DNA from: an uncultured virus (IMG/VR IMGVR_UViG_3300012009_000259)
Lineage: Duplodnaviria; Heunggongvirae; Uroviricota; Caudoviricetes
DNA: 37,153 nt
IMG/VR virus record: IMGVR_UViG_3300012009_000259
Strand: one strand, 5' to 3'
Shown: piece by piece, positions 1-37,153 of the stretch
How the letters are laid out: the number at the start of each line of letters is the position of its first letter
Numbering within the stretch: the stretch's first letter is position 1
Program-made: the position numbers and the translations under genes
Notes under the pieces: model-generated
Database searches by the model: none
What the model was told of the DNA's origin: nothing
Seen by the model: the letters and a program-made list of their open reading frames with translations, nothing else

Positions 1-82
1 CGCTGTTAAGTCTATATTCTTCCTACCGTTTTCAACATACGCAATTCCCTGCAATTCGATCACTTGCATCTTGATCTCCTTA

Positions 83-1555
83 TTATGGCAAATAGCAATC
101 TTCTGGCATGGCCCTTTCGTGACTACTGCACAACGCCGATGGGTAGATAGAGTTTACCTCCCATGCGTCGGCACAAATCTCAAGTCCTGGTGGGCACTCC
201 GAAGGGTAGATAGGGTCGTCTGACACAATGCTTCCCATTGTGGCCGAGAAGAAGTTGTAAGGTATACACCCACCACCGTCCCCGCTAGTGTAGTCCTCAC
301 AATAGAGGTCATATAAGTCCATCCACGCAATCATCATGTCCCTATATGTCTTGGCCCCTTCAGGGTCAGAATACCCACCCCCACAGGCGCTTGCGAACAC
401 GTCAGGAGATGGCCCTGTCTCAGTCATCACAAAAAACCTCATATCATACCCGATGCTTCTCCCATTCTCGTCTTGCGCACCCTGAAATGCGTCTTGGATA
501 TGTGCCCTGAGTTGCGTGCTTTTGGCAACCACATCCTCCACATTCTGCATTAGTGGCCCTGTTTGGGGGCCATCGCATAGTGCGTCAATACCTTCCGCGC
601 TATACATGTGGATGGTAACGATGGGTGTCAGAATAGGAGGGAGTACTTCCAAATCACCTGGCCCACCAACTGCCTCATCCCAGGCATTAAGGCGGTTCTC
701 CATGAAGTATCTGACGAATCCGTCATAGTACTCAATCTCCTCATCCATGCTTGGCCCAAATGATATAATCGGGGGGACTACTAGCTTATAGTCTGGGGTT
801 TTATATGTATCGTTGCTGGCGTCTATCTCGTAGATTGTGTTTAGCAGGTTAAGCAGCTCACTTGCTGCATATCTGCCCATGTGGTGATGGCCTGTCATCC
901 CATCCCCCCACCCTGGAAAAATCTCCTCTATAATGCCGCTTGGGGGGGTTATGAGAGCAGTACTACCGCCTAGGCAGGCATCTCTATTTGACGATGTAAT
1001 GAATTCTATCTCAGAAGGGACTACGGTTGACATGTCCCAGTCCTGACAAGCATTCACCTCGTTAAGGGGCTGGAATATCTCAACCCCGTAATTTTTGTAA
1101 AGATAGTCCATAGCGTTTGCTACAGGCTCCCAACCTCCACCACTCAAGTTCTGGTGAAAATGCACATTAAACCTGACAATGACCTCCATCCCCAACCCAG
1201 TAGACAGGCTGATTATCTGTCCGAGAAGTGGATGATCATAGTCATTCGGCTCTATAAATATCAAAAGTGACTCGTAACCATGTGACGCCAGATCGCTAAC
1301 AATTTGAAGGCTACGCTCTTCGTGCCACCCGCTTACCCCAGGGTGGATATTAAAGTGAGCACCCTTCAGGTCGCTTCTGCGGCTTGAGCCGGTATCCATA
1401 ACATAAACTGGTGGCCCACCCTCTAGGTGAATAGTGCCAATATCAGTCTCACTTGCTTCAATATGTGCGTCTGTAGTAGACGCAAAGATATACACTGCTA
1501 TCAAAAATAGCAGCGATAAGGTTAATGTCTCTTTCCTGTTTTTCTTCTTGAACAT
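83..1555 (-). CDS. Secreted protein, putative clan GH-A (TIM-barrel) glycoside hydrolase-like
   Basis: Signal peptide (MFKKKNRK plus hydrophobic stretch, ..TDA). GGAGG RBS precedes ATG at 1555 (ORF track starts 1573). FQPLNEVN and FVMTETG resemble the clan GH-A acid/base and nucleophile motifs. Confidence 0.5.
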   Translation of the reverse strand: MFKKKNRKETLTLSLLFLIAVYIFASTTDAHIEASETDIGTIHLEGGPPVYVMDTGSSRRSDLKGAHFNIHPGVSGWHEERSLQIVSDLASHGYESLLIFIEPNDYDHPLLGQIISLSTGLGMEVIVRFNVHFHQNLSGGGWEPVANAMDYLYKNYGVEIFQPLNEVNACQDWDMSTVVPSEIEFITSSNRDACLGGSTALITPPSGIIEEIFPGWGDGMTGHHHMGRYAASELLNLLNTIYEIDASNDTYKTPDYKLVVPPIISFGPSMDEEIEYYDGFVRYFMENRLNAWDEAVGGPGDLEVLPPILTPIVTIHMYSAEGIDALCDGPQTGPLMQNVEDVVAKSTQLRAHIQDAFQGAQDENGRSIGYDMRFFVMTETGPSPDVFASACGGGYSDPEGAKTYRDMMIAWMDLYDLYCEDYTSGDGGGCIPYNFFSATMGSIVSDDPIYPSECPPGLEICADAWEVNSIYPSALCSSHERAMPEDCYLP

Positions 1556-1679
1556 ATTTCCTCCCTGTGTCATTATAGGGCGTAAGCTATTATAAGGTGT
1601 CGGAATATCAGCAATTTGCGCATGTTCGCGTTTAGTAGACTATGGTGAAGGAGTAATCTATCAGTGAGGAGGATTTCGG

Positions 1680-3563
1680 ATGTGGCAAGGAAACAAAGTT
1701 ATACTAGTGGGGTCAGGTGAAAGGGATAGCCTGGAAGCAGTAGTTGACCAAAAGGTAAAGGTACTATCTTTCATACGCGCACTAAACAATAAAGGCGTCG
1801 ATGAAGATGCTATCTACTTCATCGGTGGGAACATAGCAGAGAAGCAGGCGATCTCCAGGGCTGCCGCTGAATCGTCCCACTTCCCAGTCTCGATTTGGGT
1901 CTGCCTAAACGACGAGGATAGACAGGTTAGGGGTCTCATGGAGGAGGGTAAGGTATTGCCGCTTGGGATTATACAGGTGCCACCTATTAACCTGAGACGG
2001 CAAATCGCCAAAGCGCACACCATGACGCTTGTGCGCATGGAGATTGGTGATGATGAAGAAGAGGAAGAGGCTGCTGCCGAATCTGCGGATGGCACAGACA
2101 CAAAGGAAGGGGAAGCCCCCCCCGAAGATGAGACTGTCAAGAAAGAGCCCCAACAGGATAGTTCTGCCAGTAGTGACGGTTCGGGCGTAGAAGACGCAGA
2201 CGGCAGCGTCCACAAAAAGCCCGACACAAGAGGAGAAGAGATCGAAACGAAGGAAGAAAAGGACACCAAAATTGACAGAGAAGAGGATGAGCAACCTAAG
2301 TTCACCCCTGTCAGCCTAGAAGAGATGGAGCAGGCACCATCGGGTACGGGAGATGCCGCAGAAAAAGACCCCATTCCCGAACAACAAGCAAGCCTGAAAG
2401 TCCAAGTAGAGAGAAAGGCTGTGGTAACAGGCACTAGTTTGAATTTCCCAGACAATCTCGGCACGCCAGAACTAAAAGTAGATGTTGAGCCCACGCGCCA
2501 GAAGTATCGTGGTTCTCAGATAGCAATGAACGTATATTGCTCCCCTGAGAGGATTGAGTCTATAGATGGTAGGCAGCCAACATTCACCGAGAATGTTAGG
2601 GTGGGGGGCTCCACAGCTCTAGTTATGCCTAGAATCAAGGGGAAGGAGATGTTTGTAGCATTACAGCCTGAACCTCCCATCGGGGGAGTCGTCTTTGTCT
2701 ACTACGGGAAAGAGGGCGGAATCCCCATCCCTGAGACTGCAACCCAATTTAACGTGAAATTCAAAAAACCTTCTGCCCCTGCATCGGTTATCGTGCAGGA
2801 GCCAATTAGAATAACATGGCCCCTTGAGGCAGAAGCTGGACAATCTGGAGCGGCTCAGCAGGTTGTGGGTGTTTTAATGCTTGGGAACGTGAGGCACAAG
2901 ACTCAGGCCCGCGTTCTAGCCGGAAGCAAATCGGCGCTTGTGTGGGAGTTAGACCCTCTTAGCCCAGGGGAGTATCGCGTAAAAATGTTAGGCTATGGCG
3001 GCCAAGGGGCGCAAGAGGCATCTCTAACATTCAAGGTCGTTACCAACATCGGCGGCAAAATCTCAACCACCATGACCCGCGTATATGGAAGGATACTGAT
3101 TACCGGTGATGCAATCGTGCCAGCAGTCAAAAAACTGCGCCGAGAGTTAATACAGGCAGACATGCCATACCAGATCATAGACATGACTGAGTTTGGCATT
3201 GCTGGTGCTACACCAGCCGAGGAAGCTGACGCCTCTCAGAATTTGGTACTATACGCCGTGCAGTCAGACAACCAAATGCCAGGTATGGAGTTCCACTCCA
3301 TCTTGGCCACAGGTTCAGGCTTTCAACCCGTACCATCCTCTCTTTTAGCAGATTTGCAGAAACTGCAAGGGCATAAATACATGGTCTCCCCCAGGGAAGA
3401 TGACTTCTTTGAGGGGCTGGAGGGTTGGGAGTTTCTGAAGCACGAATGGAAAAGAGCAGGAAAGCCACAAAGGGGCCTCAAGAGTATATTCGGGGGTAGA
3501 AGAAACAAAGAGGATGATTCCATCCTACAATATGTAGCATTACGGGAGGAAAGAAATGATTGA
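1680..3563 (+). CDS. Hypothetical multidomain protein with an acidic low-complexity linker and a probable Ig-like beta domain
   Basis: 627-aa ORF with GAGGAGG RBS. D/E-rich stretch at about residues 124-235. PGEYRVKM..LTFKV looks like a beta-sandwich segment. First gene of the VirB4 operon. Confidence 0.75.
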   Translation: MWQGNKVILVGSGERDSLEAVVDQKVKVLSFIRALNNKGVDEDAIYFIGGNIAEKQAISRAAAESSHFPVSIWVCLNDEDRQVRGLMEEGKVLPLGIIQVPPINLRRQIAKAHTMTLVRMEIGDDEEEEEAAAESADGTDTKEGEAPPEDETVKKEPQQDSSASSDGSGVEDADGSVHKKPDTRGEEIETKEEKDTKIDREEDEQPKFTPVSLEEMEQAPSGTGDAAEKDPIPEQQASLKVQVERKAVVTGTSLNFPDNLGTPELKVDVEPTRQKYRGSQIAMNVYCSPERIESIDGRQPTFTENVRVGGSTALVMPRIKGKEMFVALQPEPPIGGVVFVYYGKEGGIPIPETATQFNVKFKKPSAPASVIVQEPIRITWPLEAEAGQSGAAQQVVGVLMLGNVRHKTQARVLAGSKSALVWELDPLSPGEYRVKMLGYGGQGAQEASLTFKVVTNIGGKISTTMTRVYGRILITGDAIVPAVKKLRRELIQADMPYQIIDMTEFGIAGATPAEEADASQNLVLYAVQSDNQMPGMEFHSILATGSGFQPVPSSLLADLQKLQGHKYMVSPREDDFFEGLEGWEFLKHEWKRAGKPQRGLKSIFGGRRNKEDDSILQYVALREERND

Positions 3564-3846
3564 CAAAGGTAACGGTAGGTACGAGGGTCTTTTCCCCTAC
3601 GACTACCAAAAGCGACCATTTACTGCGCTCGCTGCTATGTTGGTAGGTGACCTGATATTTATAATATATCAAATAGTCGAAGGCGGCATCTTAGCTGTTG
3701 TCATAGGCTTTGCTGTCCTTCTGCTCCTGCTGACTTTTGTTATTTCGATGGGGGAGACAAGCGCCTTTGGTTCCCTGTTTCCCCCGAAAGAAATGGGGAG
3801 CGCAAAAGAAATAGTTAGGCATCTGCCCTGGGAAAAGGAGGAATAA
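3556..3846 (+). CDS. Small two-TM membrane protein, PrgI/VirB3-like by position
   Basis: Two hydrophobic helices; overlaps the upstream stop; lies upstream of the VirB4-like genes. Confidence 0.55.
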   Translation: MIDKGNGRYEGLFPYDYQKRPFTALAAMLVGDLIFIIYQIVEGGILAVVIGFAVLLLLLTFVISMGETSAFGSLFPPKEMGSAKEIVRHLPWEKEE

Positions 3847-3848
3847 GT

Positions 3849-4478
3849 ATGGCACGCGGAGGTTTAGTAGAATTCCTTAGGAAACTCGCAGGCATTGTAG
3901 TCCCCGATGCCGACAGCGTATCAGAAATAATCGCGCTAATAGATGAGACAGACGAAGGCTACTTCAATCTAGTAGGTGATTTCTTCGGAGTATATGCCTA
4001 TGTCGAATCTATGGATGAGCTCACGGATTTGTTGCGAAGTCTCGCAGTGACTCATGGTGAGGATGTTCAGATCAAGTTGTCGATAATACCTTATCCTTAC
4101 GAAATAGAGGCATGGGTAAGGGATTTGCTAAAAACAAGGACACACCGAACCGAGCAACAACGAGTGTTTTGGGAATCATTGATCTCCAAATATACCCAGG
4201 TAGGCTCCCCCCCCTTGGGTATGATAGTGTCCGTATTTTCCCAAAAAGAGTTGGTTATCAAAACGACCCTGTCCCAAATTAAAGACTATAGAAAGATGTA
4301 CCCGTTGAGGATGGAAGAACTCCAGGACATGTTCAAATCCTGGTTCCCGAATTCAACCATCGGCTATGGTAACGAACTTCCGAGATATGATGAAACGACA
4401 AACGAAGAGGCTTATTGGGCCGACTTATTGACGGAAGGAATGCACTTGTCAGCACAGGCCAAGAAGAGGGAGGAATAG
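3849..4478 (+). CDS. Hypothetical protein, possibly equivalent to the VirB4/TrsE N-terminal region
   Basis: 209 aa, AAGGAGG RBS, tightly coupled between the membrane protein and the ATPase. Confidence 0.55.
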   Translation: MARGGLVEFLRKLAGIVVPDADSVSEIIALIDETDEGYFNLVGDFFGVYAYVESMDELTDLLRSLAVTHGEDVQIKLSIIPYPYEIEAWVRDLLKTRTHRTEQQRVFWESLISKYTQVGSPPLGMIVSVFSQKELVIKTTLSQIKDYRKMYPLRMEELQDMFKSWFPNSTIGYGNELPRYDETTNEEAYWADLLTEGMHLSAQAKKREE

Positions 4479-4479
4479 T

Positions 4480-6168
4480 ATGGCAACTAAAGATAAGTCA
4501 AGAAAAAAGATGTCGCCATTTGTACAGGCGGCTTTGTCAAGTGTCCCGCAGACAATGAATATGGTGGAGGCGGGGCAGGTCAATTGGGGAAGTTATACTG
4601 CGGCCTTGAGTGTGCTTATACCTACCGAACGCAGTGTAGTTCACACCCCCAGAGACGCAATCTCATCTATGAGTCTGTACCCGATCTCGGCCTCTGAGGT
4701 GCTCCAGCACATTAAATCGGTGTACCAAGCGGAGCAGGAGCATATCGACAGGGCAAAGAAAAAAGGGCGAGACATCAGCGGCAGCCTAGCTATGCGTGCT
4801 AGAACCGCGAGGAAAGCACAAGATTTGATAGCTTATGGGAAAGGGGCTTTCTTGTCTCAGTTTACGTCAATGTCTATATGCGCTAACGAAAAGGCAGCAA
4901 ACGTAGCGAAGGAGAGGTTGATAGAGCGGGGTGGGAAGTATACTCTCCCCCTTCATGGATGGGTACACGCTTTACAGTCGGCATTACCGACAAGCCCCCC
5001 CAAGCCATTTACTGACCCGAAGGTGTTCTTCGTGACGACACCAGAAATAGTCGAGTCTACAATGCCGGTGCCAAGACTCCCGCGACTTCCAGAGATAACT
5101 GGTAATCCCCAGTTTTACATTGGAATTACCCAGGAAGGGGAAATGCTCACATGGTCTCCTTGGGACTCCACCAACCCTTTGTTGGGTATCTCTGGGGTAT
5201 CAGGCAGTGGCAAAAGCGTATTAGGTCGTCTGGTTATGTACCAGGCTGCGACAGTGGAAGGCATAAGAATGGTTGTTCTCGATCCCAAGGGCGAATGGGC
5301 TAATCAGTTTAGACACTTCCCCCCTAAGATGCGAGAGAAGATCACAACAATCAGCACAAGTGATCTATTTAAGCACAGCATACCCCAACCGCACGCCCTG
5401 ATTAGTATGATGTCCAGGGGAGAGATCGGAGATGCTCAGAGGCTTTCAAGCATGATGTCTCTCTTGTCGGGTTTTGCTTCCCAAGAATATAACGCATCGC
5501 TTAGACAGACCCTAAGCACGCTTATTAGCGAGGAAGAATGGGAAGAAATCACCTGGGCGAAGATATACGAGAACTTGCCTGAGAAGGCAAAAGAACCCTT
5601 CGCCATACTAGACCCCAAAGGCGCTTTCAAGAGGTTTTTCAATGGAGACAACCCATTGCCGATTGCCGAAAAAGGTGTCACCGTCATCGAGATGGAGCAC
5701 TTAACGGGCTCTTCCTCTGGAGACAAGGAAACCAATGACGCTACAACAACACTTATTTTACTAGCTATCGTCGAGAATCTCAAGAACGCGGAACGCGGCT
5801 TCTTCTTCGTAGACGAGGCACACTTTCTGCTGAAGTTGCCTAATGCCGGTGACAGCATTAGGGTCTTGATGAGGGTAGCAAGGAGTTACAAGGTAGCCGT
5901 CGCTCTTGCCTCTCAATACCTGAAAGATTTGTATGAAAGCACTGCGGCAGAAGAGTCCCTCGGTGGACAGTGCGCCTATCGTGCTCTTCTTCGCCCATCT
6001 GATCAGGAGACGCCAAGGATTGACGAATTTGGTCTATCAAAATACAAGAGGCAGATTAACACGCTGATGCAAAGCAGGCCTGGTAGCGGTCTGTGGTTTA
6101 CAGGAGGAGTAGCACGCCCCTTCTTCACCATGCTACCCAACGCGGTACGAGACTTCTGCCTCGCGTAG
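4480..6168 (+). CDS. VirB4-like (HerA/FtsK superfamily) secretion ATPase
   Basis: Walker A GVSGSGKS, VVLDPKGEW, Walker B FFFVDEAHFLL, and RVARSYKVAVALASQ (arginine finger plus SQ motif). Confidence 0.85.
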   Translation: MATKDKSRKKMSPFVQAALSSVPQTMNMVEAGQVNWGSYTAALSVLIPTERSVVHTPRDAISSMSLYPISASEVLQHIKSVYQAEQEHIDRAKKKGRDISGSLAMRARTARKAQDLIAYGKGAFLSQFTSMSICANEKAANVAKERLIERGGKYTLPLHGWVHALQSALPTSPPKPFTDPKVFFVTTPEIVESTMPVPRLPRLPEITGNPQFYIGITQEGEMLTWSPWDSTNPLLGISGVSGSGKSVLGRLVMYQAATVEGIRMVVLDPKGEWANQFRHFPPKMREKITTISTSDLFKHSIPQPHALISMMSRGEIGDAQRLSSMMSLLSGFASQEYNASLRQTLSTLISEEEWEEITWAKIYENLPEKAKEPFAILDPKGAFKRFFNGDNPLPIAEKGVTVIEMEHLTGSSSGDKETNDATTTLILLAIVENLKNAERGFFFVDEAHFLLKLPNAGDSIRVLMRVARSYKVAVALASQYLKDLYESTAAEESLGGQCAYRALLRPSDQETPRIDEFGLSKYKRQINTLMQSRPGSGLWFTGGVARPFFTMLPNAVRDFCLA

Positions 6169-6181
6169 ACTAACTATAACC

Positions 6182-6216
6182 AAAAAGAGGCCCCGTAATT
6201 GGGGCCTCTTGTTTTT
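6182..6216. terminator. Bidirectional intrinsic terminator
   Basis: AAAAAGAGGCCCC-gtaatt-GGGGCCTCTTGTTTTT between convergent genes. Confidence 0.85.
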
Positions 6217-6224
6217 GGGCTCTA

Positions 6225-7946
6225 TTAAGAAATTGCTTCGCGTATTTCCTCTTCTGCTGCTAGAGACGCACCACAGCTACCACACGTCCTCCTTGACGGG
6301 GCATTTGCGTTCCCGCAATAGGGGCAAATCTTGTCACGCCCCTCAGAATCGCCATTATTGCCTGACGAAGCCCAAGCACCTGCTGCGCCCCAATCATCCT
6401 CCGACTGCTGCCCTCTAGGCCCTACACCCCCTGTGGGGGTGTCCTGGTCTGAGCGTTCAGCCATTGAGTTCAGCTGAGTAAGCATTGTCTGGTCTACATC
6501 GCCAGCATCGCCCCCGCCACCACCCTGCACAGTTCGAACCTCATTCTCGACTTTTGTTCGACTGCTTTGCTGCGAGAAACTCCCACTCCCCTGTCTTTGG
6601 CTACGGGCTAAGTTGTTTAGCCCCTCTGCCACGGGGTTAAGCGCCTTCTGCATTATTTGTCCAAAGGCTCCATTATTCTCAACAGCTCGCCCATACTCCT
6701 CTTTCCATATACTAGAGGTGAACCCTTTTTGCCCCTGACCATAGGCGCTTACGCTCGAAAAAGTTACTCCTGCGAGATAGCTTCCTGCGAAGTGAGCAGA
6801 TCGCAGTATTACCATCTGTATTGAGTTGAATATGATGAGGGCGATAGCGGCAATAAAGGTCTCCATCATCATCCCCGTAAATGATGAGATGATCTCGCTT
6901 CTGCCGCTTTCAGTGGGTTCTTCTCCGACTGATGGCAGCCATGCACAGCTAGCCCCGCTTTCCCCCGTAAGGGCTTGACACACGGCCCCTCTTTCATAGG
7001 CGGTCTCAGAAGTTATAGTTAGGGCAGCTTTTACGCGCTCTGATTGTGCTGCATTGAACTGTGCCAAAGCGATAGGTGCAGCAAAAGCTGCCCCCCCTGT
7101 AATAGATGCCAGCAGCGGGATTACCACAACTGATAACAGCACGATACCGCCTACGTGCCTAGCAATGTTCCCTAAGTATGGTATCTTTTCAAGTACCGCA
7201 TACCCTGCGACACAGAGCAAGAATATGGGGAATAGGTTTCTCCCTATAAACTGTATCAGCATGATTAAGAGGTATGTGGTTTGATTTATCCCCCCTGAAG
7301 CAAGGATAGAAACAAAGTAAGTAAACGCACTAATACCTGTTATAGTCGCAATGTCGCTGTGCGACATTTTGACACCCAGGTTATTAGTGCTAGTCAGGTT
7401 CGCAGATAGCACTATTTGAGTCAGTGAAAACACGGGCACATCGGGAACCGTATCTTTAACGTTCGCAGGTAGTGCCCATTGAATCTCTTGCAGGTATTCA
7501 GCACTTCTCGTCTCTATCACCATACCTAGGAAGGCATTATATGCTCCCCCGATAATGAGCAAGGCAACTGTTACAGTAATCCCCACTTTCTGTAGCTGTA
7601 GAAATTTTGTAGAGTCTCCCTGTAAAGTATCTATAAATGCCTTCAAGGAAGATATGCCAAGGTATGCCAGAAAAAACAGAGGGATGAATGTGGTCGGTAA
7701 AGTAACCACATTCTCTGACAGAATGTCCCCGTTAATCAGCGTAAACGCACTACCCTCTTCCATCGCTATGAACACAGGGTCATACAGTGCCGTAGAGTTT
7801 CCGCGATCTAGCAATCCCCCACCTGCATTCTGGAGGATAACAAAGATCGCCAAAATAAAGTCGAATAGAATCGCTATCGACGCTTCCACGGTAACGGCGA
7901 TAGCGGTTAGTAAAAACTGACCTAGTACTGCCGGCAAGTTACCCAT
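6225..7946 (-). CDS. Polytopic membrane protein, VirB6/TrbL-like, with C-terminal zinc ribbon
   Basis: Many TM segments, a G/S-rich hydrophilic tail and a terminal CPYC-x10-CGSC; convergent with the VirB4 gene. Confidence 0.55.
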   Translation of the reverse strand: MGNLPAVLGQFLLTAIAVTVEASIAILFDFILAIFVILQNAGGGLLDRGNSTALYDPVFIAMEEGSAFTLINGDILSENVVTLPTTFIPLFFLAYLGISSLKAFIDTLQGDSTKFLQLQKVGITVTVALLIIGGAYNAFLGMVIETRSAEYLQEIQWALPANVKDTVPDVPVFSLTQIVLSANLTSTNNLGVKMSHSDIATITGISAFTYFVSILASGGINQTTYLLIMLIQFIGRNLFPIFLLCVAGYAVLEKIPYLGNIARHVGGIVLLSVVVIPLLASITGGAAFAAPIALAQFNAAQSERVKAALTITSETAYERGAVCQALTGESGASCAWLPSVGEEPTESGRSEIISSFTGMMMETFIAAIALIIFNSIQMVILRSAHFAGSYLAGVTFSSVSAYGQGQKGFTSSIWKEEYGRAVENNGAFGQIMQKALNPVAEGLNNLARSQRQGSGSFSQQSSRTKVENEVRTVQGGGGGDAGDVDQTMLTQLNSMAERSDQDTPTGGVGPRGQQSEDDWGAAGAWASSGNNGDSEGRDKICPYCGNANAPSRRTCGSCGASLAAEEEIREAIS

Positions 7947-7959
7947 ACTCCCCCTTTGC

Positions 7960-8319
7960 TTACTCAGCTACCGATGGAGCGTATTGTGATATGATAAACT
8001 CGAATCGTGATTGTTCCATGAACATCGCCCCCGAAGCGAGGCTTACTAAACTTTCCGACATAGCGCCAAGAGAGCCCCCCTCCTCAATATCGGGGGTTGC
8101 TGGCGAAGCCTCGAACTGGGCGGCCAGCACTTCGCAAAACGGGCCACAGTCATCTCCGCTGCCAGGGGTGCCCATGAACATCCAGATAAAGAGAGTGACT
8201 CCCACCATTACCCCTATCACCCCCATCGCCCTGCTCTGGTGTTGACCTGGAGAAAAGATCATGAGCAGGGTGTTGAGTATGAGTACCGAACCAAATAGAA
8301 TACCGACTATCGTTTGCAT
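7960..8319 (-). CDS. Small membrane protein
   Basis: Two N-terminal TM helices, GGGGG RBS, in series with the VirB6-like gene. Confidence 0.65.
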   Translation of the reverse strand: MQTIVGILFGSVLILNTLLMIFSPGQHQSRAMGVIGVMVGVTLFIWMFMGTPGSGDDCGPFCEVLAAQFEASPATPDIEEGGSLGAMSESLVSLASGAMFMEQSRFEFIISQYAPSVAE

Positions 8320-8396
8320 ATCGCCCCCAATAATTAAGCCCTATATGCCCAAAGATATTGAGACACATAGGGCCTTTAAGTACCTCTACCGAACTA

Positions 8397-8873
8397 CTAC
8401 CCCATGATGGAATATCCACCGTTAGGATTCATAACGGAGGCCCCTACTACGAAAAGTAGCCGGAAGGCTAGATTCAGCAAGTAACCAAAGATTCCGTTTA
8501 CGGACACCAATACCGCTCCGACCATAATTATCTGCCAGAAGTTACTCCTAGCAGTATGGAATATGGTCTGGGCGGAGTCATTGCCACCGAACCCGCCACC
8601 CATGCCGCCGCCATCATCCCCACCCAATCCACCCACTTTATCGAATAAGTCGAGGAGAGTGAAGATTTTGAAGCCTCTAGCCAATGCGCCGATACCACCA
8701 GCGAATATGGCAATGGCCCCAGAAATCAACACGATCAGGGACATAAAAAACGCCCCTGCCGAAGCCCCCGTATACCCTGTGTATTGAGCGGAGATGCTCC
8801 CAGGCATAGCAAAGACCCCTTCAGCAAACGTGTTATACAGAATATCAGCTAGTACTTCCAGTATCTCCATCAT
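8397..8873 (-). CDS. Membrane protein with Gly-rich loop, possibly VirB2/pilin-like
   Basis: GGAGG RBS; hydrophobic helices separated by a GGLGGDDGGGMGGGFGG loop. Confidence 0.6.
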   Translation of the reverse strand: MMEILEVLADILYNTFAEGVFAMPGSISAQYTGYTGASAGAFFMSLIVLISGAIAIFAGGIGALARGFKIFTLLDLFDKVGGLGGDDGGGMGGGFGGNDSAQTIFHTARSNFWQIIMVGAVLVSVNGIFGYLLNLAFRLLFVVGASVMNPNGGYSIMG

Positions 8874-8981
8874 AACCTCCTATGATTCTACCGCTTCAAC
8901 CTTTCTTAGCATTATATAAAGCGCGTATGAAACTAAGAGAGGTATAATACACTGTAAACGCACATGCAAACAGGGGGTAAA

Positions 8982-9917
8982 ATGAACTTCACCTCATACC
9001 TAAGAATTATTTCTCAAAAAGCAGAGCCTGGCTCCGGTGATCTCGCTGTAAAGATGCAGCGATTTGTACAAAGGATAACAGGTGGGGGGTTATATGATAG
9101 GTCTTCGCTTCCTACCACTCAACATATAGAAAAAGTTATCGTACCGAGAGCCATCGAAAAAGACCTTGAAGGCATGATGTACTTGATTGCTATGTCACCC
9201 ACTCACATGCAGAAGGTGTACAAAAGCATTACCCATAACCCCAATATAGATAGAGAGACGCGAGAGAGGTTATGGACAAAGTGGCAATCTGCCTGTATGC
9301 TATTACCTTACCTCCCTGAAGACTTCCCAGAGAAGGGGGCTCGCTACGCCAGAAGCCATACATTAAGAAAATTGAGGCTTTATATAGGGACACTTCTTCA
9401 TGTAATAGATGAAAACAAAAAGGGCATGGATGGCCGGCTAGCGGGTTATCACGGCGATAAGATAGGACTGTCTAGTGTGCCATTACATTTTAGGTATATG
9501 TGGGCACACGTAGAAGAAGACTTACCACGTTCTCTTAGAAGACCTATCCCTGTTGAGCCCATAAAGGTGCTATACGATAAGGGCAAGAGGAATATAGTGT
9601 TTGTCTCCCGTATCAACATGGGTGCGCCTGAGATGAAAGAGTACATGGCGAAAAAAGGGAATAGGGTAAAGGTCTCTACAGGAATGACCCCTAGCGAATA
9701 TGACTTGGGAGAGGCCTTTCTTTATTGGTACAGAGAGGATGTTTTGCTTAACGTAAGGGTGGAGGGGGTACTGAAGTACGTAAAACCACACCCCAACTTC
9801 ATCATCTGTATTAAAGACATACCTATGCTTCAAAACGTCGATGAGGGGCCTAAGAGACCTACGCCTGAAGGGGAAATAGCAAGGCATAGGGCGATAATCG
9901 CAAACCGAGACATATAA
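8982..9917 (+). CDS. Hypothetical protein
   Basis: Long ORF with TATAAT at about 8943 and a GGGGG RBS before ATG 8982. Confidence 0.7.
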   Translation: MNFTSYLRIISQKAEPGSGDLAVKMQRFVQRITGGGLYDRSSLPTTQHIEKVIVPRAIEKDLEGMMYLIAMSPTHMQKVYKSITHNPNIDRETRERLWTKWQSACMLLPYLPEDFPEKGARYARSHTLRKLRLYIGTLLHVIDENKKGMDGRLAGYHGDKIGLSSVPLHFRYMWAHVEEDLPRSLRRPIPVEPIKVLYDKGKRNIVFVSRINMGAPEMKEYMAKKGNRVKVSTGMTPSEYDLGEAFLYWYREDVLLNVRVEGVLKYVKPHPNFIICIKDIPMLQNVDEGPKRPTPEGEIARHRAIIANRDI

Positions 9918-9918
9918 T

Positions 9919-9944
9919 AAAAAGCCCCCCTCTGACAGGGGGGC
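9919..9944 (-). terminator. Intrinsic terminator
   Basis: AAAAA-GCCCCCCT-ctgac-AGGGGGGC between convergent genes. Confidence 0.7.
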
Positions 9945-9963
9945 AGAACGTGAAGATTGTCTG

Positions 9964-10359
9964 CTATTCTTGATGACGCCTAAAAAGCTCTCCCCCCACA
10001 GTCCCGAATAGCCACGTCAAAACATAAGCAACGGTGACAAATCCTGAGTTGAAATCGAAGAAGAGTATCACCACAATCGTAATAATCATTTCTAGTGATA
10101 GGTTAATTTCTGATACACCATCTCCCTTATCGTTCCTACCGAACTCGACAAGGGAGATAAACATTTCTCCGAATAGTGCCAAAACTAAAGGCAGAAGCAT
10201 CAATTCGGTTAGACCAGCGCCGTCTCCAAAGATTGGCGTATCAACCAAAAACATCAGATAGTTTGGCGCGATAACAACTGCTAAGAACAAAAACAAACTT
10301 ATGAAGAGTACAAATGCCATAGCCCAAAGCCCCATCTTGCCTATCTCGCGCTTAATCAT
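9964..10359 (-). CDS. Four-TM membrane protein
   Basis: 131 aa, mostly hydrophobic, AGGGGG RBS. Confidence 0.7.
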   Translation of the reverse strand: MIKREIGKMGLWAMAFVLFISLFLFLAVVIAPNYLMFLVDTPIFGDGAGLTELMLLPLVLALFGEMFISLVEFGRNDKGDGVSEINLSLEMIITIVVILFFDFNSGFVTVAYVLTWLFGTVGGELFRRHQE

Positions 10360-10444
10360 GTAACAGCCCCCTTTTTATGTTTTTTACGCTATATTATACA
10401 GCATCCTATCCTCATGGGTGTTACGAGAGCATACTTCGACACCG

Positions 10445-10473
10445 TTGACGAATATGCACCAATATGGTACAAT
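10445..10473 (+). promoter_or_regulatory. Sigma70-type promoter with palindromic spacer (copy 1)
   Basis: TTGACG-aatatgcACCAataTGG-TACAAT, 17-nt spacer. Confidence 0.8.
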
Positions 10474-10491
10474 AGCGCAGAGGGTCAGTTA

Positions 10492-10568
10492 GCCCCCATA
10501 GCTCAATTGGATAGAGCGCCTGGTTGCGGACTAGGAGGTTTCAAGTTCAAGTCTTGATGGGGGTGCCA
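10492..10568 (+). tRNA. tRNA-Arg(GCG)
   Basis: Cloverleaf with acceptor GCCCCCA/TGGGGGT, anticodon arm CCTGG-TTGCGGA-CTAGG, T-loop TTCAAGT, encoded CCA. Confidence 0.93.
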
Positions 10569-10575
10569 AAGGAGG

Positions 10576-11103
10576 ATGGAAATGTCAGTGCTATTGTTAA
10601 ACGCAAGCTTCGAGCCGCTAAACGTCGTCTCTGAAAAAGAGGCGGTGTGTTACATGGTGGGCGGTAAGGCCGTGCCTGCAACCAGTGAAATAAAGGCACG
10701 GTTTCGAACAGTTAAAGACGTGTTCGAGGTTCCCTCCATCCTCAGATTGAAATACTATGTGAACGTGCCACATAGAAAGGTGTCCTGGTCACGACACAAT
10801 GTAATCGCTAAGCGTGATGATTACACCTGTATCTACTGTGGCCGCAGGCCAGGAGACCTACAGGATGGACAAAGGCTGGGGAAGGGGGGCTTCACCCTCG
10901 AACACATCATCCCCAGGTCAAGGGGCGGGAAAGATACGTGGGGTAACACCGCATGTGCTTGCTACAAATGCAACCACCGAAAAGGGAACCGCACCCCCAA
11001 CGAAGCGGGGATGAAGTTGCTATGGGAGCCTAAACGGCCCCGCACGAATTATTTAGTCGCCAGCGGGGAAATCCCCGAAGAGTGGAAAATCTATATAGGA
11101 TAG
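10576..11103 (+). CDS. HNH endonuclease (McrA-like family)
   Basis: VLLLNASFEPL N-terminus, RDDYTCIYCG, TLEHIIPRSRGGKDTWGNTACACYKCNHRKGNRTP. Confidence 0.92.
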   Translation: MEMSVLLLNASFEPLNVVSEKEAVCYMVGGKAVPATSEIKARFRTVKDVFEVPSILRLKYYVNVPHRKVSWSRHNVIAKRDDYTCIYCGRRPGDLQDGQRLGKGGFTLEHIIPRSRGGKDTWGNTACACYKCNHRKGNRTPNEAGMKLLWEPKRPRTNYLVASGEIPEEWKIYIG

Positions 11104-11105
11104 GC

Positions 11106-11139
11106 AAATTCCGAGAAGGTAAAAACCTTCTCGGAATTT
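11106..11139. repeat. Perfect 15-bp inverted repeat (terminator or operator)
   Basis: AAATTCCGAGAAGGT-aaaa-ACCTTCTCGGAATTT. Confidence 0.85.
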
Positions 11140-11165
11140 CACATTATAACAACAGGAGATTCAAG

Positions 11166-11471
11166 ATGAGAGCAAAAAGCATTTTAGTTTCAAGGGATGC
11201 GGTTGAGACCGCTGCCCCTCTAACAGATAGAGGGGTATCCTTTAATTCTCTACTTCCAATCGCCCTTTTAATGGGCATTGCGCCGAATGATGAAGATTAC
11301 CCTTCGCGTGGGGGGCAGTCTATACGACGCTCAATGCGGTTGCCAGAAAACCAATGGAAAAAGGTTGAGAAAGTGCGTCAAGATTTAGAGAAAACGAGGT
11401 CGCAAGTGGTATCCGCTTATATTAGGGCTATGGCAAGAGAGATCGCCGCGCCCTCACTCGTATTCGATTGA
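11166..11471 (+). CDS. Putative ribbon-helix-helix DNA-binding protein
   Basis: AGGAG RBS. RRSMRLPENQWKKVEKVRQDLEKTRSQVVSAYI fits the RHH pattern; the N-terminal half may be a second degenerate RHH. Confidence 0.6.
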   Translation: MRAKSILVSRDAVETAAPLTDRGVSFNSLLPIALLMGIAPNDEDYPSRGGQSIRRSMRLPENQWKKVEKVRQDLEKTRSQVVSAYIRAMAREIAAPSLVFD

Positions 11472-11475
11472 AGCA

Positions 11476-11916
11476 CTACCTATTGTCTTCTTTGGTGGTA
11501 CTATGACGCCTTCTGTGGCACTTCGGGCATAGATACGCTGTTTCACTTACGGGAACCAAGTAGTAATCGGCTACTCGGTTGGCAAACTCTTCATACAAAA
11601 ATAACCATGCCGCTCCGCTACCTGCGTTCTCGTAGCATTTTCGCTTAGCCTCGTCCATCTTCGTTTTTAAGCTATCATCAAGATGGTGCCAATGGAAGCG
11701 TTTGTATCTGCTGCTTCTCCGACTTACACCACAGTCCTCACACTCTAACGGCTGAGGGGTTCTGCGGAAAGTGTACTCCCCCCTGAAAAACTGCACTGTG
11801 TCCTTACTCCATTCCGAGATATGTTGTGGGATGTGCAAACCGCGTTGGTGCGCGACCCTCTTTAATATGCTAAGGGCAATTTGTGTTCGTGCTGCAAGCA
11901 ATATCGTGGCTGCCAT
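11476..11916 (-). CDS. HNH-like zinc-binding protein
   Basis: CEDC ... FHWHHL ... LCPKCHRRRH; AGGAGG RBS. Confidence 0.6.
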   Translation of the reverse strand: MAATILLAARTQIALSILKRVAHQRGLHIPQHISEWSKDTVQFFRGEYTFRRTPQPLECEDCGVSRRSSRYKRFHWHHLDDSLKTKMDEAKRKCYENAGSGAAWLFLYEEFANRVADYYLVPVSETAYLCPKCHRRRHSTTKEDNR

Positions 11917-11994
11917 ATTCCTCCTGTTCTGTTTGGATTTACACTATCTTACTATAATATACCAACCGAGGATTCACCACCAAGAGGGGGAAAC

Positions 11995-12666
11995 ATGAAC
12001 GCAAGAAGATACAGTGAAGGGCTGAGGATCGATCACAAGAGCCTATCGAGGGATTTAGCCACAGCAGTAGGTATCTTCAGCAGTAATATGCTCAAGGTCT
12101 TTTCGTACCAAAGTAGTACGCAGACCTTGGTACACAGGATAGAGAGGTTTGACCCCAAAAATCTACACTTCAGTTCATCCAAGAAGAGTCGTGCCATAGT
12201 AGAGTGGGCTACAAGTCCCACCCTTGAAAGACGTGCTCATGAGGTAAGAGACATATTACTGAGAAGGGAAAAGGGGGGAGAGTTTACTATCCAGGAGCGG
12301 GGGGGGGAAACCCTGTTCAGAGGTAAGGTAACACCAGTCGAAGGCTATTACGAAGCGCACCTAAAGAATGGGGCTGCATTGATAACAAGGCGTCTTTGGG
12401 TGTTCCCGTGCCATATCTTGATTAGGGATAATAGCGCCCCACCGCCAGAAGCGTATAGTATGGTGTGGAAGGTAGAAGTCCCAAAGGCTGACTTACCAGC
12501 AGTGTTAAATCCATCAGAGGAAGAGGTGGTGATAAACGGTGTCAAGGTTATGGCCTACAGGAGCGGTGTTGTTATAGGAGACATACAGAAGGTGGGGGCT
12601 CTTCGTTTATTGCCCTGGGAAGCGGCATCTGCCTTAGATGAAGCAATTACAAGGACAAGGAGATAG
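11995..12666 (+). CDS. Hypothetical protein
   Basis: TATAAT at about 11953 and a GAGGGGG RBS before ATG 11995. Confidence 0.7.
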   Translation: MNARRYSEGLRIDHKSLSRDLATAVGIFSSNMLKVFSYQSSTQTLVHRIERFDPKNLHFSSSKKSRAIVEWATSPTLERRAHEVRDILLRREKGGEFTIQERGGETLFRGKVTPVEGYYEAHLKNGAALITRRLWVFPCHILIRDNSAPPPEAYSMVWKVEVPKADLPAVLNPSEEEVVINGVKVMAYRSGVVIGDIQKVGALRLLPWEAASALDEAITRTRR

Positions 12667-12667
12667 A

Positions 12668-13330
12668 ATGGATTTTACAAAAGGCAACATAGAAGTGGCG
12701 AGCATTCGCAAAGTTGCCGAACTATCGAGGAAGTGGGGGATTTACATAGAGCAAGAGTACTTTGCATCTCCCTCATCTTCGGTGCTTTTCTATGTTCGGG
12801 ACAGGGGCAGTATGTTTTTGGTAGGGGATGGGGTTGATGTTATTGTTTTCGACGCCAAAGGCAAACACAATGAAACGATCACCCCCAAAGATAGAGAGCG
12901 TTTCATAAGTCTTTATGAAAGAACCAGAGAGATTGATAAATTAAAGAGCTACGCAGAAATAGCCCTATCACACTTCAGGTATGCCCTAAAAGTTGTGATC
13001 TTTGCAGATAGAGTAGACCTCTTGGTTATATACCCCCCTGTGGAAGCTTTGCGGGTGCTTATCCCTTTTGATTGCATGGAAAACCACAAGATTAGACGAT
13101 ATGCCTCTAAGGTTATTCGGTCGCAATATCTGGAGAAATGGTGCAAGCCTACGCTATATTATAAAAGCGGGATCCTCACCGTCTTACATGGGCCTATCTC
13201 AGGCTTCCAGGTGAGGCTGAATCTTGAGTGTGATTGGAACGAGCGAAGAAGAGAGGCTCGTAACATAACCCCGCCAGAAGACATAGATAGCGCCACATCA
13301 GTTGAAATAGATGAAAGCGGGGTGCGGTAG
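12668..13330 (+). CDS. Hypothetical protein
   Basis: AAGGAG RBS; starts 1 nt after the upstream stop. Confidence 0.7.
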   Translation: MDFTKGNIEVASIRKVAELSRKWGIYIEQEYFASPSSSVLFYVRDRGSMFLVGDGVDVIVFDAKGKHNETITPKDRERFISLYERTREIDKLKSYAEIALSHFRYALKVVIFADRVDLLVIYPPVEALRVLIPFDCMENHKIRRYASKVIRSQYLEKWCKPTLYYKSGILTVLHGPISGFQVRLNLECDWNERRREARNITPPEDIDSATSVEIDESGVR

Positions 13331-13400
13331 TTTAGTGGGGGGTATTGGGGGTTATTTGGGAAGGTAGTTTAGTTGCGAACAAAAACTTTGGGACTTTCCG
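13331..13400. repeat. G/C-tract palindromic dispersed repeat, copy A (right arm missing)
   Basis: TTTAGTGGGGGGTATTGGGGG..GAAGGTAGTTTAGTTGCGAACAAAAACTTTGGGACTTTCC matches the copies at 16094 and 37085. Confidence 0.7.
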
Positions 13401-13409
13401 ACAAGAGAA

Positions 13410-13590
13410 GGGCACGATGGGAAGCAGCCGCAAATCGCTGAGCATGTCGTAGAATTTGGCATACTCTGTGTCGTCCTGGGCGATATGCGATGCAACCTGT
13501 CCGAACATTCCTGAAATACTCTCAGTCGGCTTTCCGTCTTTTCCTTTACGCAGGTATCTGCGTCTTACGATCTCGGCTCCGTTTAGAGTA
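13410..13590 (-). pseudogene. nrdJ: Fragment of ribonucleotide reductase large-subunit N-terminus (class II NrdJ-like)
   Basis: LNGAEIVRRRYLRKGKDGKPTESISGMFGQVASHIA...FYDMLSDLRLLP matches the RYL..G.P.E..EMF.RVA...FY..L....FLPNSP pattern. No RBS or start, and the similarity breaks off. Confidence 0.7.
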
Positions 13591-13614
13591 GTGAAACAGT
13601 ACAGGAGGTTGGCC

Positions 13615-13878
13615 GTGAAGAAAAGGTGTATTGGCAGATGTGTTACCCTACCAGCGGAGAGTATTAACAGGATGGTAGAAACGGCTCGCAGGGTCACCCT
13701 AAGTGAATTCCTCTCTGAAGTGCATTACCCCAGTTGTAATCACTTGCTCTACAAATTGGGGTATGGGCCAGCGTACCCAATCGAGCGAGACCAATATGTC
13801 GAGTTTTACAGATCGACCTTCGAGGGGCAATCCTGTGTGTTCATGGTTCACAGCAGGATAGAGTATGTGTTTGTCTGA
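13615..13878 (+). CDS. Small phage-type hypothetical protein
   Basis: AGGAGG RBS and GTG at 13615; MKKRCIGRCV...HSRIEYVFV. Confidence 0.7.
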   Translation: MKKRCIGRCVTLPAESINRMVETARRVTLSEFLSEVHYPSCNHLLYKLGYGPAYPIERDQYVEFYRSTFEGQSCVFMVHSRIEYVFV

Positions 13879-13884
13879 TTGGGT

Positions 13885-13913
13885 TTGACTTTTATGCACC
13901 AATCTGGTAGAAT
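13885..13913 (+). promoter_or_regulatory. Sigma70-type promoter with palindromic spacer (copy 2)
   Basis: TTGACT-tttatgcACCAatcTGG-TAGAAT, 17-nt spacer. Confidence 0.8.
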
Positions 13914-13945
13914 ATAAGAGAACCAAGGAAGGTAAGGAGATAGCA

Positions 13946-14008
13946 GTGAAATTCTTTAGCACGTCATCCAGTTCGACAACAACCGAGGGGGTAAGATCGG
14001 TTCGGTGA
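13946..14008 (+). CDS. Putative Ser/Thr-rich attenuator leader peptide MKFFSTSSSSTTTEGVRSVR
   Basis: TAAGGAG RBS, then GTG AAA TTC TTT AGC ACG TCA TCC AGT TCG ACA ACA ACC GAG GGG GTA AGA TCG GTT CGG TGA. Lies between the promoter and the terminator upstream of the Ser/Thr tRNAs. Confidence 0.8.
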   Translation: MKFFSTSSSSTTTEGVRSVR

Positions 14009-14032
14009 TGCTGCCATAAGGAGAGTAGCTGC

Positions 14033-14067
14033 AAGAGGGGCGCACACCAGCGCCCCTCTTTTGTTTT
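14033..14067 (+). terminator. Intrinsic terminator (attenuator 3:4 hairpin) directly upstream of the tRNA array
   Basis: AAGAGGGGCGC-acacca-GCGCCCCTCTT-TTGTTTT. Confidence 0.85.
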
Positions 14068-14071
14068 ACAT

Positions 14072-14158
14072 GGAAGGGTGACAGAGTGGATTATCGTGGC
14101 CGTCTGCTAAGCGGTTTGCGTCTAAAAGCGCACGCGGGTTCGAATCCCGCCCCTTCCG
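14072..14158 (+). tRNA. tRNA-Ser(GCT)
   Basis: Acceptor GGAAGGG/CCCTTCC plus G73, loop CTGCTAA, long variable arm, GTTCGAATC; CCA not encoded. Confidence 0.93.
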
Positions 14159-14194
14159 CTCAGTACAAGATAGGACTTTAACAGAAGAAGACTC

Positions 14195-14281
14195 GGAGAG
14201 GTGTCAGAGTGGATTATCGTAACGGTTTCGAAAACCGTTGTAGTGTTACAGCTACCGTGGGTTCGAATCCCACCCTCTCCG
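14195..14281 (+). tRNA. tRNA-Ser(CGA)
   Basis: GGAGAGG/CCTCTCC plus G, ACGGT-TTCGAAA-ACCGT, long variable arm. Confidence 0.93.
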
Positions 14282-14330
14282 CTAGTATTACACCGTACCT
14301 GAAACCTGTGAGTATAATGTAACAGGTCTT

Positions 14331-14402
14331 GCCGATGTAGCTCAAAGGTAGAGCATCCGCTTCGTAAGCGGGGGGTTGTGGGTTCGAGTCCTACCTTCGG
14401 CT
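14331..14402 (+). tRNA. tRNA-Thr(CGT)
   Basis: GCCGATG/CTTCGGC, TCCGC-TTCGTAA-GCGGG, GTTCGAGTC. Confidence 0.9.
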
Positions 14403-14430
14403 TTTTATCCAACACGGTAAGGGGGCAGAT

Positions 14431-14661
14431 ATGGGGGAAGGTATCTCACTTAAGAGTGTTTTAATGCACATTCTAGTAGGGGCACCAATTCTAGTCGTGT
14501 TAGTTGCGGCTATTTATGCCGCGATGAGGCTCGTGTTTAGGTATTGGTATTTGTTAGATGAGGTGCTTTGGGGGATCGTGTTTATATCTATGTCATATAT
14601 AGCGGGGTACTTGGCAAAGGAAGCGCAGACACAGATACGTTTTGCACGATCAAAGAAGTAA
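14431..14661 (+). CDS. Small two-TM membrane protein within the tRNA array
   Basis: AAGGGGG RBS, two hydrophobic helices. Confidence 0.65.
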   Translation: MGEGISLKSVLMHILVGAPILVVLVAAIYAAMRLVFRYWYLLDEVLWGIVFISMSYIAGYLAKEAQTQIRFARSKK

Positions 14662-14666
14662 ATTCT

Positions 14667-14753
14667 GGAGGGGTGGCAGAGCGGACGAATGCGGCGGTCT
14701 AGAAAACCGTTGTGGCTGCAAGGTCACCGTGGGTTCGAATCCCACCCCCTCCG
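14667..14753 (+). tRNA. tRNA-Ser(AGA)
   Basis: GGAGGGG/CCCCTCC plus G, GCGGT-CTAGAAA-ACCGT, long variable arm. Confidence 0.9.
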
Positions 14754-14759
14754 CTACAT

Positions 14760-14831
14760 GCTGATGTAACTCAATGATAGAGTACCTGTTTTGTAAACAG
14801 GGAGTTGTGGGTTCGAATCCCACCTTCAGCT
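14760..14831 (+). tRNA. tRNA-Thr(TGT), D-loop lacks GG
   Basis: GCTGATG/CTTCAGC, CCTGT-TTTGTAA-ACAGG, GTTCGAATC. Confidence 0.85.
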
Positions 14832-14926
14832 CTTACCTGCACAGTTGAGTAGTAATTCGAAATATCACAGAACCGATACTCAAGAAGTATAATGTTCTAA
14901 GGATTCACTTAGAACGGAGGATATAA

Positions 14927-15697
14927 TTGACGGTAAGGAACGATAGAGTAGTTTCGTATGTGGATGTCTGTGATATAAAAGTGTCCCTCCCTCATTCTTA
15001 CCTTAACGTTGATAGGGTAGGTATATATATTAGATACCTGGGGAGACCAGTTGCGGTGGCCTATGACTCTATTAGCTCGATACATAGGACAGACCTTATC
15101 GAAACGGACTATAGAAGCATCGAGGCCCTCTTTGACAGATACCTTGGGGTAAGCGTGTTGGAGAGCCCCGTAGACCTTAAAGGTCTTAGGTTGGTTCCAC
15201 ACCATAGAGATGGTGTGCAACTAGAAGATGATAAAGGGAAGGTGCTTACCGCAGGCGCTTTAAGAGCCCCATCCTATTTTGGCGCTTTTATGAATGTGAG
15301 AGCGTTCCTGGAGGGGCAGCGGGACTTAGTGCGAGTTATGGCTGACTGGAGTTTGGGGCTTTCGGTAGCCAGGATTGGGGGCAGGTATTTCGTTTACAAG
15401 GGGGACAAGTCAAGGCGCGAGCGGTATAGATACTTTGAGACATACCCCTACGTTTTGAGAGATTTGCTCGCGTTAGGCGGGGAGGGGGGCAGGCATCGGC
15501 ACTATATCTTATTTAGGAATGGCTCAATTTACTTCTCTGGTGAAGGGGCAGATAAGGCCCAGTTTAGGGAAGAGGTCAGTAGAATTTTTCCAAGGGGCCT
15601 TAAGATGCTTAAGCGATTTGGGCACTTGTCGCGCCCCCAGGCAAGCGCCGAACTAAAGCCCCAGGACATGAGGGAGTATAGTTGCAGTTGGGGATAG
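14927..15697 (+). CDS. Hypothetical protein within the tRNA array
   Basis: GGAGG RBS, TTG start, 256 aa. Confidence 0.7.
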   Translation: MTVRNDRVVSYVDVCDIKVSLPHSYLNVDRVGIYIRYLGRPVAVAYDSISSIHRTDLIETDYRSIEALFDRYLGVSVLESPVDLKGLRLVPHHRDGVQLEDDKGKVLTAGALRAPSYFGAFMNVRAFLEGQRDLVRVMADWSLGLSVARIGGRYFVYKGDKSRRERYRYFETYPYVLRDLLALGGEGGRHRHYILFRNGSIYFSGEGADKAQFREEVSRIFPRGLKMLKRFGHLSRPQASAELKPQDMREYSCSWG

Positions 15698-15703
15698 TTA
15701 TTT

Positions 15704-15776
15704 GCCCATATAGCTCAGTTGGCAGAGCGCATCCTTGGTAAGGATGAGGTCGCGGGTTCAACTCCCGCTGTGGGCT
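15704..15776 (+). tRNA. tRNA-Thr(GGT)
   Basis: GCCCATA/TGTGGGC, CATCC-TTGGTAA-GGATG. Confidence 0.93.
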
Positions 15777-15781
15777 CTTAT

Positions 15782-15868
15782 GGAAGGGTGTCAGAGTGGA
15801 TTATCGTGACGGTCTTGAAAACCGTTGTAGCTGTGAGGCTACCGAGGGTTCGAATCCCTCCCCTTCCG
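15782..15868 (+). tRNA. tRNA-Ser(TGA)
   Basis: GGAAGGG/CCCTTCC plus G, ACGGT-CTTGAAA-ACCGT, long variable arm. Confidence 0.93.
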
Positions 15869-15874
15869 CTAAAT

Positions 15875-15947
15875 GCCGATGTAGCACAATTGGTAGTGCA
15901 TCCGCTTTGTAAGCGGGGGGTTGTGGGTTCGAGTCCCACCTTCGGCT
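15875..15947 (+). tRNA. tRNA-Thr(TGT), second copy
   Basis: GCCGATG/CTTCGGC, TCCGC-TTTGTAA-GCGGG. Confidence 0.9.
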
Positions 15948-16093
15948 CTGTAATCACACCATCAGGTCATGCGCTTCATCAACCTCACTTAGCGTACAAA
16001 CTCTGCTTGCAAAGTCTTCTAAAAGTGACCCTGGCATATATATCCTTCCATGCGCCTTTTCTTTATTATATTGCATAGGGCACAGTTAATAGC

Positions 16094-16190
16094 GTAGGTT
16101 GGGGGGGTGGGGGGCATTTACAGAAAGTAATTTAGTTGGGAGCAAAAACCTTTTTACTTTCCAAAATACCCCCCCATCCCCCCTACTAAA
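16094..16190. repeat. G/C-tract palindromic dispersed repeat, copy B (complete)
   Basis: GGGGGGGTGGGGGGCATTT..GAAAGTAA-core-TTACTTTC..AAATACCCCCCCATCCCCCC. Confidence 0.8.
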
Positions 16191-16216
16191 ATCTCTATAC
16201 GCCGAAAATCTGCCCC

Positions 16217-16245
16217 TTGACAAAAATGCACCAGTGTGGTAACCT
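16217..16245 (+). promoter_or_regulatory. Sigma70-type promoter with palindromic spacer (copy 3)
   Basis: TTGACA-aaaatgcACCAgtgTGG-TAACCT, 17-nt spacer. Confidence 0.75.
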
Positions 16246-16305
16246 TAGAGATGTAAACATTATATGCTTCCCATGAAGGGGAAGCCACAGCCAAGGAGGG
16301 CTAGA

Positions 16306-16980
16306 ATGTTAAGCAAAGTTATGACTGAGGCAGTTCGATACACCCGCAAAGAAGTAGAAGAACTCACCCCTTTTAGCGCCTACGATATTACACTTCGCAT
16401 CCGCGATGCGAACCCTGACCTGTACGTAAGACACGACAATACCGTTCGTGGCATTGTTCATGGGTACATGGCGTGCCTAATAGACAAAGGGGAATACAAG
16501 CGAAAGTTGGTGAAAGACCCCGAAAGCGGTGCGAATTATTACCTCTACTACCCTAACATTAACCAAGATACGCTTGACTTTGTAAAGGGGTGGGTGAGGG
16601 CACGATACACCTTTACTCCCCAATCTATTGCTATAGAAATGAGCAAAGAGGGAGTTTCTCAGCAGAGTGTAACTCGTGCTATTGAGGTAACTATCCAAGA
16701 TGCGGAATATAAAACGGTAGAGAGGGAGCACGATGCGGAAATTTTTTACCTCTATCGTCCTGTAGGCATTATACAGGATGTTTCGCGGGGTTCGAGTTGG
16801 CTGGAAGGTTGGCAGTACACCAGTGGTGTATTGACTATCTATAAACAGGATGGTAAGGTCTTCATGTATGACGACGTAGATGCTGACTGTGTAGTTGGCC
16901 TCGCGCAAGCCGAGAGCGTTGGTCGCTACTTCAACCGTCACATCAAAAACAACTACGCATACACCTCCGTTATTCCGTAG
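16306..16980 (+). CDS. KTSC-domain protein with two N-terminal repeats
   Basis: AGGAGG RBS. C-terminal SSWLEGWQY..GVLTIY..GKVFMYDDV......L.QAESVGRYFNRHIKNNY is the KTSC signature. Confidence 0.8.
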   Translation: MLSKVMTEAVRYTRKEVEELTPFSAYDITLRIRDANPDLYVRHDNTVRGIVHGYMACLIDKGEYKRKLVKDPESGANYYLYYPNINQDTLDFVKGWVRARYTFTPQSIAIEMSKEGVSQQSVTRAIEVTIQDAEYKTVEREHDAEIFYLYRPVGIIQDVSRGSSWLEGWQYTSGVLTIYKQDGKVFMYDDVDADCVVGLAQAESVGRYFNRHIKNNYAYTSVIP

Positions 16981-16992
16981 TAGAGGTTCTAT

Positions 16993-17024
16993 AGGGGCGT
17001 CTTGGGTCGAACGCCAGGACGCCC
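16993..17024 (+). other. Intergenic GC-rich hairpin
   Basis: GGGGCGTCTTGG..CCAGGACGCCCC between the KTSC and PARP genes; weak U-tract. Confidence 0.55.
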
Positions 17025-17062
17025 CTTCAGTATAAACCTTCAGTATAAAGGAGGAAACGCCG

Positions 17063-18265
17063 ATGAACGGGCGACTGGGATGGAATGACATTCACGAAGG
17101 CGTAATCAACGACGGATTTCACCTCACCCTGCAATGTACAGACCTGAACGGCAACAGCAACAAGGTCTGGAAGGTGGAGTGGGACAACGGCACCATGAGT
17201 GCCTATTGGGGTAGGGTTGGCGCTAAACTACAATCTTCTTCGAAGAGGGCTACTCCTCACAGCGTGGTCAAGAAGATACGCTCCAAAAGAAAGAAAGGCT
17301 ACGAGATCGTTTCCGAGGGATTTCTTCAGGAAGTCGAAATCGACGCTCCTGAGTCAGTCCGTAAGTTTCTTCGTTGGGCAACAATGTCAGCGAACAACGA
17401 CATTGCATCGTATTACACGGGAGATGTGGGCGGCCTCTCTCCTGCACAGATACAGGCAGGCCAGCAACAGATTGATCTAATTTCCTCTCTTACCCAACAG
17501 CCTTATGACCTACACCAGGTCATAAAAGAAGTAGAGCGTTACTACACGCTTATTCCCTCCAAACTGCCTCATCGTATTGTCCCCGAACAAGTGACAAGGG
17601 ATTTTATTAAAAATCTAGATGAGCAGCAAGAGAGGCTTCGGCAGTTAAGCGCGGCCCAAAAAGGACTCGCCGCGCAACAGGCAGACAAAGTTAGTGTAGA
17701 AGACCTTTTTGGTTGCGGGGTTTTTGAGACTGCGGAAGAACGCAGAGAGGAGATCACCAGGAAGGTGCTGGAGACTGCGCGAAACAAGATTTCCCGTAGA
17801 GACATTCTTGAGGTAGTGAGCCTGGAGTCCCCTGAGCGAAAGGAGAGGTACGAGTCTCTCCCGATAAAGAATGAGGAACCAATACTCTTCCACGGCACAA
17901 AGACGCCCTATGTGCGACACATTGTCCGTCAGGGGCTAGTCCTGTCGAAGGCGGGAACGGGGACTCTTTTTGGGAGAGGGCTTTATTTCGGTAATGAATC
18001 CTCGAAGGCCCTCTCCTACGCAAAGGGGGGAGAGGTTAGGATGTTCTTCATTGCTCGTGTTAATCGAGGCCGAAGTTTTGACCCTACCTCAAAACTAAGC
18101 CAACACGATGTCAGGCGTCTACTAGAACAAGGGTATCATTCCGTATGGGCTCGGAAGGCGCGGCAGATTGATGGTGTTTATCGAGGCTCCCTTGACCATG
18201 ATGAGATCACCATTTACGAAGAGGCTCGACATGATCTAACAGATGTGGTAGTCTTAGCATCTTAA
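17063..18265 (+). CDS. WGR-domain poly(ADP-ribose) polymerase (bacterial PARP)
   Basis: WGR domain (NSNKVW..AYWGRVG..K.KKGY), regulatory-domain-like YYTLIPSKL, catalytic LFHGT / GTLFGRGLYFG..SSKALSY / HDEITIY (H-Y-E triad). Confidence 0.9.
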   Translation: MNGRLGWNDIHEGVINDGFHLTLQCTDLNGNSNKVWKVEWDNGTMSAYWGRVGAKLQSSSKRATPHSVVKKIRSKRKKGYEIVSEGFLQEVEIDAPESVRKFLRWATMSANNDIASYYTGDVGGLSPAQIQAGQQQIDLISSLTQQPYDLHQVIKEVERYYTLIPSKLPHRIVPEQVTRDFIKNLDEQQERLRQLSAAQKGLAAQQADKVSVEDLFGCGVFETAEERREEITRKVLETARNKISRRDILEVVSLESPERKERYESLPIKNEEPILFHGTKTPYVRHIVRQGLVLSKAGTGTLFGRGLYFGNESSKALSYAKGGEVRMFFIARVNRGRSFDPTSKLSQHDVRRLLEQGYHSVWARKARQIDGVYRGSLDHDEITIYEEARHDLTDVVVLAS

Positions 18266-18285
18266 GTTACAGATAGCATTACAGA

Positions 18286-18312
18286 CCCCCCAGGTCTCCC
18301 TGGGGGGCTTCT
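18286..18312. terminator. Intrinsic terminator after the PARP gene
   Basis: CCCCCCAGG-tctc-CCTGGGGGG-CTTCT. Confidence 0.7.
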
Positions 18313-18518
18313 ATTACCTACTTATCTCCAAGAACGTAGGGGACGTAGTACTGAGCGTACATATCGTCCCACATCTTAATCACTTCGTCTGCCCCAACAT
18401 GGAGTAGATGAGATGCGATTACCCCAACTATGGCATAGGCCCTTTCTCCCCAAAGACCATACGCTTTCAGTATCTCTTCAGTAACCTGCTGAACATTAGG
18501 GTTGCTATCTTTAACCGC

Positions 18519-18555
18519 CCCCCACCACCTTATTAAACAGCATAACGTATAATAG
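18519..18555 (+). repeat. Duplicated promoter-like segment (copy 1)
   Basis: CCCCCACCACCTTATTAAACAGCATAACGTATAATAG, one mismatch to 25352-25388. Confidence 0.8.
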
Positions 18556-18560
18556 AATAG

Positions 18561-18761
18561 GGTGTAGGGGAAAAACGCAAGGGGCTTGTTGTGGGCACCC
18601 GCATCCGAAGAAGATTTTCCCACAACTTATCAGGCAAGGAGTACAAGGTTGTGACTCAAGGAGAGCCTCCTTTGTGGGTTAAGCACATGGAAATCAAGAG
18701 GAGATTAAGCGCAGGTAACAAGATACCTGACAGATACCAAAACCCCCCACGGGAGTTTTAA
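18561..18761 (+). pseudogene. 5'-truncated paralog of the 25883/26154 domain family
   Basis: Frame reads RKGLVVGT..HNLSGKEYKVV...LWVKHMEIKRRLSAGNKIPDRY, against QKGIIVET..HNPSGLVYKVV...CWIKKNEVRRRVSTGNPIPQKY at 25883. Confidence 0.7.
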
Positions 18762-18859
18762 GGCTTTTGAAGCCCAAAGAGTGGATCACACTCCTATACC
18801 AGATCAATCATTAGAAGGGATTAGAAAAGACGTGCGCGAGCGCAAAAGGAAGGTGGCAA

Positions 18860-19492
18860 ATGTTTAAAACGGTGATGCAATACGACAGGCACGCTACGCT
18901 CATAAACGTTTACAAAAGGCATGGCGAGGTTTTTTTCGAAATTGCGAGAACTAGCCTTGTGCAAGAGGCTCGCATTTTGCAAGGGAGAGGGAACCTCCTA
19001 AGGGCAGCAATAGAGCAGGGGGGCTCAGAGGTAGACATATTGGCAAAAAAACTGCGCACGTATCCTGTGCGAGTCGAGGTTAAAGTGGGGAGTGGCGAAA
19101 CGACGCTACTCTTTCAGTGTGAGGATATATCTGTCCAAGTCCCCCACCCCCTAGAGTGGTACTCGAAGGTAACCTCTGGGAAAAGTGGGATATATACTCC
19201 CACCGAAAAAGAGATTCGTATAGGCGAATCGTCTGATGATTGGGCACCCGCAATCCTGTGGCGTGATGGGATTGTTACCCTCGAACACACGAAGCTAGTG
19301 TGGGTGAGCTGGAAGATGGATTCGATCAAAAAAATGGTTCACTGTTACATGAGCCCTAAGGATGAAGGCTGCCGGAGGGTTCAAGAGTCCTGGGTCATAA
19401 AGGACAAGTGCTTGAAGGTGTACGGGTTCTGCCATTTCGGGGTCGAAGCCACTGATAAAATAATGTCTTGGGCATTGCGAAATGTTAGATAG
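18860..19492 (+). CDS. Hypothetical protein
   Basis: 210-aa ORF with AAGGAAGG RBS. Confidence 0.7.
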   Translation: MFKTVMQYDRHATLINVYKRHGEVFFEIARTSLVQEARILQGRGNLLRAAIEQGGSEVDILAKKLRTYPVRVEVKVGSGETTLLFQCEDISVQVPHPLEWYSKVTSGKSGIYTPTEKEIRIGESSDDWAPAILWRDGIVTLEHTKLVWVSWKMDSIKKMVHCYMSPKDEGCRRVQESWVIKDKCLKVYGFCHFGVEATDKIMSWALRNVR

Positions 19493-19640
19493 ACACATCA
19501 AGAAAATACAGGAAGATGCAATCACACTGGCTAATGCTTGGAGGTTGCTAAGCAAGGCAGTGTATGGTGGGGACACTCTTGTGTTGGGTCATTTATATGA
19601 GTACGGTCTGTCTGTATGCCCGTGTCTCGCAGCACCCTAA
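19482..19640 (+). pseudogene. Truncated paralog of the 28169 gene N-terminus
   Basis: KKIQEDAITLANAWRLLSKAVYGGDTLVLGHLYE, against GKIQGAVINLYDIWGFLVEATKGDDAALGYLYD at 28169. Confidence 0.55.
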
Positions 19641-20007
19641 CCCCCCAGATGGAACGGGGGCAGAGCCGCTCCCAGGCTCACCTTTTAATTTCTTGAGCAA
19701 CTCCCACATAGTAGGAGAGTGTGCCAACGAAGATTGTCTTGGGAATGCGGTCATTTGTCGCGGGATGTATAATGACGGGAAGGGGGTGTTGCGGATAGGA
19801 AAAGTGAAGTCTGGGGAGTGGGGGCCAACCCGTAGTGTCCTACGCATTTTTCTCCAAAACGCTGCCGTGGCTACTCTCTCCACTCCGAGGAACCTTGCTG
19901 AGAGTTTTCGCGGTGCTGCTGAGAAGGACGCCCCCATTTATGTCTGGTACGACCTCGCAAAGGGGCGTTATCTCTTTGGGAGTGCAAACACTTACTGCCA
20001 AAAATGA
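19597..20007 (+). CDS. Hypothetical protein, N-truncated paralog of 29451..29927
   Basis: Shared CLYARV.Q.PNPPDGTGA.PLPGSP..F...S..VGECA.EDC.G. Confidence 0.65.
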   Translation: MSTVCLYARVSQHPNPPDGTGAEPLPGSPFNFLSNSHIVGECANEDCLGNAVICRGMYNDGKGVLRIGKVKSGEWGPTRSVLRIFLQNAAVATLSTPRNLAESFRGAAEKDAPIYVWYDLAKGRYLFGSANTYCQK

Positions 20008-20047
20008 GGGCAGATATTTGTCCAATATAGGCGTATAGGAGGCATCA

Positions 20048-20746
20048 ATGCTAACTGAGCGAGATGTTAGTGATCTAATTTGTGCTGGCCCAAAAGCGCT
20101 AGAACCATTCGCGGTTCATTACCCAGGCCTTTCGGGTGTATCCCCCGACGAGAACTTTTTCTTTTGCAGTGCAGACATGTTTTTGGTTGCCTGGCTTAGG
20201 AAGGAGCAACCTAGGTATTTGTACTGGGTTAACGAGGACGGTGTAGACAAGAAGAAGTTGACAAAAAAAGAAGCCCATATACTGTTTGGCAAAGTACGCG
20301 AAGCAGAAAAACGAAAGCAACAGAAAATAGACGCTAAAAAGAGGAAACGACAAAACTACATTGATAAAAATAGAGAGCGGCTTGTCAGAGACGCCTTATG
20401 TTTTCTTTACACCCTTTCAGAAGAACAGATGACTGATACTCGTTATAACAAAGACCTTCAAGAGTATCTAGAAGAATGGCTCATTGATTTGAAGGGAAGT
20501 AAGAAATATGCTGATATATGCCAGAAGGGGCAACAGATAATACAGGACAGAATCCTCGAAGGATGGTCTTTGTATGAAAAAGGCCCCAAACTAGCTTATA
20601 TGGATCACGGGCTAATACAGCAGGAGTCCTTCTTCGGGCACCCTAAGTACAGTTTTGCATTTGTTATAGAAGAAATATACCATCCTGATTGGGGGACGGT
20701 TGATTATCTGAATATAGAAGATCAAATAAAGTTAATAGATAGATAG
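20048..20746 (+). CDS. Hypothetical protein
   Basis: AGGAGG RBS, 232 aa. Confidence 0.75.
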   Translation: MLTERDVSDLICAGPKALEPFAVHYPGLSGVSPDENFFFCSADMFLVAWLRKEQPRYLYWVNEDGVDKKKLTKKEAHILFGKVREAEKRKQQKIDAKKRKRQNYIDKNRERLVRDALCFLYTLSEEQMTDTRYNKDLQEYLEEWLIDLKGSKKYADICQKGQQIIQDRILEGWSLYEKGPKLAYMDHGLIQQESFFGHPKYSFAFVIEEIYHPDWGTVDYLNIEDQIKLIDR

Positions 20747-20792
20747 TGCGCCTTCCTCCACCGTATGAAAGCCGATGGTTTCCAAGCACGAA
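20747..20792. mobile_element. Possible orphan IS200/IS605-family end
   Basis: CGCCTTCCTCCACCGTATGAAAGCCGATGGTTTCC resembles the TTCCTCCCC..AAAG..GGGGTTTCC terminal hairpins of IS605-type elements; no tnpA/tnpB nearby. Confidence 0.35.
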
Positions 20793-21067
20793 ACCATCAT
20801 AATGACAAAAGCATTGTTAAAGAGGCAGGCTGCCTAATCTACTTTTATCTAAACATAGACCCAGGAGTCCGTAATGGACGTTAATAGCGTAATCAAAAAA
20901 GTCTTGTCGAGCCCCCAGAAGGTTGACGATGAAGGCTTATTGCCCGAATGGAATAGGCGAATTTCTATTAACTGAATCTGCTCATAGAACTAGACTGACA
21001 CAGTGTTTTGCGAGGATTGGTCAAACTCGTTTCACTGTAATCTACAACATAGAGAGAGAGGTATTAA

Positions 21068-23935
21068 ATGTCACAACTGCAATATATTGGATTTAGGAAG
21101 AAATTACCAACGGACAAATACGAGCAGGTCATAGACAGGGATGGGTACAGCTGTGAGGAAGATGTTGTAGAGGGAACTAGAGTATATCGAGCCTCTCACG
21201 GATTATCAGTTTCCTTCAACATAGGGGAAAAAGTCTATATCACAGCATTGCCTACTGAAGATGGTTCAATGGAGGAAGGGGCGCAACAATACCCCTCTAA
21301 CGCGATTGTATTCGCAGACCCTATTTCTATAGAGGATGCTGTCGCATTACTTGTGCAAAACAAAGAAGCCCCGCAGTTCAAAGAATCTATTAGCGCACTG
21401 TTTACTTACCTAGTATTAAATGCAGATGCTCCTTGTGCAGGATTTAGAACGCTCTCCCCCCTCACGGAAATATATGTCCCATCAAAAATAGAAGATGCTC
21501 GCCCCTTTTTAAGCCATGATTGGGCTTTACAGAATGAGGGGCGCATAGCGCCTGAGATTTGGAGGGCAGCAATCTTCGGGGGGGAAAAATATAATCAGTG
21601 CGCTTATGAAGTATGTAAGTTATCTCCTCCTAAAGACATCCTTTTGTATCTAAATAGTCGCCTTGACCTAGAAAGCCTTGATATTGATAATCCTGCTCCT
21701 GAATTCTTGGGGGCTCTGTTCTTCGCTCAGGGGGATAGGGAGTTTGATGGTAAGTGGCTCCTAAAGGCGTATAAGGCCTGGGGGGATAAGTCACCTGTGC
21801 AATTGAAAGAGGCGCTAACTAATCAACTGGCCCAAATTCCATATAAGACATTGTGGAAAGAATACAAAACCAAGCGATGTTTAGATTTTGTTGGTGAGTA
21901 TGTAGAAGAGAACATTGACCGTGCTCCCATTGATGTGGCCTGGCGTATGTGGAAAGAACGCATGATAGAGAAAGGGGGGGCTCCTGACCCACTGACTGCT
22001 CGTGTGGCTGAAAACATAGACGAGATTGGGGCAGAAAAGTACCCCGACCTATGGGCTATTAGAAAGCAATACGGAGATCAAGCCCCCGATTTTGTATTAG
22101 AGGTCTTAAAAGATTGGGGTGAATACCTGTCACAAGCTACTTCATCTGAAAAGAGTAAGGCTCTCTCATTGTCCAAAGAGATTGTAAAAACAGACCCCAA
22201 TCTTAGAACGCCCGTCTCTTTAGCCGTGGCACGTCAATTCGGGAGGTGTGACTTCATTGAGGATATATGGGGGGACGCCCACACCGACGAGTGGCGCAAG
22301 GGCCACGACATGGGAAAGGCGAGCACTGCGGATATATCTTTTGCTTGGCAGCGTTCAGATAAAGCCAGACTTCAACTACTGAAAGACGTAGCTAGAACAG
22401 GCGACACTGAGCAGGTCTATGAAGTATGGCATAACGCCACAAGAGAGCAACGAAAAGCGGCATGGAAATTAAAAAGCGTTAGAAACAACACAAACATGTT
22501 TAGTGGCAGTCCTACTGATCTAGCATATTTATTAAAATGTGATGGTGCTGAAGAAATAAGAGAGAAGTTTGTCGAATATACCAGGCGTAATTGGGATAAA
22601 GATAATCGGAAGCGTGTCGGGAATTTGTTGGTGGAATTTAGTACTAACGATGAGAGAGATCGTGAAGTAAGAGAGTTTTTAAGAGACAGGATACGCCCAA
22701 GACCAGGTGATGATTTTATATTACAAGCTATCCGAAATTGGGAACCCTCTGTTGTTTTATCATGTTTTACGCCAGAAGAAATAAAGCATGCAGTAACAAT
22801 GAATATCAGGAGTGAACATTGGGGACTCTATTTAATGTACTGTCTTGGCGACTATCCTTTTGATATATTCAAGGAGGTTATAGATGTTATTCTTGATCGT
22901 CTAGCTAGGAATAGGGCATATAGTAAAGTGCGAGCTTGGTTTTTTGAAGATAGTCTAGACTCATATAAGGGAGAGAAACAGAAGTATTTCAAGGAAGGGT
23001 TTATCAGGGTTGCATCACAAGGCATTCGTAGAGGTGATAAAAAGGAGTACTTAATAGGTCTCTTTAAGATATTTAGAGAGATGCCTAAAAACGAATGGGA
23101 TGACAGGCTTTTGGCCGCTGCCATGGAAAATTTTAGCACCAAACATTTTAAAGAGGTTTATGCTGCGCGTTCTCAGAATGTGTGTATGCACTTTATATCT
23201 CATCATCCTGAGCATATTGATGTTAGCCCTATTATTAGAAAATTAGATATATCATCACTCCGTAGTGTAATATATAAAGAATCTGACACTCATACAGTTG
23301 TTTCCGCAGCCAGGGTCTTGGCTGAAAGAAGCAAGAGAGTATCCGTAGATGACCTAATAGACAACATAAAACTCATGTGGGAAGAAGTTCCTAGAGATAT
23401 GTGGGATAGTAATATGCTCCGTGAGGCCATCGGGAACCTTGATACAGATGAGTTACATCAGGTGGTAGAAAAACTGCCTATATCAGCACTTCCATCAGAC
23501 CTGGTGGTTAATGCCATGATGGAAATGGATGTAAAGAATTTGTGCTGGTTTATAGAGGTGGTCGGCGTTAGGACATGGACTCCTGAACACTCTTTACGAT
23601 ATGCCAAGGACTTACCCTTGGCTAATCTGATGTCTTTTCTTAGCCGAGTTCCTGTCAACCGCATACACCCTCATCTCTTCTTCAAGGTATCACAAGTGCC
23701 CCTTGCTTTCAAAGAGGTTTTAACACAATGGGGCGATTACAAGAGGAGGTCTTTTATCCTTTTCCTGATCAAGAACAAGAAGAACGCCAAGATATTGAGA
23801 GGCATCATACAGGCAGGGAATATCACTCCTGATGAGGCATGGCCCCCAAGATTAAGCAAGGTCATAGTCAATGCAGGTGGTCAGTGGGGTAGGGCTACTG
23901 AGAACTGGACATCGACTAAGAAGCAAATTACTTAG
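21068..23935 (+). CDS. Large (955 aa) predicted alpha-helical protein of unknown function
   Basis: GAGG RBS, long ORF with amphipathic helical character, no recognised catalytic motif. Confidence 0.8.
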   Translation: MSQLQYIGFRKKLPTDKYEQVIDRDGYSCEEDVVEGTRVYRASHGLSVSFNIGEKVYITALPTEDGSMEEGAQQYPSNAIVFADPISIEDAVALLVQNKEAPQFKESISALFTYLVLNADAPCAGFRTLSPLTEIYVPSKIEDARPFLSHDWALQNEGRIAPEIWRAAIFGGEKYNQCAYEVCKLSPPKDILLYLNSRLDLESLDIDNPAPEFLGALFFAQGDREFDGKWLLKAYKAWGDKSPVQLKEALTNQLAQIPYKTLWKEYKTKRCLDFVGEYVEENIDRAPIDVAWRMWKERMIEKGGAPDPLTARVAENIDEIGAEKYPDLWAIRKQYGDQAPDFVLEVLKDWGEYLSQATSSEKSKALSLSKEIVKTDPNLRTPVSLAVARQFGRCDFIEDIWGDAHTDEWRKGHDMGKASTADISFAWQRSDKARLQLLKDVARTGDTEQVYEVWHNATREQRKAAWKLKSVRNNTNMFSGSPTDLAYLLKCDGAEEIREKFVEYTRRNWDKDNRKRVGNLLVEFSTNDERDREVREFLRDRIRPRPGDDFILQAIRNWEPSVVLSCFTPEEIKHAVTMNIRSEHWGLYLMYCLGDYPFDIFKEVIDVILDRLARNRAYSKVRAWFFEDSLDSYKGEKQKYFKEGFIRVASQGIRRGDKKEYLIGLFKIFREMPKNEWDDRLLAAAMENFSTKHFKEVYAARSQNVCMHFISHHPEHIDVSPIIRKLDISSLRSVIYKESDTHTVVSAARVLAERSKRVSVDDLIDNIKLMWEEVPRDMWDSNMLREAIGNLDTDELHQVVEKLPISALPSDLVVNAMMEMDVKNLCWFIEVVGVRTWTPEHSLRYAKDLPLANLMSFLSRVPVNRIHPHLFFKVSQVPLAFKEVLTQWGDYKRRSFILFLIKNKKNAKILRGIIQAGNITPDEAWPPRLSKVIVNAGGQWGRATENWTSTKKQIT

Positions 23936-23939
23936 AGTC

Positions 23940-24116
23940 TATATAGCGCCCCTCAAAGTCAGGCAATCGACATTGGGGGGCTTCGCTCATTTCGGCCCAA
24001 AAGCCACCCATAAGATAATGACATGGGCGATTAGCCACATCAGCGTCTAACGGGAGACGCGCAAGGTGAAGCAATATGTCTATCCGTACCAGAGCAAATG
24101 AGGGGCGCCGTATATA
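23940..24116. ncRNA. Candidate structured non-coding RNA
   Basis: Nested pairings GCGCCCCTCA/TGAGGGGCGC, GACAT/ATGTC and GCTTCGC/GTGAAGC, plus two inner hairpins, in an intergenic gap with no ORF in the track. Confidence 0.4.
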
Positions 24117-24203
24117 CAGGCAGGGTTGACCCTAACGCCCCCAAGATCATTCTGTGGTATCTGTCTTTGAAGGTGTCTACCATCGTACACATGGAGGTAA
24201 ACT

Positions 24204-24677
24204 ATGAAAAAGAGAGTGTATTACACATCGTTCGGAAAAAATGAAGAGGTAATAGAGTCTTTGGATACCTCTGATGGCACAACCTACGTTATTGCCAAAG
24301 AGGGTAGACAAAGGGGTTCGCTCGCTGATTGCTTCTATGTCATGGCCCGCCTCGTTAGGGTTGCTGATAGAAAAGCAATAGGCATAGACAAGAAGGTGGG
24401 GAGAGGGAAGAAGGATATTAAGAGCACCGATACAACAGTTATAACTTCTGACCGCCAAAGCACCGTGAGGGTTGCTATCCACGACAAGTTGCTCCATGAT
24501 GCTATTTTCTATTGTGACTATGGTAACGTAGTACATATTGTGGTTAAAGAAGAAGGTAATCAGGCCACAATTGTGCGCATGTGGAAGGAAGGGAAAGTAT
24601 TAAACATCATGTTAGGGAGGGGGACAACTGTGTTGACCATCCTTCCAGCGGATATAATCTCTAAGGGGGCCGCATGA
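24204..24677 (+). CDS. Hypothetical protein, paralog of 25416..25865
   Basis: GGAGG RBS; shared YTSFGK, LA(D/E)CF.VMA and RMWK motifs. Confidence 0.75.
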   Translation: MKKRVYYTSFGKNEEVIESLDTSDGTTYVIAKEGRQRGSLADCFYVMARLVRVADRKAIGIDKKVGRGKKDIKSTDTTVITSDRQSTVRVAIHDKLLHDAIFYCDYGNVVHIVVKEEGNQATIVRMWKEGKVLNIMLGRGTTVLTILPADIISKGAA

Positions 24678-25369
24678 AGTGGGTCTTCAAGACTGGGATT
24701 GTGGCAAAGGGCTTATCTGGGGGGGCAATGCGAACGGCCCTTTTTAAGCCGCACATACACAATGATAAAGTAGGTTGTAACCTGGTGCTCTTGTATGAGT
24801 CCTACAGATATGGGAAGATAAAACCTCCACTTTCTGAAGAGCAAAAGAGGGGTATACAAGGACAGGTTGACACATTCAGCCCAGGTGACTCAGGGGCAGA
24901 GGATATTAGACCTCCACCCCTAATAGACAGGCACACCCCTCCTAAACTCTACAAAGGGGGAGTAGTCATCCTTAAAACAAGGGACTTATCCTTACGCCTT
25001 GGACTTGATGACTTTTTCTCGCTTGAGGAAATAATCCACAAGACCCAGAGTGGTGTTATGCTTAGCAAAGGCAAGGGCAACATACGGCAAGGGGTAGCCT
25101 GGGACAACGGTCAAGGTGTTATAACCTCTATTAAAGTAGTCTCCATGAATGTACCCGTGGCAGTATTTAGGGCGGGGGCTCTAGAATGCAAAGAAGGAAA
25201 AAGTCTCACAGTGCGCACTAAGCGCGAAGTATTTGGTTTTTCTCCATCCATTCCATCCGTGGAAGTTGTATCCCTATCAACTTCCTACCGCAAATCTATC
25301 ACGGAGGAGCCAGCGCGGTACTTGTTTGACTGGGTGCTTGAGAATACAAATCCCCCACCACCTTATTAA
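24674..25369 (+). CDS. Hypothetical protein
   Basis: ATGA overlap with the upstream gene. Confidence 0.7.
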   Translation: MKWVFKTGIVAKGLSGGAMRTALFKPHIHNDKVGCNLVLLYESYRYGKIKPPLSEEQKRGIQGQVDTFSPGDSGAEDIRPPPLIDRHTPPKLYKGGVVILKTRDLSLRLGLDDFFSLEEIIHKTQSGVMLSKGKGNIRQGVAWDNGQGVITSIKVVSMNVPVAVFRAGALECKEGKSLTVRTKREVFGFSPSIPSVEVVSLSTSYRKSITEEPARYLFDWVLENTNPPPPY

Positions 25370-25388
25370 GCAGCATAACGTATAATAG
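25352..25388 (+). repeat. Duplicated promoter-like segment (copy 2)
   Basis: CCCCCACCACCTTATTAAGCAGCATAACGTATAATAG. Confidence 0.8.
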
Positions 25389-25415
25389 GGCATAGACAAC
25401 CAACAGGGGGGCTTT

Positions 25416-25865
25416 ATGGGCGGCATTTACACCTCGTTTGGGAAGCCTGTAGGTGGGGTTATCTCAGAAGTGTTGAGCACCAAGATTTCAGAAGTCTACA
25501 TACTTGCCAAAGGAAGAGACCGATCTGGTATGCTTGCGGAATGCTTCTCGGTTATGGCAACTATGCTAAATGTAGGCGAGAAAGATACTGTAGAACTAGA
25601 TCGTCAAGTAAGACGAAGGGGCCGCCATGAGAGTGCTTATATAGAAGCAGTTGGAGAAGGTGAAGCCTGTTTATCCATAAAAATCCCAAGCAAGATTCTC
25701 CACAGCGCATGTTGCTGTTTTGACCACGGCAGTGTAACTCATATCCTGGTCAGGAGTGGAGAACAGGCCAAAGTAATTCGCATGTGGAAACATAGCAGAA
25801 ACCCACCTCTAAACATTGCGATAGGTCAGCCGCTGTCAAAGATATGCTGCTCCCCAGTAGTATAG
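25416..25865 (+). CDS. Hypothetical protein, paralog of 24204..24677
   Basis: AGGGGG RBS; motifs shared with 24204. Confidence 0.75.
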   Translation: MGGIYTSFGKPVGGVISEVLSTKISEVYILAKGRDRSGMLAECFSVMATMLNVGEKDTVELDRQVRRRGRHESAYIEAVGEGEACLSIKIPSKILHSACCCFDHGSVTHILVRSGEQAKVIRMWKHSRNPPLNIAIGQPLSKICCSPVV

Positions 25866-25882
25866 TAGCGTAGGAGGATAAG

Positions 25883-26161
25883 ATGCCGAAACCCTATGGA
25901 GTTGGAGATTTAATACTATATCGTTTCTTTAATGTTCCTGAGCAGACTTTCTACAAGCCCCCTCAAAAGGGCATCATTGTAGAGACACAAGAGTCTAAGA
26001 GGACTCAACATAACCCATCGGGGTTGGTGTATAAAGTTGTTGGGAAAGACCGAATAGCGTGTTGGATAAAGAAGAATGAGGTTCGAAGGCGCGTTAGTAC
26101 AGGCAACCCTATTCCCCAGAAATACCGTGACTGCCTAAGTCCACGAGGGCGCAATGCCTAG
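25883..26161 (+). CDS. Small SH3/KOW-like beta-barrel protein (one repeat)
   Basis: AGGAGG RBS; Y.VGDL..YR.....GIIV....YKV....W(I/V)K. Confidence 0.7.
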   Translation: MPKPYGVGDLILYRFFNVPEQTFYKPPQKGIIVETQESKRTQHNPSGLVYKVVGKDRIACWIKKNEVRRRVSTGNPIPQKYRDCLSPRGRNA

Positions 26162-26684
26162 ATACACCCCAGGAGATCAAGTAGTCTTTCGGTTCTACGA
26201 CTGCGATGAGGGTTTATATGGAGACAGGCATGTTGGAGTAGTCATTGACTTTCGCTCAGTCCAAAAGCGTAAGTGTGCCCCTTCGGGCATGGAGTACAAG
26301 ATAGTAGATGAGTCCCGTATAGCACACTGGGTTAAACAGCGTGCGATTATAAGACTTGTGAGAAAACACAACGCGCAGCAGCAGAGGTACAAAGAAGAGG
26401 TGGGGACACCCCCTGAAGGGCCATATTCAGTGGGTGACCTCGTAGAGTACAGGTTGTACAACTGCTGTGATAAGCGATATTATGGCGAGATGCGCATGGG
26501 GATAGTTGCAGATGAAAGACAAAGACACACCCCGCAGTGTAAAAATAACCTATTCGAGTTTATGGTGATAAGTCATAGCCCCCAAAGAGTGCTGTGGGTA
26601 AAAGCCTTTGAGGTTAAAAGGGTAATAAGCAGAGGTAACCCAGTCCCCCAACACCCTGACCTAAAAATAGGAGAAAAAGCATGA
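26154..26684 (+). CDS. SH3/KOW-like protein with two tandem repeats
   Basis: YTPGDQVVFRFYDC.. and YSVGDLVEYRLYNC.. repeats. Confidence 0.75.
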   Translation: MPRYTPGDQVVFRFYDCDEGLYGDRHVGVVIDFRSVQKRKCAPSGMEYKIVDESRIAHWVKQRAIIRLVRKHNAQQQRYKEEVGTPPEGPYSVGDLVEYRLYNCCDKRYYGEMRMGIVADERQRHTPQCKNNLFEFMVISHSPQRVLWVKAFEVKRVISRGNPVPQHPDLKIGEKA

Positions 26685-26971
26685 CGAGAGTGGTGAGCAA
26701 AAACAACCTCCCCCCAAGAAAGGGGAGTCTAGTGGTATATCATATACCGCAGGTGTCGCATAAGGCGACGTTTTATGTAGTAGTGCCATCGGTGGATGCA
26801 GCAATTAGCATCATTAACCTATTAGCCGAATATGACCTGTTCCAATACCGAAGCAGAATCAAGGGCGACTACGCCAATACTAGTGGGTTGATAACTTTTG
26901 ATGGCAAAGAGTGGGCGGAATGGGAAAATAAGGATGGCTATACTATTTCTGACATTATGAGGGGGGCGTAG
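26681..26971 (+). CDS. Phage P22 gp17-like protein
   Basis: V(Y/W)HIPQV...F.V.V.SV......L(A)(E/D)YD.FQY...IK.DY.N..GL....W.(E/D)W pattern, recalled from the gp17 family. Confidence 0.7.
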   Translation: MTRVVSKNNLPPRKGSLVVYHIPQVSHKATFYVVVPSVDAAISIINLLAEYDLFQYRSRIKGDYANTSGLITFDGKEWAEWENKDGYTISDIMRGA

Positions 26972-27384
26972 TGGCTATAAAGGCAATACCTCAGCCTAGC
27001 GATTCGCGGGCAATAGTCCACAAGGTGCATAGTAACGCAGTAGGCATAACCTTGTTCGACTGTGAGAAGCACGAGGATGCAGGGGAAGTACTTATCTATC
27101 CCCAAGACGAGAGTTGGGAACTGTGGCTATCGTGGAACATGGTTCAAAAAGGTGTCTATATCAACTTGAGCCCCAAAAGCAGGAACGATAGCGAGATTGT
27201 TCTGTTACAGTTCCCTAATACGAAAATGCTCTCTTGGGAAAATGTCAAAGAACGTGCTGTGCTAGAGTCACGAAGAGCATACTCTTTCACCTGGCTGGAC
27301 GGAAGTGTCATGGTTACTTTTATGGTGAGAAACATCCACCCCGCCGAGGGTTGGATGGATATAGAAGTTGTTGTAGAAGCATAG
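26971..27384 (+). CDS. Hypothetical protein
   Basis: GTG start overlapping the upstream stop, GAGGGGG RBS. Confidence 0.65.
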   Translation: MAIKAIPQPSDSRAIVHKVHSNAVGITLFDCEKHEDAGEVLIYPQDESWELWLSWNMVQKGVYINLSPKSRNDSEIVLLQFPNTKMLSWENVKERAVLESRRAYSFTWLDGSVMVTFMVRNIHPAEGWMDIEVVVEA

Positions 27385-27507
27385 CAACAGGGGGGTTTGA
27401 TGTCTAATGCACAATGGTTAATTATGGGCAGTGATGAGAGGCGTAACGATGGGTAACAATATGAGGAATTGGTCATACATACCCACAAACCCAACGTGGG
27501 GTCTAAA

Positions 27508-27825
27508 ATGACAAAAACGGTAAAACGCCCCTGCCTCGTCTGCGGTTCGCCGGTGACTTTCTACTGCTATCTGAAAGAGGAAGTTGGGCATAGAGTTTGT
27601 TGGCACGAAACCTGCTTTATCCTATCCCGTGAAGAAGTAGGATGGGCTGACGCGGAGTGCAAGAAGTGCGGATTTCACATACCCGCTTACTATGTGGAGA
27701 AAAGAATGCAGGGTAAACCGGAAGGATTTATAGTGTCGGGGGGGGAAGTAAACCCCCTCATCTATATCCCCACTGTGCTTAAGGAGTGCAATGCGGCTGC
27801 AATGATTGCAAAAGGGGTAAAATGA
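27508..27825 (+). CDS. Small Cys-rich (zinc-binding) protein
   Basis: CLVC..CWHETC..CKKC. Confidence 0.6.
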   Translation: MTKTVKRPCLVCGSPVTFYCYLKEEVGHRVCWHETCFILSREEVGWADAECKKCGFHIPAYYVEKRMQGKPEGFIVSGGEVNPLIYIPTVLKECNAAAMIAKGVK

Positions 27826-28022
27826 CGATACGGTATACAACTGACATATTTTGCGATCAGTGCGCAAACTGGCTGCATGGGACGATCTCAGAACAACCCA
27901 AGGGCCAGGAATGCTTAGATATGGCTAGAGAATTGGGGTGGACAAGGAAAGTAATCAGGGGGCGAAAGGTTGATCTATGCCCCGAATGCTCAGACAAGAT
28001 GGAGAGGGCATCTAAGCATTGA
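27822..28022 (+). CDS. Small zinc-finger protein
   Basis: ATGA overlap; CDQC ... GW ... DLCPEC. Confidence 0.7.
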   Translation: MTIRYTTDIFCDQCANWLHGTISEQPKGQECLDMARELGWTRKVIRGRKVDLCPECSDKMERASKH

Positions 28023-28029
28023 ATATCTT

Positions 28030-28118
28030 GGAAGGATGGCAGAGTCAGGCTAATTGCGCCTGCTTGGAGAGCAGGTATAGCCGAAAGGCTATCGGGGGTT
28101 CGAATCCCTCTCCTTCCG
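28030..28118 (+). tRNA. tRNA-Ser(GGA)
   Basis: GGAAGGA/TCCTTCC plus G, CCTGC-TTGGAGA-GCAGG, variable arm with GAAA tetraloop. Confidence 0.92.
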
Positions 28119-28168
28119 CTTAGTATCAAAAAGCGAGCAACAATCAGAAAATACAGAGAGGCGATATA

Positions 28169-28732
28169 ATGTCTATGGGAAAAATTCAGGGGGCAGTGAT
28201 AAATCTTTATGATATATGGGGGTTTCTAGTAGAGGCCACCAAAGGAGATGACGCCGCCCTCGGCTACCTTTATGACCATGATTACGAGGCATCTCTAGAA
28301 GTGCTTGCGCACGCCCTGGCCTTAACAATGGTCAAAGAGATTGAGTACATTTCGAAGTGGAAAGTAATTCAAAGATTCCTTTCTGAAGATCAGCAACAAG
28401 AGATAGATGCCTTCTGTGGATTGACTCCCTACACTCTCAAAGACCAACAGATGAAAGAGCGCCCCCTAAGTAAGAGAGTAATGAAAAGCATAGAGCGTGC
28501 TGCTGTGGCGATGTTCAACGCAGTTATGGCAGCAGAGAGGAAATATATAAAAGCCCCAAATTCAAGGATAGTCACCTTCGTATCCTGTGAAGACAGCAAG
28601 TGCGGTTCTATACACTCGTTATCCGAGGTGTGGAGTTCTCCTGGACTTTCAGGAGATCACTGGGATAGGTTTCTGAACCGCTTAAACAGGAATGCACACT
28701 TAGTTAAGCAGCGATGGGGAACGGGGAGCTAA
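28169..28732 (+). CDS. Hypothetical protein
   Basis: 187-aa ORF, GAGG RBS. Confidence 0.7.
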   Translation: MSMGKIQGAVINLYDIWGFLVEATKGDDAALGYLYDHDYEASLEVLAHALALTMVKEIEYISKWKVIQRFLSEDQQQEIDAFCGLTPYTLKDQQMKERPLSKRVMKSIERAAVAMFNAVMAAERKYIKAPNSRIVTFVSCEDSKCGSIHSLSEVWSSPGLSGDHWDRFLNRLNRNAHLVKQRWGTGS

Positions 28733-29166
28733 TGGTAGCCACACGATCTATCAGCGTTTGTTATCTAACCCCGAAACACAACATCCGAGGGGTAGGAGAT
28801 TCTAATTGCCCCAAGTGCGGATGCAGGATGACCGCAATTGAGAAGACCAGAAGAGTGACAACCCAACACCCGCGAAATGGAAAGGTGGTGCAGTTTTACC
28901 TCATAGGGCAGATTGTGGGGGGCGAAATTCTATACGTCAATGGTGTGCCCTCACACGGCAAGGTATTGGAGATGACAATTAGTGTAGGGCACAAGCGTAT
29001 TATGCTTAGGACACTGCCAGATGATGTAGCCTTTATCTCCAAGACCAAAGAAGCCCTGCAAAGAGCCGAGAGGCTGAGTATCTCCCCGCAGGCTTGTGTA
29101 TGGCTACAACCTGAAGAGGGAACCTACTGGACAGGCGACATGAATAGTATAGAGGCATACTCATAG
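28732..29166 (+). CDS. Hypothetical protein
   Basis: TAATG coupling, GGGGAG RBS, CPKC motif. Confidence 0.65.
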   Translation: MVATRSISVCYLTPKHNIRGVGDSNCPKCGCRMTAIEKTRRVTTQHPRNGKVVQFYLIGQIVGGEILYVNGVPSHGKVLEMTISVGHKRIMLRTLPDDVAFISKTKEALQRAERLSISPQACVWLQPEEGTYWTGDMNSIEAYS

Positions 29167-29174
29167 GAGGCATC

Positions 29175-29447
29175 ATGGATAAGACGCAACTTCCCCCTGT
29201 TAAATCTGTAAAAAGCATGAGCGATATACCGCTGAGAGAGGCGAGACAGTACGTATACAACACTGCTAGTGTGTTGGGCAGTAAAGGTTGGAAACCTGGG
29301 TCTTTTACGAAGCACCTTATTAAGGCGGTCTTAAACGCAGACAGGCAGAACTACGCCAAGATAAAACAGGTTTTCCCAGTTGTTGTCTGGGGCGTAGAGA
29401 CCTTTAAGCACCTGTCTTCTGAAGGCTTGTACGAATACGGGAGTTAA
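29175..29447 (+). CDS. Small phage-type hypothetical protein
   Basis: AGGAGG RBS; GSFTKHLIKAVLNADRQNYAKIKQVFP. Confidence 0.7.
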   Translation: MDKTQLPPVKSVKSMSDIPLREARQYVYNTASVLGSKGWKPGSFTKHLIKAVLNADRQNYAKIKQVFPVVVWGVETFKHLSSEGLYEYGS

Positions 29448-29450
29448 ATA

Positions 29451-29927
29451 GTGAAACCTGTACCAGTAATTGTGTGCTCGTTAGACCCATCCCATCGACT
29501 GTTTAATGCGGAGATTTGTCTATATGCTCGCGTAAAGCAGCGTCCTAATCCCCCCGATGGCACAGGGGCGGCCCCTCTGCCTGGCAGCCCTTATCATTTC
29601 AGTAAGTCGTCTTCTTTTGTGGGCGAGTGTGCTGATGAGGACTGCTTTGGGGATGGGGTGCTCTTCCAGTGTGGGCGTCAGGTAGATCAGAGAGTCTTTC
29701 GACTTGGGAGACTATCCTCCTGGGATTGGAATGGGGCCGACAAAAGCACAAACCTTTGGATTACCAACTACAACGCCGCAACTTGCAAGATGCGCACCCC
29801 CATGAACCTTATCGATAATATCCGTAAGGTCATTGAGAGAAGAGGGGCGACTTATGTGTGGATAGACATACAAGAAGGTAAATACCTGATAGGCGGTCAG
29901 GTAACATATAAGGGGAACAGAGCATGA
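29451..29927 (+). CDS. Hypothetical protein, paralog of 19597..20007
   Basis: PNPPDGTGAAPLPGSP motif. Confidence 0.7.
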   Translation: MKPVPVIVCSLDPSHRLFNAEICLYARVKQRPNPPDGTGAAPLPGSPYHFSKSSSFVGECADEDCFGDGVLFQCGRQVDQRVFRLGRLSSWDWNGADKSTNLWITNYNAATCKMRTPMNLIDNIRKVIERRGATYVWIDIQEGKYLIGGQVTYKGNRA

Positions 29928-30106
29928 GATTGCACACAGCAATAAGATTGGGTGTGCCAATTATGCTCAACGGAAGGCACCATATACAAGCCGTCGCCAT
30001 CAACCGAAAAGGCTACATTTACTTCAACGGCACGGAATGCAAACCGAGAAGAGGGGAGTTGAGGTGGCGTACCACGCAGGTTTGGTCTACACTGCTCAAT
30101 TGGTGA
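29924..30106 (+). CDS. Small hypothetical protein
   Basis: ATGA overlap with the upstream gene. Confidence 0.55.
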   Translation: MRLHTAIRLGVPIMLNGRHHIQAVAINRKGYIYFNGTECKPRRGELRWRTTQVWSTLLNW

Positions 30107-30169
30107 GATCGGGGCTGCTCCAGGAAGATCGCGCCCCAGAGTCGCCACTGTAGAGAAAATGGGGATACT

Positions 30170-30637
30170 ATGAAAACAGAGTTATTCATTAAGTCGGCAC
30201 AGGCAATAGATCATATTCTTGGGGGGGCGAAGAGTCCCATTGTCCTTGCTAAGATAGTGTTGACATGTCAAGAGGATGATATTACGGCTTTCGTCACTGA
30301 CAGCCTGAAGAGTGAACCTATTGGGAAATGTACTCTGAGGGATGGAGCCGAGGAGGTAGATATAGAGGTGTATGGTATAGGCAATACAAAGGCCACGGCT
30401 TCTTTTATGGCACAGAGAATAACGACTTCTAAAGGAGCCTTTGCCTATGAGATACGTAATGATAGCGAAGGATGTTGGCGAATATACAGAGGAAACAAAC
30501 ACATAGCAAGGGTCGAAAGAAAGGATTGCGGGCTCTCCCCAGATAAGTTAACGCTTTTAGCCCTCTCCTGCTTTTATGTATTAGTAGAGTCCTGTTTGTA
30601 TGGCCGCACAAGGATAGGCTCACTCTTCTTCACATAA
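30170..30637 (+). CDS. Hypothetical protein
   Basis: GGGG RBS, 155 aa. Confidence 0.65.
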   Translation: MKTELFIKSAQAIDHILGGAKSPIVLAKIVLTCQEDDITAFVTDSLKSEPIGKCTLRDGAEEVDIEVYGIGNTKATASFMAQRITTSKGAFAYEIRNDSEGCWRIYRGNKHIARVERKDCGLSPDKLTLLALSCFYVLVESCLYGRTRIGSLFFT

Positions 30638-30803
30638 TCTCAAATAAAAGGAGTTTCTATGTTGCTGCATAACGCTTTACAGAAAATGGTTCCCCTTCAC
30701 TTTTGCCGAGGCTTCGGGCTTGTACGTTCTTGTAAATCTACCCCTAGGGACTATTTGCTTCTTGATAAGTCTCCACGACAGCCCCACCAAAAAGGAGAAG
30801 AAC

Positions 30804-31097
30804 ATGAATAAAAAGATTATCAATGCAAGGGGATGGAACGACTATGACCATAAACGAAAATCATGGTACACCTCTATTCGATGGAGGATCATGATAGGTA
30901 ACCCAAGGTTTGGGGGGGAATGGTACATCCTGAAGCCAGAAGAAATCATTCGGGTGCTTGAGAGTAAGCACCAACATACTTCAAAGTATACAGACGGTTG
31001 GCAGCAGACGTATGCGGGAAAAATTCAGGTTTCGGAAGAGACATACAATAAACTCATAGGGCTCGGTGCCAATCCTGAGTGGCTTAAGCCGAACTGA
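30804..31097 (+). CDS. Hypothetical protein
   Basis: AAGGAG RBS before ATG 30804. Confidence 0.7.
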   Translation: MNKKIINARGWNDYDHKRKSWYTSIRWRIMIGNPRFGGEWYILKPEEIIRVLESKHQHTSKYTDGWQQTYAGKIQVSEETYNKLIGLGANPEWLKPN

Positions 31098-31106
31098 AAG
31101 GCGAGA

Positions 31107-31295
31107 ATGATGACAAAACCCTGGTATAAATTAAGGTTCTCAAAAAGTCAGTGCGTCGGCAAAGATATTCGCTGGCGCAAAACAATAGAAGGTAGATTTG
31201 TTGCGATCTATCTTCCTTTTGTGGCTGTGGAAACACTGACTGAAGAGAGCGGCATGGAATTCTATGTTTGTCACTCCGTGAGCGGCGACAACTGA
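31107..31295 (+). CDS. Small hypothetical protein
   Basis: Follows the previous gene by 9 nt. Confidence 0.5.
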   Translation: MMTKPWYKLRFSKSQCVGKDIRWRKTIEGRFVAIYLPFVAVETLTEESGMEFYVCHSVSGDN

Positions 31296-31363
31296 GTTTC
31301 ATTTGGCCGCTCAGAAAGTTCGGGGGTCAAACACCCCACACTTATCGGGGCACACACTTGTAA

Positions 31364-31747
31364 GTGGACTGGGAAGGGGTGGAGGAGACCCCACCCATCC
31401 TAGACAGAGAGGTTGGGCTCCTAACCTCACACGTAAGTATGTTTGAAAGCGCAGTTAGAGGAGCACTATACGCACCACTATCAAAAAAGAAGATGTCATC
31501 AGAGGAGCTACCCAGTGTGGGATTCTTCTACGGAGAGCAGAGGAACGTCCCCAAGATCGCCGTGGTGCCTTACGACCCTTCTTCGCCTTATGAGACTCTT
31601 TTTAGCACCATGTATGTAGGGAACTCGTTGACACCAGAAAGGTTTCTCAGCATCATGGAGTCAGTCTTGATAAAGAGGTCGGATTTGTATAGCAGAAGTC
31701 TGTTGTGGAATGTATTTCGTGCTTACACAACCACTCTCGAACGATAA
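31364..31747 (+). CDS. Hypothetical protein (start uncertain)
   Basis: 127-aa ORF ending at a terminator. Confidence 0.5.
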   Translation: MDWEGVEETPPILDREVGLLTSHVSMFESAVRGALYAPLSKKKMSSEELPSVGFFYGEQRNVPKIAVVPYDPSSPYETLFSTMYVGNSLTPERFLSIMESVLIKRSDLYSRSLLWNVFRAYTTTLER

Positions 31748-31759
31748 GGCACGAGTAGT

Positions 31760-31787
31760 AAAAAGCCCCCTTGCTCAGGGGGCTTTT
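31760..31787. terminator. Bidirectional intrinsic terminator
   Basis: AAAAAGCCCCCT-tgctc-AGGGGGCTTTT. Confidence 0.85.
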
Positions 31788-31818
31788 GCTCTATGGTCTG
31801 CGCATTAGCGGTATCTCA

Positions 31819-32499
31819 TTAACTGCCGCTATTTCCTTCTGCTATTTTTTGTAGAAAACGAGGGTAGCCCATCTTTCTCCTGGACTCCTCGATCTCGTCA
31901 CGAAGGATTTCCATGAGAATCTTTGCAGTCTTGCGGAGTACGACTTCTCGCACATCAGGGGCAATTCTAGCCATGATGTTCCCATCTACCCCATTGAGGG
32001 CCATAGGTCTCCAGCGTAGTGATACCTTTTCAAGTAGACCGTATGGGTCATTCCCTCTTGTTGGCACACTCCAACACTTTTGTGGGGTAGCCAGGTCAAC
32101 CTGCCCTGCACACTGATATATTCTCACGCCATAGTCCGACAATGAACGGGCAAAGATGAAGGGTTCTCCAGGTGTGGGTAGCGACCAATGATCGGGGATG
32201 TCCTGCTCCCGCACAGAACGCTCCTTATAGCGCCACTCTCTGCTTGGATTTGTGGCGAGTGAGCAGTAGCCTCCCGCTTCGCCCCTGCTGTACCCCCGTA
32301 TATCATCATGCGATACTGCCACGAATGCGGGGGCACCTTTTCGTATTCCACTAAGATTAACCGCCTCTGCTGCCCTAAAAAGACTCATAGTGGGTATAAC
32401 GATCTTATATTTGCCCTCTCGATGTTGCCCCACATACCCTGCGTAGTACCGATTAGATACCTACATCAGCAGGTCTTCTCCCATTTCAGGATTAGGCAT
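31819..32499 (-). CDS. Hypothetical protein, paralog of 32492..33124; in-frame TAG at codon 13 (32461-32463)
   Basis: Shared WSLPTPGE, CW.(V/I)P and V.LRW.P motifs. The frame extends up to a coupled ATG at 32499 across one TAG; alternative start at 32433. Confidence 0.6.
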
Positions 32500-33124
32500 T
32501 TTGCCCCCTTTTTTCTTTTAGTATTGCCCTTATAGACTTGGCCTGTTGCTCGCCTCCGTTCATCTTCTCTGTCGCCGTGGCAGTCTTCTCTAGGATAGAC
32601 ACTTCCAAGTGTGAGGGAATCCTTAGCAGTGTATTGTGGTTAGCTTTGTGCAAACTGTCTGGGAACCACCTTAATCCTACGTCACCGACCTCGGCATTCT
32701 TCGCTGGAATAACCCAACAGGCATCCACATCTGTAAGTCTTACGGTGTCTGTAACCTGAAACACCCTAAACCAGTGGGAGCGATGCTTCCTGAAAATAAT
32801 TACCTCTCCAGGTGTGGGTAGCGACCAATAATAGGGCATAACCCTCTCCCGAACATGCCCCCCAGTACTGAACCATTCACGCCTAGGGTTGGGGGCAAAG
32901 TTGGGCAGCAGTCCCTTTTCGGTGATAGTGATTGACTCTACCTCATGCTTCTTAAAAGACACCTGCACCAGAGCGGTGGGGTTTCTGACATACCGGACTG
33001 AGATAGCCTCATCCCTGTTGTACGCCCCTACAACGGGAACGCGCACCGACCATCCCCACTCCTTTTGTTCTGCCATCCCTGCGAACATAGTATTACCTAC
33101 TGAAAAGATAGATGTCCTCTCCAT
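32492..33124 (-). CDS. Hypothetical protein, paralog of 31819..32499
   Basis: AGGAGGTGA RBS; 25-nt identical segment at 32805-32829 and 32165-32189. Confidence 0.75.
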   Translation of the reverse strand: MERTSIFSVGNTMFAGMAEQKEWGWSVRVPVVGAYNRDEAISVRYVRNPTALVQVSFKKHEVESITITEKGLLPNFAPNPRREWFSTGGHVRERVMPYYWSLPTPGEVIIFRKHRSHWFRVFQVTDTVRLTDVDACWVIPAKNAEVGDVGLRWFPDSLHKANHNTLLRIPSHLEVSILEKTATATEKMNGGEQQAKSIRAILKEKRGQNA

Positions 33125-33182
33125 TAGTCACCTCCTGTTGTGGTATGCTCAATATATCTTCCTCGTACTGGCGGCGAGGAAG

Positions 33183-33377
33183 TTATGCGTTGCGTCTGTA
33201 AAATCGCTGTCCGCATACAAGACAGCGGTGGCTGTTTAATCCAACATTTGTCCAGTCTGGGTGCCTACAGTGTGGCCGCTCAGCATCGAGACGCGCTAAC
33301 GCTTTCAGCAAGCGTGCCTGCTGCTCTCCGGTACGAAACTTTATTATCATTCTGGCTTGCTTCCGTTTATCCACCAT
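33183..33377 (-). CDS. Small hypothetical protein with Cys/His motif
   Basis: CRH.DW......RCLVCG; follows the pyrG fragment. Confidence 0.55.
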   Translation of the reverse strand: MVDKRKQARMIIKFRTGEQQARLLKALARLDAERPHCRHPDWTNVGLNSHRCLVCGQRFYRRNA

Positions 33378-33380
33378 AAT

Positions 33381-33887
33381 CTACCTTTCCTTTGTAGCGT
33401 GTAGTGCTGCTCTTGTTCTTTCTCTAACTATCGCGCAATTGCACTGCGCGATGCGGCGGGGTGAAGAAGTCTCAGCATCGGCATTAAGTCGTTGGGCCGC
33501 ATCAGTAATCCGACGCTTAATCTCGTTGGTGACATGCGGGACGACTTGAATGGTTCCCCCTAGGTAGTCCCCCCTACGCTCTTTGTTGATCACGTCCCGA
33601 TATACTTGACCAGAAGTGACGTTGTTTAATTGCCCCAACTCTTCATCAATAAACCTCTCATAATGGCCTAAGTCGAGGTCGGTCTCCGCACCATCAGCGG
33701 TAACAAACACTTCACCGCGTTGATATGGGGCCATCGTCCCTGGATCAACATTCAGGTAGGGGTCTAGCTTTTGAATAGACACTCTCAGCCCCCTGGACTT
33801 TAATAACCTGCCAATAGAGGCCGCTGCTATTCCTTTACCGAGGGAGGAAACTACTCCCCCCGTTATAAATATGTACTTCACAGCCAA
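33381..33887 (-). pseudogene. pyrG: Truncated CTP synthase (about 135 N-terminal residues of the synthetase domain)
   Basis: [66 protein letters not shown], followed by an unrelated tail. No GGTVGDIE motif and no glutaminase domain. Confidence 0.9.
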
Positions 33888-34113
33888 AACTCCTTACCTT
33901 ATCCTTCGAGACATAAATAGCGTTCTATGAGAGCCAGAACTATGTTGTGAGCCCATGTTTGACGGCGATAACGTAGTCTTTTCTAAATAGTGCCACATCA
34001 AGGGGGTTCCTTAAGGATGGTTAGTTGTATCTCTCTATTTTCTGATACGTCTCTCGCTATATAGGGCTACTTACTTAATGGCGCATATCGCCAAAGGGGG
34101 TCTTTATCTGCCA

Positions 34114-34536
34114 TCATTCTCCTATCTTTTTTAATTCTGCTTTAACGTAGCTCCTAAGGTCAGCGAATCGAGGCGACCCCCGCCGTTCGTTCCATGCTTG
34201 GGGCGCGGGGACACATGCGCCCCCAGACATAAAGGCCTGCCACCCAGGGCGCTTAAAATCCTCGGCGGCAATGAACAATTTGCCGTCATAGTATACCCCC
34301 ATGTCCGTGGCATCCAGACATGCAGCGATCTCCCCAATGAGGAGATCGGGCTTCAGCGCGAGTGATACGTTCATCCCAGAGAGGGCGTAGCGCATCTCCC
34401 CACGATGCTTGTATTCAAAATTCATAGCATCCCGCCGCTGAACGACCCTAATTTCGCCACGTTCTTTGACAACGGCAAGACTATCTAGGTGGCGATCCTG
34501 TAACGCCTGCTTGAGTGTAAAAAAGATTTTTCTCAT
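34114..34536 (-). CDS. Hypothetical protein
   Basis: TAAGGAG RBS, TATAAT upstream. Confidence 0.7.
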   Translation of the reverse strand: MRKIFFTLKQALQDRHLDSLAVVKERGEIRVVQRRDAMNFEYKHRGEMRYALSGMNVSLALKPDLLIGEIAACLDATDMGVYYDGKLFIAAEDFKRPGWQAFMSGGACVPAPQAWNERRGSPRFADLRSYVKAELKKIGE

Positions 34537-34765
34537 TGCTCTCTCCTTATGTTAGCTCCGCTGCGTGCCTGCTTTTTGTATTATACTTCGCAAGCAGTAA
34601 TAAGGTGTCAACATGCTAAATCATGTAATAGGATAAGATATGCAGTATACAGATAATAAAAGGGGGTAATGCTCCTTGTTAAGTATGTTTGTTGAAAAGA
34701 CGTTTAATACAAAATGATGAGGGCAGCACGCTCTTATAAGCCCACTCCTGGGGATTGTTTACCCC

Positions 34766-34794
34766 TTGACAGTACGATAATACTATAGTACCAT
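34766..34794 (+). promoter_or_regulatory. Possible sigma70 promoter
   Basis: TTGACA-17 nt-TACCAT upstream of 34867. Confidence 0.45.
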
Positions 34795-34866
34795 ACATGC
34801 AGGTCGGAGTAGATAGTGCAGATTGAAGTATACACGGGCAAAAACACCAAGCAAAGGAGAGAGATA

Positions 34867-35091
34867 ATGAGTAGGGGTGAGATATTTGAGAAAGCGTATC
34901 AAGCATGCTCGAATAATGATGAGCGCGGGGCCGTAGAGGTCTTGCGCAAAAACTGGCTGGCGCGTCGTCACAACGTCCGCTCGACTCCGCTCAGCGGATA
35001 CAGGGGTAAGAGTATTAACACAGAGTGGGCGAAACAAACCCTGTTCGGAACGGAACCAGGGCGCATCTTGGCAGAAGCACACATGATATGA
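34867..35091 (+). CDS. Small hypothetical protein
   Basis: AAGGAG RBS before ATG 34867. Confidence 0.6.
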   Translation: MSRGEIFEKAYQACSNNDERGAVEVLRKNWLARRHNVRSTPLSGYRGKSINTEWAKQTLFGTEPGRILAEAHMI

Positions 35092-35142
35092 GTCCAGCCG
35101 GAGCCGGTCAACACGACATCTCCAAGAAATAGGGGGAGGACA

Positions 35143-35487
35143 ATGGGTAAAAGAGGGTCGCACCAGATGTTGCTGATTTCAGATAAGGTGTTAGTCAACA
35201 AAGCAATTCGACGAATGAATGAGGTCACTGGAGATTGTCGCTACAGCAACATTTTTGACGACGGTGGCGAAGGTGAAGTGCCAGATGGTAACGTTCATCT
35301 ACTCCCCTACGACGAAATTGATCCGCGTGTCGCTAAAGAGGTTATTAAAAGTGGGTATGCCCACAAAGTAGTAGGCGACATAATAGAGTACGACGGCTCA
35401 AGACAGCAGCGTGCTGAGCTTGACGAGAGGTATCCAGGATGGTGCGGATTCTTCAGCGTCGGCGTCGCGTACTGCTGGACACCGTGA
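35143..35487 (+). CDS. Hypothetical protein
   Basis: GGGAGG RBS. Confidence 0.65.
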   Translation: MGKRGSHQMLLISDKVLVNKAIRRMNEVTGDCRYSNIFDDGGEGEVPDGNVHLLPYDEIDPRVAKEVIKSGYAHKVVGDIIEYDGSRQQRAELDERYPGWCGFFSVGVAYCWTP

Positions 35488-35721
35488 CACCCCCACAACA
35501 AAGGATAGAGTGGTGGAGTACATAAAAATGGAGATAGGCGGATTTATTAAGGAGTTAAAAGGTGCGGCACCAGGCGACCACCTCGGCTTGGCGCACTCTA
35601 CTTCCTTCATCTATTAACAGGTGAAACCTGCCGTATTTATTTCTTATATCCTCTGTCTTTAACATTATCTCCTCCCTTGTCTGTCCCCCACCTCACACTG
35701 GTGGCGAGGAATGTGGCAGGA

Positions 35722-36009
35722 CTACGCAATTTGAATAAATCGACGGTATTCCCATGCCCTCGTGTCTATAATGCGGCAGATTCTCCCGATCTCCATTTTA
35801 GAAGGTTGGGTATAATCTTGGTGCCCGACCGTCCCCAGGTACTCACCATTCAAGTACAGTTCCACGCCATGACCGGCGTGTGTCCCCGCGTCGTATCTCG
35901 TCTCAAACTCAACGTACTCACCTTCCGGCAAGCCAAGTCTTGCCCGAAGTTTTTGGCTAACTCGATTTCGACTTCTTTTTGCCGCTTGTAGTCTCTTTTG
36001 CTACATCAT
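35722..36009 (-). pseudogene. Small hypothetical gene with in-frame TAG at codon 3
   Basis: AAGGGGAG-A-ATG ATG TAG CAA AAG... in frame with ORF 35722..35931. Confidence 0.4.
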
Positions 36010-36212
36010 TCTCCCCTTTTTGTGAAACCACCGTACTGACTAGATCCGGTTTAGATATACAATTAAACCTTTTAGTATAGAATGCCCCGCCCCAGACCAA
36101 TGTCTTTTGGGGGCAACTACTACTGCCTCACCAAGAGTGTTCAAATTCTCTCCTGTCTGTACCCCATTATACGCTTATCTTGCTAATAAGGTGTTGCCTT
36201 GCCTTTGGCGGG

Positions 36213-37040
36213 CTATCCCTCCCCCGAATATCGCAACGCTCCCGCGACATCCCTACCTATGGTCACACTGGGGTTTGCCTTTACCCAGGCAGAGAATCTT
36301 TTAATCACCTTGGGGTGCTCCCATAGGTACACCGACTTGTCAGTATCGGCTATATATCTGAAAAACATGTCCCTACGTTCTTCGGACATATCTTCTAATG
36401 CCATATCCAGAGATTGCGGCACCACAAATGTATAGGCGTGATGAAAGAGGTTTTCGCATTCGGTAAGCAAGATTCCCCTATGAAACAGTTCAAAGCCTGT
36501 ATTTCTGTAATCCAATCTCTTGTACCTAATAGCAAGATGTACAAATGGCATAAACTCCGTCCCGCCAACTCCCCCCTCCATTATCAAGTGGGCTACTGCC
36601 TGATAGAAAAGGCTCAATGTCTTCTGACGGACTTCCTCAGAAAATGGCCCTTGCTCGGTATTGAATACACCTCTATATCTCAATACCCAGTTAGGCTTAA
36701 GCACCACACCATGCAAAGCCCCACAGAATGCAATCTCAAACATCTCATCATGAACCTCTCTCCAATTGCCTATCTGCGCATCTCTAAGTGCGTTTGCTCC
36801 CTGAAACTCCTGGACTTTAGAAACATACGCCCAAGGCTTATGTGGGGCTATTAGGTAGTAGTATTTGCACACTACCTTCCTTATCCCTATGTCAGAGACC
36901 TTCCACAATTCGCGTTCTCCCCCACGAATCTGCCTTAATAGGTCATGTGTAATAGCTGCGGGATTGCTACCAATTATCTCGTGAACTATCCATTGCAGTT
37001 CTTGTATCTCTTCTTTCTTAAGGGGATAGAAGTTTATCAT
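36213..37040 (-). CDS. Hypothetical protein
   Basis: AAGGAG RBS, 275 aa. Confidence 0.75.
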   Translation of the reverse strand: MINFYPLKKEEIQELQWIVHEIIGSNPAAITHDLLRQIRGGERELWKVSDIGIRKVVCKYYYLIAPHKPWAYVSKVQEFQGANALRDAQIGNWREVHDEMFEIAFCGALHGVVLKPNWVLRYRGVFNTEQGPFSEEVRQKTLSLFYQAVAHLIMEGGVGGTEFMPFVHLAIRYKRLDYRNTGFELFHRGILLTECENLFHHAYTFVVPQSLDMALEDMSEERRDMFFRYIADTDKSVYLWEHPKVIKRFSAWVKANPSVTIGRDVAGALRYSGEG

Positions 37041-37084
37041 AATGCTCCTTTTCTTTTTCCTAACTAATCGAATAGCACAAGCGT

Positions 37085-37153
37085 TCAGTGGGGGGGATGG
37101 GGGGGGTTTCCAGAAAGTCTAAAAGTTTTTACTCTGAACTTTTTTACTTTCCA
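37085..37153. repeat. G/C-tract palindromic dispersed repeat, copy C (runs off the window; core inverted relative to copy B)
   Basis: AGTGGGGGGGATGGGGGGGG..GAAAGT..AAAAGTTTTTACTCTGAACT..TTACTTTCCA. Confidence 0.75.

Follow-up and report, generated by a model that had tools for sequence, protein, structure and literature searches.

A putative leader-peptide attenuator rich in serine and threonine codons ahead of a tRNA gene array in an uncultured virus

The window analyzed here, a stretch of 37,153 nucleotides from an uncultured virus (IMG/VR record IMGVR_UViG_3300012009_000259; Caudoviricetes), contains a near-complete set of Ser and Thr tRNA genes, with duplicates within the element. Eight of these genes form an array at 14072–15948, with the anticodons GCT, CGA, CGT, AGA, TGT, GGT, TGA and TGT. 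Ahead of the array lie a promoter, a small ORF led by a Shine-Dalgarno (SD) sequence, and a hairpin followed by a U-tract (Table 1). An earlier note on this DNA had interpreted the arrangement as a leader-peptide attenuator that senses Ser/Thr decoding and gates the tRNA genes. The promoter, the SD, the 20-codon ORF with its nine control codons, the 11-bp terminator and the first of the eight tRNA genes directly after it are all present at the positions given there.

Table 1. Positions of the leader unit, the tRNA genes and related sites in the window
Feature	Coordinates	Strand	Remarks
Sister promoter, 18 nt, then tRNA-Arg(GCG)	10445..10568	+	Promoter at 10445-10473; no leader, no terminator; internal comparison
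Promoter TTGACT-17-TAGAAT	13885..13913	+	TG-extended -10; 10/12 matches in promoter scan
SD TAAGGAG	13933..13939	+	6 nt ahead of GTG start (13946)
Leader ORF, 20 codons + TGA	13946..14008	+	GTG start; peptide MKFFSTSSSSTTTEGVRSVR; read from sequence
Segment 1	13952..13968	+	Pairs with segment 2 in MFE fold when not covered by ribosome
Nine consecutive Ser/Thr control codons, 8 distinct	13958..13984	+	Six-frame run count
Inner hairpin AACCGA/UCGGUU	13981..14002	+	In MFE fold; -6.0 kcal/mol
Segment 2	14004..14023	+	Spans stop codon 14006-14008; 14004-14015 is the antiterminator 5' strand
Intrinsic terminator	14033..14069	+	11-bp stem (14033-14060), 8 G-C pairs, 6-nt loop, then U-tract; tail TTGTTTTACA
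Segment 3, partner of antiterminator	14039..14048	+	Last 5 nt of terminator 5' arm + 5 loop nt
tRNA-Ser(GCT)	14072..14159	+	First gene of array
tRNA-Ser(CGA)	14195..14282	+	Array gene
TATAAT box	14313..14318	+	12 nt before tRNA-Thr(CGT), in 6-bp hairpin loop; possible internal promoter
tRNA-Thr(CGT)	14331..14402	+	Array gene
76-aa hydrophobic ORF	14431..14661	+	Ends 5 nt before tRNA-Ser(AGA); no family match
tRNA-Ser(AGA)	14667..14754	+	Array gene; A at position 34
tRNA-Thr(TGT), first copy	14760..14832	+	Array gene
Promoter-like ATCACA-18-TATAAT	14864..14893	+	Ahead of 256-aa ORF; 10/12 matches
256-aa ORF	14927..15697	+	Function not assigned; ends 6 nt before tRNA-Thr(GGT); no family match
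tRNA-Thr(GGT)	15704..15777	+	Array gene
tRNA-Ser(TGA)	15782..15869	+	Array gene
tRNA-Thr(TGT), second copy	15875..15948	+	91% identical to Thr(CGT)
tRNA-Ser(GGA)	28030..28119	+	Outside array, no leader; Watson-Crick reader of leader TCC

The promoter ahead of the leader appears to be a strong one, from which transcription would start at ~13920. Its 29-nt motif, TTGACnnnTATGCACCAATnTGGTAnAAT, is present in exactly two copies in the whole window (0 expected), at 13885 and 10445, both upstream of tRNA genes. These two are also the only sites in the window of the form TTGAC-N16-18-TAnAAT. The copy at 10445 drives tRNA-Arg directly, so that the leader and the terminator represent an insertion specific to the Ser/Thr unit. 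The gene upstream of the leader unit (13332–13697, minus strand) is divergent. It should be mentioned that a minus-strand ORF, 13699–14034, spans the promoter.

The leader is the only small SD-led ORF between the promoter and the Ser/Thr tRNA block, and reading of the sequence found no in-frame start further upstream of the GTG at 13946. GGAGG-type sites are found a few nucleotides ahead of the start in many of the longer ORFs of the window. The nine control codons, AGC ACG TCA TCC AGT TCG ACA ACA ACC, are codons 5–13 of the leader and constitute the longest Ser/Thr run in all six frames of the window, the next longest being 7. Runs of at least nine are expected 0.0017 times in the window, and none of 200 dinucleotide shuffles reached nine. 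Ser and Thr account for 10 of the 19 residues after Met (binomial P = 1e-4), and the codon diversity within the nine-codon run has a P value of 0.06. The leader peptide has no family match or recognizable feature. Reading of the TGA at 14006 as a sense codon under an alternative code, by which the frame would enter the tRNA, was rejected by eye.

The terminator has a free energy of -22.2 kcal/mol. Its stem ends 11 nt, and its U-tract 2–4 nt, ahead of tRNA-Ser(GCT). Because the upstream gene is divergent, the terminator ends nothing except the leader transcript, and because the terminator and the first tRNA are too close together to accommodate a promoter, read-through is the only way in which Ser(GCT) and Ser(CGA) can be reached. 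The other six tRNAs could be fed independently by the promoter-like sites at 14313, which the promoter scan missed owing to its weak -35, and at 14864–14893. The gating proposed in the earlier note for the entire array is thus retained for the first two genes, which have no alternative promoter, and is uncertain for the remaining six. A structure model of the 256-aa protein encoded within the array was poor, with a pLDDT of 46.

A position before translation-related genes is also that of T-boxes, and a T-box-type tRNA-binding switch, or another riboswitch, might take the place of a translated leader here. We consider this the least credible of the readings weighed, as no Rfam family except tRNA was matched in the window at gathering score, and a search of 13850–14100 at E values up to 10 returned three chance-level matches, none of them a T-box or a leader. 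The T-box covariance model itself matched neither the window at gathering score nor the leader at E values up to 10. Furthermore, the leader is only ~150 nt in length and carries an SD-led ORF.

The codons of the leader were compared to the anticodons of the element's own tRNAs, which they had been said to match. Watson-Crick codons are present in the leader for seven of the eight distinct Ser/Thr anticodons of the window (P = 0.04). One of these readers, Ser(GGA), lies outside the array, and for the array alone the leader codons match six of seven anticodons (P = 0.11). The leader lacks TCT and ACT, leaving tRNA-Ser(AGA) without a Watson-Crick codon there. Matching beyond the amino-acid level thus has P values of only 0.04 to 0.11, and the sensing of individual isoacceptors is not supported in the form originally put forward.

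No relatives of the element were found in any collection searched. Neither the leader 27-mer nor the promoter motif nor a tRNA-Ser pattern occurred in the viral contig collection. Three viral contigs carrying a tRNA-Thr 20-mer were considered as relatives and rejected, having only the tRNA in common. Protein-based scans of viral contigs gave no match to the 256-aa ORF, the PARP-like protein or the ATPase; tblastn searches were likewise negative, with the ATPase as query against phages and plasmids and with the 955-aa protein against phages. Among 5.8 billion proteins the ATPase matched only itself, and the 256-aa ORF has two relatives with 50–52% identity; tRNA genes are absent at the one locus of these relatives that was examined (L001). 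Three sequencing runs contain the stretch, all from one sample that may be its source, and no RNA run was listed among those containing it. A single contig carries the leader, which shows 0 differences in X1–X3 and thus offers no variants for comparison, and the other matches are tRNAs of other organisms.

A parallel was found in the Salicola phage SCTP-2 (MF360958.1), in which a terminator core of the form CCTTCC-N3-6-GGAAGG occurs four times in 440,001 bp, compared to 0 times for the reversed control. All four copies follow a small ORF and lie 25–47 nt ahead of a tRNA block. The small ORFs, annotated only as hypothetical proteins, are enriched in the amino acids of their own blocks (P from 1.5e-6 to 0.017), and for each of the four ORFs the best-matching array is its own. 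Three of the units were folded, and in each one the 5' arm of the terminator is paired with the 3' end of the ORF. As in the window, a small ORF with an SD, in which the amino acids of the downstream tRNAs are overrepresented, is followed by a terminator and then by a tRNA block, TTGACA-type promoters precede three of the four units, and the 3' end of the ORF carries the antiterminator 5' strand, a putative one in the case of the window. However, the SCTP-2 units share no sequence similarity with the window, their leaders are longer (27–43 residues after Met), the matched residues are interspersed and not gathered in a single run, antiterminator pairing is much stronger, and each tRNA block mixes several amino-acid types. 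If a unit of this type is taken to be an SD-led small ORF in which the amino acids served by the array are enriched, with a terminator ending <50 nt before a tRNA, the definition describes all four SCTP-2 units as well as the window (10/19 Ser/Thr, P = 1e-4, 11 nt). Several units with differing leaders in one genome were not found in the 37-kb window, which contains a single one and covers one part of its contig, the rest being at least 161 kb.

The survey of phage tRNA loci consisted of T5, which was chosen, and five distinct named phages among the 20 matches listed. A matched leader was absent in five of the six, with best leader P values of 0.006 in T5 (120 small ORFs), 0.11 in LPJP1 (14), 0.04 in TsarBomba (27), 0.03 in RB11-B (31) and 0.054 in ZC03 (25). 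The SCTP-2 units lend independent support to the leader-terminator-tRNA reading of the window. They also bear on the possibility that the leader ORF is untranslated and that promoter, hairpin and tRNAs are adjacent without any functional linkage. Generic scans of the region were not enriched for promoters (4 found versus 3.2 expected) or for terminators (4 versus 2.6), and the element has no relatives in the collections searched, all of which would fit a chance arrangement. Considering the improbability of the codon run, the correct spacing of the SD, the duplicated promoter motif and the repetition of the architecture in four of four SCTP-2 cases, we regard chance as very improbable.

To evaluate the mutually exclusive pairings that the earlier note had found by eye, the leader was folded with and without a ribosome. 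The 1:2 hairpin, which extends beyond the pairing given in the note to a 17-bp helix of 13952–13968 with 14004–14023, is present in the MFE fold together with the inner hairpin and has a free energy of -19.9 kcal/mol (duplex versus shuffles, P = 0.10). The antiterminator (2:3) hairpin, at -14.5 kcal/mol (P = 0.08), covers only 5 of the 11 nt of the terminator 5' arm. The leader minus the terminator folds with a z score of -1.73, and 11 of 200 shuffles were equally good. A ribosome anywhere in the codon run masks segment 1 and leaves segment 2 exposed, and one located at the stop codon covers segment 2, a geometry that agrees with the classical model. With the transcript ending at 14050, the 2:3 pairing was recovered in the MFE fold for two of the three stalled-ribosome positions. 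At the third, in which the A site is placed at 13970, another hairpin is favored (13987–15, -10.5 kcal/mol in the MFE fold), by which segment 2 is occupied and the terminator arm is left free. When compared to 1000 spacer shuffles in the stalled state, the antiterminator does not stand out, 32% of the shuffles being at least as stable, and 25% being so with at least 5 nt of the terminator arm paired; a combined 'switch' criterion formulated post hoc applies to 3.5% of 1000 spacer shuffles. In the full-length transcript the terminator is part of the MFE fold under every ribosome position tried, which means that any switch must be kinetic. In the trp leader the terminator is more stable than the antiterminator, hence the kinetic control there. 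A two-hairpin switch in the leader of the window is plausible from these folds.

The folding results would also be compatible with a fixed throttle, in which a constitutively leaky terminator keeps transcription of the tRNAs low behind a strong promoter, and the ORF is translated with a Ser/Thr run that serves a micropeptide, some other purpose or none. The antiterminator is no better than those of shuffled spacers, the terminator dominates all full-length folds, and tRNA-Arg, having the same promoter without control, indicates that regulation is not obligatory. However, such a throttle leaves unexplained why the only Ser/Thr run of this length in the window is located exactly before Ser/Thr tRNAs, and why the composition of the leader changes with the array in the four SCTP-2 units; a micropeptide is also at odds with a peptide lacking family and recognizable features. 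We therefore judge this alternative to be unlikely. Somewhat less likely again is translation-dependent control by another route, with stalling altering Rho access, RNase processing or how stable the pre-tRNA transcript is, and not selecting one of two hairpins. Translation is indicated by the codon run and the SD in this case as well, the weakness of the antiterminator leaves space for another output step, and the hairpin adjoins the 5' end of the tRNA, where RNase P cuts. Nevertheless, the hairpin and its U-tract have the canonical form of an intrinsic terminator, segment 2 contains the stop codon in the manner of classical attenuators, and the antiterminator pairing in SCTP-2 is explicit, at -18 to -31 kcal/mol.

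Considering the above, a translated Ser/Thr leader with a terminator gating tRNA genes is the best explanation of the locus and, with the SCTP-2 parallel, is the part of the earlier interpretation that is upheld; the antiterminator, the gating of all eight genes, and the sensing of isoacceptors with a host nuclease as the trigger are not supported in their original form. We regard it as moderately probable, judging from the sequence, that the unit is an attenuator that is sensed by the ribosome and includes feedback, with firm gating of the first two tRNAs and possible gating of all eight. In the proposed mechanism, a ribosome would load at the SD and GTG and translate the 20-codon leader, meeting Ser/Thr at codons 5–13. 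When decoding is fast, the ribosome would reach the stop codon (14006–14008) and cover segment 2 (14004–14023), the terminator would form, and the transcript would end 2–5 nt ahead of tRNA-Ser(GCT). With no ribosome loaded, segments 1 and 2 would pair and the terminator would form likewise. A stall in the Ser/Thr run would instead cover segment 1 and leave segment 2 free to pair with 14039–14048 before synthesis of the terminator 3' arm, allowing read-through into the tRNA genes for some distance along the array. Since the products of read-through would be tRNAs that relieve the stall, the circuit would be self-limiting. The element thus probably makes its Ser/Thr tRNAs mainly when these codons are decoded slowly, as could follow from loss of host tRNAs, poor host supply or low charging. 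A host anticodon nuclease may be the trigger; the analysis identified no defense system directed against Ser/Thr tRNAs.

A broader proposal is that demand sensors of a class not described so far are present in large phages and related mobile elements, consisting of leader peptides written in the codons of their own tRNAs, which would switch on the tRNA genes when ribosomes are short of just these tRNAs. In the present case nearly every Ser/Thr isoacceptor would be sampled by its own Watson-Crick codon, and the loss of any one host tRNA, such as to a defense that cleaves tRNAs, would trigger a replacement set that stops itself when decoding has recovered. We put this forward tentatively, as an idea with somewhat less than an even chance of being correct. 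Four units are present in SCTP-2, a phage that has been isolated and whose host is named, which makes the idea testable at the bench and not only in metagenomic data.

The reason for the presence of tRNA genes in phages has been a matter of debate for decades. If the reading given above is correct, some elements make tRNAs on demand, with slow decoding of particular codons as a testable read-out, and ribosome-mediated attenuation would be extended from amino-acid supply to tRNA supply, with the product feeding back on the sensor. The accessible portions of three recent papers (PMC10264068, PMC11464382, PMC11555353) point to phage tRNAs replacing host tRNAs that defense nucleases have destroyed. 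The element's own tRNAs could similarly replace host species; regulated, demand-driven expression of phage tRNAs is not mentioned in those portions (PMC10264068, PMC11464382, PMC11555353). As the earlier note had indicated, no description of leader-peptide attenuation of tRNA genes was found in the literature covered, which lies largely outside subscription journals and old phage papers.

We have compared the unit to known regulatory leaders. E. coli thrL, trpL, hisL, leuL, pheL and ilvL are leader-peptide attenuators of amino-acid operons. The window resembles these in having a promoter, an SD-led ORF with a run of control codons, candidate 1:2 and 2:3 pairings as alternatives to the 3:4 pairing, an intrinsic terminator, and a stop codon beside or inside segment 2. 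The amino-acid attenuators regulate biosynthetic enzymes, whereas the window has eight tRNAs and two ORFs without family match downstream, and two amino acids are sampled by 8 different codons. The window shows no homology to these attenuators in sequence or structure. The Rfam leader families (Thr_leader, His_leader, Trp_leader, Leu_leader and others) gave no match in a cmscan of 13850–14100 at E values up to 10. The host is probably not a proteobacterium. T-boxes raise the expression of translation-related genes via an antiterminator when a specific tRNA is short of charge; they bind the tRNA directly without a ribosome, in contrast to the window with its SD-led ORF. In pheM-pheST, a leader peptide controls an aminoacyl-tRNA synthetase, so that a component of the translation apparatus is controlled and not amino-acid synthesis, as would be the case in the window. 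The output of pheM-pheST, however, is a protein enzyme, whereas that of the window would be the decoding tRNAs, with direct feedback on the sensor.

The leader unit is present in full: every element that the earlier note had listed for it was found, and its core observation, a leader and a terminator in front of an array of Ser/Thr tRNA genes, was confirmed at every coordinate. The array anticodons are, in order, GCT, CGA, CGT, AGA, TGT, GGT, TGA and TGT. A stretch 9 nt past the leader stop codon (14017-14032), which is a second TAAGGAGA-TAGC and makes up the outer portion of segment 2, nearly repeats the ribosome-binding region of the leader (13933-13947), with no start codon following it.

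Features of the leader unit, of other genes in the element and of the comparable units in Salicola phage SCTP-2
Feature	Position	Strand	Remarks
Promoter	13885-13913	+	TTGACT-17-TAGAAT, TG upstream of -10; promoter scan
Ribosome-binding site	6 nt 5' of GTG 13946	+	TAAGGAG
Leader ORF	GTG 13946, stop TGA 14006-14008	+	20 codons; MKFFSTSSSSTTTEGVRSVR
Terminator	14033-14069	+	11-bp stem (8 G-C pairs) and U-tract; -22.2 kcal/mol
tRNA-Ser(GCT)	start 14072	+	first of eight Ser/Thr tRNAs; array end 15948
tRNA-Ser(AGA)	14667-14754		fourth of the array
tRNA-Ser(GGA)	28030		outside array
VirB4/TraC/HerA-like ATPase	4480-6168	+	no match other than itself among 5.8 billion proteins
HNH endonuclease			encoded by the element
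PARP-like protein, 400 aa	17063-18265	+	WGR, PARP regulatory and PARP catalytic domains; just 3' of tRNA array
CTP synthase N-terminal fragment, residues 2-132	33381-33887	-	separate ORF; E = 8.5e-75
Ribonucleotide reductase all-alpha N domain, short fragment	13332-13697	-	separate ORF; gene upstream of leader promoter
SCTP-2 promoter/leader-ORF/terminator units	L006 6734-7000, 11743-12011, 19199-19441; L011 1314-1548		L006 and L011 are stretches of MF360958.1

Two features of the unit are far from chance. The run of nine Ser/Thr codons (13958-13984) is the longest across the six frames, with a runner-up of 7; runs of at least nine are expected 0.0017 times and were reached by none of 200 dinucleotide shuffles. 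The 29-nt promoter motif, TTGACnnnTATGCACCAATnTGGTAnAAT, occurs exactly twice in the window (0 expected), at 10445 and 13885, and these copies are the only TTGAC-N16-18-TAnAAT sites there. Generic scans of the region gave no enrichment of promoters (4 found, 3.2 expected) or of terminators (4 found, 2.6 expected).

The copy at 10445 lies 18 nt upstream of tRNA-Arg(GCG), and the two promoters are identical at 24 of 29 nt (window 10445-10568). This sister promoter drives tRNA-Arg with neither leader nor terminator, so both are additions peculiar to the Ser/Thr unit. In bacteria a GCG anticodon for Arg is uncommon, and of the ten tRNAs this alone has an encoded CCA end.

The earlier note had proposed that a ribosome stalled in the leader would shift it between mutually exclusive pairings. 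In the free leader, the minimum free energy structure (-53.9 kcal/mol, z = -4.1) pairs segment 1 (13952-13968) with segment 2 (14004-14023) around an inner AACCGA/UCGGUU hairpin, and the terminator is formed. Stalled states were folded with a 33-nt ribosome footprint masked and the transcript cut at 14050, before the 3' arm of the terminator. When the A site is placed at 13958 or 13982, the structure includes the antiterminator (14004-14015 with 14039-14048); at 13970 a different hairpin is favoured (13987-14015, -10.5 kcal/mol), and the terminator arm remains free. When the ribosome is instead at the stop codon, it covers segment 2 and the constrained fold contains the terminator. Because the masked folds place the segments as required, the geometry fits the classical attenuator model. 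The antiterminator thus appears at two of three stall positions, but it is no better than that of shuffled spacers, 32% of 1000 of which were equally stable in the stalled state. Duplex tests against shuffles gave P = 0.08 for the 2:3 pairing and P = 0.10 for 1:2, the leader minus its terminator has z = -1.73, and a combined post hoc "switch" criterion was satisfied by 3.5% of shuffles. It should be added that the antiterminator spans 5 of the 11 nt in the 5' arm of the terminator, and that in the full-length transcript the terminator prevails in every state folded; control would therefore have to be kinetic, as it is in the trp attenuator.

The leader was also proposed to sense individual isoacceptors. 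Its Ser/Thr run holds 8 distinct codons (P = 0.06 given the codon usage of the element), and 7 of the 8 distinct Ser/Thr anticodons of the window have a Watson-Crick codon in the leader (P = 0.04). When only array anticodons are counted the match is 6 of 7 (P = 0.11). TCT and ACT are absent, so that tRNA-Ser(AGA) is left unmatched for want of TCT. Because of this limited match and the missing codons, sensing of single isoacceptors is suggested only. Among Ser codons, TCT has the highest use in the ORFs of the window (15.3 per 1000). tRNA-Ser(AGA) has A at position 34, which is rare in bacteria outside tRNA-Arg, and is a paralogue of the CGA and TGA species, with 80% identity to each. Duplicates within the element differ at the anticodon (Thr(CGT)/Thr(TGT), 91% identical; Ser(CGA)/Ser(TGA), 86%), which suggests selection for complete Ser/Thr decoding.

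As for the reach of the gate, the terminator acts on the leader transcript alone, because the upstream gene is on the opposite strand. No promoter fits into the 2-5 nt that precede the first tRNA, so that for Ser(GCT) and Ser(CGA), at a minimum, read-through is the only possible source. Control of the whole array, as first claimed, is less secure: these two tRNAs would be gated, but for the other six a TATAAT (14313-14318) and a promoter-like site matching at 10 of 12 positions (14864-14893), both within the array, could be an independent supply. The TATAAT lies in the loop of a 6-bp hairpin (ACCTGT/ACAGGT, 14303-14326) between tRNA-Ser(CGA) and tRNA-Thr(CGT); this hairpin may act as a promoter or in processing. 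The 76-aa and 256-aa ORFs inside the array end 5 nt 5' of tRNA-Ser(AGA) and 6 nt 5' of tRNA-Thr(GGT), respectively, and each is probably co-transcribed with the tRNAs 3' of it.

In six named phage tRNA loci, small ORFs upstream of the tRNAs were screened for enrichment in the amino acids that those tRNAs carry. No matched leader was found in five of them (T5, LPJP1, TsarBomba, RB11-B and ZC03; best P 0.006 to 0.11), and SCTP-2 was the positive locus. There, 440,001 bp contain 4 copies of a terminator core, CCTTCC-N3-6-GGAAGG (reversed control: 0), each lying downstream of a small ORF and 25-47 nt 5' of a tRNA block. The leaders are enriched in D/H/M/I before Asp, His, Met, Ile, Met (P = 6e-4), K/F/W before Lys, Phe, Trp (P = 0.017), T/S/E before Ser, Glu, Thr (P = 1.5e-6) and Q/L/P/Y before Leu, Pro, Leu, Tyr, Gln (P = 0.002); all four match their own array best. 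The promoter and 5' region are identical between two units. Annotated "hypothetical proteins" (genes 351 and 364) are among the ORFs at L006:6769, 11816 and 19272. In each of the three units that were folded, the last codons carry a GGAAGGG-like stretch that pairs with the 5' arm of the terminator (-18 to -31 kcal/mol); this position at the 3' end of the ORF is that of segment 2 in the window leader. By analogy, not homology, SCTP-2 shows that leader-terminator-tRNA arrangements also occur elsewhere and that they change with their output.

The window belongs to an uncultured mobile element from a microbial-mat metagenome (contig of 161,153 bp; 189,846 bp in another assembly). Nearly all its proteins are orphans in family and similarity searches, and, judged from the ATPase, its lineage is otherwise absent from the collections searched. 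No relatives of the element were found with any query in viral contigs, phage and plasmid records or protein collections, or in metagenome contigs queried with the 256-aa ORF only. The leader sequence is invariant in the only sample that contains it, and a look-up of sequencing runs listed no RNA run with it. The CTP synthase fragment best matches an Anaerolineae genome (82%), with several of the next-best matches also from Chloroflexota (75-80%), a weak hint of a Chloroflexota host. This fragment and that of ribonucleotide reductase, housekeeping-enzyme pieces standing as short separate ORFs, may be split genes, decoys or remnants. At the start of the locus of a relative of the 256-aa ORF (L001 1-90), two copies of a CRISPR-like repeat of ~29 nt (GTGTTCCCCGCACACGCGGGGGTG...) lie ~20 nt apart.

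We consider it rather probable that the unit acts as a ribosome-sensed attenuator on which its own products feed back. It certainly precedes the first two tRNAs and may gate all eight. The trigger would be slowed decoding of the leader, for which host tRNA loss, poor host supply and low charging are candidate causes. The literature searched does not describe leader-peptide attenuation of tRNA genes. No Ser/Thr tRNA terms were found in the Schlafen papers searched, and a search of the XacN1 paper gave 0 occurrences of "leader", "attenuat" or "terminator". The unit belongs neither to an Rfam leader family nor to the T-box family. In its predicted working it resembles the thr, trp, his, leu, pheA and pheST attenuators; tRNA genes lie outside the defining outputs of those systems, whereas here the tRNA genes are the output.

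Follow-up and report, generated by a model that had tools for sequence, protein, structure and literature searches.

The window analysed here is a 37,153-nt stretch of a large, uncultured phage-like element, the source of which was a microbial mat. ARAGORN detects 10 tRNA genes in the window, all on the + strand: five for Ser, four for Thr, and one for Arg. The Rfam model RF00005 recovers the same set, 10 of 10, at 45.9-70.6 bits (gathering score, 29). Between them, the encoded anticodons read every Ser codon (six) and every Thr codon (four), and Thr(UGU) is the sole anticodon that is encoded twice. The original prediction that nine of the ten tRNAs belong to Ser or Thr, and that both families are fully decoded, is thus borne out. 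The features are as follows; each tRNA line rests on ARAGORN and Rfam.

10445..10568, + strand: promoter of the same class as that upstream of the leader, followed directly by tRNA-Arg(GCG) (promoter scan, motif copies)
start 10492, + strand: tRNA-Arg(GCG), with encoded CCA
13885..13913, + strand: extended promoter, predicted to drive the leader (promoter scan, 10/12 with TG)
13934..13939, + strand: Shine-Dalgarno sequence AAGGAG, read from the sequence, with a GTG start 6 nt on
13946..14008, + strand: leader ORF of 20 codons plus UGA with a GTG start, translated as (M)KFFSTSSSSTTTEGVRSVR
13951..13968, + strand: putative attenuator segment 1, within the leader ORF, paired with segment 2 in the minimum free energy (MFE) fold
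13958..13984, + strand: nine-codon Ser/Thr run, AGC ACG TCA TCC AGT TCG ACA ACA ACC
14003..14025, + strand: putative attenuator segment 2, paired with 14039-14048 under modelled ribosome stall
14033..14067, + strand: predicted intrinsic terminator with an 11-bp stem (8 G-C), a 6-nt loop, and a TTTTGTTTT tract (terminator scan)
14072..14158, + strand: tRNA-Ser(GCU), weakened D-stem, no encoded CCA
14195..14281, + strand: tRNA-Ser(CGA), opening Ser-Thr unit 1, weakened D-stem
14331..14402, + strand: tRNA-Thr(CGU), U6.U67 mismatch, U73
14431..14661, + strand: 76-aa ORF, hydrophobic in appearance
14667..14753, + strand: tRNA-Ser(AGA), Ser-Thr unit 2, A34, intact D-stem
14760..14831, + strand: tRNA-Thr(UGU) copy a, 6 nt past Ser(AGA), U6.U67 mismatch
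14927..15697, + strand: 256-aa ORF with one relative only, at 33% identity
15704..15776, + strand: tRNA-Thr(GGU)
15782..15868, + strand: tRNA-Ser(UGA), Ser-Thr unit 3, weakened D-stem
15875..15947, + strand: tRNA-Thr(UGU) copy b, 6 nt past Ser(UGA), U6.U67 mismatch
28030..28118, + strand: tRNA-Ser(GGA), solitary and outside the block, G37 in the anticodon loop

Local duplication with switched anticodons, as had been proposed, is well supported. Thr(CGU) is 91% identical to the Thr(UGU) gene at 15875, Ser(CGA) is 85% identical to Ser(UGA), and a 16-nt D-arm string is identical in Ser(GCU), Ser(CGA), and Ser(UGA). A 113-nt unit (family D3), consisting of a Ser gene, a spacer of 5-6 nt, and the start of a Thr gene, is present in three copies. 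The block appears to have arisen by threefold copying of a Ser-Thr gene pair, with altered anticodons (CGA/CGU, AGA/UGU, and UGA/UGU), and by the addition of Ser(GCU) and Thr(GGU). The tRNA genes look functional, because compensatory double changes preserve 9 of 21 predicted pairs in the Thr genes and 11 of 27 in the Ser genes. With independent draws, the probability that at least nine of ten genes fall in these two families is 4e-6 (at most 8e-4 for any two families). However, since these genes are paralogues, what is non-random is that duplicates were retained and their anticodons diversified, and not the sampling.

The promoter upstream of the leader consists of TTGACT, a 17-nt spacer with a conserved ATGCACCAAT.TGG, and TAGAAT. 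This 29-nt motif occurs in three copies (13885, 10445, and 16217), where none is expected (100 shuffles), and it is element-specific. Because one copy is placed to drive tRNA-Arg(GCG) directly, the motif is presumably a working promoter type. The tRNA-Arg gene has neither leader nor terminator; a leader is interposed only for the Ser/Thr genes. The promoter scan also gives a second promoter-like site within the block, at 14864-14893, which could drive the block's second half independently. Genes of the KTSC and PARP types adjoin the end of the block and share the tRNA promoter class. As to the two ORFs inside the block, a family search with the 76-aa ORF gave no match. The 256-aa ORF has its single relative among 1.84 billion representatives, no tRNA lies within 10 kb of that relative, and the structure model of the ORF is unusable (pLDDT 41.7).

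Ser or Thr is specified by 10 of the 20 leader codons (P = 2.7e-5 at the window's background). The nine-codon run is the longest Ser/Thr run in the six frames of the window, the runners-up being 7 and 6, and a run of nine anywhere was reached by 1 of 200 shuffles. It lies in a 119-nt interval that represents 0.16% of the window. Eight different codons are found in the run (P of at least eight distinct codons = 0.06), and these are the Watson-Crick cognates of seven of the eight different Ser/Thr anticodons encoded, that of AGA alone being absent. Searches found no relatives against which covariation or conservation in the leader could be assessed, and the leader matched none of the curated leader families.

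The leader RNA has a fold z score of -4.1, and none of 200 shuffles was equally stable. Upstream of the first tRNA, three mutually exclusive hairpins (1:2, 2:3, and 3:4) can be drawn. Helix 1:2 (-15.6 kcal/mol) was matched by 23 of 2000 shuffles. Segment 2 is common to helices 1:2 and 2:3, and its part 14004-14015, which would serve as the antiterminator strand, includes the stop codon of the leader. Helix 2:3 (-15.6 kcal/mol) beats chance only moderately: an equally good duplex was given by 92 of 2000 shuffles and by 6.1% of 1004 segments drawn at random from the window. Helix 3:4 is the terminator (-22 kcal/mol), and the first tRNA begins 11 nt past its hairpin and 4 nt past its U-tract. The terminator scan returned no further strong terminator-like site in 14072-15948. 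In a co-transcriptional model that ends the transcript at 14049 and puts a ribosome on the Ser/Thr codons, helix 2:3 is the MFE structure at three of five stall positions; without a ribosome, or with one at the stop codon, the MFE structure is a different one. At the other two positions the antiterminator does not form, as a stall at 13970 gives another weak pairing and a stall at 13982 lets helix 1:2 re-form. In the equilibrium fold the terminator always prevails (P 0.94-0.97); the attenuator model therefore depends on kinetics.

On balance, we consider it probable, though by no means assured, that a single conditional operon (14072-15948), placed behind a leader-peptide attenuator, comprises eight of the nine Ser/Thr tRNA genes. 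The location of Ser(GGA) outside the block counts against this reading. Transcription would start at the element-specific promoter, cross the 20-codon leader, and then meet the intrinsic terminator. Smooth translation would bring the ribosome to the stop codon within segment 2 and block the antiterminator, in which case the terminator would form and the tRNA genes would be off. A ribosome stalled on the Ser/Thr codons would instead cover segment 1, and the freed segment 2 could pair with the upper portion of the 5' half of the terminator, permitting RNA polymerase to read through into the tRNA genes. Fresh tRNAs would end the stall, and the operon would close again. The tRNA genes, their history of duplication, the promoter family, the leader ORF, the three alternative helices, and the terminator are established from the sequence; that the switch operates is inferred. 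The element probably makes Ser/Thr tRNAs only in shortage. As the operon would answer with tRNA instead of amino acid, it is most likely a lack of usable Ser/Thr tRNA that is sensed. Any cause assigned to that shortage is a matter of inference.

The Ser/Thr bias might also reflect where the window lies. The replicon, of which the window forms the terminal 37 kb, measures at least 90 kb, and a protein index gives 189,846 bp. Long contigs from three runs (89,667, 64,107, and 57,116 bp) stop near window position 37,090 and therefore begin 20-52 kb upstream of the window, and the 189,846-bp contig also carries the window's recorded proteins. With at most about 40% of the replicon in the window, the tRNA tally is that of the window and not of the replicon; the description of an almost entirely Ser/Thr complement stands for the ten genes of the window, but "complement" overstates it. 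The element could be a huge phage whose broad tRNA repertoire is divided among several blocks, the one for Ser/Thr falling in the window by chance, without Ser/Thr-specific pressure; each of these blocks, or none of them, would then be controlled separately. The tRNA genes are dispersed over 18 kb and include one for Arg, so more are likely elsewhere on the replicon. Even so, eight adjacent genes of just two families, duplicated in place with switched anticodons behind a leader with a Ser/Thr run, make up a Ser/Thr-specific unit, and tRNA-Arg, with the same promoter class, lacks the leader. We regard this explanation as a serious one, but lean somewhat against it.

The original prediction invoked selection by an activity that depletes Ser/Thr tRNAs. 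In this case, the host or competitors of the element would possess a nuclease, or a toxin that modifies tRNA, with specificity for Ser and Thr tRNAs, and the element's genes would be resistant replacements that act as counter-defence. Such a pressure is compatible with the attenuator and would supply its trigger. Suitable nucleases exist: in published accounts, a type I-A retron acts through an HNH nuclease that depletes E. coli of all four of its tRNA-Ser species, and P2 Old and PARIS AriB cleave tRNA-Thr(UGU), for which phage tRNA-Thr(UGU) rescues. Thr(UGU) is the only doubled anticodon here, and the leader logic points to a tRNA shortage. Moreover, Ser(GCU), Ser(CGA), and Ser(UGA) share the same weakened D-stem of one or two pairs, unlike cellular Chloroflexota tRNA-Ser (three pairs in 8 of 8), and three Thr genes have U6.U67 where cellular Chloroflexota tRNA-Thr has C6-G67 (4 of 4); however, phage tRNAs often have odd stems anyway. 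The same accounts describe cleavage of phage T5 tRNA-Ser by the type I-A retron, and make sensitivity to P2 Old dependent on a paired CNG motif and A37. Both are retained in the anticodon arms of Thr(UGU) and Thr(CGU), which resemble cellular ones; the sequences therefore show no sign that P2 Old is evaded. No single known system targets both families. A search of the window for a tRNA-targeting toxin or other defence gene recognised only generic HNH and ATPase matches. The prediction therefore fares unevenly: proteins not rich in Ser/Thr and codon usage without compensation (below), the Ser/Thr leader switch, and known Ser- or Thr-depleting nucleases favor it, whereas the missing toxin, the lack of a dual-family system, and the retained P2 Old features do not. 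We consider this cause doubtful.

Still less probable is that the genes supply a demand, set either by abundant Ser/Thr-rich proteins elsewhere on the replicon or by poorly fitting host isoacceptors. Gating would suit a demand peak too, and TCT, TCA, AGT, ACT, and ACA are two to three times more common in the element than in the GC-rich Chloroflexota that serve as stand-ins. The host assignment rests solely on a pyrG fragment that is at most 82% identical. However, the 48 ORFs of the window (10,450 aa) are not rich in these residues (Ser 6.86%, Thr 4.72%), and they use all Ser/Thr codons fairly evenly. Codon usage departs from the stand-ins in every family, and maximally in Arg AGA/AGG (56% in the element versus 12% and 6%), for which matching tRNAs are absent from the window. 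The G/C-ending Ser/Thr codons are also served, by C34 and G34 isoacceptors. Neither Ser/Thr-rich proteins nor simple codon compensation accounts for the set, which agrees with the earlier view that it does not match codon usage.

It is very improbable that the depletion is self-inflicted, with the element disabling the Ser/Thr tRNAs of its host during takeover, for example with its HNH nuclease or PARP-like ADP-ribosyltransferase, and then replacing them: the KTSC/PARP genes lie beside the block under the tRNA promoter class, and published work describes modification of tRNA-Thr(GGU) by an ADP-ribosyltransferase toxin and cleavage of tRNAs by PtuB-type HNH nucleases, but the WGR, regulatory, and catalytic parts of the PARP-like protein are laid out as in DNA-break-sensing PARPs, a class other than that of the toxin, the HNH protein matches PtuB weakly (E about 5e-6) and is far closer to phage homing-endonuclease families (phrog_16726 at 2e-30), and action of either on Ser/Thr tRNAs is purely conjectural.

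The proposed attenuator resembles those of the trp, his, leu, thr, ilv, and pheA type, in which amino-acid biosynthesis is controlled by leader-peptide transcription attenuation. Shared features are a promoter followed by a short translated ORF with a regulatory codon run, overlapping helices 1:2, 2:3, and 3:4 of which 3:4 is an intrinsic terminator with a U-tract, and a stop codon placed so that finished translation would block the antiterminator. The thr and ilv leaders are multivalent sensors, and here too two amino acids would be sensed. However, tRNA genes would be controlled instead of enzymes, and the Ser-plus-Thr sensor belongs to a mobile or viral element and has no curated family or relatives. 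Literature searches brought up no published case of such an attenuator on tRNA genes.

Phage tRNAs are known to counter defences; reports describe T5 tRNAs acting against PARIS AriB, phage tRNA-Thr against P2 Old, and T5 tRNA-Tyr against retron Ec78. The element likewise carries Thr(UGU), the prime target shared by AriB and P2 Old in these reports, and a full set of Ser isoacceptors, the targets of the type I-A retron. It differs in encoding two entire isoacceptor families, locally duplicated and apparently inducible, and its tRNAs lack the anticodon-arm changes reported for Old-resistant tRNAs. Another parallel is with L-arrays. The trn operon of an Anabaena plasmid is a mobile long tRNA array (L-array) that is induced under translational stress (PMC8421152). 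Like the operon proposed here, L-arrays are accessory tRNA operons on mobile replicons that have sigma-70-type promoters, stay silent by default, and come on upon impairment of translation. They comprise mixed tRNA genes, up to 43 in number, are rarely periodic, and are under repeat-based control at the promoter, whereas the Ser/Thr block is two-family, periodic, and placed behind a leader peptide and terminator (PMC8421152).

A leader of Ser/Thr codons with a terminator/antiterminator switch is what would be expected for genes that answer a shortage in Ser/Thr decoding.

The serine/threonine block, a group of eight tRNA genes with two embedded ORFs of 76 and 256 amino acids, is preceded by a 20-codon ORF, here called the leader, that is rich in the codons of the same two amino acids. 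Between the upstream gene and the block lie, in this order:

13885-13913: promoter TTGACT-17-TAGAAT with an extended -10, upstream of the leader
13934-13939: Shine-Dalgarno sequence AAGGAG, 6 nt before the GTG
13946-14008: leader ORF, GTG start, 20 codons, (M)KFFSTSSSSTTTEGVRSVR
14033-14067: 11-bp G+C-rich hairpin (8 G-C pairs) followed by TTTTGTTTT; intrinsic terminator, -22 kcal/mol
14072: start of tRNA-Ser(GCU), the first gene of the block

The gap between the hairpin and the first tRNA gene is just 11 nt, and the promoter lies upstream of the leader, with none between the leader and the tRNA genes. Judged from its sequence, the block is probably gated by a leader-peptide attenuator that is bivalent for serine and threonine.

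Nine consecutive leader codons specify serine or threonine (AGC ACG TCA TCC AGT TCG ACA ACA ACC). This is the longest such run in the window when all six frames are counted, and a run of nine was found anywhere in 1 of 200 shuffled windows. It falls in a 119-nt interval that constitutes 0.16% of the sequence. The run has eight distinct codons, which supply a Watson-Crick cognate for every Ser/Thr anticodon among the tRNAs of the window except that of Ser(AGA), or for seven of eight; ACA, the cognate of the duplicated Thr(UGU), is used twice. The probability of at least eight distinct codons among nine is 0.06. The codon list of such a sensor would be a readout of the tRNAs that the element expects to lose.

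A 29-nt motif that includes a conserved spacer is present in three copies (10445-10473, 13885-13913, and 16217-16245; 0 expected by chance), the second of which is the promoter. The copies precede tRNA-Arg (directly, with no leader), the Ser/Thr leader, and the KTSC and PARP-like genes that lie just past the block. The genes near the first and third copies are as follows:

10492-10568, plus strand: tRNA-Arg(GCG) (ARAGORN, Rfam)
10576-11103: HNH endonuclease, 8 nt after tRNA-Arg (phrog_16726, 2e-30; weak PtuB-like matches)
16264-16980: KTSC-domain protein, preceding the PARP-like gene
17063-18265, plus strand: PARP-like protein with WGR, regulatory, and catalytic domains (PARP1 His and Tyr motifs kept over the aligned part)

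Because one copy lies directly before tRNA-Arg, the motif represents a genuine class of tRNA gene promoter. The leader and terminator are interposed only before the Ser/Thr genes, and not before tRNA-Arg with its like promoter. The three copies suggest that one regulator or sigma factor acts on all of them and that the tRNAs and the PARP-like module are expressed together. The PARP-like and KTSC pair is an unusual cargo for a prokaryotic element. The motif had no match in IMG/VR or in any of the 401 Chloroflexota genomes searched. Elsewhere in the window, a 37-nt repeat ending in TATAAT, with 97% identical copies at 18519-18555 and 25352-25388, is probably a second promoter class.

The leader RNA is predicted to be unusually stable (z = -4.1; 0 of 200 shuffles equally stable), and its segments can form three helices:

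13951-13968 with 14003-14025: helix 1:2, segment 1 (within the leader ORF) with segment 2, -15.6 kcal/mol
14004-14015 with 14039-14048: alternative helix 2:3, reaching the top of the terminator 5' half and the loop, -15.6 kcal/mol
14033-14043 with 14050-14060: terminator helix 3:4, -22 kcal/mol

The leader stop codon (14006-14008) is inside segment 2; thus, a ribosome that completes the leader would cover the antiterminator. The terminator always forms at equilibrium (P 0.94-0.97) and is favoured in every equilibrium fold, which rules out an equilibrium switch. Co-transcriptional folding was modeled by cutting the transcript just before the terminator 3' half and placing a ribosome footprint on the Ser/Thr codons. 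Five stall positions were modeled on this truncated transcript, and helix 2:3 is the minimum-energy structure at three of them, with the A site at 13958, 13964, or 13976. With the A site at 13970 another weak pairing takes its place, and at 13982 helix 1:2 re-forms. Helix 2:3 is likewise not the minimum-energy structure when the ribosome is absent or sits on the stop codon. Shuffled sequences give moderate support, performing as well in 23 of 2000 cases for helix 1:2 and in 92 of 2000 for helix 2:3; 6.1% of random window segments pair equally well with segment 3. A permissive Rfam scan of 13850-14080 yielded six matches, all far below gathering scores and none to a leader family. Searches of phages, plasmids, IMG/VR, and 401 Chloroflexota genomes for relatives in which leader conservation or covariation could be assessed found none.

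In the proposed mechanism, smooth translation of the leader would lead to termination 4-11 nt ahead of the first tRNA gene. Stalling on the Ser/Thr codons would lead to read-through into Ser-GCU, Ser-CGA, and Thr-CGU. A terminator scan found no strong terminator inside the block, so read-through would probably extend to the remaining five tRNA genes and the two embedded ORFs. The tRNAs made would then relieve the stall, creating negative feedback. Because extra tRNA is useless when the amino acid itself is missing, the circuit would be sensible only if usable Ser/Thr tRNA runs short. This reasoning ties the device to the original prediction, in which a Ser/Thr-specific tRNA-depleting activity, rather than codon usage, selects for the tRNA set.

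The tRNA genes themselves appear to be functional. Ten are present in the window, all on the plus strand, as ARAGORN and the Rfam tRNA model RF00005 agree, and all 10 score 45.9-70.6 bits with RF00005 (gathering score 29). Those for serine and threonine are located as follows:

14072-15948, plus strand: eight-gene block in the order Ser-GCU, Ser-CGA, Thr-CGU, Ser-AGA, Thr-UGU, Thr-GGU, Ser-UGA, Thr-UGU
14667-14753: tRNA-Ser(AGA), within the block, with A34
28030-28118, plus strand: solitary tRNA-Ser(GGA) (ARAGORN, Rfam)

Under the assumption of independent draws, nine of ten genes would fall in two families with P ~ 4e-6. Since the genes are paralogues, what actually stands out is that duplicates were kept and their anticodons diversified. 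The duplicated unit, identified with a repeat finder, consists of a Ser gene, a spacer of 5-49 nt, and a Thr gene, and is present in three copies. Local duplicates with switched anticodons had been proposed from inspection of the sequence, and the comparison bears this out: the three Ser-Thr units carry CGA/CGU, AGA/UGU, and UGA/UGU, Thr-CGU is 91% identical to the second Thr-UGU, Ser-CGA is 85% identical to Ser-UGA, and a D-arm string is identical in three Ser genes. Compensatory double changes among paralogues affect 9 of 21 predicted pairs in the Thr genes, with none broken, and 11 of 27 in the Ser genes. Such frequent compensation indicates that the genes evolve as working tRNAs. The pairing exceptions are U6.U67 in three Thr genes, where 4 of 4 cellular Chloroflexota tRNA-Thr have C6-G67, and, in three of the Ser genes, a D-stem weakened to one or two pairs, where 8 of 8 cellular Chloroflexota tRNA-Ser have three. 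Capture of host tRNAs is not supported: the element tRNAs are no more than 69-84% identical to the best cellular ones compared.

Several single genes have features of their own. Thr(UGU) is the sole anticodon duplicated among the tRNAs of the window. A34, as in Ser(AGA), is rare in bacteria. Ser(GGA) has the loop UUGGAGA with G37, and the remaining four Ser genes have A37. The tRNA-Arg is the only one of the ten with an encoded CCA end; it has a G1.U72 pair and the anticodon GCG, for which the usual bacterial counterpart is ACG.

Adaptation to codon usage does not readily explain this set. The proteins are not strongly enriched in the two amino acids (Ser 6.86% and Thr 4.72% of 10,450 residues), as the prediction of a depleting activity had required. 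All ten Ser/Thr codons are used in the window ORFs, each at 12-29% within its family, and the tRNA set also includes isoacceptors for G/C-ending codons. Compared with 60-kb samples of two GC-rich Chloroflexota genomes, stand-ins for a host chosen by guess that make the comparison indicative, the element favours A/T-ending codons in every family. The largest gap in this comparison is that of Arg AGA+AGG, at 56% in the element versus 12% and 6% in the guessed stand-ins. A set that compensates for codon usage would therefore be expected to include tRNA-Arg(UCU/CCU), among others, and not to be limited to Ser and Thr. The claim that the set does not match codon usage thus stands, as an indication.

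A host defence is one conceivable trigger of the Ser/Thr tRNA shortage, although we consider it less likely than not. MenT3 reportedly prefers tRNA-Ser. Several other activities with fitting targets have been described, in each case according to excerpts of the source. The HNH nuclease of a type I-A retron depletes all four E. coli serine tRNAs (PMC12475279). P2 Old and PARIS AriB cleave tRNA-Thr(UGU), with rescue by phage tRNA-Thr(UGU) (PMC12445682, PMC12409363). VapC-type cleavage of Ser NGA anticodons is discussed for mycobacteriophages (PMC10264068), and an ADP-ribosylating toxin modifies tRNA-Thr(GGU) (PMC13617354). This literature supports the plausibility of defence as the cause, and the anticodons of the element that match known nuclease targets comprise Thr(UGU), encoded twice, and all Ser isoacceptors.

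In this reading, the tRNAs would serve as counter-defence. Duplication of Thr(UGU), the target of P2 Old and AriB, is consistent with this possibility, as are the weak Ser D-stems and the Thr U6.U67, conserved oddities absent from the cellular Chloroflexota tRNAs compared. However, the paired CNG motif and A37, which are tied to P2 Old sensitivity, are kept in the anticodon arms of both Thr-UGU and Thr-CGU, leaving the P2 Old recognition site unchanged. The type I-A retron nuclease also cut the tRNA-Ser of phage T5 (excerpts of PMC12475279), no known system targets both families, and no toxin gene, including any that targets tRNA, was recognised among the ORFs of the window. These points weigh against defence as the trigger. 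The alternatives are a general tRNA repertoire organised in multiple blocks, a peak in demand, and a shut-off that the element brings about itself.

The window is part of a larger replicon: a 189,846-bp contig is on record with the proteins of the window, and long contigs from three runs (89,667, 64,107, and 57,116 bp; one microbial-mat sample) match its last 20 kb without difference and stop at ~37,090; they thus start 20-52 kb before the window. Because the tRNA scan covers the window and 52-150 kb of the replicon lie outside it, the observation that the complement is almost entirely Ser and Thr holds for the window only. The long contigs of all three runs stop inside a palindromic repeat. 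A complete copy, in which a G7TG6 run is matched by a C7ATC6 run, is found shortly after the tRNA block (16103-16185). The last 70 nt of the window (37084-37153) form an incomplete copy in inverted orientation (76% over 68 nt), and a further copy is on a 518-bp contig. The repeat seems to be dispersed and to interrupt assemblies.

Searches with Pfam, PHROGs, NCBIfam, and PADLOC named 6-7 of the 48 ORFs and revealed no capsid, portal, integrase, or replication genes among them. The recognised genes also include:

4480-6168, plus strand: VirB4/TraC/HerA-like ATPase, far below family cut-offs (best family match PADLOC mad8, 6.5e-18)
26681-26971, plus strand: P22 gp17-like superinfection-exclusion protein (Pfam GP17, 3e-17)
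33381-33887, minus strand: pyrG 5' fragment (CTP synthase residues 1-~137 of ~540), then an unrelated tail

The element is regarded as a large phage-like element, phage or plasmid, of a mat bacterium. A word-based search of limited sensitivity found no relatives of the ATPase among 5.8 billion proteins. Recoding or an intron in pyrG is ruled out, as no frame continues the gene, which is probably a captured host gene fragment. Two adjacent ORFs (31819-32433 and 32492-33124, both minus strand) are paralogous, with a 92-nt repeat that is 71% identical.

Among the best 80 of 599 confirmed matches, pyrG is closest to Chloroflexota (Anaerolineae 82%, Thermoflexus 78%), and 4 of 4 Chloroflexota tRNA-Thr in the comparison agree with the Thr genes in the U73 discriminator and over almost the entire acceptor stem. 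These similarities are a weak pointer to a host in this phylum. The GC content of the element, 0.48, is far lower than the 0.61-0.68 of the Chloroflexota genomes compared. Codon usage is flat across the window (AGA+AGG 55% of Arg, GGG 37% of Gly, GC 48%) and very unlike that of the GC-rich Chloroflexota sampled. Cultured phages, plasmids, and IMG/VR yielded no relatives of the element; the megablast matches to phages and plasmids were all of tRNA size, and two large proteins had no relatives in IMG/VR. The Ser-Thr junction pattern had no match in the search for relatives, and the Ser D-arm string had four chance matches, none with a Ser tRNA. The sole relative of the 256-aa ORF within the block is on a locus that has no other gene in common with the window and no tRNA within 10 kb; the ORF gave no usable match in the Atlas, and its structure model has a pLDDT of 41.7.

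Phage tRNA genes are mostly seen as constitutive aids to codon usage; a more recent view holds them to be decoys for immune systems that cleave tRNA. If true, control of a tRNA block by a leader composed of its own codons would mean that the element gauges how well two amino acids can be decoded and delivers tRNA as needed. The device shares its working mode with classical leader attenuators of amino-acid operons, but differs in that tRNA genes are controlled. No published case of a leader-peptide attenuator on tRNA genes was found in the full-text literature searched, which largely leaves out subscription journals. Mobile tRNA L-arrays are induced by translational stress; as described in excerpts of PMC8421152, they carry mixed tRNA sets under promoter-level control, whereas the block has two families under putative leader-peptide control. 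Distinctive in this case are the restriction to two amino acids, a complete isoacceptor set that arose on site through copying of a Ser-Thr pair, and, as an internal contrast, a tRNA-Arg with a like promoter but no leader.

A vague idea of depletion thus becomes a testable circuit with defined parts: a promoter, a 20-codon sensor, three helices, and eight tRNAs. It may be, although we consider it unlikely, that the circuit is an inducible counter-defence, in which a huge phage would use a bivalent sensor of Ser/Thr decoding to detect a host immune nuclease that destroys both tRNA families, would transcribe a complete private set for exactly those two, and would shut the circuit off once decoding recovers. 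If true, this would be immune evasion that uses the ribosome itself as a damage sensor. The proposed attenuator would, in any case, extend leader-peptide attenuation from amino-acid supply to tRNA supply.
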